Shown here: positions 1-64,000 of the stretch, one piece after another
Layout of the letters: the number at the start of each line of letters is the position of its first letter
How positions within the stretch are numbered: the first letter of the stretch is position 1
From: an uncultured Nitrososphaerota archaeon
GTDB lineage: Archaea > Thermoproteota > Nitrososphaeria > Nitrososphaerales > Gagatemarchaeaceae
NCBI GenBank assembly: GCA_963838925.1
Contig: CAWISW010000002.1
Coordinates: forward strand, 192,001 to 256,000
Direction: 5' to 3'
Length of the DNA stretch: 64,000 nucleotides
Notes under the pieces: generated by a model
The model's input: only the letters and a program-made list of their open reading frames with translations
What the model was told of the DNA's origin: nothing
Database searches by the model: none
Made by a program: the position numbers and the translations under genes

Positions 1-427
1 AGATGTGCTTGCTCTTCCCGTCGACCGAGGTCGTGATCTTTACCGGCTTGTTAGTCGTAATCTGGCCGTAGAGGACGGCCATCGTCCCTCCCATCCCGAA
101 CATCCCCCTCGACTGGCGGAGCACGTACTTGGACCCGTAGAAGACCTTCCCGAACGCCCTCGGGACGTGGTGCGGGTCGACGCCTGGGCCGTTATCCGCG
201 ACCGTGACCCGATACGCTCGGGGTTCCGAGGTCTCGCCCCCGTGGCCGTCTGCAACTATCCTGACGTAGACGTCGGGGAGCATCCCCGCCAGCTCGCAAG
301 CGTCGAGCGAGTTCTCGACTAGCTCCCTGACCGCCATGTAAAGCGCCCTTGCCGGGTTGGTGAAGCCGGCCAGGTCTCGGTTACGGTAGAAAAATTCTGA
401 TGGACTGATCTCTGAGAAGGTCACCAT
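1..427 (-). CDS. top6B: DNA topoisomerase VI subunit B (5' part; runs off the window edge)
   Basis: Not in the ORF track. Manual reverse translation from ATG at 427 gives MVTFSEISPSEFFYRNRDLAGFTNPARALYMAVRELVENSLDACE, the Top6B N-terminus with the GHKL ExxxN motif. Confidence 0.93.
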   Translation of the reverse strand, partial: MVTFSEISPSEFFYRNRDLAGFTNPARALYMAVRELVENSLDACELAGMLPDVYVRIVADGHGGETSEPRAYRVTVADNGPGVDPHHVPRAFGKVFYGSKYVLRQSRGMFGMGGTMAVLYGQITTNKPVKITTSVDGKSKHI

Positions 428-677
428 ATCTATCGTTCACCTCCGGCCATTTCCGTCGTATTCAGCAAAACTGTGGCTAGTGTTACCCGGTGAGGTATAA
501 ACCCGCGCCCCACCTCGCTGAAACTATTTCTGAACAATAGCTGCCCCGACACTCTCGCTCGGCGTGGGGGTTGGCCATGACGGATTAATAACCAATCGCC
601 CCATTTATCGCCGTTTTGCCCTCGGTTCACCGCTCCCCCGCGCTCTTTTGGCGGAATGGAGCCGTTTGTGGCGGATT

Positions 678-1250
678 TCAGCTTCGAATCTCTGGGGACT
701 GGTCTTCCCAGAGAAGTATGCGCTCCATCTTTCTCTTCGTCCTTTCGCGCTGCAGCATGTTGTAGACAGACTTGTGCTGGCTGCCGGCCGCGAGCTTCTC
801 GATGGCGTCTTTGGCCAGCCTCAGGTCTGCTGGTTCACCGATGATGGCCACGGTCTTGCCGTAGACCGAGACGTGGCACTTTGTCAGCTCCTCGATTACC
901 CGCCTGGACTTGCCACTCAGGCCGATTATCCTGCCCTTGATTCTCTCAAGGTTGTTCTCGCTCTTCCCAGCGTAGTCCCTGAGGTCTATGATATCGAGCC
1001 CGACATCGGGGTCGAGCAGCCTGAGCGCTCGCGGTGGGGAGAACCCCCTCGCGATGGCCTCGACGACGTTCGCCGCCTTGAACGGGTCAGCCTCCACCGC
1101 GTTGGACCTTATCGTGACCTCGCCGCTCTGGCCGTCCACCAAGAGCGTGACCGCGCAGGCTTCCTCGACGCGCGCCTTCGTCTCCCCCTTCTTTCCGATG
1201 AGGACCCCGACCCGGTCGAGCGGAATGCGAAGTAGTCTCTCGAAACTCAA
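678..1250 (-). CDS. KH-domain pre-rRNA processing protein (Pno1/Dim2 family)
   Basis: Two KH GxxG motifs (IGKKG, IIGLSGK) and AIARGFSP; adjacent to RIO1 as is typical in archaea. Confidence 0.9.
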   Translation of the reverse strand: MSFERLLRIPLDRVGVLIGKKGETKARVEEACAVTLLVDGQSGEVTIRSNAVEADPFKAANVVEAIARGFSPPRALRLLDPDVGLDIIDLRDYAGKSENNLERIKGRIIGLSGKSRRVIEELTKCHVSVYGKTVAIIGEPADLRLAKDAIEKLAAGSQHKSVYNMLQRERTKRKMERILLWEDQSPEIRS

Positions 1251-2032
1251 GCTAAAACAGCCTCTAGTATCTGCTCTGGAGCCTTCTCATAAACCCCTCT
1301 CTTCTTGAAGAACGCCACGATGTTGGTGATGTCCCGAAGCAGAAGCTCCTTCGACTCGGGGTGTGACGAGAGCACGGCGGAGCCCATGTCGAAGAGCACC
1401 CTCTCCTTGGGGGCGGGCTTGAAGATGTTGTACTCCGAGAGGTCCGCGTGGACAAGGTCTGCCTTCTTGTACAGCTGGCGGATCATCTTCAAGGTCCACT
1501 TGTAGTCCGAAGCGTCCACCTCGGCCTCGGCGAAGATTGGCGCTGGAGCCGGTGGCTTGCCGATGAACTCCATCACGATTATGTTCTCGTTGAAGGCGAA
1601 AGCCTCTGGGACGCGCACTCCGGCCTCGGCGGCGAGCCTCAGGTTCTTGTACTCCTTCTGGACCCAGAGCCTGATCAGCTGCCTTATCGAGCCCACAGGC
1701 AGCTGTTGGAACCTCTTGTCCCCGGCGACGTATCTCATCCTCTTCTTGAACTCGGCTGATGCGGTGAGGTAGATCTTCACGGCCCTGGGGCTTCCGTCGG
1801 CGGTCACCCCCCAATACACTCGGGCCTCCTTCCCCGCCCTGACAACGCCGTTGAGGTAGGCGAGCTCTCCCCTCGCCATGAGCTCGTTGAGGGCGAAATT
1901 GGTCGCCTTGTCGAAGACCTCCTCCACGGTCTTCCTCTCATTGGAGTCGTGCCTCAGGCGCCTGTTCTGCTTCTCGCTCCTCCGGATGCGCTCCCTTAGC
2001 CCAGAGCCCTGCTCTATGTCACCCTCGGTCAT
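1247..2032 (-). CDS. rio1: RIO1 family serine/threonine kinase
   Basis: GKEARVY, AVKIY, KEYKNL, LVHADLSEYN, FDMGSAV. Start trimmed to ATG 2032 (MTEGDIE). Confidence 0.92.
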   Translation of the reverse strand: MTEGDIEQGSGLRERIRRSEKQNRRLRHDSNERKTVEEVFDKATNFALNELMARGELAYLNGVVRAGKEARVYWGVTADGSPRAVKIYLTASAEFKKRMRYVAGDKRFQQLPVGSIRQLIRLWVQKEYKNLRLAAEAGVRVPEAFAFNENIIVMEFIGKPPAPAPIFAEAEVDASDYKWTLKMIRQLYKKADLVHADLSEYNIFKPAPKERVLFDMGSAVLSSHPESKELLLRDITNIVAFFKKRGVYEKAPEQILEAVLA

Positions 2033-2194
2033 CGACCCGCGCTCGGCCTCGAGGCTGTCTTCTCTCGCCTCATCGCCTGCCTCCTCCTCGGGTCCTTCCA
2101 CACCTAGCCGACTTGGCACGAGCCCTTTAGGCTTGTGATGCAGCCCTTTGGCGAGGCGCAGAACTGGGTCTGGGCGAGGCAAGCTTTATTTAGG

Positions 2195-2215
2195 TATACA
2201 ACATTAAGTTGTATA
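2195..2215. promoter_or_regulatory. Inverted repeat TATACAAC-N5-GTTGTATA in the rio1/grpE divergent intergenic region
   Basis: Perfect 8-bp arms in an AT-rich patch next to a TTTATTTA TATA-like box. Confidence 0.55.
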
Positions 2216-2313
2216 GCGTCGGCCTCATGACAACGTCGAATCTGAATGGCATTTTCTCAAAGGGTTTTAGTAAAACGCCCCGCGCCGGCTCACCCGGGTT
2301 ATCGGTGACCTAG

Positions 2314-2910
2314 ATGGCGCTCGGTGAAGAAAACGAAGGGCAGGATGATGATAACGATTTGAAAACAGCGAACATGGTGAAGGAACAAGAGAGGAAGGCC
2401 ATCAAGGACGACCTTGCGAAGCTCGAACAGACGCTCGAAGAAGAGAGGAAGCGCAACGAGGAGTACCTCACGAGCCTCCGCTATCTCCAGGCGGACTTTG
2501 AGAACTACAGGAAGAGGGTCGACAGGGAGATCCGCGAACTCGAGGAGTTCTCCACGCTTGGGCTCGTCCGGAAGCTCATCCCGGTGCTCGACGACCTCGA
2601 CCTTGCGGTCGCCTCCGCCACCAAGGCAGAGGACAAGGGCCTGTTGGAAGGGGTCAAGATGGTCCAGAAGAACCTGAGCTCCGCGCTCGAGAACGAGGGG
2701 CTCCAGAGGATAGTGGCCGTGGGGGCGCCCTTCGACCCGTCGGCGCACGAGGCGGTGGACAAGGTACAGGGGAAGGACAACTCCGAGGACATGGTGGTGG
2801 AGGAGATGAGGAAGGGCTACACGTTCAAGGGGAAGGTGCTGAGGCCGAGCGCGGTGAAGGTCGCGCTGGCCGCGAGGCAGGCGCAGGCAAAGGGAGAGGG
2901 ACAAGCATGA
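2314..2910 (+). CDS. grpE: Nucleotide exchange factor GrpE
   Basis: [37 protein letters not shown]. Confidence 0.97.
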
Positions 2911-4838
2911 GCGCCTCCACAGCAGCCAAGGGGGCCGCGACGAGCTCGGCTAGAGAGAAGATAATCGGAATCGACCTCGGCACGACCAACTCCGCGGCGG
3001 CGGTCATGGAGGCCGGGCGTCCAGTCGTCGTCCCCAGCGCGGAGGGGCAGACGGTCGCGGGGAAGATGTTCCCGTCGGTCGTCGCGTTCACCCAGGACGG
3101 GCAGCTGCTCGTCGGCGAGCCGGCGAAGAGGCAGGTCGTGACCAACCCTGACGGCACGATATTCGAGATAAAGCGGAAGATGGGCACAGACTACAAGGTC
3201 CGCATCGCCGGAAAGGAGTTCACGCCTCAGCAGATCAGCGCGTTCGTCCTCCAGAAGATCAAGAAGGACACCGAGACGTTCCTCGGCTACCCGGTCAAGA
3301 AGGCGGTCATCACCGTGCCAGCCCACTTCAACGACAACCAGAGGCAGGCGACCAAGGACGCGGGAGAGATCTCGGGTCTCGAGGTAGTGAGGATAATCAA
3401 CGAGCCCACAGCTGCGTGCCTGGCCTACGGGCTGGACAAGGCCGACAAGGAGATGAAGGTCCTCGTCTTCAGCTTCGGTGGCGGCACGCACGACGTCACT
3501 GTCATGGAGTTCGGTGGCGGCGTCTTCCAGGTGCTCGCGACCAGCGGAGACACGCAGACCGGCGGCGCCGACGTCGACTACGCCATCGTCAACCTGATCG
3601 CAAGCGACTTTAAGTCCAAGACCGGCATCGACCTCAAGAACGACAAGACCGCCACGGTGCGCCTCAAGGAGGCCGCCGAGAGGGCCAAGATTGAGCTCTC
3701 CAACATCATCTCCACAGACATCGACCTCCCTTTCATCGCTAGCGACTCTGCCGGGACGAAGAACCTCCACTTCACCCTGACCCGGGCGAAGCTCGAGGAG
3801 CTTGCCGGCCCCATAGTGGGGAAGGTCGAGGAGCCGATAATGCGGGTGATCAGCGACGCCAAGCTCACGCCCAAGGACATCGACAAGGTCATCCTCATCG
3901 GGGGGATGACCAGGATGCCCCTCGTGAGGCAGAAGGTCGAGCAAGTGATGGGCAAGCCGGCCGAGAGAGGGGTCGACCCGATGGAGGCCGTGGCCATAGG
4001 GGCAGCCATCCAAGGCGCCGTCCTGGCCGGCGAGGTAAAGGACATCCTCCTGCTGGACGTCACGCCGCTCTCCTTGGGCGTCGAGACCCTCGGCAACATC
4101 ACCGCGAAGGTGATCGAGAGGAACACCACCATACCCGTCAAGAAGAGCCAGACGTTCACCACGGCGGCCGACATGCAGACGGCGGTTACCATCCACGTAG
4201 TCCAGGGAGAGAGGGCCATGGCCCCCGACAACATCTCGCTGGGCATGTTCAACCTCGAGGGCATCCCGCCGTCGCCCAGAGGCGTGCCTCAGATCGAGGT
4301 CACCTTCGACATCGACGCCAACGGGATACTCAACGTCACCGCCCACGACAAGGGCACGGGAAAGGAGGCGAGGATAACGATCTCAGCCTCGACCAAGCTC
4401 TCCAAGGACGAGAAGGAGAAGATGGTCAAGCAGGCCGACGAGTACGCGGAGCAGGACAAGAAGAAGATGGAGGAGGCGCAGCTGATGAACGACGCCGACT
4501 CGCTCCTCTACACATCCGAGAAGACGAAGAACGACCTCGCGGGCAAGATCAGCAAGGAGTCCGAGAGCAAGATCACCGCCGCAGCGTCAGAGCTGAGGAA
4601 GGCGATGGATGCGAAGGACCCTTCCGAAGTGAAGGCCAAGATGGACGCGCTCAGGAAGGTGCTTCAGGAGGTGGGCACAGCCGTCTACCAGCAGGCTCAG
4701 ACGGCCCAAGCGGCAGAAGGCGGAGGAAACGCCGGGCCGACGCCTGGAGGACAGGGGCCGACGATGGGTGGCGGTGAGGCGGGCGAAGGACCCGTGACCG
4801 ACGCCGATTACAAGGTCGTCGATGAGGATAAAAAGTAA
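2907..4838 (+). CDS. dnaK: Chaperone DnaK (Hsp70)
   Basis: [45 protein letters not shown]. Confidence 0.98.
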
Positions 4839-4859
4839 CCCCGGAAGCGAAGCTGCACA

Positions 4860-5969
4860 GTGAGCAGCACTTCCACTCGTGACTTCTACGACGTCCTAGG
4901 AGTCAAGAAGGATGCCAGCAAGGACGACATCAAGGCCGCCTACCGCAGGATGGCCCTCCAGTTCCACCCTGACAGGAACAAGTCGCCCGAGGCAGAGGAG
5001 AAGTTCAAGGAGATCTCGGAGGCGTACGCGGTACTCTCCGACGACGACAAGCGCAAGCAGTACGATGCCTACGGCAGAGAGGGGGTGTACCAGAAGTACG
5101 GCGAGGAGAACATCTACCAGGGAGCCGACTTCCAGGACGTCTTCAGGGACATGGGATTCGGCTACGGAGGTGGCTTCGAGGACATACTGGGCGCCTTCTT
5201 CGGCACTGCGGGTGGGAGAGGCGGGGGGAGGCCGAGGCGCGGCGGCGACCTGACCCTGCACCTTCAGCTCGGCCTGGAGGAGGTCGTCAACGACATCACG
5301 AAGGAGATAGAGATACCAAGGACGGAGCTCTGCAACATCTGCAGAGGGAGCGGGGCATCCCCCGGGACGACGCCCAGGCGTTGCGCGCAGTGCGGGGGGA
5401 CGGGCCAGCTCCAGCGGGTGCAGCAGACGGGCCCTCTCAGGTTCATCCGCGTCGAGGATTGCGGCAAGTGCCGAGGGACGGGCAGCATCATCGACTCGCC
5501 CTGCAAAGAGTGCAAGGGGAGCGGACACGTGAGGAGGCAGCGCAAGATCCGGATACAGATCCCAGCGGGCGTCGACGACGGGCACACCCTCCGGCTTAGG
5601 GGCGAGGGAGAGGCCGGGGTGGCAGGCACTCCGCCCGGAGACCTCTACGTCGTCGTGAACATCCCGGAGCACCCCGTCTTCAAGAGGCGAGACAGCGACG
5701 TGTACGTCGAGGCTCGCGTGAACGCCGTCGATGCGATGCTGGGCACGGACCTCAGGGTCCCGACGCTCTACGGGGACACGATGCTCGACATCCCCTCCGG
5801 AACGCAGCCGGGGACGCAGTTCAAGATCAAGGGCAAGGGGCTCCCCAGGCTGAACTCCTACGGGAAGGGCGACGAGTACGCGGTGGTGAGGGTGGACATC
5901 CCGAAGAACCTCAGCGGGAAGCAAAAGGACCTCCTGAAGCTACTCCAGCGTGAAGGCAAAGTCCAGTAG
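4860..5969 (+). CDS. dnaJ: Chaperone DnaJ
   Basis: J-domain HPD, G/F region and four CxxCxGxG repeats. Confidence 0.97.
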
Positions 5970-5997
5970 ACGGGGCGGGAGCCTTAACCTCGCTAGC

Positions 5998-6300
5998 TCA
6001 GAACTTGTAGATCATCAGGAACGGCACGCCCTCGATCTCCCTCACGGCGTGAGGCGAGCCCAGCCTGTTGGAGAGCGCGATGTTTACCGCCCTCTCCCCA
6101 GCCAAGCTGACCATCGCAGACTCCTTGATGAGCTTGAGCGCCTCATCCTCCTCTACCAGCTCTCCTGCGAAGAAGTCCTTCGAGATGTGCATCTTGAGCT
6201 TCCCCTCCACCAGAGTCCGGCCGATCAGCTCGGCGTCGCAGACGTTCACTAGGCTCGAGTTCTTCCAGGCGATGCTACGCAGCGAGAGGGTAGCCACCAA
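5998..6300 (-). CDS. DUF424 family protein
   Basis: VNVCDAELIG...FF.GE...LAGERAV pattern; next to aIF2beta. Start trimmed to TTG 6300. Confidence 0.8.
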   Translation of the reverse strand: MVATLSLRSIAWKNSSLVNVCDAELIGRTLVEGKLKMHISKDFFAGELVEEDEALKLIKESAMVSLAGERAVNIALSNRLGSPHAVREIEGVPFLMIYKF

Positions 6301-6305
6301 CCGAG

Positions 6306-6722
6306 TCAGTTCACCCTGGCGCTGGAGCGCGCACCGCACGCCTCGCAGACCCTGAAGTGCAGCCTGCTCTCCGTTACAATGTGGGTGTCGGGGCTCCCGC
6401 AGACCGGGCAGGTGACGTTGTCCTGCATGTACCGCTGGAAGAGCTGCACGAAGGACTGCTTGTCCTTCCTGCCGATGAATATCGCCCTATCGGCATCAAG
6501 AGACGCGGCGGTCGCGAGCTCCTTCGCCAGATACATGAGGAGCCTGTCGGGGTCCCTCCTCATCAGCTTAGGGTACTCGGCGTAGTTGCGGAGGATCGTC
6601 TTGTTCCCGACCCAGATGACCTGTGGCTCCGGGATCTCAAGCCTGTTCTGTGTGGACTTGTGGGCGGTCTTCTCGAGCGTTGACTGGGCCCTCGCGAGAA
6701 GGTCGTCGTATTGCCTGGTCAT
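6306..6722 (-). CDS. eif2b: Translation initiation factor aIF-2 subunit beta
   Basis: YDDLLARA, GNKTI, C-terminal CPVCGSPDT...CEACGA zinc ribbon. Confidence 0.93.
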   Translation of the reverse strand: MTRQYDDLLARAQSTLEKTAHKSTQNRLEIPEPQVIWVGNKTILRNYAEYPKLMRRDPDRLLMYLAKELATAASLDADRAIFIGRKDKQSFVQLFQRYMQDNVTCPVCGSPDTHIVTESRLHFRVCEACGARSSARVN

Positions 6723-6821
6723 GTCGCCTGCCTGAGCGATTTCGACCCGCCGAGGTATTTCAACTCTCCTCTTCGATTCCTCGCTTCAAAGATTTTAAGC
6801 CAAACCGCGGGCGGGTCTAAC

Positions 6822-7631
6822 GTGAGTACAAAGTCCTCGAGCATCGGCGTCATAGGCGGCTCCGGATTCTACAAGTTCCTCCAGACGAAGGAGGCGTCCA
6901 AGCTGGACACCCCTTACGGGAGCCCCAGCGCGAGCGTCAAGATCTCGGACGTGAAGGGTAAGCGCGTGTCCTTCATCCCCAGGCACGGAGAGCGCCACGA
7001 GTTCCCTCCTCACGTCGTCCCCTACAGGGCGAACATCTACGCGCTGAAGCAGCTCGGCGCCCAGAGGGTGTTCGGGCCGACCGCCGTCGGAAGCCTGAAG
7101 GCGAACATCAGGCCCGGCGATTTCGTGATATCAGACCAGTTCGTGAACTTCACGAACGGTCGCAAGGACACCTACTTCGACGGCCCAGAGACCGCCCACG
7201 TGGGCTCGGCAGACCCCTACTGCCCCGAGCTCCGCGAGGTCGTCTTGGAAGCCTCGAAGGGCATGGGGATCAGGGTGCACAAGAAAGGGACGGTGGTGGT
7301 CATCCAGGGCCCCAGGTTCTCGTCGAGGGCTGAGAGCAAGTTCTTCCGCTCCCAAGGCTGGGACATCATCAACATGACCCAGTACCCCGAGGCCATCCTG
7401 GCGCGCGAGATGGAGATGTGCTACGTGAACATCTCGCTGGTCACCGACTACGACGTGGGGCTCGAGGGCGACCCGAAGGTCAAGCCGGTAAGCAACGACG
7501 AGGTGATGCGCGTCTTCAACGAGAACCTCGGAAAGCTGAGGTCGCTGCTCCTCAAGGCCATCGAGCTCACGCCCTCCAAGCGCTCGTGCTCCTGCGGCAC
7601 CGCGATGCGCAACGCGAGGATAAGCGCTTGA
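6822..7631 (+). CDS. mtnP: S-methyl-5'-thioadenosine phosphorylase
   Basis: IGVIGGSG, TPYG.PS, RHG..H..PP, GPRFS.RAES, INMT..PE, VTDYD. Start at GTG 6822. Confidence 0.93.
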   Translation: MSTKSSSIGVIGGSGFYKFLQTKEASKLDTPYGSPSASVKISDVKGKRVSFIPRHGERHEFPPHVVPYRANIYALKQLGAQRVFGPTAVGSLKANIRPGDFVISDQFVNFTNGRKDTYFDGPETAHVGSADPYCPELREVVLEASKGMGIRVHKKGTVVVIQGPRFSSRAESKFFRSQGWDIINMTQYPEAILAREMEMCYVNISLVTDYDVGLEGDPKVKPVSNDEVMRVFNENLGKLRSLLLKAIELTPSKRSCSCGTAMRNARISA

Positions 7632-8188
7632 CGAAGCCTGCCGGCCGCGCCAGCGCGGAGAAGGAGTTCAAGGCCGCCATCAGACGAATCCCGAACTTCC
7701 CCAAGAAGGGGATCGTCTTCAGGGACATCACGACCCTCTGGAAGGACGGACGTCTCCTGAGGAAGTGCACCGACGTGCTCTACGACCACTACAAGAGCCA
7801 GAAGATCGACGCCGTCATGGGGATAGAGGCGAGGGGGTTCGTGGTGGGGGCGCCGCTCGCAGAGCGGCTCGGAGTCGGCTTCATCCCTCTGCGGAAGCTG
7901 GGCAAGCTCCCCGGCGCGAAGATATCCGAGAGCTACGACCTCGAGTACGGGACCGCGACCTTGGAGATGCACAGCGACGCCGTCCGGAAGGGAGAGCGGA
8001 TCCTGATCGTGGACGACCTGGTAGCAACCGGGGGCACGGCGCTCGCAGCCGCGAAGCTCGTCGAGGTTGTGAGGGGTGTGGTCGTGGGCTTCGCTTTCGT
8101 TGTCGAGCTCTCGTTCCTTCCTGGCCGGGAGGCCTTGAAGGGATACGACGTCTACTCCATCGTAAAGTACTCGTCTGAAGAAGAGTGA
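7628..8188 (+). CDS. apt: Adenine phosphoribosyltransferase
   Basis: FPKKGIVFRDIT, GIEARGF, RKLGKLP, LEYG, VDDLVATGGT. Start at TTG 7628. Confidence 0.95.
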   Translation: MTKPAGRASAEKEFKAAIRRIPNFPKKGIVFRDITTLWKDGRLLRKCTDVLYDHYKSQKIDAVMGIEARGFVVGAPLAERLGVGFIPLRKLGKLPGAKISESYDLEYGTATLEMHSDAVRKGERILIVDDLVATGGTALAAAKLVEVVRGVVVGFAFVVELSFLPGREALKGYDVYSIVKYSSEEE

Positions 8189-8252
8189 GCGGGCCGCTCG
8201 ATGCGACAACACTGAATTTAATAATCCAACCCCGAACGGAGGCCCGAATCTC

Positions 8253-9488
8253 ATGGGGAAGATAGCCAATCCTGACCTCGCCAAGGAGGGCGAGAAGAAT
8301 TTTCTCTGGGCCAAGGGCCACATGACCGCGCTGTCCAGCATCGCGTCGAAGTACGCCAAGGCCAAGCCCCTCGAGGGCGTCACGGTCGGCGTGTGCCTGC
8401 ACGTGACGAAGGAGACCTCCGTCCTAGTCGACTCGCTGCTCCTCGCGGGGGCAGAGGTGAAGCTCGCGGACGCCAACCCTCTCTCCACGCAGGACGACAT
8501 CGCGGCCTACCTCGCCACCCGCGCGGAGGTGTGGGCGTGGCGAGGCCAGTCCGGGAAGGAGTACGACTGGTGCATCGACCAGGTGCTGACAAGGAAGCCC
8601 GACGTGATAATCGACGACGGCGCGGACCTCCACGTCGCAGCCAACCTGAAGCACGTGAAGTCGGTCGTGGGCGGCTGCGAGGAGACGACGACCGGAGTTG
8701 TGAGGGTGAAGGCCCTCGAGAAGGACGGGAAGCTGGGCTATCCAATAATAGCGATCAACAACGCGAAGACGAAGTTCCTCTTCGACAACCGCTTCGGCAC
8801 GGGGCAGAGCACCTTCGACGGCATACTGAGGGCGACCTCCCTGCTGATCGCCGGGAAGAAGGTCGTCGTGGTGGGCTACGGGTGGGTCGGAAAGGGCGTC
8901 GCCAAGAGGGCCAGGGGGCTCGACGCCAACGTCACGGTGGTGGAGGTAGACCCCATCAAGGCGCTCGAGGCGTACCTCGACGGGTTCCTCGTGACCAACA
9001 TCGCGGAAGCCGCCCGCTACGGAGAGATCTTCATCACCTGCACGGGGCAGAAGCACGTCATCTCGCACTCGGCGGTCAAGTCGATGAGGGACGGGGCCAT
9101 CCTCTCGAACGCCGGGCACTTCGACGTGGAGATCGACGTAAAGTCGATCATGGACGAGGCGAAGTCGGTGAAGCAGGTGCGGCCGAACACCGACGAGATA
9201 CTCCTCCCAGGCGGGAAGAGGATCTACCTCCTCGGCAAGGGCCGCATAGTGAACCTCGTAGCAGCAGAGGGCCATCCCCCCGAGGTGATGCAGATGTCCT
9301 TCGCGAACCAGTTCATGTCGGCGCTCTACGTCTACAAGAACCACGCGAAGCTGAAGAACAAGGTACTCGACGTGCCGCTCGCGATAGAGGAGGAGGTGGC
9401 CATGTCGACCCTGCACTCTCTCGGCATCACGATTGACAGGGCGACGAAGGAGCAGCTGAAGTACGCCGAGAGCTGGGCGCTTGAGTAG
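8253..9488 (+). CDS. ahcY: Adenosylhomocysteinase
   Basis: NPLSTQD, DDGADL, EETTTG, KFLFDNRFGTGQS, GYGWVGKG, GHPPEVM. Confidence 0.97.
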   Translation: MGKIANPDLAKEGEKNFLWAKGHMTALSSIASKYAKAKPLEGVTVGVCLHVTKETSVLVDSLLLAGAEVKLADANPLSTQDDIAAYLATRAEVWAWRGQSGKEYDWCIDQVLTRKPDVIIDDGADLHVAANLKHVKSVVGGCEETTTGVVRVKALEKDGKLGYPIIAINNAKTKFLFDNRFGTGQSTFDGILRATSLLIAGKKVVVVGYGWVGKGVAKRARGLDANVTVVEVDPIKALEAYLDGFLVTNIAEAARYGEIFITCTGQKHVISHSAVKSMRDGAILSNAGHFDVEIDVKSIMDEAKSVKQVRPNTDEILLPGGKRIYLLGKGRIVNLVAAEGHPPEVMQMSFANQFMSALYVYKNHAKLKNKVLDVPLAIEEEVAMSTLHSLGITIDRATKEQLKYAESWALE

Positions 9489-11241
9489 CAGGACCAAGTC
9501 GAAGCCACCAGAAGCGCGCAAAGGGGGAGAAGACGGGCCCTCGCTGAAGAAGAGGAGGGTGCTCGTGTGCTGCGCGCTCCCGTACACCAACGCAGTACCT
9601 CACGTGGGAAACATCGTGGGGTCCCACCTGCCCGCCGACATCTTCGCGCGGTACTGCAGGCTGAAGGGGTACGAGACGCTCCTCGTCGGGGGGGCCGACG
9701 AGAACGGGACCCCGACCGAGGTGGCCGCCATCGAGCTGAAGGTGACCCCGAAGCGGCTGACCGACGTGTTCTACAAGGTACACAAGTCGATCTACGACTG
9801 GTTCGAGATCTCCTACGACAACTTCTCGAGGACTTCGCTCCCGGTCCACCACAAGACCACCCAGGACCTCTTCCTGAAGATCTACGAGAAGGGCTACGTC
9901 ACCAAGGGGGTCATGCGGCTCCCCTACTGCGAGACGGACAAGCTCTTCCTGGCCGACAGGTACGTCGTCGGCAAGTGCCCGGTCTGCGGTTACGAGTTCG
10001 CCAGGGGAGACCAGTGCGAGAACTGCGCGACCCTCCTGGAGCCCGAGCAGCTGATCGACCCGAGGTGCAAGATAGACGGGAGCGTCCCGGTCTTCAAGGA
10101 CAGCGACAACCTATTCCTCGAGCTGGAGAAGCTCCAGCCCGACCTCGAGGCCTGGATAACCAGCCAGACGCACTGGAGGAAGCAGGTCTCGTCCCTCGCC
10201 CTGGCGTGGATCAAGGAGGGCCTGAGGAGGCGCAGCATCACGCGCGACCTCAAGTGGGGCGTCCCGGTCCCGCTCAAGGGCTTCGAGGACAAGATCTTCT
10301 ACGTCTGGTTCGACGCCCCCATAGGCTACATCTCCTCGACGAAGGAGTGGGCGGAGAGGTCGGGCGACCCGAGGAGGTGGGAGGACTACTGGCTCGACCC
10401 AGAGACGAGGATCTACAACTTCCTGGGCAAGGACAACATCCCGTTTCACACGATATTCTGGCCAGGCATGCTCATGGCGAACGGGGGCCTCAACCTGCCT
10501 TACGACGTGGTCGGCCTCCAGTACTGCAACTACGAGGGGGACAAGATATCAAAGTCGAGGAACTGGGGGATCTTCTGCGAGAAGGTCGTCCAGAGCGGCC
10601 TCGACCCCGACATCTGGCGTTACTACCTGTCCTACCTCATCCCGGAGACAAAGGACACCGAGTTCAAGTGGGACGACTTCCAGACGAGGGTGAACAACGA
10701 GCTGGTCGCCGCGATAGGGAACTTCGTCCATCGGACCCTGACCTTCGCCTCGAACTTCCTCGGCGGGGTCGTCGAGAAGAAGGAGCTCGGCAACGACGAG
10801 AGGCAGGTGGAGGCGAGGGTGGCGGAGCAGGTCAAGGAGGCGGACCTCGCACTTCAGGACGTAAGGCTCAAGGACGCGCTCAGGAGCGTCCTCCAGATAG
10901 CGATAATCGGGAACGAGTACTTCCAGAAGAACGAGCCCTGGGCGCTCGTCAAGAGCGACCCGGAGGCCTGCAAGCGAGTGATCTACTGCTGCGCGAACAT
11001 CTGCAGGGTGCTCGCCGTTACGATGGCGCCCTTCCTTCCGGGGTCCTCCAAGAGGATCGCCGCCCTCCTCGACATCGAGGGTGCCCTCTCGTGGGAGGGG
11101 GAGCTGGGCTTCTCCCTCGGGACCGTCAAGATGCTCGCGAAACCGGAGATACTCTTCAAGAAGATAGACGACAAGGAGGTCGCGCGCCTAAAGTCCACAG
11201 TGACGAAGAGCTCCGACGCCGCGGAGTTCTTCAAGGCCTGA
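9481..11241 (+). CDS. metG: Methionine--tRNA ligase
   Basis: ALPY.N..PHVGN (HIGH), Zn knuckle with GDQCE.C, YVWFDAPIGY, KISKS (KMSKS). Confidence 0.97.
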   Translation: MSSRTKSKPPEARKGGEDGPSLKKRRVLVCCALPYTNAVPHVGNIVGSHLPADIFARYCRLKGYETLLVGGADENGTPTEVAAIELKVTPKRLTDVFYKVHKSIYDWFEISYDNFSRTSLPVHHKTTQDLFLKIYEKGYVTKGVMRLPYCETDKLFLADRYVVGKCPVCGYEFARGDQCENCATLLEPEQLIDPRCKIDGSVPVFKDSDNLFLELEKLQPDLEAWITSQTHWRKQVSSLALAWIKEGLRRRSITRDLKWGVPVPLKGFEDKIFYVWFDAPIGYISSTKEWAERSGDPRRWEDYWLDPETRIYNFLGKDNIPFHTIFWPGMLMANGGLNLPYDVVGLQYCNYEGDKISKSRNWGIFCEKVVQSGLDPDIWRYYLSYLIPETKDTEFKWDDFQTRVNNELVAAIGNFVHRTLTFASNFLGGVVEKKELGNDERQVEARVAEQVKEADLALQDVRLKDALRSVLQIAIIGNEYFQKNEPWALVKSDPEACKRVIYCCANICRVLAVTMAPFLPGSSKRIAALLDIEGALSWEGELGFSLGTVKMLAKPEILFKKIDDKEVARLKSTVTKSSDAAEFFKA

Positions 11242-11250
11242 CCCGGCAGC

Positions 11251-12291
11251 TCACTGGTCGCACGAGTCTATCTTTTCGAGGCCGCCGGCCAGCGCGCACT
11301 CTAGCGAGTCGTCGATGTTGTTCTTGGGGCCGAGTATCGCGTCTATGGGATCGTAGGTGTCGTACTTTGTCTGGATGAACCCTGACGCGAGGACGCTCAC
11401 CTGGAGCTGCGAGCCCGCGCCGCTGCGATAGCTCACCGCGTACTCCACGTCGAGAGACGGGTTCCCGAACATCGAGCCCAGCCTCCTGACCGCGGTGGCG
11501 GTGTCGCCCGCCGACAGGCTAGCGTCTCCCGTCAAGACGACCACCGCGTGGCTGGCGTCCTTCATCTGGGCCTTCTTCCCGATGCCTATGATGGCGCGAG
11601 AGAGCGCCTCCTCCGCCTTGTCCACCGAGCCGGACGAGGCGCTGGTGAGGAACGAGTAGCCGCTCTGCGCGACCGTCCCCAGGACCTTGTTCAGGCCGAC
11701 CGGGATGGAATCTTGGGACTGCTTCGCCAGCAGCGATCCGAGGGCCTTCACGGCCTCCTTGTTCGCCACCTCGTGGAGCTCCTTGAGGGTCGCCTCGCTC
11801 CCGACGTTGAAGAGCGCCCCGTTGTCGACCACCACTACGCCGTTGGAGACCGTCCTGAGCTTCTTGAGGGCCAGCCCCGCGTAGAACCTCAGCCTCTCCT
11901 CGAAGTCGAAGGGCATGACCGCTATCGTGACCGCGTCTGCGCCAGCGTCTCTCGCGAGCTTCGCCATTATCGGCGCCAGCCCCGAGCCCGTCGCGCGGCC
12001 CAGGCCTGCTACCACGAAGACGACCTTCGCGTCCTGCACGAGCCTCTTCATCTCGTCGTAGTGAGGCATTGCGAAGCCCCGCACCATGGAGGGGCTCGGC
12101 TTTTGGACCATAGGGGACTCGATTATCATCTTCTCGCCGTCGCCTGCAGCTTCAAGGTCTGCCGGGTCGCACGTGAGATACGCGAACCGGTTCACGAGCG
12201 TTGTCTCCCTGCTAAGGGCGGACACGATCCTGATTCCTGCGCTTCCTATTCCTAGAGCGACGACTTCAGACGAGGAGATGGGGCCTGACAT
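11251..12291 (-). CDS. Divergent FtsZ/tubulin-superfamily protein
   Basis: GIGSAG.RI, VFVVAGLGRATGSG (variant of GGGTG(S/T)G), MPF.FE, VVVDN. Confidence 0.8.
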   Translation of the reverse strand: MSGPISSSEVVALGIGSAGIRIVSALSRETTLVNRFAYLTCDPADLEAAGDGEKMIIESPMVQKPSPSMVRGFAMPHYDEMKRLVQDAKVVFVVAGLGRATGSGLAPIMAKLARDAGADAVTIAVMPFDFEERLRFYAGLALKKLRTVSNGVVVVDNGALFNVGSEATLKELHEVANKEAVKALGSLLAKQSQDSIPVGLNKVLGTVAQSGYSFLTSASSGSVDKAEEALSRAIIGIGKKAQMKDASHAVVVLTGDASLSAGDTATAVRRLGSMFGNPSLDVEYAVSYRSGAGSQLQVSVLASGFIQTKYDTYDPIDAILGPKNNIDDSLECALAGGLEKIDSCDQ

Positions 12292-12402
12292 GGACTTTTG
12301 ACAAGGTCCATTGGCGGATTAGATTAATGAACCCACGAATCAAAAAAGTGGACCATTGGTTCATGAAAGTTCACCAGCGCCATTTCGGCGCGGGATCGAC
12401 GG

Positions 12403-13893
12403 TCACCACTTCACTTTGAGTGTGAGCGGGTGCAAGGCCTTCACCTCGTCGATCCTCCCGACGCTCGTGTTCTTGGGCTCGTCGTCCAGCTCCCCCGCCT
12501 TCAGCCTCACGAACAGGGAGTTCAGCGTCTCGGCGTAGTCGTCGAGGGACTCGATGGTCTCCGTCTCCGTGGGCTCGATCATCAGCGCCTCCTCCACTGT
12601 CAGCGGGAAGTAGACCGTGGGGGAGTGGACCCCGTAGTCTAGGAGCGCCTTCGCGATCTTTCCCGCGCCTCCGTGCCCGCCCTTCACGCTCACTACGGCC
12701 TCGTGCTTCCTCCTTATCCCCCCTCCGACCGGGATGGAGTAGCCCTGCGTGTCCAGCTTCGAGAGGATGTAGTTGGCACCGAGGACCGCGAGGCTCGAGA
12801 CGTTGTCGAGCCCGTCCGCCCCCAGGAGCCTGATGTAGCAGTACGCCCTGAGGAGTATCGCCGAGTTCGCGTAGAAGCCCTTGAGCCTGCCGATGGTCTT
12901 CGGGCGCTCGTAGTCGAGCCTGTACTCCTCTCCCGACTTCTCGACGAGAGGGACAGGCAAGTAGTCCTGGAGCTCCCCCGAGGCGCCGACCGGCCCCGCG
13001 CCCGGACCGCCGCCTCCGTGGGGCGTCGCGAACGTCTTGTGGAGGTTGAGGTGGACCACGTCGAAGCCCATGTCCCCGGGCCTGGCCTTCCCCAGGAGCG
13101 CGTTCATGTTGGCGCCGTCGTAATACATCAGCCCTCCAGCATCGTGGACCGCCTTTGAAATCTCGCTCACGTCGGGCTCGAAGAGCCCGAGCGTGTTGGG
13201 GACGGTCAGCATCATCCCGGCCGTCCGCGAGGTTAGCTTCGCCTTCACGGACTCGATTGTGACCTGTCCGCTCTCGTTGGAGGGGACCTTGACCACCTCG
13301 AATCCCGCCATCGCGGCGCTCGCCGGGTTGGTGCCGTGCGCGGAGTCGGGGACGAGGATTTCTGTCCTGTCGCCCCTCCCCTTGTCCTTCAGGTACTTCC
13401 TGATCATGAGGACGCCGGCGAACTCGCCCTGGGCGCCCGCCGCAGTGCTGAGAGCGAACCTCTTCATGCCGGAGATCTCGCAGAGCATGTCCGAGAGCTC
13501 GTAGAAGACCTGCAGGAGGCCTTGCACCGTCGAGTCGTGCTGAAGGGGGTGCGCTTCCCTCATCTTCGGGGAGGACGCTATCGCCTCAGAGACTTTCGGG
13601 TTGTACTTCATCGTGCAGCTCCCGAGGGGGTACATCCCCGTCTCTACGGAGAAGTTCATCTGCGAGAGCCGGTTGAAGTGCCTGAGCACCTGGAGCTCCG
13701 AGAGCTCGGGGAGCGCGGTGTCGCCCCTCCTGAGCGCTGCGGGGACGAGAGGCTTCCCCTTCGCCCAGTCCATTATCTCGGGGTCCTCGGGGACGATGAA
13801 CCCGAGCCTCCCCTTCCTCCCGATCTCCGAGAGCAGCGGCTCGTCCCAGAAGGCCTGGCGGTACCTCCGCTTCGGCTTCGTCGCGTCTTCCAT
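12403..13893 (-). CDS. gcvPB: Glycine dehydrogenase (decarboxylating) subunit 2
   Basis: MYPLGSCTMKYNP, SAHGTNPASA, HLNLHKTF.TPHGGGGPG, IEPTETE. Confidence 0.96.
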   Translation of the reverse strand: MEDATKPKRRYRQAFWDEPLLSEIGRKGRLGFIVPEDPEIMDWAKGKPLVPAALRRGDTALPELSELQVLRHFNRLSQMNFSVETGMYPLGSCTMKYNPKVSEAIASSPKMREAHPLQHDSTVQGLLQVFYELSDMLCEISGMKRFALSTAAGAQGEFAGVLMIRKYLKDKGRGDRTEILVPDSAHGTNPASAAMAGFEVVKVPSNESGQVTIESVKAKLTSRTAGMMLTVPNTLGLFEPDVSEISKAVHDAGGLMYYDGANMNALLGKARPGDMGFDVVHLNLHKTFATPHGGGGPGAGPVGASGELQDYLPVPLVEKSGEEYRLDYERPKTIGRLKGFYANSAILLRAYCYIRLLGADGLDNVSSLAVLGANYILSKLDTQGYSIPVGGGIRRKHEAVVSVKGGHGGAGKIAKALLDYGVHSPTVYFPLTVEEALMIEPTETETIESLDDYAETLNSLFVRLKAGELDDEPKNTSVGRIDEVKALHPLTLKVKW

Positions 13894-13896
13894 CTT

Positions 13897-15303
13897 CTAG
13901 ATCATCCCCGCAAGGGCGTCCACAAGGCGCCCGATGTCCTCGTTAGAGTGTACCTCCGTCACGCAGAAGGAGCCGGCCTCTCGTATCTGGGAGTAGTGCT
14001 GGGTGAGAGGGTAGCCGCCCATCACGCCCTTCTTTGCCAGCTCTGAAAAGACCCAGGGAGCCTTGCGCCTCTCGTAGCCCACGGTGAACTCGTTGAAGAA
14101 CGGCCCGCTGAAGAGCGGCGCCTTGACTCCGTGGAGCTTGCCTATCCTCTCCGCAGCGTAGTGCGAGTTGGCAAGGTTGACCTCCCCCAACTTCCTGAAG
14201 CCGTTCTTCCCGAGGAGGGACATGTATGCCGCGCCCGCGAGCGCGAGGAGCGCCTGGTTGGTGCAGATGTTCGAGGTCGCACCCTCCCTTCTGATATGCT
14301 GCTCCCGCGTCTGGAGCACCATGCAGAATGCCTTCTGGCTCCCGTCCTTGGTCGTTGTCATGCCGATGAGCCTCCCGGGCATGCTCCTTGCGAGGCCGAT
14401 GTCCTTGACCGCGAAAATCCCCATGTGAGGTCCACCGAAGTTCATAGGGACGCCGAGAGGCTGCCCCTCGCCCACGACTACGTCCGCGCCATAGCTTCCC
14501 GGGTCGTGGAGCACCGAGAGGGAGATGGGGTTCAACCCGATGACGGCCAGACCCCCCGCTGCGTGCACCGTCTCGATTGCGCCCTGCGCGCCCTCTTCAA
14601 TGACGCCGAAGACGTTGGGGTTCTCCATGTAGAGGGCGGCGACGTCGCCTCCCGCCTGAGAGATGTTTGACTTGAGCGACTCCACATCCAACCCTCCCGT
14701 CTCGGAGTCGAATTCCACCGTCCGGAGTTTGACGCCCATCGGCTCGGCGTACGTCTTGATGACCTCGAGCCTCCCTTCTCCGATGCTCTTCGCGACCAAG
14801 ACCGTCCTCCTCTGCTTCACGCGGGCGGCCATCCTCACGGCCTCGCCGGCGGCAGAGGCCCAGTCGTACATCGAGCTGTTGCAGACCTGCATCCCTAGCA
14901 GGTCGCACATCATGCTCTGGTACTCGAAGAGCGCCTGGAGCATTCCCTGGCTGATCTCTGGCTGGTATGGCGTGTAAGCGGTGTAGAACTCCTGCCTCGA
15001 GAGTATCGAGTCCACGGCCGCGGGAATGTAGTGGGGATAGACGCCCCCACCCAGGAAGCACAGCTGGTCCGGCGGGGTCTTGTTCTTCGATAGCCTCCCG
15101 TGGAGCTCTCTCCTGACCATGGCCTCTCCCTGACCGTCGGGGATCGCGAGCCTCCTCTTGAGGCGCAACCCTTCGGGTATGTCTGAGAACAGGTCCGCGA
15201 TGGAGCCCACCTTAACTTGCTTGAGCATCCTCTCGATAGTCTCATCTTCGAGGTTAGGCAGGAACGGATGCGCTTCTACCATTTCTTGGAGCGACGCATC
15301 CAC
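13897..15303 (-). CDS. gcvPA: Glycine dehydrogenase (decarboxylating) subunit 1
   Basis: YTPYQPEISQG.LQ..FEYQ, LQTREQHIRRE.ATSNICTNQ. Confidence 0.96.
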   Translation of the reverse strand: MDASLQEMVEAHPFLPNLEDETIERMLKQVKVGSIADLFSDIPEGLRLKRRLAIPDGQGEAMVRRELHGRLSKNKTPPDQLCFLGGGVYPHYIPAAVDSILSRQEFYTAYTPYQPEISQGMLQALFEYQSMMCDLLGMQVCNSSMYDWASAAGEAVRMAARVKQRRTVLVAKSIGEGRLEVIKTYAEPMGVKLRTVEFDSETGGLDVESLKSNISQAGGDVAALYMENPNVFGVIEEGAQGAIETVHAAGGLAVIGLNPISLSVLHDPGSYGADVVVGEGQPLGVPMNFGGPHMGIFAVKDIGLARSMPGRLIGMTTTKDGSQKAFCMVLQTREQHIRREGATSNICTNQALLALAGAAYMSLLGKNGFRKLGEVNLANSHYAAERIGKLHGVKAPLFSGPFFNEFTVGYERRKAPWVFSELAKKGVMGGYPLTQHYSQIREAGSFCVTEVHSNEDIGRLVDALAGMI

Positions 15304-15349
15304 CCCCGCGAACGGTTAAAATACGTATCAGCGATGGCTATGCAATCCT

Positions 15350-17038
15350 TTGAACTGGAGAGGTTTGGTGGCCGTAGCACTGGCGGTGGCCCTCGCGCTC
15401 GGATTCCTGCCCATTCACGCGCAGTCTTCGGGCAGCTCCACCTCCGGCGTCGCCACCGTGTCGGTCAACCACTTTTACATCATAACTTCGTACGGATACG
15501 GAGTCCTAAACGACAGCATCACGTTCCACAACAACGGGACTTCGTCTGTGCAGATACCGACGGTGCAGGTCGGGATCCCAAGCAACGTCGCCTCTAGGAC
15601 CGTCGGCGTCGTCGTGAGCCCGAGCGACCAGTTCTCGGTCGCCGTCTCCAAAGGGACCACCAACACGACTCTGACGATCACTCCGACCCAGCCCACCCTT
15701 GGAGCGGGCTCTAACTCCACGGTCGCCCTGAAGGCGGTCCTGAACAACATCATGAACTACACGAACGGCGCCTACACGAACGCCGCCAAGATGCTCGTGC
15801 TCGTCAGCCCGTCTTTGAACGTCAACGTAACCACGATGAAGTCGACGCTCATCCTGCCCACGGGAGGCGCCTTCCAGCAGGCTCCTTCCGGGTTCGCGTC
15901 TCCAGCGGCGAACTCGACGGCGCCAGCCTACACATTGACGCAGAGCGCCCTTCAACCACAGGCGTCGGCGAGATACCTCAACTTCACCGACAACAACCAG
16001 TCGGCGTTTACCCCGCTCATCGTCAACAGCCTCGTCAGGACGATCGTGCCGTCGGCGAACGGCGCTCCGATGGTCGAGGACTACCTTTCGATATACAACG
16101 TCGCGTCCTACAACATAGCGCAGGTGCACCTCTACCTGCTCTACCCTGGCCTGAACGTGGTGACGCTGCTTCCCAACACGGTTCCCCCTCTAGTGAACCC
16201 GCAGCTCATCCAGCTCGGTTCAGGGGAGATCGCCTTCGCGAGCACAAGCATAGCGAGCCCCCTGCTCCCCAACAGCAACATCTCGCTGACGGTCTCCTAT
16301 CCGCTCCCCTCGACCTTGATGAAGCTGACAGGGAACAGCGTGCAGATCACCGTCCCGTACTCGCCCCTCATCGCGGCCCCGGTGACCAACGACAGCATAG
16401 TCCTCGCCCCTGCCAAGGGAACGACCGCGAGCGGGACGACATCCGTGCTTGACAAGACGGTCACCCCCTTCACGCCGGGAAGCATAGTGTTCACCTACTC
16501 CATCAGCGTCGGCTGGGCTGCGGACCAGGCCATCCCGGCCGGGGCATTGATCTTCGCAGTGGCCTTCGCGATGTTCGCGATCCAAAGGCCGTCGGTCAAG
16601 GAGAAGAGGAAGGAGGAGGAGGAAGAGACCCTCGAGACGGGCGACGTCCTGAAGGCCTTCGAAGACAAGACCGGCCTCGAGACCCAGTACATGGAGGAGC
16701 TCTCGTCCGCGACCAAGGGCTCGATCGGGAAGGCGGACTTCGACCGCATGAGGAACGAGGTGACCGACCTGAGGGCGAGGGCCATCCAGAGGCTCACAGA
16801 GCTCAAGGCGGTCCTCGGCTCGGGCAAGCAGTTCGACCTCCTAACGAGGGTCGGCGATGCCGAGAAGGAGGAGGACAGGGCGTTCAGGGACTTGCTCAAC
16901 CTGCACCTGCAGTACCAAGGGAGCAGGATGAACGAGGAGACCTTCAAGAGGCTCCAGCCCACGTACAGGAAGAGGGTGGAGTCAGCGGTCAACCGCCTGT
17001 CTGACCTTCTCCACGAAGTCCAGACCGAAGAGAAGTAG
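15350..17038 (+). CDS. Single-pass membrane glycoprotein, ribophorin-I-like architecture
   Basis: Signal peptide, beta-rich ectodomain with many N-x-S/T sequons, one TM (IPAGALIFAVAFAMFAI) and a charged helical cytoplasmic tail. Confidence 0.6.
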   Translation: MNWRGLVAVALAVALALGFLPIHAQSSGSSTSGVATVSVNHFYIITSYGYGVLNDSITFHNNGTSSVQIPTVQVGIPSNVASRTVGVVVSPSDQFSVAVSKGTTNTTLTITPTQPTLGAGSNSTVALKAVLNNIMNYTNGAYTNAAKMLVLVSPSLNVNVTTMKSTLILPTGGAFQQAPSGFASPAANSTAPAYTLTQSALQPQASARYLNFTDNNQSAFTPLIVNSLVRTIVPSANGAPMVEDYLSIYNVASYNIAQVHLYLLYPGLNVVTLLPNTVPPLVNPQLIQLGSGEIAFASTSIASPLLPNSNISLTVSYPLPSTLMKLTGNSVQITVPYSPLIAAPVTNDSIVLAPAKGTTASGTTSVLDKTVTPFTPGSIVFTYSISVGWAADQAIPAGALIFAVAFAMFAIQRPSVKEKRKEEEEETLETGDVLKAFEDKTGLETQYMEELSSATKGSIGKADFDRMRNEVTDLRARAIQRLTELKAVLGSGKQFDLLTRVGDAEKEEDRAFRDLLNLHLQYQGSRMNEETFKRLQPTYRKRVESAVNRLSDLLHEVQTEEK

Positions 17039-17060
17039 CGCCAGAGGCGTCTCTCGGCTT

Positions 17061-18002
17061 CTAGCCGCTCGAGCTCACGAATATCGGGCTGCTCGTCTTG
17101 CTGGAGGCGAGCACGGCCTCGGCTATCCTCGTTACCATGAGGCCGTCCTTCCCGGTCACGAGGGGCTGCCTCTTCTCCGAGATGGCGGCCGCGAACTCCT
17201 TGAGCTCTAGCATGAGTGGCTCTTGGAAGGTGTGCTTCGGGACCTTCGTCCCCGACTCCTCGTGAACCTGTATCTCCTGGGAGATGAAGTCGAGGGTCAC
17301 CACGGCCTTCTCGAACACCGCGCTGAGCTGCCTCACCCTGCTCGGGGTCACCCAGTTCGTGGTGATGAAGGCCGTCCTCTCGTCGCCGAACCCCAGCAGG
17401 ATCGTCGCGAAGTCCTCGTTCTTGCCCATAACGCTGCCTACCCGCGCGTAGACGGTCTTGGGCTCCTCCCCGAAGAGCCACCTCGCCGTGTCGATGTCGT
17501 GGACCGAGGCGTCCTTCACAACTCCAACGTCAACTATGTTCTCGCCCCTCCGGTTCTCGCGGTGATACTCGAAGAGTATCGGCCTTCCCAGGGTGCCGTT
17601 GGTTATCATCTTCTTCAGCTCAGTGATCGCGGGGTTGAACCTCTCGATGAACCCCACCGTGAGGATCTTGCGCGCCTTCTCAGCCTCCTTGATCAGGTCC
17701 TGGGCCTCCTTCACCGTGCTGGTCATGGGCTTCTCGACGAACGTGTTGACGCCCGCCCTGAGGGTCTTGGATGCGATCGCGAAGTGGGTGGAAGCGGGCG
17801 TGCAGATCGTGACGCCCTCAGGCCTCTCCTTGCCCAGCATCTCGTCGACGTCCGAGTATGCCTTCACGCGGTACTTCTCGGCGTACAACGCCGCCCTCGA
17901 CGCATCAAGGTCGCAGACCGCGACCAGGTGCCCGAGCTCGCTGAGCACCCGCACGTGGTTCTTCCCCCAGCCGCCGGTGCCAATCACTGCGATCCTAGCC
18001 AT
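17061..18002 (-). CDS. Gfo/Idh/MocA oxidoreductase (WbpB/WlbA-like UDP-sugar 3-dehydrogenase)
   Basis: VIG.G.WG.NH.R, VEKP, VGFIERFNP, D...HDID. Confidence 0.9.
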   Translation of the reverse strand: MARIAVIGTGGWGKNHVRVLSELGHLVAVCDLDASRAALYAEKYRVKAYSDVDEMLGKERPEGVTICTPASTHFAIASKTLRAGVNTFVEKPMTSTVKEAQDLIKEAEKARKILTVGFIERFNPAITELKKMITNGTLGRPILFEYHRENRRGENIVDVGVVKDASVHDIDTARWLFGEEPKTVYARVGSVMGKNEDFATILLGFGDERTAFITTNWVTPSRVRQLSAVFEKAVVTLDFISQEIQVHEESGTKVPKHTFQEPLMLELKEFAAAISEKRQPLVTGKDGLMVTRIAEAVLASSKTSSPIFVSSSG

Positions 18003-18054
18003 GGGAATACGTTCGAAGTCGTCTTCCGGGCGGTTTTAACGGTTTATGGCGCCG

Positions 18055-19212
18055 TCACGCCCTGCTCATCCCGGTCGTGGCCTTGAGTATGGTGATCTCG
18101 GAGCTCCTGAAGCTCTTCTTCAGGCCTTTGAACCACTCAAAGTCGGCGGGGGTGCAGACTATCGCGACGCTGTGCTTGTAGCTGTCTATGAGGTCGTCCG
18201 GCCTGGCCCTGGAGTCGACCTGCCTCACGTCGGAGACGTAGTCCCTCAGCTTCTGGGTCAGCGACTGCGCCGTCGAAAGCCTGTCCGCGCGCATCTCGTA
18301 CCTGTCCGCTGACCACGCGACGAGCACCCTGGTCCTGCTCGCCTTGAGCTGCAGCTCCCTCAGGAGGTCTCTGGTCTCCTCGACCACGTATCTCTCGTAG
18401 TTCTCAAGGCTCTTCACTGCCGCACCCGCGAGGTAGGTTATCGGTTCCCCGACGTCCTCGCTCGACTGGATCGCCGTCAAGTCGAAGACCAGGGAGGCAA
18501 GCTGATCGATGTATCTCTCGTTCTCAGGCCCCCGTGGCACCTTCAGCTCGCGGGCCTTCCTCATCAGCTCGACGTCCGCCGCCATGGACGTGCAAGTCGC
18601 GAGAACCTTGGAGATGTACTCTAGCTCGAGGCTCGCGACCCCCTCGTAGACGGTCTTGAAGCCTAGGTCCTCCAGCGAAGCGAAGTCCTTCGAGGCTGAC
18701 TTCTCGCCCAGGACAGCCACGGGGTTCGCGGCGGCGGCGGCCTCCCCTCCCGCGCTCGGCTGGGGGGCTGCGGGGCAGTAGGCGTAGTTGATCCTCTCGC
18801 CGACCTTCATGCCAGTGTGCTTCTCGAGGAGCGCGACGTTGTCCGCGTTCCCTCCCACGCCCGTCGGGAGGAGGTTGATGACGGTCGAGCCGCTCGAGGC
18901 GTACTTCGCGACGTCCCTCAGCTTCCCGCTCGCCTCTATTACAGACTCGTCCCCCACCTTCTTCAGCTTAGGAGCGAAGACGACGACCTCGGCCTCCGAG
19001 AGCACCTGCGAGACGGGCTTGAGCCCCATCAGCATCTCGTCCCCGACGAGGTCTTGCACCGTCTTGTGCGACTTCACCATACCTGGCTCTAGGTCCATTG
19101 CCATCTGGAGAGTCTCGTCGACCAGGGTGACCACCGCCTTCTCGATGAGACGGACTGCCACGGAGTAACCTTCGCTTGTAAGACCGTATACCGCGACCTT
19201 CGGCTTTGGCAA
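18055..19212 (-). CDS. Degenerate nucleotide-sugar dehydrogenase-like protein
   Basis: Overall layout resembles UDP-ManNAc/GlcNAc 6-dehydrogenase (N-terminal Rossmann VAVYGL, AYCP, C-terminal domain) but the catalytic motifs are eroded. Confidence 0.55.
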   Translation of the reverse strand: MPKPKVAVYGLTSEGYSVAVRLIEKAVVTLVDETLQMAMDLEPGMVKSHKTVQDLVGDEMLMGLKPVSQVLSEAEVVVFAPKLKKVGDESVIEASGKLRDVAKYASSGSTVINLLPTGVGGNADNVALLEKHTGMKVGERINYAYCPAAPQPSAGGEAAAAANPVAVLGEKSASKDFASLEDLGFKTVYEGVASLELEYISKVLATCTSMAADVELMRKARELKVPRGPENERYIDQLASLVFDLTAIQSSEDVGEPITYLAGAAVKSLENYERYVVEETRDLLRELQLKASRTRVLVAWSADRYEMRADRLSTAQSLTQKLRDYVSDVRQVDSRARPDDLIDSYKHSVAIVCTPADFEWFKGLKKSFRSSEITILKATTGMSRA

Positions 19213-19320
19213 AATTGTGAGAGCTCTGCGCCCGCATCTTCCATCCTAGAGATTATAGACTTTCGATTGCCGCCATCACGGTTGTCTTTTTATGACGTGA
19301 GTCGCGAGCAGCCATTGGCC

Positions 19321-20382
19321 ATGCGCTTCTGGGTGGACCTCTTGACGCCGAAACAGGTGCTCTTCTTTCGGCCAGTCATCGAGAGCCTGCGGAAGGATGG
19401 GCACGAGGTACTCGCCACGTCGAGGAGGTACAGGGAGGTGGAGCAGCTCGCGTCCATGCTCGGCGTCGAGCTCTCTTTCGTGGGCGCGAGGGGAGGCAAG
19501 GACCCTCTCGGGCAGCTCAAGATGAGCCTCGAGAGGATGGAGCAGCTCCTCCCCATTGCCGTGGGCTTCTCCCCGGACGCCTCAGTCTCGGTCGCCTCAG
19601 CGGACTGCGCCAGGATCTCATTCGGCCTGAGGGTCAAGCACGTCGCGGTGAACGACTCCCCTCACTCCGTCGTCGCAGGGAAGCTCTCGCTCCCTCTCTC
19701 GCACCATGTGATCACCCCGTGGATTATACCGTTCTCAGCCTGGTCGCCTTTCGGCGTCTCCAGGGAACAAGTGAGCCGGTACAAGGCGCTCGACCCCGCC
19801 GCATGGCTCAAGCGGAGGGTTGGAGGCTTACCCCGTAGGAAGGCGAGGAAAGGCGACAAGGCCACCATCCTCGTGAGGCTAGAAGAGTCGTACGCGCCGT
19901 ACCTCGCAGGCAGCGACGAGTCATGGTCGGAAAGGGTGCTCACGAGGCTCGCCCTCGACTTCAAGGGGCACGAGCTCGTCGCACTCTGCAGGTATGAGGA
20001 CCAGCTCGAGAGCGTGAGGAAGAAGTTTGGAGCCTCCTTCAAAGTCCCCCAAGACGCGGTGGACGGGGCAAGCCTGATCGAGCGCTCAGACGTCTTCGTC
20101 GGGATGGGGGGGACGATGACCACGGAATCTGCGCTGCTGGGCGTCCCCGCTGTTTCGGCCTTCCAGGGCGCCGAGCTCTACACAGAGAGGTACCTCCTCT
20201 CAAAGAGGCTGCTCATGAAGGCCAAGAGCCCGACCGAAGTCTCGAGGTGCGTTAGAGCCTCCTTGGACCCCCGCTACAGGGACGGCTATCGCAAGAGGGG
20301 GCGCGCGCTCCTGAACTGGATGGATGACCCCGCAGCAAAGGTGGTCGATTACATATCGACTCTCGTTCGTGCCTCAAGCTAG
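19321..20382 (+). CDS. DUF354 family (GT-B fold) protein
   Basis: MRFW.DLLTPKQ..FF, NDSPH, GMGGTM..E.ALLG.P. Confidence 0.85.
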   Translation: MRFWVDLLTPKQVLFFRPVIESLRKDGHEVLATSRRYREVEQLASMLGVELSFVGARGGKDPLGQLKMSLERMEQLLPIAVGFSPDASVSVASADCARISFGLRVKHVAVNDSPHSVVAGKLSLPLSHHVITPWIIPFSAWSPFGVSREQVSRYKALDPAAWLKRRVGGLPRRKARKGDKATILVRLEESYAPYLAGSDESWSERVLTRLALDFKGHELVALCRYEDQLESVRKKFGASFKVPQDAVDGASLIERSDVFVGMGGTMTTESALLGVPAVSAFQGAELYTERYLLSKRLLMKAKSPTEVSRCVRASLDPRYRDGYRKRGRALLNWMDDPAAKVVDYISTLVRASS

Positions 20383-20484
20383 GCCGTCTTATTGCGGCTC
20401 TATACTTCGCGTTGTGCTCAATATATCTCATCGATAACCAATAAATCAAGAATTCGCGGAATCAGAATTCGAGTGAAAAGAATA

Positions 20485-20787
20485 ATGGAAAACCTTGTAA
20501 TGAGAGGGCATGAAGAGGAAGATGACGGGCTCGACGCAAAGAAGTTTCCGATAATGAGGACGCTCGCGAGGTTCCACGAGTGCGACGCGGAGACCCTCTA
20601 CAGCAGGGTCGACGCCAGCGAGCTCGATGTCCACGACATCCTGGTGGAGATGGTCTCGAAGAACGAGGTCGAGTCGTCGCCGAGGACGCAGTCAGAATCG
20701 CGACGCACCGAAAAATTCACCCTGACTCTGAAAGGCTGGGGCGAGTACATGAAGGTCCTGGGCTCGATCTACGAACTCCCGGAGTAG
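20485..20787 (+). CDS. Small winged-helix-like hypothetical protein
   Basis: Good codon bias; wHTH-like C-terminus F.LT.KG. Confidence 0.55.
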   Translation: MENLVMRGHEEEDDGLDAKKFPIMRTLARFHECDAETLYSRVDASELDVHDILVEMVSKNEVESSPRTQSESRRTEKFTLTLKGWGEYMKVLGSIYELPE

Positions 20788-20983
20788 TCAAGAACCTGCC
20801 TTCCGACCGACCTAGCATTCCTTCCTTTCGCTTTTCATGCCGTTGTTGCTTGAAACGCGAAAGAGTTGCGCTGAGGCGTCCCACATGATTTATATCGCAA
20901 TCTGGTTCGACGGTGAAACATATGCTCTCGCGCGGAGAAGCACGCTCATGAAAGACATCACATTCCCGGGCCTGTGCTAGCGC

Positions 20984-21481
20984 ATGGACCTTTACATCTT
21001 GCGACACGCGGAGGCCGGAAAGAGGCTGCCAGCGCAGGCCAGGGACGTGGAACGGTCGCTCACCGCCGAGGGAAAGGAGGAGCTCGAAGACGTCGCGAGG
21101 GCTCTCTCCAGAATGAAGCTGCGGCCCGACCACATCATCACCAGCCCGCTGAAGCGCTCGCGGGAGTCGGCGAACATAGTCGCGAAGTCCCTGAAGGAGC
21201 GGGACAAGGTCGAGATATGGGACGAGCTAAAGCCTGAGGGGAGCAAGCAGGAGCTCTACAAACGGCTCTCGAAACTGAAGCCAGAGAGCATCGTCCTCTG
21301 CGTAGGCCATGAGCCGTACCTCTCTCAGACGATCAACGAGGTCATGGGCCATCAGGGCCTGCCCAGGATCGTACTCAGGAAATGCGGTCTCGCCCGGCTC
21401 TCGGTAAAGGCCTTCAATCCGAAGATTGAGGGAGAATTAAGATGGTTGTTGACACCAAGGCTCCTGAAGCGGATGTCGTAG
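20984..21481 (+). CDS. sixA: Phosphohistidine phosphatase SixA
   Basis: LYILRHAEA, R.LT.EG, TSPL.R, CVGHEP. Confidence 0.92.
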   Translation: MDLYILRHAEAGKRLPAQARDVERSLTAEGKEELEDVARALSRMKLRPDHIITSPLKRSRESANIVAKSLKERDKVEIWDELKPEGSKQELYKRLSKLKPESIVLCVGHEPYLSQTINEVMGHQGLPRIVLRKCGLARLSVKAFNPKIEGELRWLLTPRLLKRMS

Positions 21482-23034
21482 GCTACGGCCCTGAGGGGCT
21501 CGGTCCCTCCACCGGCTTCACGGCCTCCGTCTTGGACCTCGGGTTCAACTCTGCGAAGCTCGCCACATACCACGTGAACGGCAGGACGAGCTACAGGATA
21601 ATCTCCCAGGAGGACGCCAAGGTCAAGCTTGGGGAGGAGCTGGACGAGACCGGGTTCCTAGCAGTCCCACCCATCGAGAGGACCCTGAGGGTACTCAAGA
21701 TGTTCAGGGAGATAGTAGACTTCGAGTCTCCCCGTCACATCCTACCTGTGGCTACGAGCGCAGTCAGAGAGGCCGCCAACAAGGCAGAGTTCCTCCACCT
21801 TGCCGAGGAGACTTCAAAGTTCAAGTTTCGGGTCCTTTCCGAGCAGGAGGAGGCTCTCCTCTCATACTTCGGCGCCGTCTTGGCGCTCCGCATACCGACG
21901 GGAGTCTTCTTCGACCTAGGCGGAGGGACCCTTGCGATAGTCTATGCCGAGGATTTCAAGGTCAAGAAGGTCCTCTGCCTCCCGTTGGGGGCCCGTCGCC
22001 TCTCCTACCTCTACGGCAACCCCAAGAAGGGCGGCCTCTTCCTCAGGAAGGACTACGAAAGGATGAAGGACCACATAGTCGAGCTCCTTCCCAACAGGAA
22101 GGAACTTCGTCTGGCGAAGAAGACCAAGCTCGTCGGCGTGGGAGGCACGGTCAGGGCGCTGGCGAGCTATCATGCTGACCGGTCGAAGTACCCATTCGAG
22201 AAGCTCCACAACTACGTGATGGACTACGACGAGGTGGCGTGGACGACGTCCCAGTTCTACAGGATGAAGAGGCGCCAGATGAAGTCCCTCCGCTCGATGG
22301 GCCAAGCCAGGGCAGAGACGATGGCAGCCGGCTCGTGCGTCGTGAGACTGCTGATGAAGAACCTCGGAATCTCAGAGCTGGTGTCGAGCACCCACGGGCT
22401 GCGCGAGGGCACCCTCTCGCTCTTCCTGCACGACCATCGCTGGTTCAACGCCCGCAGCTTCGAGCCGTCCACCATAGACCGCCAACTCAGTTCGGCGGGC
22501 AGGGTGTGGAGGACCACTTGGGAACGCCACGTCAGCGAGATCTTCACCGCGCGCATGATCAACGAATACGAGTACTCCCTTCTCCTCGAGTCGCTCCAGA
22601 TCGTGAAGAACGCCCCCCAGGCCGCCGACCTAAAGGCGCGGTTCCACGAGCTCATGGGAGTCGACTCGCCGCTCAGCCATGTAGACCAGCTGAGGATCGC
22701 GATATCGATAATCTTCGCTGGCAGCGGGAGCTACGCGAACGTCCTGGCGGATGAGTTCAGCCCTCCGCTGAGGCGGAAGGACAAGGAGACGATCAAGAGG
22801 CTCTCGGCGGCATACCGACTGCTCGAGCTGCTCGAAATGATGAGAGCCCGACTCTCGATCACCGGCACTGCTACCTCGGGGAGGCCAGTCAAGATGGAGC
22901 TCACCGTCCGCGGGGCCTACGCCGAGGAGCTATTGGCCCGCGCCGTCTCCACGGTCAGAGACGAATTTAAGATGGACATAGACTACTCCGTGATCAAGGA
23001 GCGCAAGCTGGCCCCCTTGGAGTTGCAGAGATGA
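21442..23034 (+). CDS. ppx: Ppx/GppA family exopolyphosphatase
   Basis: DLGFNS, VATSAVREA.N, EEA.L, FDLGGG(T)L, GVGGTVR, GLREG. Confidence 0.9.
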   Translation: MVVDTKAPEADVVGYGPEGLGPSTGFTASVLDLGFNSAKLATYHVNGRTSYRIISQEDAKVKLGEELDETGFLAVPPIERTLRVLKMFREIVDFESPRHILPVATSAVREAANKAEFLHLAEETSKFKFRVLSEQEEALLSYFGAVLALRIPTGVFFDLGGGTLAIVYAEDFKVKKVLCLPLGARRLSYLYGNPKKGGLFLRKDYERMKDHIVELLPNRKELRLAKKTKLVGVGGTVRALASYHADRSKYPFEKLHNYVMDYDEVAWTTSQFYRMKRRQMKSLRSMGQARAETMAAGSCVVRLLMKNLGISELVSSTHGLREGTLSLFLHDHRWFNARSFEPSTIDRQLSSAGRVWRTTWERHVSEIFTARMINEYEYSLLLESLQIVKNAPQAADLKARFHELMGVDSPLSHVDQLRIAISIIFAGSGSYANVLADEFSPPLRRKDKETIKRLSAAYRLLELLEMMRARLSITGTATSGRPVKMELTVRGAYAEELLARAVSTVRDEFKMDIDYSVIKERKLAPLELQR

Positions 23035-23041
23035 TCTCAAC

Positions 23042-23830
23042 ATGATTTCACAGACTAGACGCGCTGTCAACGGCGGGGCGAAGAGCCGCGGGACCGGCGC
23101 GAGCGCTCTGGCCGCGACCACGCGGAGGAGGAGGCGGACCGACGCAGCTTGGGACGCCGCGGCGGGAAGGCTCATCGCAGTCGAAGGGGTCGACGGCTCA
23201 GGGAAGTCGACCCAGCTCCACCTCCTAGAGCAGTGGCTGCGGCACCAGAACCTCAAGGTCTTCAAGACCGAGTGGAATTCGTCCGAGACGGTCAAAGAGA
23301 TCACCTCGCGGGGCAAGAAGAAGGGCCTTCTCACCCCTACCACCTTCAGCCTGCTCCACGCGACGGACTTCGCCGACAGATACGAGCGGAACATCCTCCC
23401 CCTCCTAGAGGCGGGTTACTTCGTCCTCGCGGACAGGTATGTCTTCACAGCCTACGCGAGGGACATCGTCCGAGGCTGCCACCCCGGCTGGGTGAGGAAG
23501 ATCTACAGCTACGCCGCGAAGCCCGACCTCACCTTGTACTTCAGGGTGCCCGTGGACGTGGCCGTCTCGAGGATCCTCGCGGGAAGGCCGAAGCTAAAGT
23601 ACTACGAGGCGGGCATGGACATGAACCTGTCCAACGACCCGTACGAGAGCTACAGGATCTTCCAGGGCAGGATAGTCGAGCAGTACGAGTCCATGGTCGA
23701 AAGCGAGGGGCTCGTCGCCATCGACGCCAACAGGGGAATAGAGGAGCAGCAGGTCGAGGTCAGAGCGCGGGTGACCAAGCTGTTTGGAGAACGAGGGATA
23801 GGTCCCATTGCGACGGGGGCTTCGAGATAG
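23042..23830 (+). CDS. Thymidylate-kinase-like protein (copy 1)
   Basis: P-loop EGVDGSGKST, LADRY, KPDLT.YF. Confidence 0.88.
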   Translation: MISQTRRAVNGGAKSRGTGASALAATTRRRRRTDAAWDAAAGRLIAVEGVDGSGKSTQLHLLEQWLRHQNLKVFKTEWNSSETVKEITSRGKKKGLLTPTTFSLLHATDFADRYERNILPLLEAGYFVLADRYVFTAYARDIVRGCHPGWVRKIYSYAAKPDLTLYFRVPVDVAVSRILAGRPKLKYYEAGMDMNLSNDPYESYRIFQGRIVEQYESMVESEGLVAIDANRGIEEQQVEVRARVTKLFGERGIGPIATGASR

Positions 23831-23831
23831 C

Positions 23832-24635
23832 ATGTCCAACGAAAGTCCCGAGCTGGATGACGACGACCAGGCCGCTGTGCCCAGGCCGTACTCATCCCCC
23901 TCCCTGAAGCCTCGCTCCCCTGTAGGGAGTGAGGCCGGCAAGCGCAAGATGAAGTTCTACGGCCACGGCATGCCGTATCTGAAAGACCTCGAGGTGAAAG
24001 GCCACCTCATCGTCATCGAAGGGCCCGATGCCTCCGGGAGGAGCACTCACACGCAGTCGATACAAGCCAAGCTGGAGGCCGACGGCCACGCCGTCCTTGG
24101 CACCGGACTGAAGCGCTCAGAGCTCATCAGCGAGGGTATCATCGAGGCCAAGGGGAACTTGGGCGTTGGAAAGCGCACCCTCTCGCTCTTCTACGCCGCT
24201 GATTTCGCCGACCAGTTGGAGAACAAGATAATACCCGCGCTCGAGGCGGGATACGTAGTCCTAGCCGACCGTTACATCTACACCTTGATCGCTAGGAACA
24301 ACGTGAGGGGAATCGAGCGGCGCTGGTCGAGGAGCCTCTTTGGGTTCACCCTTGTGCCCGACCTGATCTTCTACCTCGACGTCAAGCCAGAGGAGCTCGT
24401 CCACCGCGTGTTTCAGAAGAACTCCATACTGGACTACTACGAGTCGGGGATGGACATAGGGCTCTCTGACGACATGTACAAGTCCTTCCTCATCTACCAG
24501 GGGAAGATGGCTAAGGAATTCGAGAGGATGAAGAAGCTCTTCGGCCTCCAGTTCATCGACGGGAACCGACCCATCGAGCAGGTCGACGCGGACCTCCAGG
24601 CGCGCATCGACGGATTCCTCAACCGCGCGAGATGA
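23832..24635 (+). CDS. Thymidylate-kinase-like protein (copy 2, P-loop K->R)
   Basis: EGPDASGRST, LADRY, PDLIFYL; paralog of the upstream gene. Confidence 0.85.
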   Translation: MSNESPELDDDDQAAVPRPYSSPSLKPRSPVGSEAGKRKMKFYGHGMPYLKDLEVKGHLIVIEGPDASGRSTHTQSIQAKLEADGHAVLGTGLKRSELISEGIIEAKGNLGVGKRTLSLFYAADFADQLENKIIPALEAGYVVLADRYIYTLIARNNVRGIERRWSRSLFGFTLVPDLIFYLDVKPEELVHRVFQKNSILDYYESGMDIGLSDDMYKSFLIYQGKMAKEFERMKKLFGLQFIDGNRPIEQVDADLQARIDGFLNRAR

Positions 24636-25435
24636 CATCTACGCGAATCGCCCCCCAGCAGCTCGTCAGGACTTTCAACCGAAACGTCGCCACCGTCGAC
24701 GCCCGCCTTGAGGAGTTCCTAAAGTCAGGCGACTCCCCCACCACTGCTGCGCTGAGGAAGTCGACCAGGAGGCTGAGAACCACATATTCCGTGCTCCCGA
24801 AGGAGGTCAGGCGGGACTCGCGGGTGAAGCGCTATGTCTCCGCCGTCAGGAAGCTATCGAAGGCCGTGGGAAAAGTGCGGGACATAGACACGATAGCCGC
24901 GTGGTCGATGCAGCTTCCCGATGGCAAGGACCACCGGTCCTTCATCTCTGACCTTGAGAGGCTGAGGTCGGCAAACCTCCGAATCGCGACCCTAAAGGCC
25001 AAGAAGCTACGGAAGACCAAAGTTCCGTCTCTGGAACTCAGTGATGTCGAGGACTACGACGAGGGCAAGCGCGCCGCCAAGGTCGAGAAGCGCCTTTCGA
25101 GGAGGGTCGACAAGGAGTTCGAGGAGTTCCTCACCACACAGGAGGTCGACGTGATGCACTCGCTGCGCAAGGACTCGAAGAGCCTGCGGCATCTTTTGGA
25201 GCTCACCGAGCGAGGGGAGGCGCCTCCCCTGCTTGCTAGACTGAGGTCGATCCAGGACGACCTCGGGGCCATACGCGACCACGACCTCGTGATCGACTAC
25301 CTTCGCAGCCGCGTGAGGCTGACGAGCACAAGGTCTCTCATCAGGGAGGAGATAGCCAAGAGGCACGCGAGGCTGGAGGACTTTGTGACGAAGAACAGGG
25401 GCCAGGGTCACCTGGTCCCGGTCGCCGCGAAGTAG
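24632..25435 (+). CDS. CHAD domain polyphosphate-binding protein
   Basis: LRK..RRLR, G.VRD.D, H.LRK..K.LR..LE, QD.LG.I.D.D. Confidence 0.88.
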   Translation: MTSTRIAPQQLVRTFNRNVATVDARLEEFLKSGDSPTTAALRKSTRRLRTTYSVLPKEVRRDSRVKRYVSAVRKLSKAVGKVRDIDTIAAWSMQLPDGKDHRSFISDLERLRSANLRIATLKAKKLRKTKVPSLELSDVEDYDEGKRAAKVEKRLSRRVDKEFEEFLTTQEVDVMHSLRKDSKSLRHLLELTERGEAPPLLARLRSIQDDLGAIRDHDLVIDYLRSRVRLTSTRSLIREEIAKRHARLEDFVTKNRGQGHLVPVAAK

Positions 25436-25478
25436 GCTCTTTGATCCCCAATTCTCAGAGGGTCGATTAAGTACTTCC

Positions 25479-26450
25479 ATGGCCTTCCTTGGGGTGGCGT
25501 CACCTTCTCGTCCTCGTTGGCCGCCAACTTCACGAGCCTTGCAAGAAATGTATTGGGATAGGAAACTTTCGCTCCAAAAAATCGGTAACCTGTTCGGGAA
25601 AAGCGGAAGTTCGGTGTACCGAGAAATGAAAAAGCAAGGAATCAGCGTTCGGAGTCTGTCCGAGGCAATGACCAAATTTGAGAAACACCCCTTTTCGAAC
25701 GACGCGCACGAGGAGGCGTATCTTGCAGGCTTGAGTATCGGGGATTTCCATACCGCCTGGCACGGTCTCTCGGTAAGGGCTACGGTTTCCACCACGCACC
25801 CTGCGATGATGGAATTAGTTACAAGCCTGCTCGGCAAGTATAGTCGCGTCGTTGCCGCTCCGAAATATCTCGAAAGATGGAATCAGTTCGAGTGGGAAGT
25901 CTACAGCTACCTGCACAAGTCATTTGACTTTCTGCTTCGACCTTTGGAGATTTCTAACGAGACCTTTCTGAGCTTCTTCGCAGGGTTCTTCGACGCCGAG
26001 GGGACCATCTACATCTTCAAGCAACACAAATCGAGCACAACTGGCTTAAGAATCGAGGTCTCATCATGCAACAAGGAGCTACTTCTGTTAATTTCCGAAA
26101 AGCTTCGGAGCCTCGGTTACCATGTCCACTTGCCAGATAGACCAGTTCGTCGCAGAGGAGAGAACATCGGGTATGGCCCCTACGCCGACGACTTTTGGAG
26201 GTTGTCGGTCTCTAGATCCGATGAAGCCCTGAGAATCCTCAAATCTATCCCTCTGAGACACCGAGAAAAAGTAGCGAAAAAAGAGTTGGCCATTACAAGC
26301 CGAAACATGCCGTGGGTTGAGGTCGCGCCCCAAGTGCTCACGATTCGATTGTCCATCAAGTCTGAAGTTCGCGACTGTGTCAAAGCGGCGGAAAGAACTT
26401 ATCTAAATAAGCACGAAAAATTGCCCGAGGCAATCAGCCCGGTGGTGTAG
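25479..26450 (+). CDS. Free-standing HTH + two-motif LAGLIDADG endonuclease-like protein
   Basis: N-terminal HTH (MYWDRKLSLQKIG...VYREMKKQGI), motifs AYLAGLSIGD and FFAGFFDAEG; visibly lower GC than the flanks. Confidence 0.85.
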   Translation: MAFLGVASPSRPRWPPTSRALQEMYWDRKLSLQKIGNLFGKSGSSVYREMKKQGISVRSLSEAMTKFEKHPFSNDAHEEAYLAGLSIGDFHTAWHGLSVRATVSTTHPAMMELVTSLLGKYSRVVAAPKYLERWNQFEWEVYSYLHKSFDFLLRPLEISNETFLSFFAGFFDAEGTIYIFKQHKSSTTGLRIEVSSCNKELLLLISEKLRSLGYHVHLPDRPVRRRGENIGYGPYADDFWRLSVSRSDEALRILKSIPLRHREKVAKKELAITSRNMPWVEVAPQVLTIRLSIKSEVRDCVKAAERTYLNKHEKLPEAISPVV

Positions 26451-26509
26451 TCGGTCAAGCATACTGGCCTTTGGAGCCGGTGACCCAGGTTCGAATCCTG
26501 GCCGGGCTA
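26436..26509 (+). tRNA. tRNA-Gln (anticodon UUG)
   Basis: Acceptor stem AGCCCGG/CCGGGCT, anticodon arm CTGGC-CTTTGGA-GCCGG, T-loop GGTTCGAATCC; no intron, CCA not encoded. Confidence 0.95.
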
Positions 26510-26589
26510 TCTTTGTTCAGGCGGTAGCTCGCCAGGTATCTCCTTTAACTGGCACTGAGGAAGGTATTCGAGGAGTCTGGTTTCAACTT

Positions 26590-27168
26590 TTGGAAAGTTC
26601 AAACGAGGTGATTCGGGCAATCAAGACCCGCAGAAATGCCGCAAAACTGAGCGCCGAGCAGCCCGTGAGCAGAGAAATGATTGAAACGGTGCTGGAAGCG
26701 GCAACATGGGCGCCAAATCATCACATGACCGAACCCTGGCGTTTTGTCGTCATCTCTGGTGACGAGCGAAAGAGACTGGGGGAAGCGGTGGCAGATGCCC
26801 TATCGTCAATGCCTGCCAACCCTCCGTCATCGACGGAGACGGTAGAACGCGAGAGGATCAGGCCCTTGACCGCGCCCGTGATCATCGCGGCGATATCCAG
26901 CCCACACCCAGAAAAGGGCGCCATCGTTCAGGAAGAGCTCGTCGCAGGCGGCGCAGCCCTTCAGAACATGCTCCTCGCGGCGCACTCCATCGGGTTGGCT
27001 ACCAAACTCAAGACCGGCGCCTTTTCCTATTCGCGGGTCATCCGAAGCTTCCTGAAGATGAAGGATTCAGAGTCGCTCATCACGTTCGTGTATCTGGGAT
27101 TTCCTGAGGGAGAAGCTAGGCCAGGCAGGAGGACGAGCCTCGAAGGCAAGGTCGACTGGCGATCCTAG
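26590..27168 (+). CDS. Nitroreductase family protein
   Basis: I.TRR, AATWAPNHHMTEPWRF, QNMLLAAH..GL. Confidence 0.9.
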   Translation: MESSNEVIRAIKTRRNAAKLSAEQPVSREMIETVLEAATWAPNHHMTEPWRFVVISGDERKRLGEAVADALSSMPANPPSSTETVERERIRPLTAPVIIAAISSPHPEKGAIVQEELVAGGAALQNMLLAAHSIGLATKLKTGAFSYSRVIRSFLKMKDSESLITFVYLGFPEGEARPGRRTSLEGKVDWRS

Positions 27169-27362
27169 CGAGTCCTGGACGGGCCAGCGCTTCCCTGTTT
27201 CTTCACAAGGATCAGCCATCCAGCGTGCCTACCGTGCGGTCGTCCGTCTTGCAAGCAAGCCAGAAACAGCGGCCAGGAACCCGGAACAGCGAGGGGTTTC
27301 AGCCGCCAGTTCGGATAGGCCTGACGACTAGAAACTAAATACTCCGGATTCGGGACGACATC

Positions 27363-27593
27363 ATGGGACTGAAACTGGTCATTCAGGACGACAACGGGAA
27401 GGTGCTCGGGATGGTTGACGCGACGTCTCGAGGCAGAGACAAGCCGTTCAGCTCCGGGTCGGCCGGATACTACGTCAACGGCAAGATATCCCTGCCTTCC
27501 GTTGTGGACGGCGAGTCCAAGACTCACCAAGTGAGTTGCAGCATCGTGGAAATCGGGACTAAAGGCAAGTACCAGGCAAGGAAAGAAGAGTAG
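27363..27593 (+). CDS. Small hypothetical protein (FSSGS.GYY.NGK motif)
   Basis: 76-aa ORF with host-like codon bias and a TATA-like CTAAATA about 25 nt upstream. Confidence 0.65.
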   Translation: MGLKLVIQDDNGKVLGMVDATSRGRDKPFSSGSAGYYVNGKISLPSVVDGESKTHQVSCSIVEIGTKGKYQARKEE

Positions 27594-27606
27594 CTGCCGG
27601 AGGCCG

Positions 27607-28119
27607 CTATTCTTTCCAAGCGTCCGGATAGCGTTCGGGGCGCTGCGCGAAGGCCAGCATGTTGGCAGCGTCGACCCTGATGAACAGGTCGATCCCTCCG
27701 AGGGCGTCCCTGCCGCCCTTGGACGCCTTCTCCCATTCTGGACGCACTTCCTCGAAGCCTGAGCTCCCCTTGCGCAAGGGTACGGCCTTCCCGTGTCCGA
27801 TTATCAAGAGATGGTCCTCGAAGTAGGTCATCCCGACCGCGGGCTTTGTGGCCAGGCGCTTGACCATGAGCGACGCTGTGTTCGCGGCGAGGTAGAACCT
27901 CCCATGAAGGAAAGCTGCGCTCCTTGGGCCCGCCCTCGGCTCACCCTTGGAGTTCACGGTCGCCACCGCCACCAGCCTTACGCCCTGGAAGCCGGACAGC
28001 TGGATGGCTGAGAGCCTGTTGCTAGCGTCGAAAGTCGAGAGGAGGTTCCCTCCGGCCCTGTCGAAGCTAGCGTCGAGCAGCCGCTGAAGCTCAGCGAGCT
28101 CCGCCTCGTTCTCGAACAC
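27607..28119 (-). CDS. Pyridoxamine 5'-phosphate oxidase-like (split-barrel) protein
   Basis: LQRLLD.S...AG, VATV..GEPR. Confidence 0.8.
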   Translation of the reverse strand: MFENEAELAELQRLLDASFDRAGGNLLSTFDASNRLSAIQLSGFQGVRLVAVATVNSKGEPRAGPRSAAFLHGRFYLAANTASLMVKRLATKPAVGMTYFEDHLLIIGHGKAVPLRKGSSGFEEVRPEWEKASKGGRDALGGIDLFIRVDAANMLAFAQRPERYPDAWKE

Positions 28120-28228
28120 GACTTGCGACGCGGCTATGGATTGTATTTATTCCTTCGAACCTGCGAGCTATCTTCGGGCCCGCCTCAAGGCGAATCCGTA
28201 ATATCTCCCCAAGAAGCTCCGCCTGCGC

Positions 28229-28495
28229 ATGGCGACGGGACCCTTACTCACAGCCGTCGTTCCAATCGTGATAGTGGTAGTCGCAGTAGTTTTCGTTGCC
28301 CTGGCGGGGAGGGGCAAGAGTCTGAAGTGCCCCGACTGCGGCACGGTCTTCTCCGCTCCCGCCATGGACACCAAGAGGTCCGGCACGGGCTGGACCCTCC
28401 CCTACATGGGGAACGTGAAGTGCCCGAAGTGCGGCGAAGCACGTTCTCGGAGGGACTACCAGAAGGCGCCGCCTGCTTCGCCAACTTCTACTTGA
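28229..28495 (+). CDS. Small membrane-anchored zinc-ribbon protein
   Basis: N-terminal TM followed by CPDC...CPKC. Confidence 0.7.
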   Translation: MATGPLLTAVVPIVIVVVAVVFVALAGRGKSLKCPDCGTVFSAPAMDTKRSGTGWTLPYMGNVKCPKCGEARSRRDYQKAPPASPTST

Positions 28496-29345
28496 AGAGC
28501 TCCTCGAGCGGGTTCTGCATCTCCTTCACTTCCCTGATCTTCACGCCCCTTCCGGTGAGGTCGCTGATCAGCTGGGGAACGTCTTCCGGGCCTTTCAGCT
28601 CAAAGAGATAGTACTCTCCCTCCTTCTTCCCTGATTCCATCGACGCCTCGGGCGCGACCGTGCGCACGCCGATGGTGTACGTCTGGGTCCTGATCTCGTC
28701 TATCTTCCCAAAGAGCGCGAGCTTCCCTCCCTTGACGGCGATTACGCGGTTCCCGATCTCTCTGGCCTCGAAGAGGTTGTGCGAGGAGTAGAGCACGACC
28801 TTGTCCTTGGCGAGCTGGAGCACGAGCTCCCTGATCTCCCTCGCGACCTTGGGGTCGAGGTTGCTCGTGGGCTCGTCCAGGAGGTAGACGCTCTTCTCTC
28901 GGATGAAGATCCTCGCCACAGAGACCCTCTTCTTCTGCCCCTGGCTGAGCTGGGCGAAGCGCATGCTCGCGAGTTCCTTCAGGTCAAGGAGTTCGATGAC
29001 CCTCCTGACGTCCTCCTCGCTCGCGCCTTCGACGTCCGCATAGAACTTGAGCCCGTCGTGGACGTTCATCCCCTCGGGGATCCCGTCCAGGTGGGTGATG
29101 TAGTCGATCTGCCTCCGCGCCTCTCTGTCCTGGCTCGGGATGCCGTTGATCTCGACCCTCCCGCTGAAGGGCCGGAGAATCCCGGCAAGCGTCCTGAGAA
29201 GGGTCGTCTTGCCCGCACCGTTGGGGCCGAGGACTATGTAGACGCCAGGTTCGGAGACCGTGAACGAAATTCCGTCGAGGACCTTCTTGCCGTAATAGCC
29301 AGACGAGACATTCTCGACGAATATCGCGGATGCCGGAGTGGTCAT
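28488..29345 (-). CDS. ABC transporter ATP-binding protein
   Basis: GPNGAGKTT, LSQGQ, LLDEPT, SSH. Confidence 0.93.
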   Translation of the reverse strand: MTTPASAIFVENVSSGYYGKKVLDGISFTVSEPGVYIVLGPNGAGKTTLLRTLAGILRPFSGRVEINGIPSQDREARRQIDYITHLDGIPEGMNVHDGLKFYADVEGASEEDVRRVIELLDLKELASMRFAQLSQGQKKRVSVARIFIREKSVYLLDEPTSNLDPKVAREIRELVLQLAKDKVVLYSSHNLFEAREIGNRVIAVKGGKLALFGKIDEIRTQTYTIGVRTVAPEASMESGKKEGEYYLFELKGPEDVPQLISDLTGRGVKIREVKEMQNPLEELFK

Positions 29346-29366
29346 GGCCTGTTCTCTCCTGCGCTG

Positions 29367-30884
29367 TCAAGCATTTGAAAGGAACCTCTCCCTTTGCATC
29401 TTGCCGCTGGCGATTGACGCCAGGGCGACGACCGCCAGAATCATGGCGGCAGAGGCGCCGCCGACGACGTACAGGATGTGTCCAGATCCGGGGCCGACCG
29501 CCAATAATAGGACTACGAGCACTGGCGCTATCCCCAATAGCGGCGCTATCCCGACAGGGCTGTTTACCCCGGGGCGGCGCGCGGTGAGCTGGGACCATAT
29601 CATCCCCGTCATGCTCATGAGCATCGCAGCCGCGTAGCTGAGAGGTATCGTGTAGAATAGAACCAGCTCACCGAACGCGACCGAGAGCGCGCCTGCGTTC
29701 GTGAAGGCGAGGACGCCGACAGAAAGGATGAGCGAGACCGCGAGGACCAAGGTGACGAGGCCCATCGTAGCGGCGATTATCGACCAGAAGATGGTGGAGA
29801 CGTCCACCCCATAGGCGAGCATGTACTCGTAGACTCCCTTGTCCTTGTCGCTAGCGAATATCATGAGGGCCCCGCTCGCCCCAAGCACAACGAACACAGG
29901 CAGGAGAAGAGGATAGATCTGGGAGACTATCGGTCCGACGGGTGTACTTGCCGCGCTCGTTGAGCTCCCAGCCACCGAGAGCTCTGCGATGAAGAGCAGC
30001 GGGAGGACCATGCCCATGGCCACGTAGATCTTGCCGAAGTTGAAGGCCCGCCTGAAATTCGTGGAGATAAGGGCCCCGAGACGCGCGCTCCCTTCCACAG
30101 GAGGAGGGCTCGCGAAGTTGGAGCTCGCCCTCCTGTACTCGCCGCGGGTGACCGTCAAGGCAACGCCGACGGAGGCCAGGCCAAGCGCGAAGATGAACCC
30201 TTCGAAGACCCCCAGGCTGAACGAGCTATCGAACGGGACGAAGAAGTCGACGAGACCCATCGGCAGGGCGCATAACAGGAAGACTCTCTTCTTGTAGACC
30301 GCGGCGAGCACGCAGAGGTATCCCCAGGAGAAGTGGATGAGGAGCGAAGACACCCTCTCGAGGACCTGGTAGCCCACGAGGGGCAGCGCGCTTGATGTCG
30401 AGTAGAAGAGCGAGGGCGCGTCTTGGCTGAGAGTGGTGAAAAGCTGCTGGGCGGCGGCCCCTGACCCCGAGAGTGTCGAATAGTAGATCGCGTACTCGAT
30501 TGAAGCCAAACCAGCAACGAGCACCGCGTTCTCCCAAAGGGCCAAGCTGATTCCGTACCCTTCAGCGTCGTTAGCCCGGAGGAGGCCGTGAGAGACGGCG
30601 TATCTAGCGAAGAGATAGGCGAACCCCACCTCCACGAACATCGTCTGCAAACCAAAGTAGGGGCCGAGCACCCAGGGGTTCCCGCCAACCGCCGAGTCGA
30701 GCGGCCCGTAGGTGAGGGCCTGGATCAAGGCCTTCGTGCCGATAGCCCCGAAGTAAGCTACCACCGAAAAGAGGATGACCCAAGCGGTGAGCCTCCTTCG
30801 CCAATGCCAATAGGCGACAAGACCGAGGCTGAACGCGACTATGACCAGCGGGCCTATGAAGTAGACCGGGTCTATGTCTTGCAA
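29367..30884 (-). CDS. YhfC-like intramembrane metalloprotease domain fused to an ABC-2-type permease
   Basis: N-half: F.EVG, LALWEN, LERVSSLLIH. C-half: six-TM permease with DKDKGVYEYMLA.G. Confidence 0.7.
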   Translation of the reverse strand: MQDIDPVYFIGPLVIVAFSLGLVAYWHWRRRLTAWVILFSVVAYFGAIGTKALIQALTYGPLDSAVGGNPWVLGPYFGLQTMFVEVGFAYLFARYAVSHGLLRANDAEGYGISLALWENAVLVAGLASIEYAIYYSTLSGSGAAAQQLFTTLSQDAPSLFYSTSSALPLVGYQVLERVSSLLIHFSWGYLCVLAAVYKKRVFLLCALPMGLVDFFVPFDSSFSLGVFEGFIFALGLASVGVALTVTRGEYRRASSNFASPPPVEGSARLGALISTNFRRAFNFGKIYVAMGMVLPLLFIAELSVAGSSTSAASTPVGPIVSQIYPLLLPVFVVLGASGALMIFASDKDKGVYEYMLAYGVDVSTIFWSIIAATMGLVTLVLAVSLILSVGVLAFTNAGALSVAFGELVLFYTIPLSYAAAMLMSMTGMIWSQLTARRPGVNSPVGIAPLLGIAPVLVVLLLAVGPGSGHILYVVGGASAAMILAVVALASIASGKMQRERFLSNA

Positions 30885-30905
30885 CTCATCGTCCCCGAAT
30901 GCGGA

Positions 30906-31586
30906 TTACGCGACAGTTGCGCTCGAGCCCGGAGCGGCGCCTGGCTGACCCTTGCCGTCGGCCTTTCGGGCGAGGTACTCGCCCGTGATCGAGCCGGTCT
31001 CGCTCTTGGACAGCTTGTTGTATAGCCTCTCGAAGAAGAAGAAAAAGTCCTCGGCAGCGTATTTCTTGCGCATCCCGAGAATGAAGGGCTTTGTGGCATC
31101 CCACGCTGTCTTCGTGGCGAACATGTCGTCCACGATCTCTGCCTTGACGTATCCCTTCTCGACGAGGAACCCGAGCGACTCGAAGAGCGACGCTATCTGG
31201 TAGAACGCGAGCTGCCTCTCCTCAGGGAGCTTCTCAAAGTCATCCAGCGTGGCGACGCCTGCCCGGATGACGGTCACGAACGACCTTTGGACCTCCATGC
31301 TGTCGGCGAACTCGTACATCCTCATCACAAGGTCCATCGTCGCGAGCTCGTTGTTCTGGACGAACTGCTTCATGGTGAGCCTCGCCTGCTCGGCGTTTGC
31401 GTCCGCCGCCCTCATCTGGGCCTGAAGCATCTCCTTGTCCTGCCTTATCTGGTAGACGACGAATACCGCTCCGAGTATGATTGCGATGGAGCTCAGTATC
31501 GAAGTGTCGGTGGCGATCGCTCCGACGTCAACCTGGAGCGGTGAGAGGAGCATCACTCGTCGTAGGCTCGGCGCCGCCGATTCCAT
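30906..31586 (-). CDS. Membrane-anchored DUF4760-like hypothetical protein
   Basis: N-terminal TM ending VYQIR; FESLGFLVEKG motif; FE.LY C-terminal part. Confidence 0.6.
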   Translation of the reverse strand: MESAAPSLRRVMLLSPLQVDVGAIATDTSILSSIAIILGAVFVVYQIRQDKEMLQAQMRAADANAEQARLTMKQFVQNNELATMDLVMRMYEFADSMEVQRSFVTVIRAGVATLDDFEKLPEERQLAFYQIASLFESLGFLVEKGYVKAEIVDDMFATKTAWDATKPFILGMRKKYAAEDFFFFFERLYNKLSKSETGSITGEYLARKADGKGQPGAAPGSSATVA

Positions 31587-31667
31587 ATAAGCTCTCTTCG
31601 CCGAATCTTCGATAGAGTCTGTGCCATGGGTGTTGCCTTAAGACACGGTAGGCAGGGGGTGAATTTC

Positions 31668-32402
31668 ATGAGCCTAGGAGCAATCGCCTCCTGTCCCGCC
31701 GCTTGCGGGTGCACCGAGAAGTATTGTGGAAACTGTCATACTCCCAGTGAATGCTCGAACTGTTCTTCGTGTTGCTGCACTCCGACCCATCAATCGTGGA
31801 GGCGAATGCGGATAGGGACGGGCATCAAGGTCGAGTACTTCAGCTCGGCGTGGATGATTGTTGAGGCCTTGGGTTCAGTAGGATTAGGCTTGATGGCGGG
31901 GAGCTTCGCCCTGCTGGCATTCGGAGGCGACAGCATCGTGGAGCTCGTCTCAGGTTTTGCGGTACTGAGTCATCTTCGGAAAGATGCGACCACCACCGAA
32001 ATCAAGACCAGACGGACGGAATCGCTGACCACTGGGTTGCTCTTCGCTCTGATTCCTGTCATTGGCTTGGGCGCCGTCTATTCGTACGCCTCTGGGCTGA
32101 GACCAGAAGGCTCTCCTCTGGGAATCGCAATAGCGATAGGGGCAGTAATAGTGATGCCCTACCTCTGGTGGCAGAAGAGGAGGATAGGCAAGGAGACGAG
32201 GAGCATGACTCTGTCAATCGACGCCGTGGAGTCGGCGACCTGCCTCTTCATGTCGATTGCTCTTCTGGGCGGCCTTCTGGCCGAGTACTTCTTTGGGCTC
32301 TGGTGGGCTGACTACCTCGCCACCGCGGTGATAGTAGGATTCGTGACAAGAGAAGCGCTCGAGTCCTACCACGAGCTGAAGGATGAAGGTATGCCAGCGT
32401 AA
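31668..32402 (+). CDS. CDF-related cation transporter with a Cys-rich N-terminal extension
   Basis: S.ALLAFGGDS.VEL.S, DA.ES..C, WWAD; GGGGTGA RBS before ATG 31668. Confidence 0.8.
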   Translation: MSLGAIASCPAACGCTEKYCGNCHTPSECSNCSSCCCTPTHQSWRRMRIGTGIKVEYFSSAWMIVEALGSVGLGLMAGSFALLAFGGDSIVELVSGFAVLSHLRKDATTTEIKTRRTESLTTGLLFALIPVIGLGAVYSYASGLRPEGSPLGIAIAIGAVIVMPYLWWQKRRIGKETRSMTLSIDAVESATCLFMSIALLGGLLAEYFFGLWWADYLATAVIVGFVTREALESYHELKDEGMPA

Positions 32403-32446
32403 ATCAGAGCGACCTCAGAGGCCATTATGCTAATCGCAGCCTGTCA

Positions 32447-33772
32447 TCATACGCTTGTGTAGATCAGAGCAATATTCAGTGCTATTATGGCAGTTCCGAC
32501 GGCCAGTGCCACAATGATCGTCGGATGCCGGTTGACGTACCGGCCCATTACCTTCCTCTTGCTTGTGTACCAGATCAACGGGATCATGGGGAGGGGAATC
32601 AATATGCTCAGGAAGACCTGGCTGTAGAAGAGCAACGCCAACGGGCTGATCCCCAAGAGGATGCAAACCGTTGTGGGGAAGACGTTGATGCCCCTAGTGA
32701 TGATCCGCCGCAGGTATGGGTTCACCTTGATTCCAAGCAGCCCGGTCATCACCTCCTGCCCTGCCAAGGTGCCAACCACGGATGAAGCAATCCCGGAGAA
32801 AAGGAGGGTTATCGCAAAGATTATCGCTGCGGCAGAACCGAATAAAGGCCCCAAGATTTCATACGCTTGACTGATTTGCTGGATGTTTGTGTATCCGAAT
32901 TTGAAGAACGCGGCTGCCCCGACGACCAGGATCGCCACGTTCACGCAACCGGCGATTGCCAAGATGATGATGGTCTCCCGAAGGTGGAGCCCGAGGAGCT
33001 TCCTCTTCGGGCCATGGTCGCTCTCGTTGATTCCCCACCTGCTAAGCTTGACCGAGGTCAGTGAGGAGTGAAGCCAGAGAACGTGAGGCATCACCGTGGC
33101 CCCGACTATCCCAACTACGACGAGGAGAGTACCGCTGGAAATGTTAGGCGAGACCGAACCAATGACAAAAAGGCTGAGATTCGGCCCGACTCTGAAGAGC
33201 TCATAGAGGAAACCTACGGCAATCACCGAGACGAAGACCATGAAGAAGTATTCCACGATGCGGAGGCGATTGTTTGTTAGCGCTAGGAGGATGATGACGT
33301 CGAGGGCTCCGAAGATGCTCGCATAGAGAAGGGGAATCCCGAAGAGGATGTTAAGCGCGATGACGGTCCCCAGATACTCAGCCAAGTCCGTCGAGGCTAT
33401 GGCAATTTCAGCTGCGAGCCAATAAGGGATTGTGCGGCTTCTGGACTTCAGCGAGCCTCGGATCAGCTGGGGAAGGCTCTTCCCGGTCGCGATCCCCAGC
33501 TTTCCCGACAGGTACTGGAGGATCATCGCCATCGCGCTGGCCATCCAGACCGCCCAGATTAGCGCGTAATTGAACTGCGACCCGCCCGCTATGTCCGTCC
33601 CAAAGTTCCCAGGATCTATGTACGCAAGGCTGACTATCAGAGTGGGCCCCAAGTATGTGAAGAAGTCGTGGAGGGAGATATGCGGGTTGTTCTTTCGATG
33701 CTCCGCAACCTCCGGTTTTTGCGCAGCTTCCGGCGGCTTGAGGCTTCTCGCCGGGGGCTCGGGCATCGTCAT
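32447..33772 (-). CDS. mntH: Nramp family divalent metal transporter
   Basis: AYIDPGN, DLAE..G, GATVMPH, GTLAGQ, SQV.LS. Start trimmed to ATG 33772. Confidence 0.95.
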   Translation of the reverse strand: MTMPEPPARSLKPPEAAQKPEVAEHRKNNPHISLHDFFTYLGPTLIVSLAYIDPGNFGTDIAGGSQFNYALIWAVWMASAMAMILQYLSGKLGIATGKSLPQLIRGSLKSRSRTIPYWLAAEIAIASTDLAEYLGTVIALNILFGIPLLYASIFGALDVIILLALTNNRLRIVEYFFMVFVSVIAVGFLYELFRVGPNLSLFVIGSVSPNISSGTLLVVVGIVGATVMPHVLWLHSSLTSVKLSRWGINESDHGPKRKLLGLHLRETIIILAIAGCVNVAILVVGAAAFFKFGYTNIQQISQAYEILGPLFGSAAAIIFAITLLFSGIASSVVGTLAGQEVMTGLLGIKVNPYLRRIITRGINVFPTTVCILLGISPLALLFYSQVFLSILIPLPMIPLIWYTSKRKVMGRYVNRHPTIIVALAVGTAIIALNIALIYTSV

Positions 33773-33803
33773 CAATAATTGGTGAACCTCATTGTATTTA
33801 AAC

Positions 33804-33817
33804 TTAGACGGGTCTAA
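33804..33817. promoter_or_regulatory. Palindrome TTAGAC-GG-GTCTAA, candidate DtxR/MntR operator
   Basis: Abuts the minus-strand TTTAAA box of mntH, between divergent mntH and mntR. Confidence 0.65.
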
Positions 33818-33960
33818 TATTGTTTGACGTCTCGAACTTCCTCGTCGTGCCACACTTCTTTCTAACCGCCTGGGAATCCGGGCTGTTGGAGCTGTTCGAC
33901 TAAACATGAGTTTCCACCAATCCTTTTATCGGAAGAGTATCTTGACAGCGGCCGAAGTCC

Positions 33961-34395
33961 GTGGCGAAAGCCGTCTCCCCGAACAATGCCTCTCCCAGAT
34001 TGGAGGACTATCTCGAAGCCATCTATTCGTTGTTCGAGGAGAAGGGCTACGCAAGCACCGTCGACATCTCCGACCGATTGCAAGTGAAGCCCCCTACCGT
34101 GACCAGCATGGTCCAGAAGCTAGCGAAGAAGGGGTACCTAATCCACGAGCCCTACAGAGGGATGAAGCTGACCGAGAGCGGGGAGAAGCTTGCCAAGTCG
34201 GTGATTTCCAGGCACCAGGTTATCTCGGAGTTCCTCTCGATGATCGGGGTCGGGAGGAGGGTGGCCTACCAAGACACAGAGGGGATTGAGCACCACATCC
34301 AGCCCGTGACCTTCCGCAAGATAGAGCGGCTCGTTGAGTTCCTTCGAAAGAACCCTGACCAGCTGAGCGAAATCCGCGAATACGTGGACAAGTGA
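33961..34395 (+). CDS. mntR: DtxR/MntR family metal-dependent regulator
   Basis: EDYLEAIY, V.PPTVT.M..KL, PYRG..LT, RH, EGIEHH. Confidence 0.9.
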   Translation: MAKAVSPNNASPRLEDYLEAIYSLFEEKGYASTVDISDRLQVKPPTVTSMVQKLAKKGYLIHEPYRGMKLTESGEKLAKSVISRHQVISEFLSMIGVGRRVAYQDTEGIEHHIQPVTFRKIERLVEFLRKNPDQLSEIREYVDK

Positions 34396-34461
34396 CTAGA
34401 CGCAGCGTTCTCTCGGCCCGACCAATCCTTATCTTCGTGCGCGAGACCAGCACAAGATGGA

Positions 34462-34734
34462 TTGAAGTTCCTCAAGATGGAGTACGTCCCGTCCATCGTC
34501 CTGATCCTCGCCGTCGCCCAGATGGCCTCGTTCGCCGACCAGGGGGTGTTCGAGCTCAGCTACGCGGTGGCGGGGCTCTTCAGCCTGGTCTCGCTCGCGA
34601 GCGGCGTGGGGATATTCGTGTATCTGAGGAAGAGGGACGTCACCGCAGCCAGGATCGCGATCACGACCGGAGTACTGTTCTTCATAGTCCTCTTCGCCGC
34701 GGGCGAGTACCTCTTCGCCACGTACTATCCCTAG
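34462..34734 (+). CDS. Small 3-TM membrane protein
   Basis: Three hydrophobic segments, host-like codons. Confidence 0.55.
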   Translation: MKFLKMEYVPSIVLILAVAQMASFADQGVFELSYAVAGLFSLVSLASGVGIFVYLRKRDVTAARIAITTGVLFFIVLFAAGEYLFATYYP

Positions 34735-34771
34735 CGAGCGGCAGCAACCGCCTCTGACGGACTAGGGGCTT

Positions 34772-36352
34772 CTACTTCGCGGGCCTGACCAGGGCTGGAA
34801 GGGGCTTGTGGCTCGTCTGCGCAAGCTTCGTGATGCCCCCGGCGAGGCTCTGGCTCTTGATGCCCTTCGCCTCCAGCGCTTGCGCCGCCCTTAGCGACGT
34901 GTTTCCCGACATGCACACTAGGAGGACGTGCTTCCTCTCTCCCTTTTCCTGCTCTCCGTCAAGGACCGCCAGAAGCCTCTGGGGAACCTCCTGTCCGGTG
35001 ATCAGGCTGACCACGTCTCCCGCCTCTGCGACCCTCACCGACCCCTCTGGGCGCCCGAGCATGCTGGCGATGAGCTTCATCCCTTCCTCGCTGGGCACGT
35101 AGCCCATGTGCGTCCAGACCACGCGGTCGAACCTCCCGGGCCTCGCGATCGCGCTCTCGAGGGTCACCTCGAGGCCCTCCTCCTTCTCCTCCTGGTCGAG
35201 GGCCGACTCGACGATGCGCTTGTACTTCTTCGCCCCGTCGGCGAGTATCACGACGAACCCCCCGTCCATGCCGAAGTTGACCATCTGGACGACGGCATAG
35301 AGCCCGAGCGCGCTGCTCTCGCCGATGTCGACACTCCTCCTCACGAGGAAGCTGAAGAGCCTCTTTGCCTGCTCGAAGTCGACTTCGTGCTCTCCGGCGT
35401 ACATCTGCGGCTCGTAGAACTTGAGCCCCGCCGCCTTGCCCTTTGTGCGAATACCCGCAACGTCGCGCCCCTCCGGCGGGAAGACCGCGTGCACGACCTT
35501 CCTCCCCCCGTACTTCCCCTGCACGTACCTGCTCAGCCCCCCCGACGTGCCGCCCGTCCCGAATGTGCAGACGATGTGAAAGTCACCGAGCGACTGCCCT
35601 AGCTCGTGAAGCTGTTGGTCTATCTCGGGGCCTGTCACCATGGCGTGCGCGTTCACGTTCTGCTCGTTGTCGTACTGCTCCGGGCAGTACCCGCCGTACG
35701 CCTCCGCAAACACCTTCGCCAGGTTGATCACGTCCTGCCTCGCCAGCAGCTCCTCGACCTTGGAGCGGGATGCGTCGAAGACCGCCGTGTCGAGGCCTAT
35801 CTCCGCGAACCTCTCCCTCATGTTCGTGGCCACGACCTTCGCGAGGAGCATGTTGGGGTCCATCTGCATCCCGGGAGCGGGGCAAACGTCGACGTCCAGG
35901 TCCACCGTCTTGACGTTGCTCCTGTCCAGCTCCTCAAGGACGCCCTCCTGCAGCTTCCTGGAGACCAGAACCACCACCTTGATCCCGAGGTTCCCGAGCT
36001 GCCCCAGGGCGATCCCGAAGTTGCCCGAGGTCGCCTCGAACACCACCATCCCCCGCCTGAGCTCGCCGGACATTATCGCCTCGTGCACGATCTGAGCCGC
36101 CGCCCTGCTCTTGACCGAGCCGCCTAGGAGAGGAGCCTCCAGCTTTCCGAACACAACAAAGTCCCTCTTCGAAAAGTCCAGACCGTACTCCTGGCTCGCG
36201 CAGTCTTTGATCGCCTCGGTGAGGTCGAGAAGCGGCGTCGGGTTCGCTATCCTGCCGCCTTCGACGTGAGGGATCTTGGCCAGAATCTCCTTCTCGAACG
36301 CTCGGAGGAGTTCAATGTCGACTCCGGTGCCAGGGTTAGCGCGCGCCTGCAA
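34772..36352 (-). CDS. PLP-dependent cysteine-synthase-family enzyme with C-terminal rhodanese-like domain
   Basis: TPL, GSVK.R, EATSGNFG, QY.N..N..AH, GTGGT; C-terminal LLVCMSGNTS...SL.GGI. Confidence 0.85.
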   Translation of the reverse strand: MQARANPGTGVDIELLRAFEKEILAKIPHVEGGRIANPTPLLDLTEAIKDCASQEYGLDFSKRDFVVFGKLEAPLLGGSVKSRAAAQIVHEAIMSGELRRGMVVFEATSGNFGIALGQLGNLGIKVVVLVSRKLQEGVLEELDRSNVKTVDLDVDVCPAPGMQMDPNMLLAKVVATNMRERFAEIGLDTAVFDASRSKVEELLARQDVINLAKVFAEAYGGYCPEQYDNEQNVNAHAMVTGPEIDQQLHELGQSLGDFHIVCTFGTGGTSGGLSRYVQGKYGGRKVVHAVFPPEGRDVAGIRTKGKAAGLKFYEPQMYAGEHEVDFEQAKRLFSFLVRRSVDIGESSALGLYAVVQMVNFGMDGGFVVILADGAKKYKRIVESALDQEEKEEGLEVTLESAIARPGRFDRVVWTHMGYVPSEEGMKLIASMLGRPEGSVRVAEAGDVVSLITGQEVPQRLLAVLDGEQEKGERKHVLLVCMSGNTSLRAAQALEAKGIKSQSLAGGITKLAQTSHKPLPALVRPAK

Positions 36353-36520
36353 TTTCTTGACTTTCGCTTTGCCGCCACAATATAAGCCCAGTGATTTCTT
36401 GTGGGCTTGGCGGCAATCTTTTCCTGTCCCGCGTCCGTCGGCAGTCCGTCAGCGCGGGCCGCGTCCCGTGAACGCTTCAACGAACTGGTTTTCTCACGAA
36501 ACGAGGGCGGTCGGATAGAA

Positions 36521-36550
36521 TTAAATACAAACTTAACCTAACTAGTTAGG
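36521..36550 (+). promoter_or_regulatory. CIS operon promoter: TATA (TTAAATA) plus perfect 14-bp palindrome CCTAACTAGTTAGG
   Basis: TTAAATA at 36521-36527; palindrome at 36537-36550, 1 nt before the sheath ATG. Confidence 0.65.
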
Positions 36551-36551
36551 C

Positions 36552-37904
36552 ATGGCAAGGGTTATTCCAGGCGTCGAAATCAAAGTCGTCAAAGAAATCG
36601 TCCCACAGCAGCTCTACCCATCGGGCGTTGTCGGGATGATCGGCACAGCTGAGGGCGGGCCCATCCTGAAGCCCACCGGGGTCACGAGCTACAGGGAGCT
36701 CGTATCGATATTCGGGGGCGAGTCCGGTTCGCTCGTACGCGACGCGAAGCTTGCCTTCCTCAACGGAGTCTTCCAGGTCTACGCGACGCGCATCGAAGGC
36801 ACGGGCGGGACCATGGCCACCGCGAGCCTCCAGGGCGCACGGAGGAGGAACGTCGTGAGGCTCACCTCGAAGCTCTCGGGCGAGGCCGGGAACGAGACCG
36901 AGGTCATCGTGATGCGCGGGCAGAGCGAGAACACGGTACGCCTGGAGATAACCAACGACAAGATGCAGGAGACTTTCGATAACCTCACGATGCAGTCCGG
37001 GACGGAGCTCTTCCTTCCAGACTTTCTGAACGCAAACTCGAAGATAGTCGCGGCTGAGGACCTGAAGGCGAGCCTGGAGTTCCCAGACAGCAACCCCGTC
37101 GACGCCGAGATCCAGCTCGCAGGCGGAGCCTCGCAGCCGCCGACCAAGGACGACTACCAGAAGGCACTCGAGATGCTCGAGATGGAGCCGGAGGTAGACA
37201 GCGTGTATGCCTGCGACTCTTGGGACCCCGCGGTCCACGCCCTCGTCGATGCCCACTGCAAGAACATGAGCACCGACTGCAAGAACAGGATCGGGTTCGG
37301 GACGGTCGCCCCCAACGAGTCAGTCGAAGACATCCTCAAGAGGGTAGACGTCCTCGCGAGCGACAGGTTCGTCCTCACAGCTCCCTATGGGATCGGGGGC
37401 GCGGTGGCCGGGCTCATAAGCAAGCTTAGCTACTGGGAGTCGCCCACGTTCAAGGCGCTCACAGGGATAGCCAACATCGAGCACAGGTACACCCCCTCGG
37501 AGCAGATGAAACTCCTCTCCAACGGCATCTTGCCGGTTGACGCGGTGAGGGGCAGGGGGCTGATAGTGGTCAAGGGCATCACGTCCAGTAAAGAGCAGAT
37601 CAGCGTGATGAGGGTGGCGGACCACGCGGTGCGCGGCGTCAAGAACGTGGCAGACAACTTCATCGGGACGCTCAACAACGACAGGGGAAGGACGGCCCTG
37701 AGGGAAGGCCTCGCGGGCTTCCTGACAGGGATGTCCAAAGAAGGCTCGCTCGTCCCAAGCGTGGACGGGAAGAACCCGCCGTTCCTGGTCGACGTCTACT
37801 CCTCCCAGGAGGACTTCGCCCAGGGCATAGTGCGCGCGGACGTGGCGGTGAGGCCGGTGAGGGCGATGGATTATATCTACGCCACACTGACGGTGGAGGC
37901 ATAA
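36552..37904 (+). CDS. Contractile tail sheath protein
   Basis: N-terminal IPGV.I; G..G.A..GP...PT.V.S..E....FG; C-terminal RVAD, IG..N....R, V.PV....YI. Confidence 0.92.
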   Translation: MARVIPGVEIKVVKEIVPQQLYPSGVVGMIGTAEGGPILKPTGVTSYRELVSIFGGESGSLVRDAKLAFLNGVFQVYATRIEGTGGTMATASLQGARRRNVVRLTSKLSGEAGNETEVIVMRGQSENTVRLEITNDKMQETFDNLTMQSGTELFLPDFLNANSKIVAAEDLKASLEFPDSNPVDAEIQLAGGASQPPTKDDYQKALEMLEMEPEVDSVYACDSWDPAVHALVDAHCKNMSTDCKNRIGFGTVAPNESVEDILKRVDVLASDRFVLTAPYGIGGAVAGLISKLSYWESPTFKALTGIANIEHRYTPSEQMKLLSNGILPVDAVRGRGLIVVKGITSSKEQISVMRVADHAVRGVKNVADNFIGTLNNDRGRTALREGLAGFLTGMSKEGSLVPSVDGKNPPFLVDVYSSQEDFAQGIVRADVAVRPVRAMDYIYATLTVEA

Positions 37905-37913
37905 AGGGGGTAG

Positions 37914-38321
37914 ATGGAGATGTCCACACTAGTAGCGGCGAACGCCAGCCAGATCACCATCGACGGGAAGACGGTGCCAGGGATCCAGTCCATCGACTTC
38001 AAGATAGCGAGGAACAGGCAGAACATCCACGCCATCAGCACCGAGGAGCGCCTCGGCGCCTACTATGGCGCCCTGTTCGTCCAGGGCTCGATGAAGATAA
38101 AGTCCAACTACGACCCGTTGGACAAGAAGATGTACGAGACCATCCCCGCGCTCAAGTTCTTCCAGGTCGTGGTCCAGCTTCAGCCTCAGGCCGTGACCAG
38201 CCCCACCAAGAAGATCACCTTCGACGAGTGCATCCTCGAGGACAAGACCTTCGCGATGGACGCGACCGGCGTCGGGATGACGACGTACAACTTCACAGCC
38301 ACTAGAATCCGCGAAGAGTAG
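37914..38321 (+). CDS. Tail tube protein
   Basis: 135-aa beta-rich protein directly after the sheath (I.IDG..V..IQS.DF, final Y.F.A). Confidence 0.8.
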   Translation: MEMSTLVAANASQITIDGKTVPGIQSIDFKIARNRQNIHAISTEERLGAYYGALFVQGSMKIKSNYDPLDKKMYETIPALKFFQVVVQLQPQAVTSPTKKITFDECILEDKTFAMDATGVGMTTYNFTATRIREE

Positions 38322-38329
38322 GCTGAGCT

Positions 38330-38701
38330 TTGGCGGATAGAAAGCTCACCAAGGAGGACATACTCGAGGGCTCCCGGAAACGGGAGACCGTCTTTGTCAA
38401 GGAGTATGGCGCCAACGTGGTGGTGAGGCCCCTCACCGACGGTGAGCTTTCGAAGATCTTTTCCATCATCGGGCCCGTCCCTCTCAACCCGGACGGGACG
38501 CCCGACCTCCGCAAGATAGAGATCGACAAGAACTTCGAGGCCCTGCGCCTGGCGACCGAGCTGGGCCTGATAGAGCCCAAGCTGGACGGAATGGGCGTAT
38601 CGGACATGAAGTTCGGGGTCCCCGAGTTCATCGGGATGAAGATCCTCGAGCTGAGCGGGGTCGCTCCGGCGGAGCAGGCTAAAAAAAAAGGCGTGAAGTA
38701 G
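38330..38701 (+). CDS. Tail assembly chaperone (G)
   Basis: LT.EDIL, V.VRPLT..E, I.ELSG, ending in KKK encoded by an A9 run; follows the tube gene. Confidence 0.8.
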   Translation: MADRKLTKEDILEGSRKRETVFVKEYGANVVVRPLTDGELSKIFSIIGPVPLNPDGTPDLRKIEIDKNFEALRLATELGLIEPKLDGMGVSDMKFGVPEFIGMKILELSGVAPAEQAKKKGVK

Positions 38702-38922
38702 AGGACTTCGCCCGAAGCCCGGAAGGGATTGAGTTGGCGACGCTGTGCATCGACCTCGGATACAAGCTCGCCCCCGAGGCCCGCGACCTCACGCGGATGC
38801 AGATCAACTTCCTCATGGCCGTGCTCGCGACGCGGGCGGAGTCGGCAGCGGTGGCGGACCTCGCAGAGCAAGGAGTCACGAGGATAGTGTTCAGGGACGA
38901 CGCCACGGAAGGCGGGAGTTGA
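38683..38922 (+). CDS. Tail assembly chaperone frameshift extension (T), -1 frame
   Basis: -1 frame is open from 38683 (KKRREVEDFARSPEGIELATLC...DLTRMQINFL). Confidence 0.7.
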   Translation, partial: KKRREVEDFARSPEGIELATLCIDLGYKLAPEARDLTRMQINFLMAVLATRAESAAVADLAEQGVTRIVFRDDATEGGS

Positions 38923-38929
38923 CACCTGA

Positions 38930-41900
38930 TTGGCGAAGCGTAGCGAAAGCGAGCTCGACCGGCTGCGGAAGACCGTCGCCTCCTACGTGAAGGGACTGAT
39001 AGTCCTCGGCCTTGCCGCGCAGACGCTCTCGTCCTCTGGCGGAAGCTACCTCGCCGTGTCCCGATTGATCGGCGCAGGCATAGCCCTCGCGAGCAGGCTT
39101 CAACGAGGCATCGTCGTCAGGGTGGTGGGCGCGCCGCTGGTCAGGCGCCGTCCGCGCCGCAGGTCAAGAGCCGAAGCTTCGGAGGAGTACCCCGAGCCCT
39201 CGGGCTCCGCGGCCGAGGGAGCCACTGCCCGGGACCAGGCCTCGACGGGGTGGGAGGAGGTCGTGCCGCCGTCGCTCGCTCTCGCAGAGATAGACAGCCA
39301 GCCCTTCTCACTTGCGAGGGCGCTCCCGTCGATCGTCGCCGCACAACAATCCACTTTCAGGGCACTGTCGTCAGTCAACGCCGCCGTCTCGCGCGCGGTA
39401 GGGGGCGCGGGATTCGCATCCAGCCCATCACGGGCACCGCCCAGCCTGACGGCCCTGGAGCAGGGTCAGAGGCCGAGCCCCGAAGCGTTCCCGGAGAACC
39501 AGGCGACGTCTTTCGCGGGTGGGATGCCAGCCCTCGCGGCGGGAGTCGCGTTCAGGGCGGCCGCCTCCTCGATGGCCTTCAACCTCAGCAGCGCCGCCCA
39601 CGAGATGACCAACATCGCGCTGGGCTCCCAGGCCGTCGGCGCGAACTTCGCGTCGCAGCAGCCCCGCGCGGCGAAGGAGGGAACCGGGTTCCTGCCCGCC
39701 TCTCCCGCCGCGCCCTCGCCTTCACTCGCACAACAGTCCATCACCGGGAACGTCGACACCACGTTCAAGGGCGCCCAGCCCAGCGGCGCGAACCTAGGAC
39801 TGGTCAGCAGCGCGGGAGGCGCGTCTCCACCGACGACCCAGGCCCCTGCAGCTCCTTCGGCGGCCCTTCCTCTCACCAGAGAGTCGAGCGGAGCCCCGGG
39901 TCTATCCGCGGAGGTCGGCGGGCCTGCTGCCGGTTCGCAGTCCGGGGGAGTCACCGCCGGAACTTCTTCGTCTGGGTCTGGCGTCGAGCTGAACGCGGGA
40001 CCTTACACGGTGCCGAACGGGTTCAACTCCGTCCTTGCCTCGCCGCCCGTTGCAGCTGCCAGCCGGCTCTCGATGCAGGTCCGGTCGCTCGCTGCCTCGG
40101 CGTCTTCCGGTCAACTTCCGATTCGCGCCTCTCAGGAACCCTCCCACTCCGGAAGTCCGACCCAGGCTCTATCGGTCGTCCCCGAGCAATACCCTTCCAC
40201 ATATCCCGTGGGGGCTGCCTACTCGGTGAGCAGTCTGGTCGCGTCGCTCGGGCTCGGCCAGACCGGCCGCCCTGAGGCGCCCGCCTCCGCGCAGGAGGAG
40301 GCCGCTGCGCGGCTCACCCCGGAGGAGGCGCCGGGCGCCGAGGATGCCACAAGGACCTCGCGAGGGGCTTTCGTCGGCGAGCCGTTGGAGGCGCGGGGCG
40401 CTGGGATTGGGGGAGGGCCGTCTTCTCCAGAGGAAACAGCCCTCGGCGGGCCGCAGGTGTATGCCGAAGAGGGGGGCGCAGTCGCTTCCTCAAGCGATGC
40501 GCGCATCTCTAACGCCCAGCCGGTCGCCTCAAGGGGAGAGTTCGCATCGTTCGCTCCCGTGTTTGGCAAAAGGTGGCTCCAGTCCATAGCCGAGGCTGCG
40601 AGCATTGGGGGTGCCATGCTCGGAATGCTGACTGGCTCAGCCGCTTTGCCCTGGGACGGCACCTGGATACAGAAAGTCGGAGCGGAGGCCCGACCAACAC
40701 TCCCCTCTCGAAGCGTTTCGGGTCAAGCGATCGCGCCTCCGAGTTCTGCGGTGGGTGGCGGCCGAATCCTCGGACGAGGGGCAATCGTTCCCGAGGCGCA
40801 AGCGGCCCCCGAGGCCCGCGCGACCCAGCTTTCTAGCACCGTGTCAGGTCAACCTATCGCACCCTCGAGCTCAGGGGTGGATGGGAGCCGAGCATCTGGA
40901 AGGCGGGAATTGATTCCAGAGGTCGAGGCAGCCCCCGCGGGCACAGCTACGTCGCCAAGCGCGACTCCAGCTTCAACCGAGGTTCCGCGGGGAACCGAGT
41001 GGAGAGACTTGGCGAAGCGGGAAGAGGACATCTCGCCGACCTCGGGCCGGAACGTCCCCGCCCGGCCTCAGGAGCCGGAGTCCTCCCAGGCACCCCACCG
41101 GCAAGCCGGAATCTCGACCTGGGAGGCCGCCACGCTTCTTCCCGGGATCCTCACGCCGTCACTGTCCGCCGCCTTGTCCGCGCAAGCCCCCCCATCGCCA
41201 TCGGCAAGCCTGGACCTAAACTCCCGACCTGCCGTTTCAATCTCGACATCCGGCCTGGGGCTCGAAGGGGAGACCGCGCCAAGGCAGAGCTTCGATGCGC
41301 TCCGGCTCGCTGCTTCCCTAAGATCGGCACTTCTAGGCGTCTCCGCCAGCCTCATGGGTGCAAGGACCACCCTCCCCGCGGAGTCAGCCATGAAGCCGAC
41401 CCTCCGTCCGCAACTGGCTCAATATCTCGAGGCCACGGCCGGGAGGGGCCCCGGGACGTTCGTCAGTACCGGCGCCTCCGGCGTCTCGCGGAGGGTCGAC
41501 AGCTTCGAGCTCTCAAGAGCCCAGCGGGCACGCGAAGCCTTCCAGGGGCCCACGGAGGTCGCCTCATTCGCGACCACAAACCTTGCTGCACTTCAGGCCG
41601 CTTTCGTCTCACGCGGCTTGATCCCGGGCGGTGCGGTCGGGCGAGCGGGGAGCGCCCCCTCACTCACCATCGAGGCAGCAGGCGGGGAGGGCCAGAAGGC
41701 CACGCCGGGAACTCTTGCACCGGCCTCGCGCTCACCGCTAGCCCGGCGCGCCCTCGGCCAGTCGTCGGCGGCTCCTGAGCTGTCCTCTAGAGAGCTGGAG
41801 GAGCGAGCCCACGCGACGAACGCCGGGCGGGATCATTCCGCTTCCAGGGGTGTCTCCCCAACCAGCGAGAGAGATCTCGAGGCCGTGCTGGCATCCCTGT

Positions 41901-42304
41901 CTCGAGAGGGCCGCGGGAACGCCGAGGGGGTCTTCTTCGGCCTAGAGGCGGTCGCGCATGCCCTTTCGCTCGCTGCCAGGCTTCCGTCAGCCGCGCAGCT
42001 TAACGGCGCTCTCGCACCGATGCCCTCGAGGACCAGGGCGCCTGCCAAGGGCACGGCCCCAGCAAGGCAGGCAGCGAGGGAGGGCTCCTCGGAGGTCGGT
42101 TTCACGGCAGAGCCGTCCCGCCAGTCCGCCGAGGGCTGGAGGTCTGTCCCCGAAGAGTCAATCTCAAGGATGCTCGGAGAGCCGTCAGGCCGGCCAACGC
42201 CCCCCGCCCAAGACGCCGCTGTGGAACCTGACGACCGCGAGCTCCGGAGGAAGATCGAGAGGATCATCGACGAGGACCTTAGGAGGTACGGGTACCAGCC
42301 ATGA
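38930..42304 (+). CDS. 1124-aa Ala/Ser/Pro-rich low-complexity protein in tape-measure position
   Basis: Follows the TAC genes; helical-looking N- and C-termini (ELRRKIERIIDEDLRRYG) around a disorder-prone core. Confidence 0.65.
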   Translation: MAKRSESELDRLRKTVASYVKGLIVLGLAAQTLSSSGGSYLAVSRLIGAGIALASRLQRGIVVRVVGAPLVRRRPRRRSRAEASEEYPEPSGSAAEGATARDQASTGWEEVVPPSLALAEIDSQPFSLARALPSIVAAQQSTFRALSSVNAAVSRAVGGAGFASSPSRAPPSLTALEQGQRPSPEAFPENQATSFAGGMPALAAGVAFRAAASSMAFNLSSAAHEMTNIALGSQAVGANFASQQPRAAKEGTGFLPASPAAPSPSLAQQSITGNVDTTFKGAQPSGANLGLVSSAGGASPPTTQAPAAPSAALPLTRESSGAPGLSAEVGGPAAGSQSGGVTAGTSSSGSGVELNAGPYTVPNGFNSVLASPPVAAASRLSMQVRSLAASASSGQLPIRASQEPSHSGSPTQALSVVPEQYPSTYPVGAAYSVSSLVASLGLGQTGRPEAPASAQEEAAARLTPEEAPGAEDATRTSRGAFVGEPLEARGAGIGGGPSSPEETALGGPQVYAEEGGAVASSSDARISNAQPVASRGEFASFAPVFGKRWLQSIAEAASIGGAMLGMLTGSAALPWDGTWIQKVGAEARPTLPSRSVSGQAIAPPSSAVGGGRILGRGAIVPEAQAAPEARATQLSSTVSGQPIAPSSSGVDGSRASGRRELIPEVEAAPAGTATSPSATPASTEVPRGTEWRDLAKREEDISPTSGRNVPARPQEPESSQAPHRQAGISTWEAATLLPGILTPSLSAALSAQAPPSPSASLDLNSRPAVSISTSGLGLEGETAPRQSFDALRLAASLRSALLGVSASLMGARTTLPAESAMKPTLRPQLAQYLEATAGRGPGTFVSTGASGVSRRVDSFELSRAQRAREAFQGPTEVASFATTNLAALQAAFVSRGLIPGGAVGRAGSAPSLTIEAAGGEGQKATPGTLAPASRSPLARRALGQSSAAPELSSRELEERAHATNAGRDHSASRGVSPTSERDLEAVLASLSREGRGNAEGVFFGLEAVAHALSLAARLPSAAQLNGALAPMPSRTRAPAKGTAPARQAAREGSSEVGFTAEPSRQSAEGWRSVPEESISRMLGEPSGRPTPPAQDAAVEPDDRELRRKIERIIDEDLRRYGYQP
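40715..40936 (+). repeat. Imperfect 42-aa (126-nt period) tandem duplication
   Basis: VSGQAIAPPSSAVGGGRILGRGAIVPEAQAAP vs VSGQPIAPSSSGVDGSRASGRRELIPEVEAAP. Confidence 0.7.
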
Positions 42305-44481
42305 GCATCACCCTCGACGACATGGAGCTGGTGGCTCGCGACGAGGGCGACCCCGGGACCGTCAACGAGTTCAGGACCGTGAACCGGATATTCCTCAAGG
42401 GCAAGAGGCGCCTCGTCGAGACGAGGACGGCCGGCGCCGAAGGCAGCATCTTCGAGGACACGGGGAGAAGGGCCGCCGTCGTCGCCATCGAGGGCGAGAT
42501 GGTCGGGAAGACCGCGAGGACCAGCCTCGCCTCGCTGAAGACCAAGTACGACTCCAGCGAGCCCGTCTCGTTCTCCTCCGACATCTCTACCCTGGCGAAC
42601 ATCAGCCAGGTGGTCGTCGAGCGGCTCAGCATCCGCCAGCTGGCGGGGAAGGTCGACCACTACGAGTTCGCCATGACCCTCAAGGAGTACGTCTCCTCCG
42701 AAGCCCAGGACTCTTCGCCGCTTTCCCAGCTTGGCGATGCCTCCGCCGCGGTGGACGCGGTCGCCGCCGGTGAGCTCACCTCCGCGCTCGCCGACAGCGT
42801 CGACTCCAGCTTCGCCAGCGTCGAGGCGCTGAAGAACGCCGCCGAGCTTGACGTGCCCTCCCTCCTGAGCGACGCCAAGGGGCTGCTCGACGACGTGAAG
42901 GGCGCGGCCGCGGCCGAGATGGACGCCGCCGTGGAGGCAGCAGAGGAGAGCGCGAAGGAGGCGGAGGAAGCCGCCGAGCAGGCCTTCGACGAGGTGGTCA
43001 AGGTGGCGGAGGACTCCACCGAGGAGGTCCAGCAGGAGCTGGAGGCGACCGTCGAGAAGAGCAGGACCCTCCTGCAGGGGGTAATCGACGCCCTCCAGAG
43101 CGCCATAGACAAGGTGAACGAGGTCACCGACCGCATAGAGACGGATGTCCTCGAGAAGGCCCAGCAGTACGTCAAGGAGGCAGAGGACAAGCTCACAGGC
43201 CAGATCCGAGACACCGTCAACGAGGCGAGCAGCAAGCTCCAGGAGCTCATGGACGCGGGGAAGGAGCAGACCGACAAGGTCTTCGCTCTCATCCAAGATG
43301 TCATCGACAAGCTAGCCGCCGCGAAGGCTCAGATCGAGGCAAAGCTCGACTCGGCTAGCGAGAGCGCGGACGACCTCCTTGACAAAGCCACCGAGATGAA
43401 GTCGAGCCTCGAGCAGACCTTGGACGACGTCTTCCAAAAGGCCGCAGACGCGCTCGAGAAGGTCCGGGGGATCTCAGACCAGATGGCGGGCGCGGGAGAG
43501 GCCATCCAGGGGATCATCGACAAGTGCACGCAGTTCAAGCTTGACAAGGCCGCGGGCGCTGCGAAGAGCGCCAAGGACCTCCTCGAGAAGGCCGCGTCGA
43601 CCGCCGCCGAGGCGGTCTCGACGGTCACCGGGGCGCTCACTGACGCCAAGGGCCAGTACGAGGACATCAAGAGCACCCTCGACGGCGCCCTCGACGACCT
43701 CCGCGACGCCAAGGCGAAGGGCATCGAAGCGGTCAAGGGCGCGCTCGACAAGGTACAGAGCAAGGTGCTCGAGGTCCAGGCCACCGCGCAGAAGTTCGTG
43801 GACGACCTGTTCCAGAAGGCCAACGACCTTGTAACCGGGATCCAGCAGACGGTTCTGGCGACGCTCGACCAGCTCGTGGCCGACATCGACAAGATAGTCG
43901 AGACCGTGAAGGAGGGGATCCAGCAGGTACTCGAGGTCGCGCGGAAGACCGCCGTGGACGTGCTCACGCAGGCCCAAGACGCAGTGAGGGGGATCGAGGC
44001 GACCATCGAGAGCATCGGCCCCAAGCTCCAGGCCGAGAAGGACAAGGTAATCGCGCTGGTCACCGGGGCGAAGGAGCAGCTGGAGAAGGCGAAGGACGCC
44101 GTCACGACAGCCCTATCGAAGGTCAAAGAGGCCAAGGACAACGTGAGCGTCGGAGCGATAACCGACGCGATAAGCGCCATCAAGGACGCGGTGAAGGTTG
44201 TCAAGGACGCCGCCCAGTGGGCCACCCAGGCCGCGAAGGACGCTCAGGGCATACTCACGGCCGCCCTGGCGATTGCCGACGAGGTCAAGAAAGCGGCGAT
44301 GGACATGGCCGCGGCCTTCGAGAAGGCAGCCCAGGCCGTGAAGAGCGCAGCCGAGCAGGTCGCGGAGATTGCCGAGACGACCGCATCGTCCGTGGCGGAC
44401 CAGGCGAAGGGCGCCGCGGGAGACCTCGGCCAGGGCGTCGACAGCGTCACCGCAAAGGGGAAGGGAGCCCTTGGGAGTTAA
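42301..44481 (+). CDS. Tube-initiator-like (Mu gpN/DNA_circ_N-like) domain plus ~590-aa amphipathic helical region
   Basis: N-terminal ~130 aa is paralogous to 45060; the rest is A/D/E/K/Q-rich, nearly Pro-free and apolipoprotein-like. Confidence 0.7.
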   Translation: MSITLDDMELVARDEGDPGTVNEFRTVNRIFLKGKRRLVETRTAGAEGSIFEDTGRRAAVVAIEGEMVGKTARTSLASLKTKYDSSEPVSFSSDISTLANISQVVVERLSIRQLAGKVDHYEFAMTLKEYVSSEAQDSSPLSQLGDASAAVDAVAAGELTSALADSVDSSFASVEALKNAAELDVPSLLSDAKGLLDDVKGAAAAEMDAAVEAAEESAKEAEEAAEQAFDEVVKVAEDSTEEVQQELEATVEKSRTLLQGVIDALQSAIDKVNEVTDRIETDVLEKAQQYVKEAEDKLTGQIRDTVNEASSKLQELMDAGKEQTDKVFALIQDVIDKLAAAKAQIEAKLDSASESADDLLDKATEMKSSLEQTLDDVFQKAADALEKVRGISDQMAGAGEAIQGIIDKCTQFKLDKAAGAAKSAKDLLEKAASTAAEAVSTVTGALTDAKGQYEDIKSTLDGALDDLRDAKAKGIEAVKGALDKVQSKVLEVQATAQKFVDDLFQKANDLVTGIQQTVLATLDQLVADIDKIVETVKEGIQQVLEVARKTAVDVLTQAQDAVRGIEATIESIGPKLQAEKDKVIALVTGAKEQLEKAKDAVTTALSKVKEAKDNVSVGAITDAISAIKDAVKVVKDAAQWATQAAKDAQGILTAALAIADEVKKAAMDMAAAFEKAAQAVKSAAEQVAEIAETTASSVADQAKGAAGDLGQGVDSVTAKGKGALGS

Positions 44482-45076
44482 GCAGTCCTCGGACTCCGTC
44501 GCCTCCAAGGGGAGCGACGCGAGCAGCAAGGCCGACGACGCCGGTCAGCACGCGCAGAACGCCGACAACCTGCAGAAGCTCCAGCCCCCGGTCGACAAGG
44601 TGAACCAGACCGTCCAGAAGGCAGTCCCTCCCGCGCTCAGCGCCATCCAGACTGCCTTCGCTACCGCGCTCCAGGCGAGGAACCTCGCCCAGGCCGCGAG
44701 GATAACGCAAAGCCCCGCACAGCTCATGGTCGCCCAGGCGATGGTCGGAGGGGCGCTCGCCTCGGCACAGGCGGCCGCGGCGCAGATAGGCCAGTCCAAG
44801 GCCCTGGTGAGCGGGGCCAAGTCCATGATCCAGGGCGCGGCGGCCACGGCCAAGTCCGCGTCGGACCAGGCCAAGTCCAAGGCCAAGGAGGGCTCGGACA
44901 AGGCGAAGGCAGCAGAGGAGGGGGCGAAGGGCCAGGCGGACCAGGCGAGGTCACAGGCGAGCGAGCAGACAGAGGCTGCGAAAGGCAAGGCGCAGGCCGC
45001 GCAATCTCAGGCGACCGAGGGCGCGACGGCCGCGAAATCCCAGGGCGAGGGAGCACTAGATGGAAGTAAAGCTTGA
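44471..45076 (+). CDS. Ala/Gln/Lys-rich helical hypothetical protein
   Basis: Likely TTG start at 44471 after GGGAAGGGAG; overlaps both neighbours. Confidence 0.6.
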   Translation: MGVKQSSDSVASKGSDASSKADDAGQHAQNADNLQKLQPPVDKVNQTVQKAVPPALSAIQTAFATALQARNLAQAARITQSPAQLMVAQAMVGGALASAQAAAAQIGQSKALVSGAKSMIQGAAATAKSASDQAKSKAKEGSDKAKAAEEGAKGQADQARSQASEQTEAAKGKAQAAQSQATEGATAAKSQGEGALDGSKA

Positions 45077-45815
45077 CGACATCGACCTCGTGAAGCGGAC
45101 GCAGTCCTCCGCGACCTCGCCCCTCAGCGAGGTGAGGACGGTCTACGACGTCCACGTCGAGGGGAAGAGGAGCATCGTTGAGCTGAAGGTCCCCGGGTCG
45201 AGCGGGAACGTCCTCCAGGACATGGGCAGGGAGCCCATCACCATCCTCATCAAGGGAGAGGTCTGGGGCCCCGACGCCAAGGCCACGGTAACTTCGCTAA
45301 AGGCCAAGTCGGACACGGGGGACTCGGTCTCCTTCACCTCGGACCTCCTCGCCGCAGCCTCTGTGAGCGAGGTCATCGTCGAAGAACTCCAGGTGGACCA
45401 GATCGCCGGCAACCCGACGAGATATCGCTACCTCATGCTGCTGCGGGAGTTCAAGGAGGGAGGAGAGGCGACCGAGGGCGCGGCGAGCGAGACCGACGAG
45501 ATAGCGGAGCAGGAGGCCCGGGACCAAGCGGCTCAGGACGCGGCCGACGAGGCTGCCAAGGAGGGCGAGATACACGACATCCGGGTCCAGCTCCGGGACC
45601 ACGCGGGAGCCCTCATCCCGGAGGTCGAAGTGACCATCGAGGGGCCCGATGGGACTAACAAGTCGAAGACCGACGAGGAGGGCTACGTGGTCGTGAAGGA
45701 CGCCAAGGAGGGCACCTACGACATCTCGGTCTCTGACGACAGGTTCGGCGACGTCAGGGTGCAGGTCGAGGTGAAGAAGAAGGCGGGCGACCAAGGGGAG
45801 GAGGCCGGGGCATGA
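45060..45815 (+). CDS. Second tube-initiator-like domain plus C-terminal prealbumin/carboxypeptidase-regulatory-like domain
   Basis: R.IVE.KVPG..G.VLQDMGR; C-terminal TDEEG......GTY.I.V. Confidence 0.7.
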   Translation: MEVKLDDIDLVKRTQSSATSPLSEVRTVYDVHVEGKRSIVELKVPGSSGNVLQDMGREPITILIKGEVWGPDAKATVTSLKAKSDTGDSVSFTSDLLAAASVSEVIVEELQVDQIAGNPTRYRYLMLLREFKEGGEATEGAASETDEIAEQEARDQAAQDAADEAAKEGEIHDIRVQLRDHAGALIPEVEVTIEGPDGTNKSKTDEEGYVVVKDAKEGTYDISVSDDRFGDVRVQVEVKKKAGDQGEEAGA

Positions 45816-47578
45816 GCGCCACCCAGCTCGCCACCACTAGCGTGGAGGAGCTCGGGAGCGGGGGCATCTTTACGACCGCGGTGACCATAGAGGCGCCCGC
45901 GCCCGGCTTCCTCTGCGTGAAGGTTGTCACCGACAAGCTCCTGAAGGAGCAGAAGGGGCTCACCGTCAAGTTCTATCCGAGCGACACCTCTGGCGCCATC
46001 AGGGGCGACCAGATAGGGGAGGACGCGACGACCGACGAGAAGGGCGTGGCAGGCGTAGACAAGAGGCTCCCGCCCGGGTACTTCGCCTGCGTGGTGGACG
46101 GAATGACGGTAAGGGTCCGCCCCATCGACGTGCAGACCTACGCGGAGGCCTCGGAGAACCCCTACCCGCTGGGGCTGCCCCGAGGGTTCCTCGCCGTCAA
46201 GCTGCTCTTCAGGAACCTCCCCATCCCGAACTTCAAGGTGAGCTTCTTCGAAACGGGCGAGGACGGGGCCAAGAAGGGCGCCGCCCTCGGGAGCGCCCCC
46301 GGCGCCGACAAGGGACTCCCGACCGACAAGAACGGTGAGGTCGCATTGGTGGGCGACGAGTTCAAGCTCGGAAACTATCTCTGCGAGCTCGAGGGCAAGT
46401 GGGTCGCTGCCGTCAGCACCGTAGAAGACACGGCGCGCCCCTACGTGCTCATGCTCCCGCTGGTCAGGCCGCTCATCGCCTACCAGAGCCCCGGGAGGAT
46501 AGAAGGGGAGGTCGAAGTCCCCGAGCTACCAGACGCCTCGAGCGGATGCCTCTCAGTCAAGGTGCTCTTCAGGGACCTTCCCGTCGTCGGGCGCAACGTG
46601 ACCTTCTACGCAGGCGACAAGGACGGCAAGGCGGCGGCCGACCAGCCGAAGGGGGAGGCAATCACCGACAACGAAGGGGTCGCCGCCCTCTCCGACAAGG
46701 CGATTCTGGGGAACTACTTCTGCCAGGTCGAGGGGGTGGCGGGGTTTGCCTCGGTCGGGACCGTCGAGGATCCGAAGCTCCCGTACGTCGTCTCGCTCCC
46801 GCTAGTCCGGCCTTTCATAGCGCACCAGAAGCCCGGCGACATCAAGTCCCTGGAGGTCGTGGAGCGGCCCGACGGCTCTTACGGCTTCCTGTGCGTGCGG
46901 GTGCTCTTCCGAGGCGTCCCCCTGACGGGCGCCAAGGTGAGCTTCTTCCAGTCCGGCCCGGACGGGACTCCCCTGACGCGAGAGGGGTCAGCCGGGGAAG
47001 CTATCACAGACAACCAGGGGGTCGCCGCCCTGGGCTCGAAGGCCGCGCTCGGGAACTACTTCTGCCAGGTCGACGGCCAGCCCGGGTTCGCCTCGATCAG
47101 CACCGTCGAGGACACCAAGGAGCCCTACGCGATTCTTCTGCCGGTGGGGCGGGCGCTCCTCACCGTGAGAGAGCCAGGAAGGATCGAGCCGGTGTCGAGC
47201 CCCGTCGACGAGCGGCCCTCCGAAGCCGGAGCCTACCTCTCGGTCATGGTCCTCTTCAGGAACGTACCCGCGCGGGGCCTCAACGTGCTCTTCTTCGCCG
47301 CGACTCCCAACGGGACAGCGGACCTTGCCCAGCAAAAAGGCGAGGCGGTTACGGACAACCTGGGGATCGCGGCGATGGAGAACCCCGCGAAGCTAGGGAA
47401 CTACTTCTGCCAAGTGGAGGGGCACGCAGGGTACGTCTCGATCAGCACGGTGGAGGACAAGGACCTGCCCTACGTGGTGAACCTGCCCCAAGGGCGACCA
47501 TACCTAGCCCTGGGCAAGCCCGGCGCCATCCCTCAGCTGAAGGAAGTCGAGGAGCGCGACCCGCCCGAGGAAAAGTAG
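45812..47578 (+). CDS. Five-repeat beta-sandwich protein (candidate fibre/adaptor)
   Basis: Five ~95-120-aa repeats: L.V..LFR..P....V.F......GEA.TD..G.A......GNYFCQV.G.....TVED...PY...LP. Confidence 0.75.
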   Translation: MSATQLATTSVEELGSGGIFTTAVTIEAPAPGFLCVKVVTDKLLKEQKGLTVKFYPSDTSGAIRGDQIGEDATTDEKGVAGVDKRLPPGYFACVVDGMTVRVRPIDVQTYAEASENPYPLGLPRGFLAVKLLFRNLPIPNFKVSFFETGEDGAKKGAALGSAPGADKGLPTDKNGEVALVGDEFKLGNYLCELEGKWVAAVSTVEDTARPYVLMLPLVRPLIAYQSPGRIEGEVEVPELPDASSGCLSVKVLFRDLPVVGRNVTFYAGDKDGKAAADQPKGEAITDNEGVAALSDKAILGNYFCQVEGVAGFASVGTVEDPKLPYVVSLPLVRPFIAHQKPGDIKSLEVVERPDGSYGFLCVRVLFRGVPLTGAKVSFFQSGPDGTPLTREGSAGEAITDNQGVAALGSKAALGNYFCQVDGQPGFASISTVEDTKEPYAILLPVGRALLTVREPGRIEPVSSPVDERPSEAGAYLSVMVLFRNVPARGLNVLFFAATPNGTADLAQQKGEAVTDNLGIAAMENPAKLGNYFCQVEGHAGYVSISTVEDKDLPYVVNLPQGRPYLALGKPGAIPQLKEVEERDPPEEK

Positions 47579-47649
47579 CGGCTCTCGCCGAGAGAAGAAT
47601 TATAACCTCAAGAGAGGCGGAACCAAGCGGATTGTCCTCGTCCAAGGCC

Positions 47650-48666
47650 ATGGGAATCCACACTCTCATCAGGTCCAGCGACGTCAAGGACTACTTCAAG
47701 AGCGACGAAGAGTTCGACGACGTCTACGACAAGGCCGAGAACTACAGGGAGAAGATCCGCATCGCGGTCATCGACGAAGGCGTCCACAAGGACGCCGGTC
47801 TCCCGGACGTCCCGAAGGACGGATACCTCTCGGCCCGCTGCGTCAGCCACGTGGTCTCCTCTGGGATCGCCGAGTTCAACGAAAAGTCGATAAGCCACGG
47901 GACTCGCGTAGCCGCGATAGCGGTCTGGGGCAACCCCTGCCTTAACCTCCTGGACTATAGGGTAAGGACTCAGGCCGCGGTAGGTTCGATAGGGGCCCGG
48001 GAGGCGGACAAAGAAGTGCCGCTCGTGAAGACGGCGATGGAGGCGGCCGTCAAGGCCGAGGCATCGGTGATCGTCTCCGCGCTCGCCACCGAGAACAAGA
48101 AGAAGGTCTACAAGGACAACGGCGTCGACAAGCTCATCACCGACAACCCCAACGTCCTCTTCGTGTTCGGCGCTGGGAACAACGGCAGAGACCTCGACTC
48201 GTACGACGTCTGCCCAGCCGGCCTAGGCCCGGCTGACAACATGGTGATTGTGGGTGGCTGCAGCTCTCTCTTCGCGACCTCGGCGGCCCCGGACACCGGA
48301 GGGTCCGACATCCAGTTCGGCTTCGGAGGGAAGACGGTGGACGTTGCGAGCTTCGCCGACAACCTCACCCTCTACGACCCGGGACTCCGCTATTACTACG
48401 CCCAAGCCGCCGGGATGGACGTCGCCAAGATACCGCTCCTACCGGCCACCGACACGGGAGTCTCCTTCGCAATCCCGCAAGTCGCGAACGTCTGCGCCAA
48501 GATGCTCGCGATCAACTCACACTTGCGACCCAAGGACGTGAAGTACCTCATCAGGGAGACCGGCACAGACGCGAGAGGCCCCCTCGCGAGCGCGAACATC
48601 ACCAAAGGGACCATCGCTCCAAAGTCCTGCTACCTCGCGGCGGTCAAGTATGAGCCAGAGTCGTAG
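47650..48666 (+). CDS. Subtilase (S8) serine protease, candidate CIS cargo
   Basis: Triad motifs IAVIDEG, HGTRVA, GVSFA.P.VA and oxyanion GAGN; no signal peptide; true start ATG 47650. Confidence 0.85.
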   Translation: MGIHTLIRSSDVKDYFKSDEEFDDVYDKAENYREKIRIAVIDEGVHKDAGLPDVPKDGYLSARCVSHVVSSGIAEFNEKSISHGTRVAAIAVWGNPCLNLLDYRVRTQAAVGSIGAREADKEVPLVKTAMEAAVKAEASVIVSALATENKKKVYKDNGVDKLITDNPNVLFVFGAGNNGRDLDSYDVCPAGLGPADNMVIVGGCSSLFATSAAPDTGGSDIQFGFGGKTVDVASFADNLTLYDPGLRYYYAQAAGMDVAKIPLLPATDTGVSFAIPQVANVCAKMLAINSHLRPKDVKYLIRETGTDARGPLASANITKGTIAPKSCYLAAVKYEPES

Positions 48667-48739
48667 AAGCGGGCGCTGGACGAGGACCGGCGCCTCCGTG
48701 AAAAGAAATAAGAACTCTCAGGGACTCCGGGTGAACTGA

Positions 48740-51424
48740 TTGTCGGAGCAGAATCGCGCGATAATCGTCCGTGCCGAGGCCGACCCCGAGTCCAACAGGT
48801 ACTCGCAGGCGACCTTCGACGTAAAGTTCCACTTCCTCAGCGAGGACTCCGGCAAGAGGATAGACTTCAAGCTCTTCGAGATAGAGAGGGACAAGGACGG
48901 AAAGGTCACCAAGAAGACTTTCGTCCCGGGCACCAAGGTCTCTGGCGTGCTCGAGAAGAAGTCCGGTGTCGGCAGGGCGGACTCGGAGAAGAAGGAGCTC
49001 GTCCCTGTCGCCTACCTGATGACCTTCAAACCCGACGGCGCAAGGCCAGACGTTGCAACGACCCTCCCCCGCATATCGTTCCTGTTCGACTCCTCGGCCA
49101 ACCCTTACTTCGTCCCGCTCCCCGACGGCAAGCCCCGCGAGCTCCAAGTCCGGATCAAGCTCACCCCTGACGGAAGCGGCGGCGCGAACTCCCCAGACCC
49201 CGCGGCGGCCGACTCGCCCGACGTGGTTGCCTCTCCCTACTTCAACGTCTCAGGGCACTTCATTGTGCCGGTCGGGGGGATGGCAACCTACGACTGGTAT
49301 TCGGGGAACGCGGTCACGTTCTACTCCAACGCGAGCAAGGACGACAAGGGAACCGAGGGCGCCTTCCACGACATCGGCGACGCCATAGCCAAGGCAAAAC
49401 ACTTCGTCCTCATCTGCGACTGGTCCTTCCACCCCTACATGCGGCTCGCCCACACCGAGAAGCCGGAGATCAAGGACACGATAGGCGGGATCCTCGTCGC
49501 AAAGGCGAAGGAGAACAAGGACATCCTGATCGCGATACACACGTGGGACCACCCTGTCGTGGGGGCTGCCAAGGACAGCGACAACGACTTCGCGCACATG
49601 CAGCTCCGGGACATCGCCCGGGCGCTCGCCAAGCCGGACGAGAAGGTCGACTGGAAGCCTCCCAACCTCCTCTGGCGCGCCAGCACGCACACGGGGGTCG
49701 GCTACTCGCACCACCAGAAGATGGTCGTCGTGGACTGCGAGGCCGAGGGCCAGAAGGGCCGCAGGGACATCAAGGTCTTCTTCGGCGGGCTCGACCTGAC
49801 CAAGGGACGATTCGACTGGTGGGCGCACCCTATCATGCCGCCCCCGGAGTCGAACCCAGAGGCGAAGGCGAAGGAGGCCACCGCCTTCGACGCGACGAGC
49901 TCCGGCTTCGTCAAGGCCATCCCTGCCACGGGCTACGGGTACCGCTCGCTGGGCGGCCTCTCCAAGCAGGCCTTCGACGGGTTCAGCGTCCTGACCGAGT
50001 ACGAGTACGACGACTGGTACAACGCCGAGTTCGGCGGCAACCAGGAGATGCCCAGGCAGCCATGGCACGACATCCACGCCCAGCTGACCGGCCCGACAGC
50101 CTGGGACATGGTTAGGGAGTTTGTCGGGAGGTGGAACGTCGATCCTGCCTCCCCCGAGGCGCGCGGCGACAGGAACGTCGACGCCGTGACCAGGGTCGTC
50201 GGCAAGTTCGCGTTCATCCTCTCCGAGAGGACCGAGGACGACAAGAACTTCCTCTTTGTCCAGCAGTATGAGAAGAGGGACCCGAAGGACGGGCAGTTCA
50301 TCGGCCAGGTCCTGAGGTCGATAAAGAAGGAGCATTGGGGCCCGCCCTCCGTGGGCAACTGGTTCCCCACCAAGGTGCAGGTCGTTGGGGCATCGCCGAA
50401 GGAGTTCGAATGGATACTCAACTGGGGCTCAGAGAGCAGCATCCAGGAGGCGTACGTCCGGGCCATCGCGGGGGCGCAGAGGTTCGTCTACATCGAGAGC
50501 CAGTACTTCATCGGCGCCGGGGTCGCATACGCCAAGAGCGTCAACAACAAGATCCCGAAGACCATCGTGAAGAGGGTGCTGCAGATGATCGAGAACAAGA
50601 AGCCCTTCCACGTCTACGTCGTAATCCCGATGTACCCAGAGGGGAACCCCGACGAGGGCGCCCTCCGCGTCGTGAGGGAGTACGAGGCGAGCACGATGGA
50701 GTACATCGCCACGAACGTCCAGAACGCTTGCGAAGCGCAGGCGAAGAAGGACTCGAGCTTCAAGGGCACCTGGAAGGACTATGTCTCCTTCTACTTCCCA
50801 GCGCGGTGGGACAGGAGGGGTAAGGTCGACATCTCCGGCAAGAGGCAGAAGCGGGTCTCCGCGAACCAGAGGTACATGATCTACGTCCACTCGAAGCTGA
50901 TGATAGTCGACGACGAGTTTGTAATAGTCGGGAGCGCAAACCTGAACGAGAGGAGCCTCGCGGGGGACCGCGACACGGAGATCTGCATAGGCATGACGGC
51001 GCAGGACCAGGCCGCGCGCACGCAGGTCCAGAACTTCAGGCTCGACCTTTGGAGCGAGCTGCTGGGCAATGCAAAGGCAAAGGCCCAGCCTAAGGACGCG
51101 TGGAAGACCCCTGAGACGGCGGGGTGCGTCGGGGACATCAAGGTGAGGGCCACGAACAATTACGTCGGGCTGAGGACGAACTCCGCCACCGACACCAGCG
51201 GGTTCCTCTGCATCTTCCCGATTGACTGGGAGAAGGGGAAGAAGGGCGACTGGAACCCGGTCTTCTTCAGCGATCCGAACCACAAGGACGTGGACTGGCT
51301 GGTCATGCCCGACGCCGACAACGAGGGGACCCGCTGGATAGACAAGACCACCTGGCGATGGGACTCTCCCGGGGCGATGCGGTCCTCGGGCGCTATCATC
51401 CGCCTGACGGACCTCCCGGAGTAG
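48740..51424 (+). CDS. Eukaryote-like phospholipase D (two HKD motifs), candidate CIS effector
   Basis: SHHQKMVVVD, GGLDL..GR.D, PRQPWHDIH, YIESQYF, VVIP.YPEG, IYVHSKLMIVDD..IVGSANLNERS..GDRDTEI. Confidence 0.93.
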   Translation: MSEQNRAIIVRAEADPESNRYSQATFDVKFHFLSEDSGKRIDFKLFEIERDKDGKVTKKTFVPGTKVSGVLEKKSGVGRADSEKKELVPVAYLMTFKPDGARPDVATTLPRISFLFDSSANPYFVPLPDGKPRELQVRIKLTPDGSGGANSPDPAAADSPDVVASPYFNVSGHFIVPVGGMATYDWYSGNAVTFYSNASKDDKGTEGAFHDIGDAIAKAKHFVLICDWSFHPYMRLAHTEKPEIKDTIGGILVAKAKENKDILIAIHTWDHPVVGAAKDSDNDFAHMQLRDIARALAKPDEKVDWKPPNLLWRASTHTGVGYSHHQKMVVVDCEAEGQKGRRDIKVFFGGLDLTKGRFDWWAHPIMPPPESNPEAKAKEATAFDATSSGFVKAIPATGYGYRSLGGLSKQAFDGFSVLTEYEYDDWYNAEFGGNQEMPRQPWHDIHAQLTGPTAWDMVREFVGRWNVDPASPEARGDRNVDAVTRVVGKFAFILSERTEDDKNFLFVQQYEKRDPKDGQFIGQVLRSIKKEHWGPPSVGNWFPTKVQVVGASPKEFEWILNWGSESSIQEAYVRAIAGAQRFVYIESQYFIGAGVAYAKSVNNKIPKTIVKRVLQMIENKKPFHVYVVIPMYPEGNPDEGALRVVREYEASTMEYIATNVQNACEAQAKKDSSFKGTWKDYVSFYFPARWDRRGKVDISGKRQKRVSANQRYMIYVHSKLMIVDDEFVIVGSANLNERSLAGDRDTEICIGMTAQDQAARTQVQNFRLDLWSELLGNAKAKAQPKDAWKTPETAGCVGDIKVRATNNYVGLRTNSATDTSGFLCIFPIDWEKGKKGDWNPVFFSDPNHKDVDWLVMPDADNEGTRWIDKTTWRWDSPGAMRSSGAIIRLTDLPE

Positions 51425-51437
51425 GAGATGGCGAGGT

Positions 51438-52403
51438 TTGCTGAAGCCGTCCTACAGCCTCTCGATGGGCTCTGCGAGCGTCGACCCGGACTCTAGCACC
51501 GACCTTATCTCGCTGAGGATAGACACTTCGATGAACGGCCCCGCAGGATGCTTCGAGGCCGTCCTCCGTTCGTCTGGGGGGCTGAGCGTCTCAAGGGGCG
51601 ACTCGATCACAGCCTCCCTGGGGTACGACGACACGGAGAACGTCTTCACCGGCGTGGTCGACGTAGTCGACGCGGGCTTCCACACGGTGAGGGTTTTCGG
51701 GCTCAACTCCATCGCCAAGATGATGCGCCGGCGCGCCAACACGTCCTACGAGTCCCAGACCTGCGGTGCGATCGTCTCCGACATGGCCGGGACGGCCGAG
51801 GTCACGCCGGGGGACGTCGAGGACGGCCTCACTCTTCCTTACTACATCGTCGACAGCGACATGTCCTTCCACGAGCACACGATGAGGCTCGCGAGGAGGA
51901 ACGGCTTCGACGTCTTCGCGAACGCCGACGACGAGCTCTGCTTCAAAGCTTACGAGGCATCCTCGGCAACAACCTTCGAGTACGGCAAGGACGTCATCCA
52001 TGTCTCGAGGCTCGACCAGGAGCCGGTCTACAAGGGAGTCAAGGTCTTCGGGGAGAGCCCCTCGAGCTCCCAGGGGGAGGACTCGATTCACTGGCTCACA
52101 AAGACCCCCGTCCAAGGCGAGAGCGGCAGCGGCAACGAGCTCATCGTCCAGGACGCCTCCCTCAGGGACACCGACTCCGCCGGATCTGCTGCCGAGGCGA
52201 TCCAGGGGCGATTCTCAAAGTCAATCGCCGTCATCCTCGACGTCGTGGGGAACGCCGCCGTGAAGCTCAACGACACCGTCGAAATCTCGGAGATGCCAGA
52301 CTCTTCCATCAACGGGGAGTATCAGGTTACCCGAGTGGAGCACTTCCTCGCAAAGTCCAAGGGATTCACCACGTCCTTCCGCCTCCTCGGTTCGTCGGAG
52401 TGA
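51438..52403 (+). CDS. Baseplate hub protein (late control D / gp27-like)
   Basis: LGY.....VFTG.V, LARRNGF, G.Y.V..VEH.....GF.T. Confidence 0.85.
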   Translation: MLKPSYSLSMGSASVDPDSSTDLISLRIDTSMNGPAGCFEAVLRSSGGLSVSRGDSITASLGYDDTENVFTGVVDVVDAGFHTVRVFGLNSIAKMMRRRANTSYESQTCGAIVSDMAGTAEVTPGDVEDGLTLPYYIVDSDMSFHEHTMRLARRNGFDVFANADDELCFKAYEASSATTFEYGKDVIHVSRLDQEPVYKGVKVFGESPSSSQGEDSIHWLTKTPVQGESGSGNELIVQDASLRDTDSAGSAAEAIQGRFSKSIAVILDVVGNAAVKLNDTVEISEMPDSSINGEYQVTRVEHFLAKSKGFTTSFRLLGSSE

Positions 52404-52480
52404 CCTAGCGTGTCCACGCCCCCCTTGCTGACCTTAAATCGGCCCGTTGGGGAACGGGGTACCATCGGGGTAGCAGACAG

Positions 52481-52906
52481 ATGAGCGAAGAGAAGCCCGT
52501 TCTTGGCAAGGACCTTCGACTCGTCTACGCGGACGTCGGCGCAGACCTCAAGGTCTCCCCGTCCGGTGACCTCGAGCTCGTCGACGACGAGCTCAACCTG
52601 GGCCAGGCGATAGTCCACAGGATGAGGACCCGTCCCGGGGAGCTCCTTGACATCGGGCACTCCTCCTACGGCTCAAAGCTCTACGACCTCATCGGGGAGC
52701 CCAACAACGAGGCCACGCGGGAGAAGGTGAGGGCGGTGGTCATCGAGGCCCTCGAGAGGGAGCCACGAGTGAAGAAGGTCGTGAAGGTCTCTGTGACGGT
52801 GAGGAGGGACAGGCCCGACGCCGTAGACGTAGACGTGAGCCTCATCGCGACGGACACTGAGGTGCCGCTCAACGTCGTCTTCCCGTTCTACCTGGAGAAC
52901 GCATAG
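52481..52906 (+). CDS. Baseplate wedge protein gp25/GPW
   Basis: NL.QAI..R..T..GEL...GH..YGS.L..LIGEP, L..EPRV. Confidence 0.9.
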   Translation: MSEEKPVLGKDLRLVYADVGADLKVSPSGDLELVDDELNLGQAIVHRMRTRPGELLDIGHSSYGSKLYDLIGEPNNEATREKVRAVVIEALEREPRVKKVVKVSVTVRRDRPDAVDVDVSLIATDTEVPLNVVFPFYLENA

Positions 52907-52907
52907 C

Positions 52908-54521
52908 ATGTCCTACGAGACCAAGTCCTTCGAGGAGATCACGACGTCGATGCTCGAGCAGCTCACCAAGGCGGTCGTGAGGGAGAACCTGGTCTACGAC
53001 CCGACCAAGGTCAGATACCGCCTGGGCTCCGGCGAGGACGGAATCCGCGACGTGGTCAAGGTCGAAGGCCCGGTGAAGGGGGTGCGGGCGTCCTTCGCAA
53101 AGGGGACCGACTATCGGCTCTCGGAGGGGATGTTTGAGTGGTTAGAGGGCGGGAAACGACCCGACGTCATGTCGACGTTCGAGGTCTCATACCTCTTCGG
53201 TAGCCCGTCGCCCATCACGGACGTCAACCCGGGGAGCGTCGTTCGGACCATCATCGAGGCCATAGGCCGGGAGATCGAGTACCTGTACGCCCAGAACGAC
53301 TACGTCTACAAGGCGGGGTTCATAGACACCGCCTCCGGCAACTCGCTTGACCTCGTGGTCGCGATCCTCGGCGTGCAGAGAAGGCCTGCCCAGAACGCGG
53401 CGGGGCTGGTGACGTTCGGCAGGAGGAAGCCCCCGCCGGAGTTGCCTCCACAGGAGCAGGTGATAGTCTATGACGGAGGGAAGAAGTACGACCTGAAGCG
53501 GACGCCGGTCTTCGACATCATCAGCGTCAAGGGAATGCTGCACAACCAGCCGTTCGTCTTCAAGAAGGGTGCGGACTATTCCCTCGACGGCGACTCGCTA
53601 TCGTGGCTCGAGAGCACGTTCAAGCCCGACTACCGCTCAGAGTTCAGGGTCGCCTACAAGGCGTACCAGCAAGTGGCCATACCGAAGGGGACCCGGCTCT
53701 CCACCTCCTCCCGCCGTAAGCAGGAGGTGAAGCTCTTCGAGACCACAGATGAGGCTGTCCTCCAGAGGAAGCCGCTGGGCGTTTGGGAGGTCGACGTCCC
53801 CGTGAAGGCCGTGGACGCGGGCCCCGGGGGCAATGTGCTTTCGGGAAGCATCACGCTGATGCCTCAGCCGGTCGAGACGATAGAATTCGTGGTCAACAGG
53901 CAGCCCTTGAGCGGGGGCACCGAGCCAGAGACCGACAACGTCCTGAGGGACAGGGCGAAGAAAGGGCTCCGGGCACTTGGACGCGCCACATACAACTCGC
54001 TCAAGCAGCGCATCGAGGAGATTGACGGCGTCGTCAGGCCCGTGAGGATAGACGAGATGCCCGTCCTCTACTCCGTGGAGATGGGGGGGAGCGCGGTGGA
54101 CCTGCCGGTCCCGGGCGTGGTCAGGGTCATCGTCGACGGAGGGGAGATGGACAAGATCAAACAGGCGGTCGACGACACTAGGGCCGCGGGCGTATACGTC
54201 CAGATACTTCGGCCTAAGTTCCTGCTGCTCGACGTCCGGGTGCTCCTGGAGCTACAGGACGGGACCCAGCTCGCCGACGTCGAAGAGGCGATCAAGGACG
54301 GGGTGGAGGCCTACGTCGGCTCCGTCACGACAGGCGAGACGGTGATATTCGGGAGGCTCGTAGCCGTCGCGCTGGCCTCGAAGGGGGTGAGGGACGTCAA
54401 GGGCATCGCCGTGGACTACTACAGGGACGGCCAGCCGGGCGGCAGCAGCTCCAGGGAGAACATCGTGCTAGACGCGGACGAGAAGCCAAGGGTCAGGACA
54501 GTGAGCGTGCTAGTCGGGTGA
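52908..54521 (+). CDS. Baseplate J/gp47-like protein with two inserted beta domains
   Basis: D.NPGSV.RT..EA, IDTA.G..LD, A.G.VTF, GG...ETD..LR.R. Confidence 0.9.
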   Translation: MSYETKSFEEITTSMLEQLTKAVVRENLVYDPTKVRYRLGSGEDGIRDVVKVEGPVKGVRASFAKGTDYRLSEGMFEWLEGGKRPDVMSTFEVSYLFGSPSPITDVNPGSVVRTIIEAIGREIEYLYAQNDYVYKAGFIDTASGNSLDLVVAILGVQRRPAQNAAGLVTFGRRKPPPELPPQEQVIVYDGGKKYDLKRTPVFDIISVKGMLHNQPFVFKKGADYSLDGDSLSWLESTFKPDYRSEFRVAYKAYQQVAIPKGTRLSTSSRRKQEVKLFETTDEAVLQRKPLGVWEVDVPVKAVDAGPGGNVLSGSITLMPQPVETIEFVVNRQPLSGGTEPETDNVLRDRAKKGLRALGRATYNSLKQRIEEIDGVVRPVRIDEMPVLYSVEMGGSAVDLPVPGVVRVIVDGGEMDKIKQAVDDTRAAGVYVQILRPKFLLLDVRVLLELQDGTQLADVEEAIKDGVEAYVGSVTTGETVIFGRLVAVALASKGVRDVKGIAVDYYRDGQPGGSSSRENIVLDADEKPRVRTVSVLVG

Positions 54522-55444
54522 CGATAGAATTGGAGAGGACCAGGCGGATTGCTGACAGGCTCCCCGAGTTCTACAGGACCTGGGACACCGACTCCGTCAT
54601 CTTCAAGGTCCTCGACTCGGTGGGGCGGTCCCTCAACGAGGAGCAGAAGAGCGTCTTCCGCATCATGCGGACACACTGGGTGGACACCGCCAACCGCGGC
54701 GACCTCGACAAGCTGGGCGCGATATTCGAGCTCACGAGGACCAACGAAGAGGCCGACGACGACTATCGCGCACGAATCAAGAGCGCGCTCCGGCAGTTCA
54801 AGGGCGGCGGCACAGTGGCATCCGTCAAGACTCTGATGGCCGACTTCCTCTCCGTGAGGGAGGAGGAGCTTGAGGTAGTGGAGAACCCCGAGCGCAAAAT
54901 GTCGATTGAAAAGAGAGTCGCGGGCGGCCAGACCTGGACCCTCGGGAGCATGAGCGTCGAGGAGGCCTCCCCGGTGATCGAGATGACGCTCCAGGGCGAG
55001 GGGAATGTCGTGCTAAACCCGGCGCTGAGGAACCTGGACTCGGGCGGGCGCGTGGGCTTCGAAGGGCGGTTCAGGGTCGGCCAGAGGCTGGTCATGAGCG
55101 AGGGCTCCGCCACACTCGACGGGGAAGACGTCTCGTCTTTGGTCACCGCCTCGCCCGCGTTCCCGAGGCTCAGTTCGGGCGGCTCGCGCTGGGTCTACGA
55201 GGAGGCCATCTCGGCGAAGGTCGGCCACCTCTCGAAGAGCTCCTTCGGCTCCTCGATCTTCGCCCTTCCGGTGCCCGACGCGGTGATACGCCTGACCTGG
55301 TCAGGGAGGCAGCCCTCTACCTTCGCGCTGCGGGTCCCTCCGAGGGCACTGGCGGCCAGCGGTGTGTCCGAGGGCGAGGCCGCGGACTTTCTTAATACTA
55401 TAAAGGGAGCAGGCGTGCGGGCAGAACTGGTTGTGAAGGAGTAG
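54518..55444 (+). CDS. Baseplate wedge protein (P2 gpI-like)
   Basis: LP.FY, .DTA...DLD.LG, E.DD.YR.RI, GGT; C-terminal IK.AGV. Confidence 0.75.
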   Translation: MTIELERTRRIADRLPEFYRTWDTDSVIFKVLDSVGRSLNEEQKSVFRIMRTHWVDTANRGDLDKLGAIFELTRTNEEADDDYRARIKSALRQFKGGGTVASVKTLMADFLSVREEELEVVENPERKMSIEKRVAGGQTWTLGSMSVEEASPVIEMTLQGEGNVVLNPALRNLDSGGRVGFEGRFRVGQRLVMSEGSATLDGEDVSSLVTASPAFPRLSSGGSRWVYEEAISAKVGHLSKSSFGSSIFALPVPDAVIRLTWSGRQPSTFALRVPPRALAASGVSEGEAADFLNTIKGAGVRAELVVKE

Positions 55445-55451
55445 AGCCCCG

Positions 55452-56105
55452 TTGACCAGCTTCAAGCCAAAGATCGCGCAGCCTGGGGACACCATCACCG
55501 CGGACGACTGGAACTACATCCAGCAGGGGATCCTCGAGGACCTCGTGCGACTGGAGGCCGAGAACGCGGAGCTGAGGAGGTACGTGGACAACATGTCCGA
55601 GATCAACACGATAACCCGCCTGGACAGCCCGGAGGGCAAGTCCTACGGGCTCGACGAGAAGGTCCCGGGCGAGACCGGCACCTACGGGACCGACCTGCTC
55701 GGCTTCATCACGAAGCAGTGGCTACCGTCGGTCAGGGCCGCCTCGGTCGACATATGCCGCTTCACCGTCGCCAACCTCTTCGACCAGCTCGACTTTTGGG
55801 CCGGCGCAGAGAACGGAAACCAAAAGGCGCTGGACGTCTCCATCAGGTACGTGGACGGCTCCACGGAGACCGTGAAGAACCTCGTCGTCCACGAGAGGAA
55901 GAAGCTCTCCGCGAAGGGGGCCGAGAACCCCTACGTCGAGTTCCTGCTCGCCCCCAACCAGTGGGTGTGGTACAGGTACAGGCTGCCCAACCCCCACCCG
56001 GACAGGGAGGTTCTCTCAGTGACTTTCAAGAACTCCAATCCAAAGTCGACCACCAGGATTGCCGACGTCATGCAGCTCAGGACGAAGATCAAGCAGCTGA
56101 AGTGA
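55452..56105 (+). CDS. CIS-associated protein (possible short fibre/receptor-binding)
   Basis: N-terminal PGD.ITA.DWN motif as seen in tail-fibre-adjacent proteins, a short coiled coil and a beta-rich C-domain. Confidence 0.55.
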   Translation: MTSFKPKIAQPGDTITADDWNYIQQGILEDLVRLEAENAELRRYVDNMSEINTITRLDSPEGKSYGLDEKVPGETGTYGTDLLGFITKQWLPSVRAASVDICRFTVANLFDQLDFWAGAENGNQKALDVSIRYVDGSTETVKNLVVHERKKLSAKGAENPYVEFLLAPNQWVWYRYRLPNPHPDREVLSVTFKNSNPKSTTRIADVMQLRTKIKQLK

Positions 56106-56108
56106 TCT

Positions 56109-56825
56109 TTGGTGCTAAGCGAGATCTCCAGCGGGCTCGTGAAGGCGCTCCAGGAGAGGATGGAGAGCGTAAACAAGGAGAACATAGCCTCGCGCTCGCC
56201 GCGCCTCGACCCGGTGCCCCTCCCAGCCTTGTTCGTATACAGCCCCAACTTCACGTTTGAGGACGTAGGCCTCGGCGGCGAGGGCGTGGAGGTGAAGGAG
56301 GAGAAGCGGGAGTCGTTCAGCGGGGACGGCTCGCGGACGGTCTTCTCCCTGGCAGGCAAGGCCCAGAGGCCCCTCCTGCGCGTCGAGTCGTCCACGGGGC
56401 ACCTTCAGATAGAGAACGTGGACTACAAGATGGACTACAGCAGGGGGACGATAACCTTCCGCGCGCCTCCGCCCAAGGGCTCTGAGAACGTCTCGGTCAA
56501 GTACAACTCCGCGGCGGGCGCGGGCAAGACGAAGCAGATCCACATGAACGCCACCTACAACGTCGAGGTCTGGTCGGGGAACGAGAAGCAGAGGGACGAC
56601 ATCACGGTGGACGTGATAAAGGCGGTCGCCCTCGCGCAGGAGGACTTCGCGAACAGGGGGATGCTGGTCAAGCCGGTGGAGGGCGTAGACCTCTATGCTT
56701 CCAAGGAGCTGCCAGGCGGGGTCTTCGCGAAGCGCCTGGTCTACTCCGTCGAGGCGAACCTGCAGGTGAAGATTCCAGCCTCGAGAATCGAGCGGGTGGA
56801 CGTGAGGCAGCTCCCGCCCAAGTGA
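56109..56825 (+). CDS. Tail terminator/cap-like protein with inserted beta domain
   Basis: Helix-P.L-beta layout, Y..EVWS....RD; inserted GDG...F.L...DY..DY..G.I.F domain. Confidence 0.55.
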   Translation: MVLSEISSGLVKALQERMESVNKENIASRSPRLDPVPLPALFVYSPNFTFEDVGLGGEGVEVKEEKRESFSGDGSRTVFSLAGKAQRPLLRVESSTGHLQIENVDYKMDYSRGTITFRAPPPKGSENVSVKYNSAAGAGKTKQIHMNATYNVEVWSGNEKQRDDITVDVIKAVALAQEDFANRGMLVKPVEGVDLYASKELPGGVFAKRLVYSVEANLQVKIPASRIERVDVRQLPPK

Positions 56826-56837
56826 GTTGGCATTGAG

Positions 56838-57470
56838 ATGAGCGGAATAGTCGAGGCGATGAAGAAGGTCGCGGAGTCGGAGGTGGGGAAGGTCCACGTG
56901 GCCGAGCTCGGCGTCGTCACATCGGTCTTCCCCCACGCCGACGAGGGCGACAACGACAACTACGAGTGCAGCGTGAAGCTCAGGGACAAGGACGTCGAGC
57001 TCCGGCAGGTCCCAGTCGCGACGCAGCACATAGGGTTCGCGAGCATCCCACAGGTGGGGGACCTCGTCCTGGTCTCGTTCGTCAATGGGGACGTCAACGC
57101 CCCAGTCATCACTGGGCGCCTCTACAACGACGAGGACCGCCCCCCCGCATCACAGGCAGAAGAGATGGTCTACATCCCTCCCTACACCTCGAACCCTGAC
57201 CTCCGCAGGATATACATCGAGCTGCCCGACCAGACGGTCACTCTCACCATCCAGGACGAGAAAGTGACAATCCACGTCGGGGACACCGACGTCGCAATAA
57301 GCAAGGAGGAGGGCGTCAGCCTCACCTCGAAGCTGCCGATATCGATAAGCACCGAGGACGACCTCTCGATAAAGGCGAAGAACGTCAAGATAGAGAGCGA
57401 CGCCGACACCGAGATCACGGCGAGCGGAAAGACCACGATCAAGGGGACCACCGTGGACCTCAACCCGTAG
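56838..57470 (+). CDS. Spike protein (gpV/gp5/VgrG C-terminal-like)
   Basis: OB-fold G.V...., P.VGD.V.V.F..GD...P...G.LYN, followed by beta-helix repeats. Confidence 0.9.
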   Translation: MSGIVEAMKKVAESEVGKVHVAELGVVTSVFPHADEGDNDNYECSVKLRDKDVELRQVPVATQHIGFASIPQVGDLVLVSFVNGDVNAPVITGRLYNDEDRPPASQAEEMVYIPPYTSNPDLRRIYIELPDQTVTLTIQDEKVTIHVGDTDVAISKEEGVSLTSKLPISISTEDDLSIKAKNVKIESDADTEITASGKTTIKGTTVDLNP

Positions 57471-57479
57471 TGGGACCCA

Positions 57480-57797
57480 ATGCCAGCCGCCGCCCGCCAG
57501 ACTGATCCGGTGCAAGGCAACTGCAGCCACGGCTGCCCCATATGCCCCCACCCGGTCGTGGGGATTGTCTCCGCCGGCTCGCCGACCGTGCTCATAAACA
57601 GCCTGCCTGCAGCGAGGCAGGACGACAAGGGGCTGCACGCCCCCTGCTGCGGCCCGAACAACTTCACCGTCGCAAAGGGCTCTGGTACCGTGAACATCAA
57701 CGGAAAGCCGGCCGCGAGGAGCGGGGACAGCACAAAGCACTGCGGAGGCGACGGCTCGATACAGAACGGTAGCCCGACCGTGAACATAGGAGGCTAG
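57480..57797 (+). CDS. PAAR-domain spike tip protein
   Basis: AAAR, PAAR, PAAR repeats with metal-binding Cys/His. Confidence 0.95.
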   Translation: MPAAARQTDPVQGNCSHGCPICPHPVVGIVSAGSPTVLINSLPAARQDDKGLHAPCCGPNNFTVAKGSGTVNINGKPAARSGDSTKHCGGDGSIQNGSPTVNIGG

Positions 57798-57800
57798 TCG

Positions 57801-58618
57801 GTGCCCGCCCCAGACGCGAAGATGTTCGCTCAGCTCGCGAAGACCCAGTACCTTTCCAAGGGGGTGAGCCTCCCGCCGAGCTGGGACTCGGGGCTCGAGG
57901 ACGACGTCAACGGCAAGACCCCGGAGTTCGGCCCCGGGTCCCGAAGCCCACGAACCTGTTCATGCCGCCCAGCCCCAAGAAGATAGCGGTCGACGCGGCC
58001 AACGCGATAAGCGACGGCTTCAACGGGTTCATCGACGACGTCGCTGCGGCGGTCTGCGGCGCCTGGGCGAACTGGCAGAGCTCGGTGAAGTTCGTGGGCG
58101 TCATCATCAACGGTCCGATCGGGATCCTTCCCCCCGCGGGGATGATAGGAGGGGGGATGATGGCCACGCCCATGATAATGTCTCAGTTCAACCAAAAGTC
58201 CGCGAACTACACTCTCTACGGGAGCGCCGTTGCGTTCGCGATAGGCCAGGCGTGGACCGCGTGGGAGCTGGGGTACACCAACCCCGCCATCCCGTTCCCT
58301 GGCGGCGCAGCGGCCTCTGCCACGATGCCTCCCTCTCCCAACACCCCCGTCCCGCTCGCCTCGGGAGTCTCTCCCGGGGACGCGCTGATGCAAGGAGCGG
58401 CCCTGAAGGGATTGATGATGAGTCAGGTCGCCCCTCCGGGCCTGCACGACGACGAGCTCTTCGACTCCATAGCCCAGGCCTTCGCCCAGGTCTTCCTCAC
58501 GTGGAAGGGCACGTCGATGATAAGCAACATAATGGGCGCGGGGGGCGTCGCTCCTCCTCCGCCCGCGCCTCCAGGGCCCGTTGCCGGTGCCATAGGCAGC
58601 GGCGGGGCCGTGCAGTAG
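57801..58618 (+). pseudogene. Gly/Pro/Ala-rich CIS-associated gene split by an apparent 1-nt frameshift near 57936-57938
   Basis: Adding one G to GGG joins ORF 57801 (..EFGPG) to the 57962 frame (VPKPTNLFMPP..); could be an assembly error. Confidence 0.55.
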
Positions 58619-58620
58619 AT

Positions 58621-59403
58621 CTAGCTCGCGGGGCTTGCCGACGCGTCCGAAGTTGCCCGCGGCGCCGGAGCCGGGTTCGGCTGGACAGCCCCGCAGTTGA
58701 AGCAGAAGATCGCGTTCGAGGCGATGGTCTCCTTGCAGTTCACGCAGTCCTTGGTGTCCGACCCGCTGAACGCCTCCACTGGGACGCCGCAGTTGGGGCA
58801 GAACTTCCCTGAGAGCGGCATCGAGTACTGGCAGTTCATGCAGAACTTCGTCGGGCCGATTATCCCCGATCCTGCCTTGGGCATCGTCACCGCCAGGAGT
58901 AGCGTCATCTTTCCTTCAGACCCCCTGAGGCTCTTGAACCGCCCGCGGACGATGTAGTTCACCTCGAAGTCGTTCGGAATTCCCTGCGGCCCCGTCCTCA
59001 CGAACTTCGTCACGTCCACGCTCTCTTTCTTGATGGCGCGCAGCTTCTCCGGGTCGGCCGGAAGGTCCTTGATGGGGACGATGTCTCCGTTGATCCTGAT
59101 TGGCTTGACTGGGTCGAGGTAGGCGTTCTTGTTCTTGGTTAGGTCGAGGAAGAACGACATGCTGACCCTCTGAGGCCCGTCGTACGTCATGACGACCGTC
59201 TTGCGAGCGGGAGGGGAACCGATGTCCTCCGCGTTCCAGACGTACTTGGTATAGTCGGCATTTGGTAAGGGCTCACCGCTCTTTGGCGGGGGCGCGGCTC
59301 CGACAATCTTTCGAAGGCCCTCCCAGAAGATCACGAATATGCTCACGACGACGCCGAGCAAGATTACGAGGAGTATCGCCCACTCGCCCGTCGCTATGGC
59401 CAT
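58621..59403 (-). CDS. Membrane-anchored double-zinc-ribbon protein
   Basis: N-terminal TM; four CxxC (CMNC, CPNC, CVNC, CFNC). Confidence 0.8.
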   Translation of the reverse strand: MAIATGEWAILLVILLGVVVSIFVIFWEGLRKIVGAAPPPKSGEPLPNADYTKYVWNAEDIGSPPARKTVVMTYDGPQRVSMSFFLDLTKNKNAYLDPVKPIRINGDIVPIKDLPADPEKLRAIKKESVDVTKFVRTGPQGIPNDFEVNYIVRGRFKSLRGSEGKMTLLLAVTMPKAGSGIIGPTKFCMNCQYSMPLSGKFCPNCGVPVEAFSGSDTKDCVNCKETIASNAIFCFNCGAVQPNPAPAPRATSDASASPAS

Positions 59404-59448
59404 CTATCTCGTCAAACTCCCCGAAATTCTATTTAAGAATTGCAAATC

Positions 59449-60417
59449 TCACAACCCCGTGTACCCCAGAAGGAGAAGGAACCCGAGTATCACAGCCCCG
59501 ATGAACGGGACTAGTATCGCGCCCTTCGTGTTCAACCTCTTGGCGCGCTCAAAGTCCTTGTTCTCGACCTGCCTCGCGAGGATGATCGTGACGCCTATGC
59601 TGTAGAGGAATAGGGCGTACACCGTTATCATCATCTTGTCAGCGATGGTGAGGTAGTTCACGGGGGGGATCTGCCCCAGAAGGGAGAGGTTGAACTCGAC
59701 CGCCGCAATCAGGGTGGTCACCCCGATCAGGATCCTCTCGAACGACCTTGTGGGAGGGAGGAAGAATGCAAGGAGCGATATCAGGGTGATCAGGACGATG
59801 GGGAACACGTTCGCCATGAACGACTGGACGCCGGGCCTCCCAATCGTGACGGTGAAGGTCAGCCGCGAAAAGGTCTGGCTCGAGGAATACGCGTGGGGCG
59901 CCGCCTGTATGCTCGACCCGAGCAGGTTCCACCCCACGACGCTCAGCGAAGGGTCCAATCCGCTCGCAGCAGTGTCGGGGACGAAGGTCAGTTGGCTGGA
60001 GGGCATGTTCCTGCTCTCCACCTGTATGCTGAGGCTGTGGTTCTCGAAGGGGAAATTGGAGAAGTCAAGGCCGGTCGTGAATGTCCCCACTATCCTGTAC
60101 TCTTGATACGAGCTGGTGTTGGCGTCGACCGTGACCGAGGTCGCCTGCCCGTTGACGAGCTCGTACTGGACGGTCTGAGGGCTCCCAGTCGAGTTGAACC
60201 AGAGGTAAAAGTCCGCCCCGAACGTCCCCGAGTTCAGGTTGATCTGCTGGACGTCAAGGAGCAGGATCCCCGCGGTCACGGTCGGGTCGGATTGGGCAGT
60301 GAACTGGGGCTGAGCGCGGACCTGGTTCCGGGATGCGAGCGACGAGCCCGCGACGACGAGGATGGCGAGAATCGCCAGGACAAACACGACCCCCGCCCGT
60401 CCCCCCGTCCCCCTCAT
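59449..60417 (-). CDS. Pentameric ligand-gated ion channel (GLIC/ELIC-like Pro-loop receptor)
   Basis: Signal peptide, F.ADFYLW, D..NFPFE.H.L.I.VES (Pro-loop), GW, pre-M1 R, four TMs, YLT.AD in M2-M3. Confidence 0.88.
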   Translation of the reverse strand: MRGTGGRAGVVFVLAILAILVVAGSSLASRNQVRAQPQFTAQSDPTVTAGILLLDVQQINLNSGTFGADFYLWFNSTGSPQTVQYELVNGQATSVTVDANTSSYQEYRIVGTFTTGLDFSNFPFENHSLSIQVESRNMPSSQLTFVPDTAASGLDPSLSVVGWNLLGSSIQAAPHAYSSSQTFSRLTFTVTIGRPGVQSFMANVFPIVLITLISLLAFFLPPTRSFERILIGVTTLIAAVEFNLSLLGQIPPVNYLTIADKMMITVYALFLYSIGVTIILARQVENKDFERAKRLNTKGAILVPFIGAVILGFLLLLGYTGL

Positions 60418-60519
60418 GACGACCCCTTTGCGGTTTGGAGTTTAAGAGAGTTACCACAGTGGTCTCTCTATATCACGGGGCAATCAGTTTATCAGCAGTC
60501 GCCGACGAAGCGCCCTCCA

Positions 60520-61074
60520 ATGTCCGGCCGCAAGCCCGTCAACTTCATCGCGGACGACGCGGAGCTTGGGAAGAACGTCAAGGTGTGGCATTTCGCCTAC
60601 GTGGGCTCTAAGACCAAGTTGGGGGACAACGTCTCGATCGGCTCGCTGGCGCACGTCGACTACAACGTGAGGATCGGGGCCAACACCAGGATCGAGGGCT
60701 CGGTCTACATCCCCCCGCTCACCCGGATTGGAAAGGGCGTCTTCATAGGGCCAGCGGCTGTCATCACCAACGACCCGTACCCGATGAGCAAGCGGATGGT
60801 CGGCGTGACCATCGAGGACGGCGCGGTCATCGGCGGGGGCTCAGTCATCAAGGCAGGAGTCGCCGTCGGGAAGAACAGCGTCGTGGCTATGGGAGCTGTC
60901 GTCACGAAGGACGTCCCCCCGGGCGTGGTCGTCCTAGGAGCCCCCGCGAGAGTCGTCTACACCAGGAAGGAATACGACGCTAAGAAGGTGGCCTGGGAGT
61001 CTGGAAAGCCTTCAGGTACAACCGCGACATCGCAAACATCGCGAACACCAAGAACGCGCCCAGGCCTAAGGTGA
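60520..61074 (+). CDS. Hexapeptide-repeat N-acyltransferase (WbpD/WlbB-like)
   Basis: V.VWHF, FIGP....TND.YP, GAVVTKDVP...V.G.PAR. Start at ATG 60520. Confidence 0.88.
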   Translation: MSGRKPVNFIADDAELGKNVKVWHFAYVGSKTKLGDNVSIGSLAHVDYNVRIGANTRIEGSVYIPPLTRIGKGVFIGPAAVITNDPYPMSKRMVGVTIEDGAVIGGGSVIKAGVAVGKNSVVAMGAVVTKDVPPGVVVLGAPARVVYTRKEYDAKKVAWESGKPSGTTATSQTSRTPRTRPGLR

Positions 61075-61258
61075 GGATTATCTTCGCGACGGATGAGGGC
61101 ACGTCTCCCGCGTGCAGTTCAGGTCCCAGAGGCCTGACTATCGCAAAGAACACATACGTCTCTCCGAGTATCAAGACCCAAGATGCGGCCACGATCAGCA
61201 GCATCCCGACGAGGCTGGCCCTGCTCCTGTTCTCGTCCGAGCTCCTCATAGCAACCAC
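60980..61258 (-). CDS. Small 2-TM membrane protein
   Basis: Two hydrophobic helices; overlaps the end of the upstream GPT gene. Confidence 0.5.
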   Translation of the reverse strand: MVAMRSSDENRSRASLVGMLLIVAASWVLILGETYVFFAIVRPLGPELHAGDVPSSVAKIILTLGLGAFLVFAMFAMSRLYLKAFQTPRPPS

Positions 61259-62346
61259 GTCATCACCGATGTGACCACGCAGAGAGCGGCCGCGAAAGCG
61301 GCTATCGTGAGAATCCTATTGACGAGCGTCCGTTCGTTCAGGGGTCCGCCGACGAGCATCAGCCGCACCAAGGTTATCGGGGCCCGGGGCTCGGTAGAGG
61401 CGTAAATCTTCATGTCGTCGCCGAGGTAGGTCGGCCTCGCAGCCATCTTCTTCCTCTCCACAAGCCCCCTTACGCTCGAGAGGATGTAGTACGAGTTCAA
61501 CACGGCGGGAATGAGCGCCACCAGCGCAGCAATTTCCACCCCGCAGAGGATGGACAAGATGACATACATGGCGCCGAAGGATAGGCTCCCGCTGTCCCCA
61601 TCGAATATCTTGGAGGGATACCTGTTGAAGTAATAGAACGAGGCCGAGACGGCCAACAAAGGCAGCGCGACCGCGATGGTCCCGGCAGACGTGTCGGGCA
61701 GAGCGGAGGACCTGAGCACTACCGAGACCACGAGGGCCGCAGAGACTATCATTGTGAAGCCCGATATCTCGCCATTGAAGGCGTCTAGCATGTTGAATGC
61801 GTTTGAGGAGACGGGGATCGAGGCGACCACGATCAGCGCGAAGATGATGTAGTGAGTGCCTGTCTGCGTGAAGAGTGGGAAGTAAAGTATTGGCTCGTAG
61901 ACCCCTGGATAGAAGTGCTCCGCGAGCACGACGAAGAGGCCCACGCCGGCCAGCAGCGCCGGCTTGACAACCCCGCCGAGCCCGTGCAGGTCATCGTAGA
62001 GCCCTATGAGCCCTGCGCTCAGAACAACTACGATGAGCACTGGGGGGAGGAGGGTGTCGTAGAACACCCAGGCCACCACCTCCCCCACGACCATCGCCGC
62101 GATGATGAGAGGGCCGGCCGGGGTGGGCACCTTTGCGTCCCCTCGCTTGTGGACGTCGTTGGCCGTCCTGCCCCTGGAGACCAAGAACCTCATGTATGGA
62201 GGCATTAGCAGGAACATCACCCCCGCCGGTAGGGCGATTGCAAGAGCGAGCGGGACGATATCGCCTGCGGAAGGAAGCAACGCAGTCGCCGCTCCCCAAG
62301 CGAACCTTAAAACCTTCGATGCCGCAGTCGGTGTTAAGGGTTCCAA
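61246..62346 (-). CDS. Polyprenyl-phosphate GlcNAc-1-phosphate transferase (AglH/GPT, MraY-like)
   Basis: DVHK...P..AG, GLYDD, NAFNMLD..NG, N.YP.KIF.GD.G; start uncertain. Confidence 0.88.
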   Translation of the reverse strand: MEPLTPTAASKVLRFAWGAATALLPSAGDIVPLALAIALPAGVMFLLMPPYMRFLVSRGRTANDVHKRGDAKVPTPAGPLIIAAMVVGEVVAWVFYDTLLPPVLIVVVLSAGLIGLYDDLHGLGGVVKPALLAGVGLFVVLAEHFYPGVYEPILYFPLFTQTGTHYIIFALIVVASIPVSSNAFNMLDAFNGEISGFTMIVSAALVVSVVLRSSALPDTSAGTIAVALPLLAVSASFYYFNRYPSKIFDGDSGSLSFGAMYVILSILCGVEIAALVALIPAVLNSYYILSSVRGLVERKKMAARPTYLGDDMKIYASTEPRAPITLVRLMLVGGPLNERTLVNRILTIAAFAAALCVVTSVMTWLL

Positions 62347-62394
62347 TCAAGGATAAATATCTCTCGCGCATGGGTAGGACGCGACTAGCCTAAG

Positions 62395-62682
62395 ATGAAC
62401 ATCAAAGATCTCAGGGACGGAATGAGGACGGTAGAGGCGGAAGGAGAGATAATTGACATCTCGACCCCAAGGGAAGTCTCTCTGCGCACCGGCGGTAACG
62501 CCAAGGTCGCTGACGCCACCCTGAAGGACGAGACGGGGACTATCAAGCTCTCGCTGTGGGACAACCAGATCGACCAGGTGTCGAAGGGCGCCAAAGTGAA
62601 GGTCACTAACGGGTACATCAACAACTTCAGGGGAGAACGGCAGCTGAACGTGGGTAGGTACGGCAAGCTCGAGATCCTCTAG
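62395..62682 (+). CDS. ssb: Single-OB-fold ssDNA-binding protein (crenarchaeal SSB/RPA type)
   Basis: I.DL..GM..V, D.TG.I.L.LW, NGY...F.G..QLNVG.YG. Confidence 0.9.
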   Translation: MNIKDLRDGMRTVEAEGEIIDISTPREVSLRTGGNAKVADATLKDETGTIKLSLWDNQIDQVSKGAKVKVTNGYINNFRGERQLNVGRYGKLEIL

Positions 62683-62739
62683 GCCTTCGTACCTCTCCAA
62701 CAGGATTATACGAGACTCCTCCGCTCGGTGGAGGAGGAC

Positions 62740-63279
62740 ATGGGAAGGACAGGAAAGGCCTACAGGAGGATACGCGCCAACTTCACCGACAGGCCCACCC
62801 TGTTCACTTGGGTGAGGGGCTCTAGCCTCGCCGCCTCAGGCAGACCCTACTCGAAGAGCCAAGTGGACTGGCTCCGCGACAACGGCGTCAACGTGATACT
62901 CAGCCTGACGGAGGAGCCCCTTCCAAGCGGCTGGACATCGGGCATGGAGACGAGGCACATCTCCATGAAGGACCACGCCCCCGTGAGCCACGCAGACATG
63001 CAGCAGGGCGCGGACTACATCGCAACGTCCCTCTCTGAGGGAAAGGTCGTCCTGGTCCACTGCCTAGCCGGCAAGGGGAGGACGGGTAGCGTCCTCGCAG
63101 CGTACATGATGACCTACGAAGGGAAGACCGCCCGTCAGGCGCTCGACGAGCTCCGCGCCAAGCGCAGGGGGTCAGTGGAGTCGCCTCAGGAGCGGAACGT
63201 CCTAGAGTTCGAAGGAGTCGCGCTCAAAGAATGGTCAAAAGGCCGACGCCGAGAAACCACAACCCGAACGCCCCCATGA
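62740..63279 (+). CDS. Dual-specificity protein phosphatase
   Basis: CX5R motif VHCLAGKGRTG, D..P loop, R..SVE...Q. Confidence 0.9.
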   Translation: MGRTGKAYRRIRANFTDRPTLFTWVRGSSLAASGRPYSKSQVDWLRDNGVNVILSLTEEPLPSGWTSGMETRHISMKDHAPVSHADMQQGADYIATSLSEGKVVLVHCLAGKGRTGSVLAAYMMTYEGKTARQALDELRAKRRGSVESPQERNVLEFEGVALKEWSKGRRRETTTRTPP

Positions 63280-63850
63280 TGGCCGCAGAGGCGTAGGCTA
63301 TCAACGGCGAGAGCCTCTCGTACCTCCTCACGCTCGCGTGGACCGTCCAGGTGAGGACCACGGTCCATGAGACGATCCCTATGAAGAACCCCGCTGCGAT
63401 GCTCCCGCCGAACTCGGCGACCATCCCCGCCCCGATGGCAATCCACCACCCCAGCTGGTAAGGGTTTGTCAGGCCCATAGTCAGGCCAAGGAGAAAGGGG
63501 TGCCTCCGGATCGGGGACGACGACCAGCGGTCAGGTCGCTGTGAGGATGAGAGCGCACGTCTACGCCTTGTCCCCCTGAGGATGGAAGCCGCGAGGTACA
63601 GCATCAGCAAGCCCCCGAGGATGAACAGAAAGTCCCTTTCACCAGGCGTGACGAGCCTCGCCACCCCGAAGTAGGTCAGCATGAAGAAAACACCGTCGGA
63701 GACCGTCGCCCCGAGCATCACGAGCCAGCCCGAGAGCCACGATCGCGAGACGACCTGTTGCGCCGCAAATGCCGTGACCGGGCCTGGTGGCGCCGCAATC
63801 GAGAACCCGAGCGCCACGCCGCTCAAGAAGACCTGGAGGGCGTCAGGCAA
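63224..63850 (-). CDS. LysE family translocator
   Basis: G.S.AAPPGP, GA...D, L.NPY...WW. Confidence 0.88.
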   Translation of the reverse strand: MPDALQVFLSGVALGFSIAAPPGPVTAFAAQQVVSRSWLSGWLVMLGATVSDGVFFMLTYFGVARLVTPGERDFLFILGGLLMLYLAASILRGTRRRRALSSSQRPDRWSSSPIRRHPFLLGLTMGLTNPYQLGWWIAIGAGMVAEFGGSIAAGFFIGIVSWTVVLTWTVHASVRRYERLSPLIAYASAAIMGAFGLWFLGVGLLTIL

Positions 63851-64000
63851 TCGAGCACACGCAAGCAGCCATTCGCCTAAAAGCCTTGGCTGGGGCCGGA
63901 ACGGACGGTGCCGACGCTGTCGTGAGAATCGGCATTAACATAGCTGCAACAGGTTCATGGAGATGCGTATGACTTAAATCGCCGAGACAACATTGGGAGG

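What the first reader, a model, noticed from the sequence alone, without database searches (positions are those of the whole stretch)
36552..58618. Armed, capsid-less contractile injection system in a TACK-type archaeon
Seen: a single ~22 kb + strand run with recognisable sheath, tube, TAC, two tube-initiator paralogs, hub, gp25, baseplate J and I, spike and PAAR, with enzymes inserted mid-operon. No capsid, portal, terminase, integrase, AAA+ ATPase or T6SS membrane complex was recognised. Known: this gene set defines eCIS/tailocins; archaeal CIS are little studied, mostly in haloarchaea and methanogens. Inference: a hybrid particle, with phage-like G/GT chaperones as in R-tailocins but PAAR and enzymatic cargo as in eCIS/T6SS, used for antagonism or host interaction.
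Basis: partly seen in the sequence, partly recalled or inferred. Interest (0 to 1): 0.92.

Follow-up and report, generated by a model that had tools for sequence, protein, structure and literature searches.

The report
Capsid-less archaeal phage-tail injection system
A soil archaeon of the ammonia-oxidiser phylum carries a complete phage-tail "syringe" gene set without any virus head, loaded with a lipid-cutting and a protein-cutting enzyme, and it belongs to a family of such systems spread across several archaeal lineages for which I found no description in the papers I could search.

Summary
Window 36552-58618 is one plus-strand operon with intact genes for sheath, tube, G/GT chaperones, tape-measure-slot protein, two DNA_circ_N/Dit-like hub paralogs, gpD-like hub, gp25, baseplate J, I-like wedge, a conserved 217-aa protein, tail terminator, gpV spike and PAAR. 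A subtilase and a two-HKD phospholipase D sit mid-operon.

No capsid, terminase or portal family was found in this genome (87% complete) or in five high-quality relatives that carry the sheath. In two congeners without the sheath, the two flanking cell genes are adjacent, so about 24 kb comes and goes as a block.

An ~11 kb core with the same gene order occurs in MAGs labelled Nitrososphaeria, Bathyarchaeia, Methanomethylicia and Hadarchaeota (sheath 55-65% identical).

- The chaperone gene ends in an A8-A10 run in 27 of 27 loci, followed by a conserved out-of-frame extension.
- The slot between the DNA_circ_N-like gene and the hub holds PLD with subtilase, PLD alone, a metzincin-like protein with a TPR protein, a peptidoglycan amidase, or nothing.
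- A double-zinc-ribbon protein is linked in 18 loci.

Best reading: a functional, tailocin-like contractile injection system of a distinct archaeal lineage with swappable enzyme payload. Whether it is released or membrane-anchored is open.

The parts
36552..37904 (+). Tail sheath (450 aa)
   Evidence: PF04984 3.6e-15. phrog_279 7e-51. 55-94% identical orthologs in 24 genome loci.
37914..38321 (+). Tail tube (135 aa)
   Evidence: It sits directly after the sheath in all loci. phrog_365 8.4e-4. The ortholog profile gives weak full-length hits to the diffocin tube and XkdM, E about 0.4.
38330..38701 (+). Tail assembly chaperone, G form (123 aa)
   Evidence: phrog_344 0.0018. 60-70% identical across phyla.
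38681..38689 (+). A9 slippery run at the end of the chaperone gene
   Evidence: It is the only A/T run of 9 or more in the 1.84 Mb genome. An A8-A10 run sits at the same place in 27 of 27 loci.
38683..38922 (+). -1 frame extension giving the GT form (79 codons open)
   Evidence: This frame fills the gap up to the next gene. Its peptide, of the form ...RSPEG.ELATLC.D.GYKLA...LTR.QI.FL..., is conserved in all 14 loci examined.
38930..42304 (+). Tape-measure-slot protein (1124 aa, 50% A/S/P/G)
   Evidence: There is no family hit. Every relative has an ORF of 440-1008 aa in this slot with a shared C-terminal motif LRELE.KI..IL.E..RRYG. The GC3 signal is weak.
42301..44481 (+). DUF6046 (DNA_circ_N-like) N-domain fused to about 600 aa of helical repeats (726 aa)
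   Evidence: DUF6046 4.1e-7, over the cut-off. Apolipoprotein-like 1.4e-10, below the cut-off. Tape-measure PHROGs 5.7e-12 on residues 176-711 and phrog_5233 'baseplate hub' on residues 24-127. Found only in the window, G012 and G014.
44477..45076 (+). 199-aa A/Q/K-rich protein, function unknown (start inferred)
   Evidence: GC3 0.85-0.90 in this frame. 64-84% identical in G014 and G012. No family hit.
45060..45815 (+). DUF6046 / DNA_circ_N / Dit-like hub protein with a C-terminal Ig-like domain (251 aa). This is the copy conserved in all loci.
   Evidence: DUF6046 27.3 bits against a cut-off of 27.4, and CarboxypepD_reg 6.9e-7. Atlas features: 21 of 30 hits are DNA_circ_N clusters, plus Dit-like clusters. 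Orthologs are aligned in A4.
45812..47578 (+). 588-aa protein built of beta-sandwich repeats (four to five units of about 345 nt)
   Evidence: DUF4198 6.2e-8, just below the cut-off. DNA repeat families D1 and D2. It evolves fast: 68% identical in G012 and 34% in G014.
47650..48666 (+). Subtilase S8 (about 338 aa, start inferred), payload candidate
   Evidence: PF00082 1.2e-11. The D, H and S motifs (VIDEG, HGTRV, GVSFAIP) were read by eye in the translation. No hydrophobic N-terminus. Absent from G014 and G007.
48740..51424 (+). Phospholipase D (894 aa), payload candidate
   Evidence: PLDc 1.9e-13. Two HxKxxxxD motifs at residues 325 and 717. Best solved relative is plant PLD alpha 1, 6.6e-59, then human PLD1 and PLD2. 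No hydrophobic N-terminus. 68% identical in G012, 42% in G014, absent in G007.
51438..52403 (+). Baseplate hub, gpD/gp44-like (321 aa)
   Evidence: phrog_52 2.2e-12. Phage_GPD 0.0027, below the cut-off. Conserved in all loci that reach it.
52481..52906 (+). gp25-like sheath initiator (141 aa)
   Evidence: PF10934 3e-8 and PF04965 1.9e-6. phrog_975 5.3e-16.
52908..54521 (+). Baseplate J / gp6-like wedge (537 aa)
   Evidence: PF04865 5.2e-25. phrog_6 6.4e-49. PDB: phage wedge protein 5.8e-11 and diffocin TRI-2 1.8e-10.
54518..55444 (+). gpI / gp7-like wedge protein (308 aa)
   Evidence: phrog_1160 'baseplate protein' 4.4e-17. No Pfam hit.
55452..56105 (+). Family-specific 217-aa protein: N-terminal helix plus C-terminal beta-sandwich. 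Candidate fibre or adaptor.
   Evidence: No Pfam, PHROG or PDB sequence hit. Orthologs are 43-48% identical across phyla with 45 invariant columns. All 39 homologs are unnamed or 'hypothetical'. AF2 model pLDDT 67. The fold hits are weak, to carbohydrate-binding modules and lectin-like domains, E 1.5e-3 and worse.
56109..56825 (+). Tail terminator / cap (238 aa)
   Evidence: AF2 model pLDDT 79. Foldseek gives 14 PDB hits at E<=1e-3. The ones whose titles I can read are neck or terminator chains: phage 812 neck 1.3e-8, T5 p142, a PVC cap 9.1e-4. Pyocin R2 collar is at 3.7e-3.
56838..57470 (+). gpV-like spike (210 aa)
   Evidence: PF04717 4.6e-8. phrog_9992 4e-5.
57480..57797 (+). PAAR tip (105 aa)
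   Evidence: PF05488 1.4e-14.
57962..58618 (+). 218-aa G/A/P/M-rich protein after PAAR, function unknown
   Evidence: No family hit. One borderline hydrophobic segment at residues 44-62. Atlas uninformative. 68-88% identical in three congeners.
58621..59403 (-). Linked protein (260 aa): TM helix at residues 8-27, a conserved beta domain, and a C-terminal double zinc ribbon
   Evidence: DZR 5.9e-10. KD hydrophobicity 3.13 at residue 9. A DZR-domain gene lies beside the cluster in 18 loci. It lies inside the present/absent block.
59449..60417 (-). Pentameric ligand-gated-channel-like membrane protein (322 aa), co-oriented with the zinc-ribbon gene and inside the block
   Evidence: Neur_chan_memb 1.3e-6. 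It is next to the zinc-ribbon gene in G012 and G007. It is missing from the empty site in G018 and G009. Whether it plays a role in the system is unknown.

Best explanation
Window 36552-58618, together with the convergent zinc-ribbon gene at 58621-59403, encodes a functional, head-less contractile injection system. It descends from a myovirus tail module of the sheath-tube-chaperone-tape-measure-hub-spike-gp25-J-I type.

**Proposed working, step by step.**
1. One operon is transcribed from an AT-rich box just upstream of the sheath ATG (inferred).
2. The chaperone is made in two forms by slippage on the A9 run. The structure and its conservation are shown; the slippage itself is not.
3. The tape-measure-slot protein, the DNA_circ_N/Dit-like ring protein, the gpD-like hub, the gpV spike and PAAR form the central complex. 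gp25, J and the I-like protein form the wedges. Tube and sheath polymerise, and the terminator caps them. The parts list is shown; assembly is inferred from established knowledge of contractile tails.
4. Phospholipase D (both HKD motifs intact) and the subtilase, neither with a hydrophobic N-terminus, are carried as payload and delivered on contraction. This is inferred from their position in a slot whose content changes between relatives, which is shown.
5. PLD would cut phospholipid head groups, a bond present in archaeal ether lipids as well as bacterial ester lipids. In Bathyarchaeia relatives the same slot holds a peptidoglycan amidase, which points to bacterial targets there.

**Open point.** I put about 0.5 on release as a free tailocin-like particle and about 0.3 on firing from inside the cell while held at the membrane.
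For: **Complete parts list.**

**Intact genes.** All genes are intact with strong codon-position signal. Orthologs in G012, G014 and G007 gave aligned matches, most over their full length. In one search the tape-measure-slot gene matched only in pieces, and the G007 copy reads as two ORFs.

**No head genes.**
- PF05065, PF03237, PF03354, PF04860 and PF06074: 0 matches in the own genome, which is 87% complete.
- PF05065, PF03237 and PF04860: 0 of 5 sheath-bearing genomes of 95-100% completeness, two of them single contigs.

**Flanks are cell genes.**
- In the window: Nramp, DtxR and a PLP enzyme upstream; a hexapeptide transferase downstream.
- In relatives: 68 flank ORFs from 11 loci show PfkB, DHDPS, ABC permeases and similar among the 25 families listed. 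The gene next to the sheath reads by eye as a ferritin- or rubrerythrin-like protein in one locus and a thioredoxin-reductase-like protein in another; these two were not scanned by name.

**Empty site.** In G018 and G009 the PLP-enzyme gene and the hexapeptide-transferase gene lie about 70-135 nt apart.

**Conserved core order.** The same order is seen in loci titled Nitrososphaera, Nitrososphaeria, Methanomethylicia, Hadarchaeota and Bathyarchaeia.

**Frameshift site.** 27 of 27 loci.

**Variable slot.**
- PLD, S8 and the repeat protein in the window and G012.
- PLD at 42% identity, without S8, in G014.
- A 510-aa protein with HELGHSVGLWHH (Reprolysin_5 1.3e-5, 26.0 bits against a cut-off of 27) plus a TPR protein in G007.
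- Amidase_2 at 8e-30 in L018 and L020.
- No insert in L010, L012 and L014-L016.

**Payload proteins lack hydrophobic N-termini**.

**The sheath is not a known phage's.** It gives only 2 hits, at 24-26% identity, in 50,697 phage records. Only 3 IMG/VR contigs hold it, all tail-only.
Against: - No expression, particle or activity data exist. No RNA run was listed for the locus.
- No lysis or release genes were recognised, so the way out of a cell is unexplained.
- No loading signal shared by the payload proteins was found.
- The tape-measure-slot ORF has an odd composition and a weak GC3 signal.
- Pfam head models may miss very divergent archaeal head proteins, and PF06074 rang in no control genome.
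- The tally shows only 25 of 146 families, so a single head gene in one flank could be hidden.
- The genome is 87% complete.
- The enzymes could be tail-associated penetration enzymes rather than injected toxins.
- The metzincin call for G007 is below the Pfam cut-off and rests partly on a motif read by eye.
Confidence: 0.8

Rival explanations
1. The same machine works like a type VI secretion system. It stays in the cytoplasm, docked to the membrane through the zinc-ribbon protein, and fires outward on contact.
For: - Haloarchaeal systems of eCIS ancestry work this way and depend on a conserved membrane protein (PMC11566945, passages).
- A double-zinc-ribbon protein is linked in 18 loci. In the window's genus it has an N-terminal TM helix. 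In three Bathyarchaeia loci it is a 777-796-aa protein. I read its layout from the sequence, helped by the Pfam tally, as signal peptide, PQQ-type propeller, Ig-like domains, TM helix, cytoplasmic tail and zinc ribbon.
- In six loci the zinc-ribbon gene lies directly upstream of a PAAR gene on the same strand: L009, L011, L032, L033, L035 and, by architecture, L036.
- No lysis genes were recognised.
- The 217-aa outer baseplate candidate is far more conserved than receptor-binding fibres usually are.
Against: - The zinc-ribbon orthologs in L007, L009, L011, L026 and L027 have no TM helix as called.
- Tape-measure-slot protein, G/GT chaperones and a terminator are features of fixed-length, single-shot tails.
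- There is no ClpV-like recycling ATPase.
- No contact between the zinc-ribbon protein and the machine has been shown.
Confidence: 0.3
2. It is the decaying tail half of an integrated Mu-like archaeal myovirus, without present function.
For: - The gene order is that of a myovirus tail module.
- The distribution is patchy: 6 of 22 other species of the genus, and 11 of 400 other genomes sampled from the phylum.
- The locus behaves as a present/absent block.
Against: - The same head-less layout recurs in distant lineages with all core genes open.
- The A-run and the out-of-frame peptide are conserved across region GC contents from 0.35 to 0.70.
- Structural proteins are 81-98% identical in G012, while payload genes diverge faster there. 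That is selection, not decay.
- No integrase was matched in the block or in the flanks scanned.
Confidence: 0.06
3. It is the tail module of a complete virus whose head genes lie elsewhere or are too divergent to recognise.
For: - The genome is 87% complete.
- Archaeal head proteins can escape Pfam models.
- IMG/VR classed three such contigs as viral.
Against: - Two single-contig genomes with the sheath lack all three head families searched.
- Both flanks are recognisable cell genes that are adjacent in the empty site.
- The three IMG/VR contigs hold only tail genes plus, in two of them, the zinc-ribbon gene.
Confidence: 0.04
4. It is a cytoplasmic system that fires inside its own cell and causes regulated cell death under stress, as described for Streptomyces.
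For: - Streptomyces systems are cytoplasmic and need a membrane protein, CisA (PMC10066040 and PMC12237407, abstracts in the search listing only).
- There are no release genes.
- A membrane protein is linked in this genus.
Against: - A peptidoglycan amidase in the Bathyarchaeia slot has no substrate in an archaeal cell.
- PAAR plus varied hydrolytic enzymes is the pattern of weapons aimed at other cells.
Confidence: 0.07

Closest known systems
R-type tailocins (diffocin of Clostridioides difficile, R-pyocins) and the PBSX/XkdK-XkdM type tail module
   Same: - A head-less chromosomal contractile tail with a single sheath gene and a single tube gene.
- Chaperone and tape-measure slot, gp25-J-I wedges, and a terminator.
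- The nearest solved relatives of the tube profile and of J are diffocin CD1364 and TRI-2.
- The pyocin R2 collar is among the terminator fold hits.
- The gene order matches. The order for diffocin and PBSX is recalled, not taken from a call.
   Different: - The host is an archaeon.
- There is no recognisable holin/lysin cassette.
- A DNA_circ_N/Dit-like protein stands where the LysM protein stands (the LysM position is recalled).
- A PAAR tip, enzymes inside the operon, and a linked zinc-ribbon protein.
- The sheath is only remotely similar to any solved sheath, best 7.5e-7 over part of its length.
Afp/PVC-type extracellular contractile injection systems, including the haloarchaeal type six secretion system (clade IIa) and the PLTS clusters of ANME and methanogens
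   Same: - Head-less, with a PAAR tip, a cap or terminator, and associated toxins.
- Archaeal precedent for function (PMC11566945).
- A PVC cap is among the terminator fold hits.
   Different: - No AAA+ ATPase.
- No multiple sheath or tube paralogs.
- Hub and spike are separate small proteins rather than one VgrG-like fusion.
- G/GT frameshift chaperones.
- Payload sits mid-operon.
- The surveys I read report eCIS in one archaeal phylum only (PMC8213781, passages). That paper says its operons were defined as not being phage, T6SS or R-type pyocins, so this family may fall outside its definition.
Tail module of phage Mu / P2-like myoviruses
   Same: The order sheath, tube, chaperone, tape measure, DNA_circ_N-type protein (Mu gpN family), gpD/gp44-type hub, gpV spike, gp25-type, J, I is the core order in 13 loci. 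The Mu order itself is recalled.
   Different: - No head, portal, terminase or transposase.
- In the window's genus, spike and PAAR have moved to the end of the operon.
- The DNA_circ_N-like gene is duplicated.
Type VI secretion system lipase effectors of the PLD type (Tle5: PldA, PldB)
   Same: A eukaryote-type two-HKD phospholipase D associated with a contractile, PAAR-tipped machine. PDB 7v53, a 1099-aa 'Phospholipase D', is among the hits at 4e-25. That this entry is Pseudomonas PldA is recalled, not shown by the call.
   Different: - No TssB/C sheath, ClpV or membrane complex.
- No adjacent immunity gene was recognised.
- The closest solved relative is plant PLD alpha 1.

Membership tests
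Contractile injection systems in the broad sense (phage-tail-like machines) | Sheath, tube, gp25-like initiator, gp6/J-like wedge and central spike encoded together | tested here: met
   Pfam and PHROG hits for sheath, gp25, J and spike. Tube is supported by position and weak profile hits.
Afp/PVC-type eCIS (as defined in dbeCIS and eCIStem) | Afp15-like AAA+ ATPase in the cluster | tested here: not met
   None of the 20 cluster ORFs scanned shows an AAA family at E<=0.01.
Afp/PVC-type eCIS (as defined in dbeCIS and eCIStem) | Afp8-type spike (fused gp27-gp5 / VgrG-like) co-occurring with Afp11 (baseplate J) | tested here: inconclusive
   J is present. Hub (321 aa) and spike (210 aa) are separate genes, and no VgrG-length fusion exists. 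No Afp8 profile was available to test directly.
Afp/PVC-type eCIS (as defined in dbeCIS and eCIStem) | Several sheath (Afp2-4) and tube (Afp1, Afp5) paralogs | tested here: not met
   There is one PF04984 match in the whole genome and one tube-like gene.
R-type tailocin | Contractile tail genes without capsid, portal or terminase | tested here: met
   The empty site is shown.
R-type tailocin | Dedicated lysis cassette (holin, endolysin) for release | tested here: not met
   No such family among the cluster ORFs or the flanks scanned. Archaeal release factors may be unrecognisable.
R-type tailocin | Killing by membrane puncture alone, without protein payload | not testable with these tools
   Enzymes in the operon suggest payload, but delivery is not shown.
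Integrated tailed virus (Caudoviricetes provirus) | HK97-type major capsid protein, portal and large terminase | tested here: not met
   0 matches for five families in the own genome (87% complete). 0 of 5 good relatives for three families. PF06074 rang in no control genome, so that search counts for little.
Integrated tailed virus (Caudoviricetes provirus) | Integrase and attachment-site repeats at the borders | tested here: not met
   No integrase family in the block or the flanks scanned. No border direct repeat among the 20 families listed. Window 1-20983 and 61075-64000 were not scanned.
Type VI secretion system | TssB/TssC sheath, ClpV, TssJLM membrane complex | tested here: not met
   The sheath is of the phage type, PF04984. 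No cluster ORF matched a T6SS or AAA family. These families were not searched by accession in the whole genome.
Phage G/GT tail assembly chaperones | Slippery site near the 3' end of G, with an overlapping out-of-frame extension that ends before the tape-measure gene | tested here: met
   A9 at 38681-38689. The -1 frame is open 38683-38922 and the next gene starts at 38930. The extension peptide is conserved in 14 of 14 loci, and an A-run is present in 27 of 27. Actual frameshifting is not shown.
HKD phospholipase D superfamily | Two HxKxxxxD motifs | tested here: met
   Residues 325 (HQKMVVVD) and 717 (HSKLMIVD). PLDc 1.9e-13.

The most novel reading that the evidence does not exclude
This is one member of an old, archaea-specific lineage of contractile injection systems shared by Nitrososphaeria, Bathyarchaeia, Methanomethylicia and Hadarchaeota. 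The lineage is separate from both the Afp-like systems and known viruses.

In this reading the linked Ig-like/double-zinc-ribbon protein couples the machine to the cell envelope. In some lineages that protein carries an extracellular propeller sensor. The result would be a contact-dependent weapon with an exchangeable enzyme cassette: phospholipase D, proteases, or a peptidoglycan amidase. With it, soil and sediment archaea would attack bacteria as well as other archaea.

The two chaperone forms would be made by polymerase or ribosome slippage on a universally kept A-run. That would be a rare case of programmed recoding in archaeal cell genes.
Probability: 0.25. Interest if true: 0.9.

Novelty: new variant of a known kind. 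Interest (0 to 1): 0.8.

Why it matters
Functional knowledge of archaeal injection systems rests on haloarchaea, whose systems are of the Afp-like type (PMC11566945). [quoted passage not shown]

The family delimited here offers the following.
- A defined 13-gene core.
- A sharply located payload slot.
- A conserved recoding site.
- A linked candidate anchor or sensor.
- A distribution in the archaeal groups that dominate soils and sediments.

The peptidoglycan amidase in the Bathyarchaeia slot and the phospholipase D here give concrete, testable hypotheses about targets. The small, ATPase-free gene set also makes it a candidate for heterologous assembly.

Tried and rejected
**Database and model attempts that gave nothing usable.**
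- Profile searches of solved structures by sequence gave nothing usable for the DNA_circ_N-like domain (A4, best hit a ribosomal protein at 0.056), for the 217-aa protein (A3, no hit) or for the terminator (A2, 0.95). The subtilase alone had no PDB sequence hit at 1e-3.
- Profile-profile comparison of the DNA_circ_N-like alignment with the tube alignment: probability 0.2%, no relation seen. The 'tube initiator' label therefore stays inferred.
- Atlas search for the 218-aa protein after PAAR: low recognition, unnamed clusters only.
- BLASTP among the payload proteins of the different loci found no shared N-terminal region.
- A repeat search over 36200-60700 showed no border repeats among those listed, only the internal repeats of the 588-aa gene.

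**Complex prediction.** I sent PAAR, the 217-aa protein and the zinc-ribbon protein (residues 45-245, as the partner). The verdict was 'no answer', score 0.00, and the controls were not run. It is not evidence either way.

**Sequencing runs.** No RNA holder is listed. Two DNA runs of one study, labelled soil metagenome, hold half or more of the sampled words. I did not lay reads.

**Rejected reading.** The 81-aa ORF 38745-38990 as the T part is rejected: its arginine- and proline-rich translation reads like an off-frame product, and it is not the conserved frame.

**Literature.** Six searches found no description of this family.
- Sheath homologs in Thaumarchaeota and Bathyarchaeota are mentioned without resolution in PMC9230969 (passages).
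- A 'putative phage assembly protein' similar to contractile injection systems is listed for Caldarchaeales prophage regions in PMC10547907 (passage).
- The 2019 mBio survey of archaeal conflict systems is not held. It may cover related loci; I only recall that it exists.

Full report
**What is at the coordinates**

The interval 36552-58618 is a single run of plus-strand genes. ORF listing and GC by codon position show third-position GC of 0.82-0.95 following the called frame from gene to gene. The minus-strand ORFs in the interval are therefore by-products of 62-68% GC. The exception is the 1124-aa ORF 38930-42304, whose third-position GC is about 0.72.

Pfam places the following over their curated cut-offs:
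- sheath at 36552-37904;
- gp25-type sheath initiator at 52481-52906;
- baseplate J at 52908-54521;
- gpV-type spike at 56838-57470;
- PAAR at 57480-57797;
- a subtilase in 46399-48666, with its true start near 47650 by the frame signal;
- a phospholipase D at 48740-51424.

PHROGs add the hub at 51438-52403 (phrog_52, 2.2e-12), an I/gp7-like baseplate protein at 54518-55444 (phrog_1160, 4.4e-17), and weak hits for the tube (8.4e-4) and the chaperone (0.0018). No cluster ORF matches an AAA+ ATPase, integrase, capsid, portal or terminase family.

*Terminator.* The 238-aa protein at 56109-56825 folds with mean pLDDT 79. Foldseek gives 14 PDB hits at E<=1e-3. They include the neck chain of phage 812 (1.3e-8), phage E217, P1 and T5 p142, and a PVC cap (9.1e-4). 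The pyocin R2 collar is at 3.7e-3. This protein is the tail terminator, so the set is complete from tip to cap.

*The 217-aa protein.* The protein at 55452-56105 has no family or PDB sequence hit, and all 39 homologs found are unnamed. Its model (pLDDT 67) has an N-terminal helix and a C-terminal beta-sandwich. The sandwich gives only weak hits to carbohydrate-binding modules and lectin-like domains, E 1.5e-3 and worse. It sits where a fibre would sit. However, it is unusually conserved for a receptor binder, with 45 invariant columns in ten orthologs from several phyla.

*G/GT chaperones.*
- The chaperone gene ends with GCT-A9-GGC...TAG.
- The A9 run at 38681-38689 is the only A/T run of nine or more in the 1.84 Mb genome.
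- The -1 frame is open from 38683 to 38922, exactly filling the 228-nt gap before the next gene.
- Its peptide is conserved in all 14 loci compared.
- Thirteen further loci have A9 (10 loci), A10 (2) or A8 (1) at the same place. Some loci come from near-identical genomes.
- In L014-L016 the conserved peptide lies in the +1 frame, not the -1 frame, although the run is also A9.
- A homopolymer that serves both directions fits polymerase slippage at least as well as ribosomal slippage. This is my inference, not a result.

*Tape-measure slot.* The 1124-aa ORF has no family hit. Every relative nevertheless has an ORF of 440-1008 aa in the same slot, ending in a shared motif (LRELE.KI..IL.E..RRYG; the window has RELRRKIERIIDEDLRRYGYQP). 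In this genus it is 50% Ala, Ser, Pro and Gly. It is a real gene in the tape-measure position, but it is not a typical helical tape measure.

*The two 'initiator' paralogs.* Both carry DUF6046 (30.4 and 27.3 bits against a cut-off of 27.4) with a faint DNA_circ_N match. Atlas features put the domain with DNA_circ_N clusters (21 of 30 hits) and with Dit-like clusters. A profile comparison with the tube family found nothing. The 251-aa copy is the one present in all loci. The 726-aa copy carries about 600 residues of helical repeats that hit tape-measure PHROGs (5.7e-12) and, below cut-off, apolipoprotein models.

**Is there a head?**

In the window's own genome (three contigs, 87% complete) there are no matches to Phage_capsid, Terminase_6N, TerL_ATPase, Phage_portal or Portal_Mu. 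The Portal_Mu search rang in no control genome, so it carries little weight.

Five sheath-bearing genomes of 95-100% completeness, two of them single contigs, have 0 of 5 matches for each of Phage_capsid, Terminase_6N and Phage_portal.

The flanks in the window are ordinary cell genes. Upstream are Nramp, a DtxR-type repressor and a PLP enzyme with a rhodanese domain. Downstream are a zinc-ribbon protein, a pentameric-channel-like protein and a hexapeptide transferase.

I scanned 68 ORFs from the flanks of 11 related loci. The 25 most frequent families, of 146 matched, were cell functions and zinc ribbons. The other 121 families were not shown to me. The genes directly next to the sheath in four of those loci looked cellular when read by eye.

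In two congeners that lack the sheath (G018, G009), the PLP-enzyme gene and the hexapeptide-transferase gene are separated by about 70 and 135 nt. Roughly 36353-60470 in the window, about 24 kb, is therefore a present/absent block. It contains the operon, the zinc-ribbon gene and the channel-like gene. I found no integrase and no border repeats.

**Relatives**

The sheath has 823 homologs at E<=1e-5 among the 8000 candidates scored. The 120 listed are all at 59% identity or more, and the few that carry names are titled Nitrososphaerales, Nitrososphaerota, Methanomethylicia or Bathyarchaeia.

A scan of one genome per species returned 24 loci. tblastn with the window's proteins shows a shared core order in 13 of them: sheath, tube, chaperone, tape-measure slot, DNA_circ_N-like protein, hub, spike, (PAAR), gp25, J, I-like, the 217-aa protein, terminator. 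Two Nitrososphaera loci and one IMG/VR contig have the baseplate half inverted or placed before the sheath.

Distribution:
- 6 of 22 other species of the genus carry the sheath.
- 0 of 2 genomes of other genera in the family carry it.
- 0 of 16 genomes of other families in the order carry it.
- In an even sample of the phylum, 11 of 400 other genomes carry it, and 5 of 334 high-quality genomes.

Outside archaea and in virus collections:
- Against 50,697 phage records the sheath gives two hits at 24-26% identity, both to phages of Gram-positive bacteria.
- IMG/VR holds three contigs of 10-15 kb with only tail genes.
- One contig binned as an Anaerolineales bacterium has a sheath at 47% and a tube at 39% identity.

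**What is special in this genus**

Compared with the core, spike and PAAR have moved to the 3' end and are followed by a 218-aa unknown. The DNA_circ_N-like gene is duplicated. Between the conserved copy and the hub lie a 588-aa repeat protein, the subtilase and PLD.

| Genome | Sheath identity | Content of the slot and neighbourhood |
|---|---|---|
| G012 | 94% | Same layout as the window. Structural proteins 81-98% identical, PLD 68%, repeat protein 68%. |
| G014 | 90% | No subtilase. PLD only 42% identical, both HKD motifs kept. |
| G007 | 80% | No 726-aa gene, no 199-aa gene, no repeat protein, no subtilase, no PLD. Instead a 510-aa protein with HELGHSVGLWHH (Reprolysin_5 1.3e-5, below cut-off) and a TPR protein. 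|
| L018, L020 (Bathyarchaeia) | 56% | A 430-437-aa protein with Amidase_2 (8e-30, 2e-30). |
| L010, L012, L014-L016 | 59-62% | The two flanking genes abut, with no insert. |

These rows rest.

One defined position in the operon thus holds different hydrolytic enzymes in different lineages. None of these enzymes has a hydrophobic N-terminus. This is the main argument that they are payload.

The window's PLD has both HKD motifs. Its closest solved relatives are the eukaryote-type PLDs.

**The linked zinc-ribbon protein**

The 260-aa protein on the minus strand at 58621-59403 has a TM helix at residues 8-27, a conserved beta-rich domain, and a double zinc ribbon with six invariant cysteines.

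A gene with this zinc ribbon lies beside the cluster in the window and in L007, L009, L011, L018, L019, L021, L023, L026, L027, L028, L030, L031 and L032-L036. No such gene was found in the other 11 loci. Most of these are short or end inside the cluster, so they say little either way.

The architecture differs between lineages:
- TM helix, beta domain and ribbon in this genus.
- Beta domain and ribbon without a TM helix in five other Nitrososphaeria-type loci.
- Ig-like domains (Invasin_D3, Big_1) plus ribbon in Hadarchaeota and one Bathyarchaeia locus.
- A 777-796-aa protein in three Bathyarchaeia loci, which I read as signal peptide, propeller, Ig-like domains, TM helix and ribbon.

In six loci the gene stands directly before a PAAR gene on the same strand. 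What it does is unknown. A membrane dock or sensor for the machine is my favoured guess. The one complex prediction I could run gave no verdict.

**Mechanism and odds**

I put 0.8 on a functional, head-less injection machine with enzyme payload. Within that, I put about 0.5 on release as a free particle. Tape-measure slot, chaperones and terminator are the marks of fixed-length, single-use tails, and the closest solved parts are from diffocin. I put about 0.3 on membrane-anchored firing, given the haloarchaeal precedent, the zinc-ribbon protein, the lack of lysis genes and the conserved outer protein.

A decaying provirus (0.06) fits poorly with the conservation pattern. A complete virus with hidden head genes (0.04) fits poorly with the empty site and the single-contig genomes.

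**Comparison with known systems**

The system works like an R-type tailocin in its parts and order. It works like an eCIS or T6SS in its PAAR tip and enzymes. It fails the tests for the Afp/PVC family: no AAA+ ATPase, single sheath and tube genes, separate hub and spike. It also fails the tests for T6SS and for a provirus. It meets the head-less criterion of tailocins but lacks their lysis cassette.

**Literature**

I read passages only in each of these papers.
- The archaeal systems described are Afp-like and lie in haloarchaea, methanogens and ANME (PMC11566945, PMC9012536, PMC8213781).
- Sheath homologs in Thaumarchaeota and Bathyarchaeota are noted as unresolved (PMC9230969).
- A sheath domain is used as a marker for archaeal injection systems when asking whether archaea kill bacteria (PMC12352652).

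Six full-text searches found no description of this family. One likely relevant survey was not held, and supplements were closed.

**Verdict**

I rate it a new variant of a known kind, with interest 0.8.

Noticed in passing
window 38681-38689, and the same site in L014-L016, L026, L027 and L039: The A-run at the chaperone's end is A9 in 24 loci, A10 in 2 and A8 in 1. The conserved extension lies in the -1 frame in most loci but in the +1 frame in L014-L016, despite the same A9. This would fit transcriptional slippage. Homopolymer sequencing errors are an alternative for the A8 and A10 cases.
   Followed up: partly
window 59449-60417 (-): A pentameric ligand-gated-channel-like gene lies directly upstream of the zinc-ribbon gene, on the same strand and inside the present/absent block. 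G007 has two copies there. G012 and G014 have a further paralog on the sheath side.
   Followed up: partly
window 36519-36531: An AT-rich stretch (aattaaatacaaa) sits 21-33 nt before the sheath ATG in an otherwise GC-rich spacer. It looks like an archaeal TATA box feeding a leaderless or short-leader transcript. This was read by eye.
   Followed up: no
L032 693-4812, L033 728-4843, L036 762-4927: In three loci (titled Nitrososphaeria and Methanomethylicia), three extra co-oriented genes follow the terminator before the PAAR and zinc-ribbon pair. They are about 165, 705-742 and 480-490 aa. The three L032 copies had no Pfam hit. They may be further payload or structural parts.
   Followed up: partly
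L005 12359-15477 (genome G007): The tape-measure-slot gene is split into ORFs of 919 and 151 aa in different frames. The conserved C-terminal motif is on the second ORF. This is either a frameshift or an assembly error in a 70% GC low-complexity region.
   Followed up: no
L024 (contig binned as an Anaerolineales bacterium): A sheath at 47% and a tube at 39% identity to the window's lie on a 5-kb contig of a bacterial bin. This is either a bacterial relative of the family or a mis-binned archaeal contig.
   Followed up: no
Flanks of related loci (alignment A1): Two of the 68 flank ORFs match the SUKH-4 immunity family (1.4e-5), a family tied to polymorphic toxin systems. The tally does not say which loci they come from.
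   Followed up: no
L035 819-1406 (-): A 2'-5' RNA ligase / LigT-type phosphoesterase gene (9.5e-35) sits directly after the PAAR gene in the Hadarchaeota locus.
   Followed up: no
window 25479-26509: A 323-aa ORF with LAGLIDADG homing-endonuclease domains ends 15 nt inside tRNA-Gln(TTG) at 26436-26509.
   Followed up: no
window 20984-25435: A run of phosphate-related genes: histidine phosphatase, Ppx/GppA, two tandem thymidylate-kinase-like genes and a CHAD-domain gene. This looks like a polyphosphate module.
   Followed up: no
whole genome G000: ARAGORN finds only 22 tRNA genes in 1.84 Mb, three of them with odd anticodon loops. This may mean intron-containing tRNAs that the default mode misses, or an incomplete assembly.
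   Followed up: no

Follow-up and report, generated by a model that had tools for sequence, protein, structure and literature searches.

Introduction

Phospholipases D (PLDs) of the HKD superfamily are known from plants and mammals (PLD-alpha1, PLD1 and PLD2) and, as a 'eukaryotic' type in a bacterial host, from the T6SS effectors PldA and PldB (Tle5) of Pseudomonas aeruginosa, whose genes follow that of VgrG (in its canonical form Phage_GPD + Phage_base_V + T6SS_Vgr + DUF2345) and are followed in turn by periplasmic Tli5 immunity genes. The C2 domain is the membrane-binding domain of the plant PLDs. R-type tailocins are chromosomal headless contractile tails with a tape measure, chaperones and housekeeping flanks, which kill by puncturing cells, bring no enzymatic payload and come with holin-lysin cassettes, and the eCIS (Afp/PVC/MAC), for which an AAA+ ATPase is typical, are likewise headless clusters of sheath, tube, baseplate, spike and PAAR genes. 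Holin-endolysin cassettes serve release in bacterial tailocin and eCIS loci alike, and the envelope to be crossed in archaea is a protein layer plus a membrane.

As far as the available portion of the source goes, immunity genes lie downstream of their toxins both in T6SS and in the membrane-bound T6SS-like system of Halogeometricum borinquense, a haloarchaeon, and in the same portion the words 'phospholipase' and 'lipase' do not occur and no toxin is called a phospholipase (PMC11566945). For the eCIS, release is taken to be by lysis, toxins are usually encoded downstream of the operon and one of these, EAT17, is a PGAP1-like lipase, according to the part of the source at hand (PMC11297309). 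One survey counts 10 eCIS loci in archaea, and in its accessible text, as in that of the haloarchaeal paper, neither Nitrososphaeria nor Thaumarchaeota are mentioned (PMC6899500; PMC11566945). We found no HKD PLD payload of an eCIS in the literature; survey supplements may list PLD domains or Nitrososphaeria loci.

Our subject is a PLD gene in a 64,000-nucleotide stretch of DNA (the window), which a first-pass annotation had read as cargo of an archaeal contractile injection system (CIS). The archaeal host is borne out by an SSU rRNA gene (archaeal, 1475 bits) on C3, one of the three contigs of the assembly, and by the contractile cluster, whose closest relatives are in genomes of the host's own class. 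The host is a soil archaeon, order-level kin of the ammonia-oxidising Nitrososphaeria; an amoA search of its genome, run as a search without positive control, gave no match. The PLD locus is contained in four soil DNA runs, all from one study, and no RNA run is listed with them.

The PLD gene and its relatives

Judged by its sequence, the gene encodes a catalytically intact HKD enzyme of the PLD1/2, plant-alpha and Tle5 type. Its features, all on the + strand, are:

48740..51424, phospholipase D, 894 aa, TTG start (Pfam, PDB, AF2 and Foldseek)
48740-49273, N-terminal beta-sandwich
49709-49735, HKD1, HHQKMVVVD, residues 324-332
50051-50071, PRQPWHD, residues 438-444
50489-50509, YIESQYF, residues 584-590
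50888-50914, HKD2, HSKLMIVDD, residues 717-725
GSANLNERS, residues 731-739
GDRDTEI, residues 742-748

Both HKD motifs and every other motif named in the first-pass annotation are therefore in this one open reading frame. The TTG start has a Shine-Dalgarno-like GGGTGA 6 nt to its 5' side and agrees with the orthologues, which start with MSEQNRAIIVRA. The protein matches PLDc (E 1.9e-13) and PLDc_2 (E 5.5e-10) in Pfam and has the two HxK(x)4D motifs and downstream GSxN region of the HKD superfamily, with H325, K327, D332, H717, K719 and D724 invariant in 65 aligned homologues. No 19-residue hydrophobic window of at least 1.6 (Kyte-Doolittle) was found anywhere in it, in line with the earlier statement that it has no signal peptide.

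Among solved structures the best sequence matches were plant PLD-alpha1 (6kz8, E 6.6e-59), human PLD1 (E 3.6e-29), human PLD2 (E 2.1e-25) and the PLD of P. aeruginosa PAO1 (7v53, E 4e-25). With the AF2 model (pLDDT 86.2, pTM 0.84), Foldseek returned 6kz9 (E 6.1e-46) and the PldA entries 7v55, 7wdk and 7v53 (E ~1e-30), as against ~1e-16 for Streptomyces PLDs, so that by sequence and fold the closest solved relatives are those of the plant alpha / PLD1-2 / Tle5 branch, as had been proposed, and not Streptomyces PLD, cardiolipin synthase or Nuc. The likeness is one of superfamily, type and motifs (the PRQPWHD, YIESQYF and GSANLNERS-type regions are common to the plant and mammalian enzymes), whereas identity is low, at 17-19% to Tle5 in structural alignments and ~21% to PLD-alpha1 and PLD1/PLD2. 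The name 'eukaryote-like' can thus be kept for fold and motifs; by sequence, however, its next of kin beyond the archaeal clade are found in bacteria (Nannocystaceae, Enhygromyxa, Planctomycetota and Chloroflexi, 35-44% identity) and not in eukaryotes.

A full-length match was present in only one of 301 genomes of the class, so that the PLD does not belong to the housekeeping enzymes of this lineage; the seven class genomes with a homologue of the baseplate J gene were not among the eight with weak HKD matches. Routine housekeeping orthologues without a CIS, which had been named as an observation that would speak against cargo, are hence not seen in the class, but bacterial relatives do stand alone with a partner gene (see below). 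Mobile-element records hold little: a partial match in one of 50,697 phage records, 35 plasmid records each below 60% identity and 50% query coverage, no relative in an IMG/VR scan and, in a BFVD fold search, only distant PLD folds from giant viruses and poxviruses.

The non-PLD N-terminal extension noted earlier is indeed present, is ~178 aa long and was modelled as a beta-sandwich (pLDDT 80.4). It occurs in most of the 65 homologues and is a conserved domain of a bacterial/archaeal PLD subfamily rather than a CIS-specific addition. The model had no Foldseek PDB match at E <= 0.001, and in a VIA-wide fold search the best Z was 6.2, tied among generic beta-sandwiches (MG/FN3-like), with no C2 entry among the 50 matches listed; a recognisable PX-PH was not seen either, and in this respect the domain may differ from those of the plant and mammalian enzymes. 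These matches include two T6SS BtaeB-NTD entries, 9jdh at Z 6.0 and 9jg8 at Z 5.8; since they do not stand out, this likeness is a lead only. We also considered a portable delivery domain and rejected it, given that a word-based search with residues 1-175 returned only six proteins, all of them PLDs of the close clade; within the sensitivity of such a search, the domain is thus not seen fused to any other toxin.

A headless contractile-tail cluster around the PLD gene

The PLD gene lies in a headless contractile-tail cluster of 22 kb, from sheath to PAAR, with housekeeping genes directly upstream. Apart from the PLD gene, the cluster and its 3' flank read as follows:

36552..37904, + strand, contractile sheath (Pfam Phage_sheath_1, E 3.6e-15), the sole sheath match in the genome
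37914..38321, + strand, tube protein, 135 aa (phrog_365 tail protein, E 8.4e-4), 42-69% identical to same-position genes in related loci
38330..38922, + strand, two small ORFs (123 and 62 aa), putative tail assembly chaperones by position
38930..42304, + strand, 1124-aa Ala/Ser/Pro-rich protein in tape-measure position, no Pfam or PHROG match
42301..44481, + strand, hub-like DUF6046 N-domain fused to a tape-measure-like helical region, 726 aa (Pfam DUF6046, E 4.1e-7)
44369..45076, + strand, g235, first gene of the insert, Ala/Gln/Lys-rich, start uncertain, 56% identical in L002, absent from PLD-less loci
45060..45815, + strand, second DUF6046 copy with a C-terminal CarboxypepD_reg (transthyretin-like) domain (Pfam)
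45812..47578, + strand, g588, five tandem transthyretin-like repeats (45881-47503), predicted PLD docking partner (HMM, predicted complex)
47650..48666, + strand, S8 subtilase, 338 aa from ATG 47650 (Pfam Peptidase_S8, E 1.2e-11)
51438..52403, + strand, gpD-like baseplate hub (weak Pfam Phage_GPD match, E 0.0027)
52481..52906, + strand, gp25-like sheath initiator (Pfam Sheath_initiator, E 3e-8; GPW_gp25, E 1.9e-6)
52908..54521, + strand, baseplate J-like wedge protein (Pfam Baseplate_J, E 5.2e-25)
54518..56825, + strand, three conserved baseplate-region genes (308, 217 and 238 aa; the first phrog_1160 baseplate, E 4.4e-17)
56838..57470, + strand, spike OB-fold protein (Pfam Phage_base_V, E 4.6e-8)
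57480..57797, + strand, PAAR tip protein (Pfam PAAR_motif, E 1.4e-14)
57962..58618, + strand, Gly/Ala/Pro/Met-rich protein, 218 aa, 92% identical in L002, the most conserved gene of the cluster
58621..59403, - strand, membrane-anchored double-zinc-ribbon protein with an N-terminal hydrophobic segment (Pfam DZR, E 5.9e-10)

Sheath, tube, gp25, J, spike and PAAR genes are on one strand with short gaps and their matches flank the PLD, so that the CIS context asserted before is real in the broad sense of a headless cluster with sheath, tube, gp25-like initiator, J-like wedge, spike and PAAR. The chaperone-position ORFs are 59-69% conserved in related loci and have no family match, the 1124-aa protein is conserved with L002 only in its C-terminal ~125 aa, and the 726-aa protein matches PHROG tape-measure families down to E 5.7e-12. 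The 308-, 217- and 238-aa genes are all kept in related loci, the 218-aa protein has one hydrophobic window and no family match, and a DZR domain adjoins PAAR in L025 and L026 as well.

Like the Tle5 genes, the PLD gene has no signal peptide sequence and sits in a contractile-injection locus beside spike and hub genes. However, it adjoins a gpD-like hub instead of following a canonical VgrG: no T6SS_Vgr or DUF2345 match lies near it, where we found only the weak gpD-like hub and, 5.4 kb off, the 210-aa OB spike. As a precedent, more distant PLDs of the same superfamily lay directly downstream of a canonical VgrG in all three loci tested, drawn from the 8 of 59 distant-PLD loci with spike-like matches. 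The resemblance to eCIS is limited by a Mu/P2-like gene order, by the position of the candidate payload in mid-operon, unlike the downstream toxins of eCIS described in the available part of the source (PMC11297309), and by the AAA+ ATPase (Afp15-like), none of which was found among the Pfam-scanned listed ORFs of 36.5-62.3 kb. From R-type tailocins the cluster differs in its PLD, its protease and its putative scaffold of repeats and in that no lysis genes were recognised, and from the haloarchaeal system, as far as the portion of that paper at hand describes it, in phylum and in its tape-measure-position gene and chaperone-like ORFs, which are typical of free tails (PMC11566945).

An accessory insert in a variable slot

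Between the hub-like DUF6046 gene and the gpD-like hub sits a ~7-kb accessory insert of five genes: g235, the second DUF6046 copy with its transthyretin-like domain (37% identical to the first over 131 aa), g588, the S8 protease and the PLD. The PLD gene is co-directional with its neighbours, at gaps of 73 nt on the S8 side and 13 nt on the gpD side. The same slot holds a PLD in four archaeal contigs (the window, L002, L030 and L032) with the gpD gene directly downstream in each; it is empty in seven related cluster loci (five genomic, two from IMG/VR), in which tblastn gave no match to g235, g588, S8 or PLD, and in L024, L027 and L028 the DUF6046 gene abuts gpD. The protease, which has neither signal peptide nor hydrophobic window, is 72% identical in L002 and absent from L030; a 328-aa gene in the same position in L034 was compared with it and showed no similarity (E 1.5).

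Compared with the window, identities of PLD, gpD, gp25 and J are 65.5, 76, 83 and 78% in L002, 42, 79, 89 and 82% in L030, and 40, 81, 89 and 76% in L032, respectively. The PLD diverges much faster than the flanking baseplate genes. Our data support its being a conserved yet dispensable accessory gene of an archaeal contractile-injection-like cluster, and such a variable gene within an otherwise conserved cluster has a cargo-like trait. The unconstrained tree put the L032 PLD outside the clade of CIS-linked PLDs; an independent acquisition was nevertheless dropped, as the AU test does not reject a single CIS-linked clade (p 0.654).

A predicted partner encoded upstream

No immunity gene had been seen next to the PLD gene. 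That is so on its downstream side, where the hub gene begins 13 nt past the stop and no Tli5-type gene was found, but two genes upstream lies g588, whose product is predicted to bind the PLD and which the first-pass annotation overlooked. A partner-domain HMM built in this analysis gave five matches in g588 (E 1e-27 to 3e-37), five in L002 and three in L030. In 13 of the 16 assessable bacterial-type loci among L030-L050, the gene just before that of the PLD encodes a single copy of the domain; it was matched neither in any of the 59 distant-PLD loci (L051-L109) nor in the archaeal loci that lack a PLD. Expansion to five repeats was seen only in CIS loci.

For the PLD with one 106-residue repeat of g588 (repeat 5), complex prediction with our own alignments gave ipSAE values of 0.70, 0.77 and 0.80 (median 0.77), with at least 68% of contacts shared between runs and a partner pLDDT of at least 80, while the best of three control pairs reached 0.00. 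Among solved complexes, 58 of 80 attain the mark used, as against 2 of 110 mismatched pairs, counts that hold only roughly here because our own alignments were used. The predicted interface comprises PLD residues 4-189 together with 452, 509-514 and 549-553, leaves the HKD motifs outside and takes in the nearly invariant S165 and P166 of the PLD and T81, V82, L93, P94 and R97 of the partner. The prediction thus places the N-terminal beta-sandwich of the PLD against a transthyretin-like repeat of g588, and both this N-terminal domain and this partner set the archaeal PLD apart from Tle5, for which no transthyretin-like partner is described in the literature we found.

In the bacterial-type loci L044, L049 and L050, where neighbouring ORFs were picked by GC3 guidance owing to the high GC content, no recognisable injection genes were found among the scanned neighbours of the pair: Pfam matches were TauE, OmpA and PG_binding_1, and 7 of 10 neighbours had none. 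Since these pairs stand outside injection loci, the partner-PLD module is not intrinsically CIS cargo, which is a partial caveat to the cargo reading.

Payload, inhibitor, release factor or passenger

It is plausible that the PLD is membrane-attacking cargo of an archaeal CIS-like particle, and as it is encoded with a predicted docking partner and a protease inside an injection gene cluster, it is probably such a payload. We give somewhat better than even chances to the reading as a whole, in which an intact PLD in an accessory module is held by g588 and borne by the particle. The repeat protein would act as scaffold or chaperone for the signal-less PLD, could carry several copies of it on its five repeats and possibly keeps it off the producer's membrane. 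With a folded size of ~100 kDa, the PLD would be mounted externally on the baseplate or spike and not travel within the tube lumen, and after contraction it may hydrolyse phosphodiester head groups of target membrane lipids, by analogy with Tle5. Against this reading count the bacterial pairs outside injection loci, the AAA+ ATPase that was not found among the ORFs scanned, the mid-operon position of the PLD gene, the merely generic fold matches of the N-terminal domain and the fact that g588 has no known tie to a structural CIS protein.

The alternative that fares best, which we consider a minority view although it can coexist with the payload reading, is that g588 is chiefly an immunity-type inhibitor covering the N-terminal beta-sandwich. 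This domain could be membrane-binding, as C2 is in plant PLDs, and the modelled interface covers most of it and extends to the catalytic body at 452, 509-514 and 549-553; partner and PLD both appear cytoplasmic from their sequences, and those bacteria in which the pair occurs, having ester lipids, would presumably need protection. However, the same model leaves the HKD residues free, five tandem repeats are more scaffold-like, and the partner gene is upstream, as opposed to the downstream immunity genes of T6SS and haloarchaeal toxins in the part of the source available (PMC11566945).

Two further readings seem to us improbable, to a similar degree. The S8 protease and the PLD could form a release module which opens the producer's S-layer and membrane from inside and frees the particles. 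Neither enzyme has a signal peptide or membrane segment, both genes lie within the structural operon, Pfam and PHROG pointed to no other lysis gene in the cluster, and a protease with a lipase would suit an archaeal envelope of protein layer and membrane. Lysis is also the route by which eCIS are thought to be released in the portion of the source at hand (PMC11297309). However, the seven related clusters that have neither enzyme would need release too, L030 has a PLD with no S8 gene between g588 and PLD, the binding partner accompanies the PLD also in free-standing bacterial pairs, and an HKD PLD would be required to cleave sn-glycerol-1-phosphate ether or tetraether lipids. Alternatively, PLD and partner could be a resident two-subunit lipid enzyme for the cell's own turnover or signalling, which came to sit in a junction that tolerates insertions and plays no part in injection. 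In L044 and L050 the pair is indeed a free-standing two-gene unit between opposite-strand genes, and the DUF6046-gpD junction is variable, with two DUF6046 copies and a 0.9-kb gap in L112. Such a passenger would hardly be expected in the same slot of four independent archaeal contigs, co-directional at gaps of 73 and 13 nt, with a five-repeat partner confined to CIS loci, a full-length copy in one of 301 class genomes and an evolution much faster than that of its neighbours.

That the cluster is the tail of a decaying archaeal myovirus provirus, with the PLD a leftover virion or moron gene without current function, is very improbable, for although the order of sheath, tube, chaperones, tape measure, hub, gp25 and J is Mu/P2-like, IMG/VR holds two cluster relatives as viral contigs and Mu-like proviruses are reported from Caldarchaeales MAGs in the accessible part of the source (PMC10547907), every ORF of the cluster is intact, the headless housekeeping-flanked cluster recurs in several families of the class at 54-63% sheath identity, the 87%-complete genome has no match to HK97 capsid or Terminase_6N, and among viral records the PLD has only that one partial phage match and no relative in IMG/VR.

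Implications

Independently of the payload reading, the conserved partner-PLD pair is an unannotated two-protein module that is widespread in bacteria such as Nannocystaceae. A bolder version, which we regard as a long shot, is that a pentavalent g588 docks up to five bacteria-derived PLDs on the particle and that specificity for ester/sn-glycerol-3-phosphate lipids spares the ether-lipid producer. If true, the pair would be a capture from bacteria whose partner domain was amplified, and the producer would need no immunity protein, since its PLD would be tuned to bacterial or eukaryotic lipids; in warfare between domains, self and non-self would then be told apart by the 'lipid divide'. Hardly any effectors of archaeal injection systems are known, with no phospholipase among those in the literature we found, and a PLD built into an injection machine in a soil relative of the ammonia-oxidising archaea would be a testable candidate for antagonism between an archaeon and bacteria or eukaryotes. 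If the reading holds, one could also test directly whether their ether lipids shield archaea from a weapon aimed at lipids.

The phospholipase D gene and its enzyme family

The phospholipase D (PLD) gene is an open reading frame of 894 codons with a TTG start after a GGGTGA motif, and the N-terminus of its product, MSEQNRAIIVRA, is the same beginning as in close homologues. The reading frame and every motif named by the first-pass annotation were recovered, each motif being located in the translated protein.

Positions of the PLD gene (window coordinates) and of its motifs (residues)
48740-51424, plus strand: PLD
324-332: first HKD motif, HHQKMVVVD
438-444: PRQPWHD
584-590: YIESQYF
717-725: second HKD motif, HSKLMIVDD
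731-739: GSANLNERS
742-748: GDRDTEI

The protein matched the Pfam families PLDc (E 1.9e-13) and PLDc_2 (E 5.5e-10), and the catalytic H, K and D of both HKD motifs are invariant in an alignment of 65 homologues. The absence of a signal peptide, also claimed in the first pass, agrees with a crude test which points to neither a signal peptide nor a membrane segment, since no 19-residue window of the whole protein reaches a Kyte-Doolittle mean of 1.6. Among solved structures, the best relative by sequence was plant PLD-alpha1 (6kz8, E 6.6e-59), followed by human PLD1 (3.6e-29), human PLD2 (2.1e-25) and 7v53 (4e-25). The AlphaFold2 model (pLDDT 86.2, pTM 0.84) retrieved 6kz9 with Foldseek at E 6.1e-46, PLD1/2 at about 1e-33, the Pseudomonas aeruginosa PldA entries 7v55, 7wdk and 7v53 at about 1e-30, and Streptomyces PLDs only at about 1e-16. 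The earlier assignment to the PLD1/2, plant-alpha and Tle5 type (Tle5 being the type VI secretion, or T6SS, phospholipase D effectors) is therefore correct. The family is large: a search yielded 5035 cluster representatives with E <= 0.001, and 347 with E <= 1e-30. Once a small clade of archaeal sequences is set aside, the nearest relatives share 35-44% identity, and those that carry a name are bacterial (Nannocystaceae, Enhygromyxa, Planctomycetota and Chloroflexi).

A contractile-tail cluster with an accessory insert

PLD lies within a run of genes (36552-57797), all on the plus strand, which is of the headless contractile-tail type with a Mu/P2-like gene order, and which may make either free particles or a membrane-anchored device.

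Genes of the cluster, in order, all on the plus strand
Sheath, first gene (Phage_sheath_1, E 3.6e-15)
Tube protein, 135 aa
Two small ORFs in the chaperone position
38930-42304: Ala/Ser/Pro-rich low-complexity protein of 1124 aa in the tape-measure position, no family match
DUF6046 hub-like domain fused to a tape-measure-like helical region
Accessory genes, including PLD
gpD-like hub, then gp25-like sheath initiator
Baseplate_J (E 5.2e-25)
Three conserved baseplate-region genes
OB-fold spike (Phage_base_V)
PAAR, last gene (E 1.4e-14)

The tape-measure-like helices sit in the gene after the 1124-aa protein, whose conservation with L002, an archaeal MAG contig, is limited to its last ~125 residues. 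Housekeeping genes lie upstream of the cluster, among them those for a PLP enzyme and an Nramp transporter, and no AAA+ ATPase domain was found among the cluster-region ORFs scanned. Just beyond the PAAR gene, a Gly/Ala/Pro/Met-rich protein of 218 aa (57962-58618, plus strand) without a family match is the most conserved of the cluster, at 92% identity with L002, and it is missing from the tblastn matches in PLD-less loci. Also adjoining the injection cluster in this archaeon is a 322-aa protein with five hydrophobic segments (59449-60417, minus strand), which matches the transmembrane region of pentameric ligand-gated ion channels just over the cut-off (Neur_chan_memb, E 1.3e-6).

Baseplate-J homologues with 42-44% identity were found in seven other genomes among the 301 of the class that were searched, and five of these seven loci were compared. 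Their genes follow one common order: sheath, tube, chaperones, tape measure, DUF6046 (164-177 aa), gpD, spike, gp25, J, then three baseplate genes. In the locus whose surroundings were checked (L024), housekeeping genes, a PfkB kinase among them, flank the cluster. In the window, ~7 kb is inserted precisely at the DUF6046-gpD junction.

Contents of the insert
44369-45076, plus strand: g235, its first gene (start uncertain)
Second DUF6046 copy with a CarboxypepD_reg domain
45812-47578, plus strand: g588, a repeat protein
From ATG 47650, plus strand: S8 protease, 338 aa, no signal peptide
48740-51424, plus strand: PLD

Neither g235, g588, the S8 protease nor PLD had a match in any of the five related loci, nor in two IMG/VR contigs with the cluster, one of which carries DUF6046 in duplicate, with a gap of 0.9 kb at the DUF6046-gpD junction. 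The same insert in the same gene order is present in L002, and in the metagenome contigs L030 and L032 a PLD lies directly 5' of gpD, gp25 and J.

Identity to the window proteins
L002: PLD 65.5%, gpD 76%, gp25 83%, J 78%
L030: PLD 42%, gpD 79%, gp25 89%, J 82%
L032: PLD 40%, gpD 81%, gp25 89%, J 76%

With PLD at 40-65.5% and gpD, gp25 and J at 76-89%, divergence is far faster for the gene in the slot than for those next to it. One PLD-less relative (L026, genome G278) carries a 734-aa protein with a Het-C domain (16432-18636, minus strand, E 5e-14) ~2 kb past the PAAR and zinc-ribbon genes of its cluster, which may be a different effector candidate.

The N-terminal domain and its predicted partner

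The non-PLD N-terminal extension of ~170 aa described in the first pass corresponds to residues 1-178, modelled as a nine-strand beta-sandwich (pLDDT 80.4) and alignable in most of the 65 homologues; fold searches with it returned nothing diagnostic. The g588 protein consists of five transthyretin-like repeats of ~100 residues with weak Pfam signals of the DUF4198 and CarboxypepD_reg type, and its tblastn search gave unexpected matches just 5' of PLD in many metagenome loci. These are small signal-less proteins (~130-185 aa) with one g588-type domain each, and their genes often end a few bases from the PLD start. An HMM built from nine such domains matched five times in the window, five times in L002 and three times in L030, where the locus is cut by the contig end; it matched in 13 of the 16 loci with usable upstream DNA among L030-L050, in none of the 59 loci of distant PLDs (L051-L109), and in none of the PLD-less archaeal loci. 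The three misses were L034, L038 and L040, of which L034 instead encodes, two genes 5' of PLD, a protein of 562 aa in which the CarboxypepD_reg domain occurs four times. On that metagenome contig (34% GC; 6774-12948, plus strand) this protein is followed by a 328-aa unknown protein, the PLD homologue and a TPR protein, the latter recalling the Sel1/TPR-type Tli5 immunity proteins. In L049 (6666-12313, plus strand), an 827-aa protein of no known family stands between the single-domain partner and PLD; the partner may thus have a second client.

When the whole PLD was modelled in complex with g588 repeat 5 (106 residues), the prediction passed: ipSAE came out at 0.70, 0.77 and 0.80, the best control reaching 0.00, and the runs share at least 68% of contacts with a partner pLDDT of at least 80. 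Of 80 solved complexes 58 reached the mark used, as did 2 of 110 mismatched pairs, counts that are only approximate for this pair because custom alignments were used. The predicted interface comprises the N-domain and linker (residues 4-189) plus residues 452, 509-514 and 549-553, distant from the HKD residues, and includes the best-conserved positions (S165 and P166 in PLD; T81, V82, L93, P94 and R97 in the repeat). PLD has an SPxF motif at 165-168, and the repeat has TVE and LPxGRP motifs. The modelling supports binding of the PLD N-domain to a g588 repeat. The first-pass annotation saw no obvious adjacent immunity gene; none lies downstream, and the predicted PLD-binding g588 had been missed.

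Phylogeny, distribution and host

A quick maximum-likelihood tree comprised 58 rows, of which 12 were translations of loci and 46 a selection out of ~240 proteins; the frameshifted L047 row is on a long branch in it. The window PLD, its homologues P0003-P0007 and L002 form one clade, which is joined to P0008 and L030 (SH-aLRT 100 for both), and L032 falls outside the CIS-linked clade on a long branch (CIS, contractile injection system). A single clade for all CIS-linked PLDs was not rejected by the AU test (p 0.654), the constrained tree being 9.7 log units better. Distant PLDs (24-30% identical) lie directly 3' of canonical VgrG genes in the three loci tested, and the superfamily therefore includes classical spike-linked effectors; spike-like tblastn matches occurred in 8 of 59 distant-PLD loci. 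Around the closer, partner-linked bacterial PLDs of L044, L049 and L050, the scanned neighbours were TauE, OmpA, PG_binding_1 or had no match. The partner and PLD therefore make up a module that can stand by itself, and the archaeal cluster appears to have acquired it, with the partner domain then multiplied.

Of the 301 genomes of the class, the window's own was the single one with a full-length PLD match, and eight others gave matches of only 30-80 residues around the HKD motif, in frames of 217-544 aa. By these comparisons PLD is not a housekeeping gene of the lineage. The first pass had named housekeeping orthologs outside CIS loci as evidence against its reading: the 301 genomes of the class offer no full-length case of this, but the three bacterial PLDs without recognised injection neighbours do weigh on that side.

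The source assembly (3 contigs, 1.84 Mb), in which the window is C2:192001-256000, is 87% complete and 1.7% contaminated. A full-length archaeal SSU rRNA (1475 bits) lies on its contig C3, together with the beginning of an archaeal LSU rRNA. The window also encodes a Rio1-type kinase and ordinary housekeeping genes, and the closest named PLD homologue is from a Nitrososphaerota MAG. The genome belongs to a small family (4 genomes) in an order that also has two large families; amoA had no match in it, in a search without a positive control. The locus is present only in soil DNA runs, all of one study.

Elsewhere in the window, at 25479-26509 (plus strand), a LAGLIDADG/homing-endonuclease-like ORF of 323 aa ends 15 nt inside tRNA-Gln (26436-26509), the only tRNA gene of the window. 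A possible polyphosphate module is the phosphate-related run at 20984-25435 (plus strand), which consists of a histidine phosphatase, Ppx/GppA, two thymidylate-kinase-like genes in tandem and a gene for a CHAD-domain protein. A divergent tubulin/FtsZ-family gene (11251-12291, minus strand) encodes a 346-aa protein that matches FtsZ weakly, at 89.9 bits where the cut-off is 295.

Proposed role

The most likely reading, favoured only slightly, is that PLD is carried on the particle and acts there as an enzyme against membrane lipids of the cell struck by the device. The g588 repeat scaffold would hold PLD through its N-domain, outside the tube because of its size, and the enzyme would act on target-cell membrane lipids after the device strikes. 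Beyond the slot position and the predicted g588 binding, loading and delivery are inferred by analogy with the Tle5 precedent. The earlier reading of PLD as CIS cargo is thus supported in part, by the slot in the cluster and by the Tle5-type enzyme, and is sharpened by g588, which may be an inhibitor instead of, or besides, an adaptor.

As a rival, the insert could be a release module in which the protease acts on the S-layer and PLD on the membrane; against this, an S8 gene is missing between g588 and PLD in L030. PLD could also be a mere passenger of the cluster, a reading against which its rapid divergence speaks. That the cluster is a provirus remnant has a parallel in Caldarchaeales MAGs, whose 'prophage regions' are reported to include CIS-like and subtilisin genes (PMC10547907), but the window genome (87% complete) has no match to HK97 capsid or Terminase_6N and a single sheath, the cluster's own.

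The part of PMC11566945 available describes haloarchaeal T6SS-like systems without mention of a lipase, and gives their toxins downstream immunity partners, which PLD lacks here. A putative self-immunity through ether lipids, as first proposed, fits this missing downstream gene. Extracellular CIS (eCIS) in some archaea and a PGAP1-like lipase toxin are reported in the available parts of PMC6899500 and PMC11297309. In the main texts found on CIS in archaea, including the Nitrososphaeria, and on phospholipase D with eCIS or Tle5, we met no description of a PLD in an archaeal injection locus. We regard PLD as a candidate injection-system phospholipase effector in the Nitrososphaeria, with a novel predicted docking partner.
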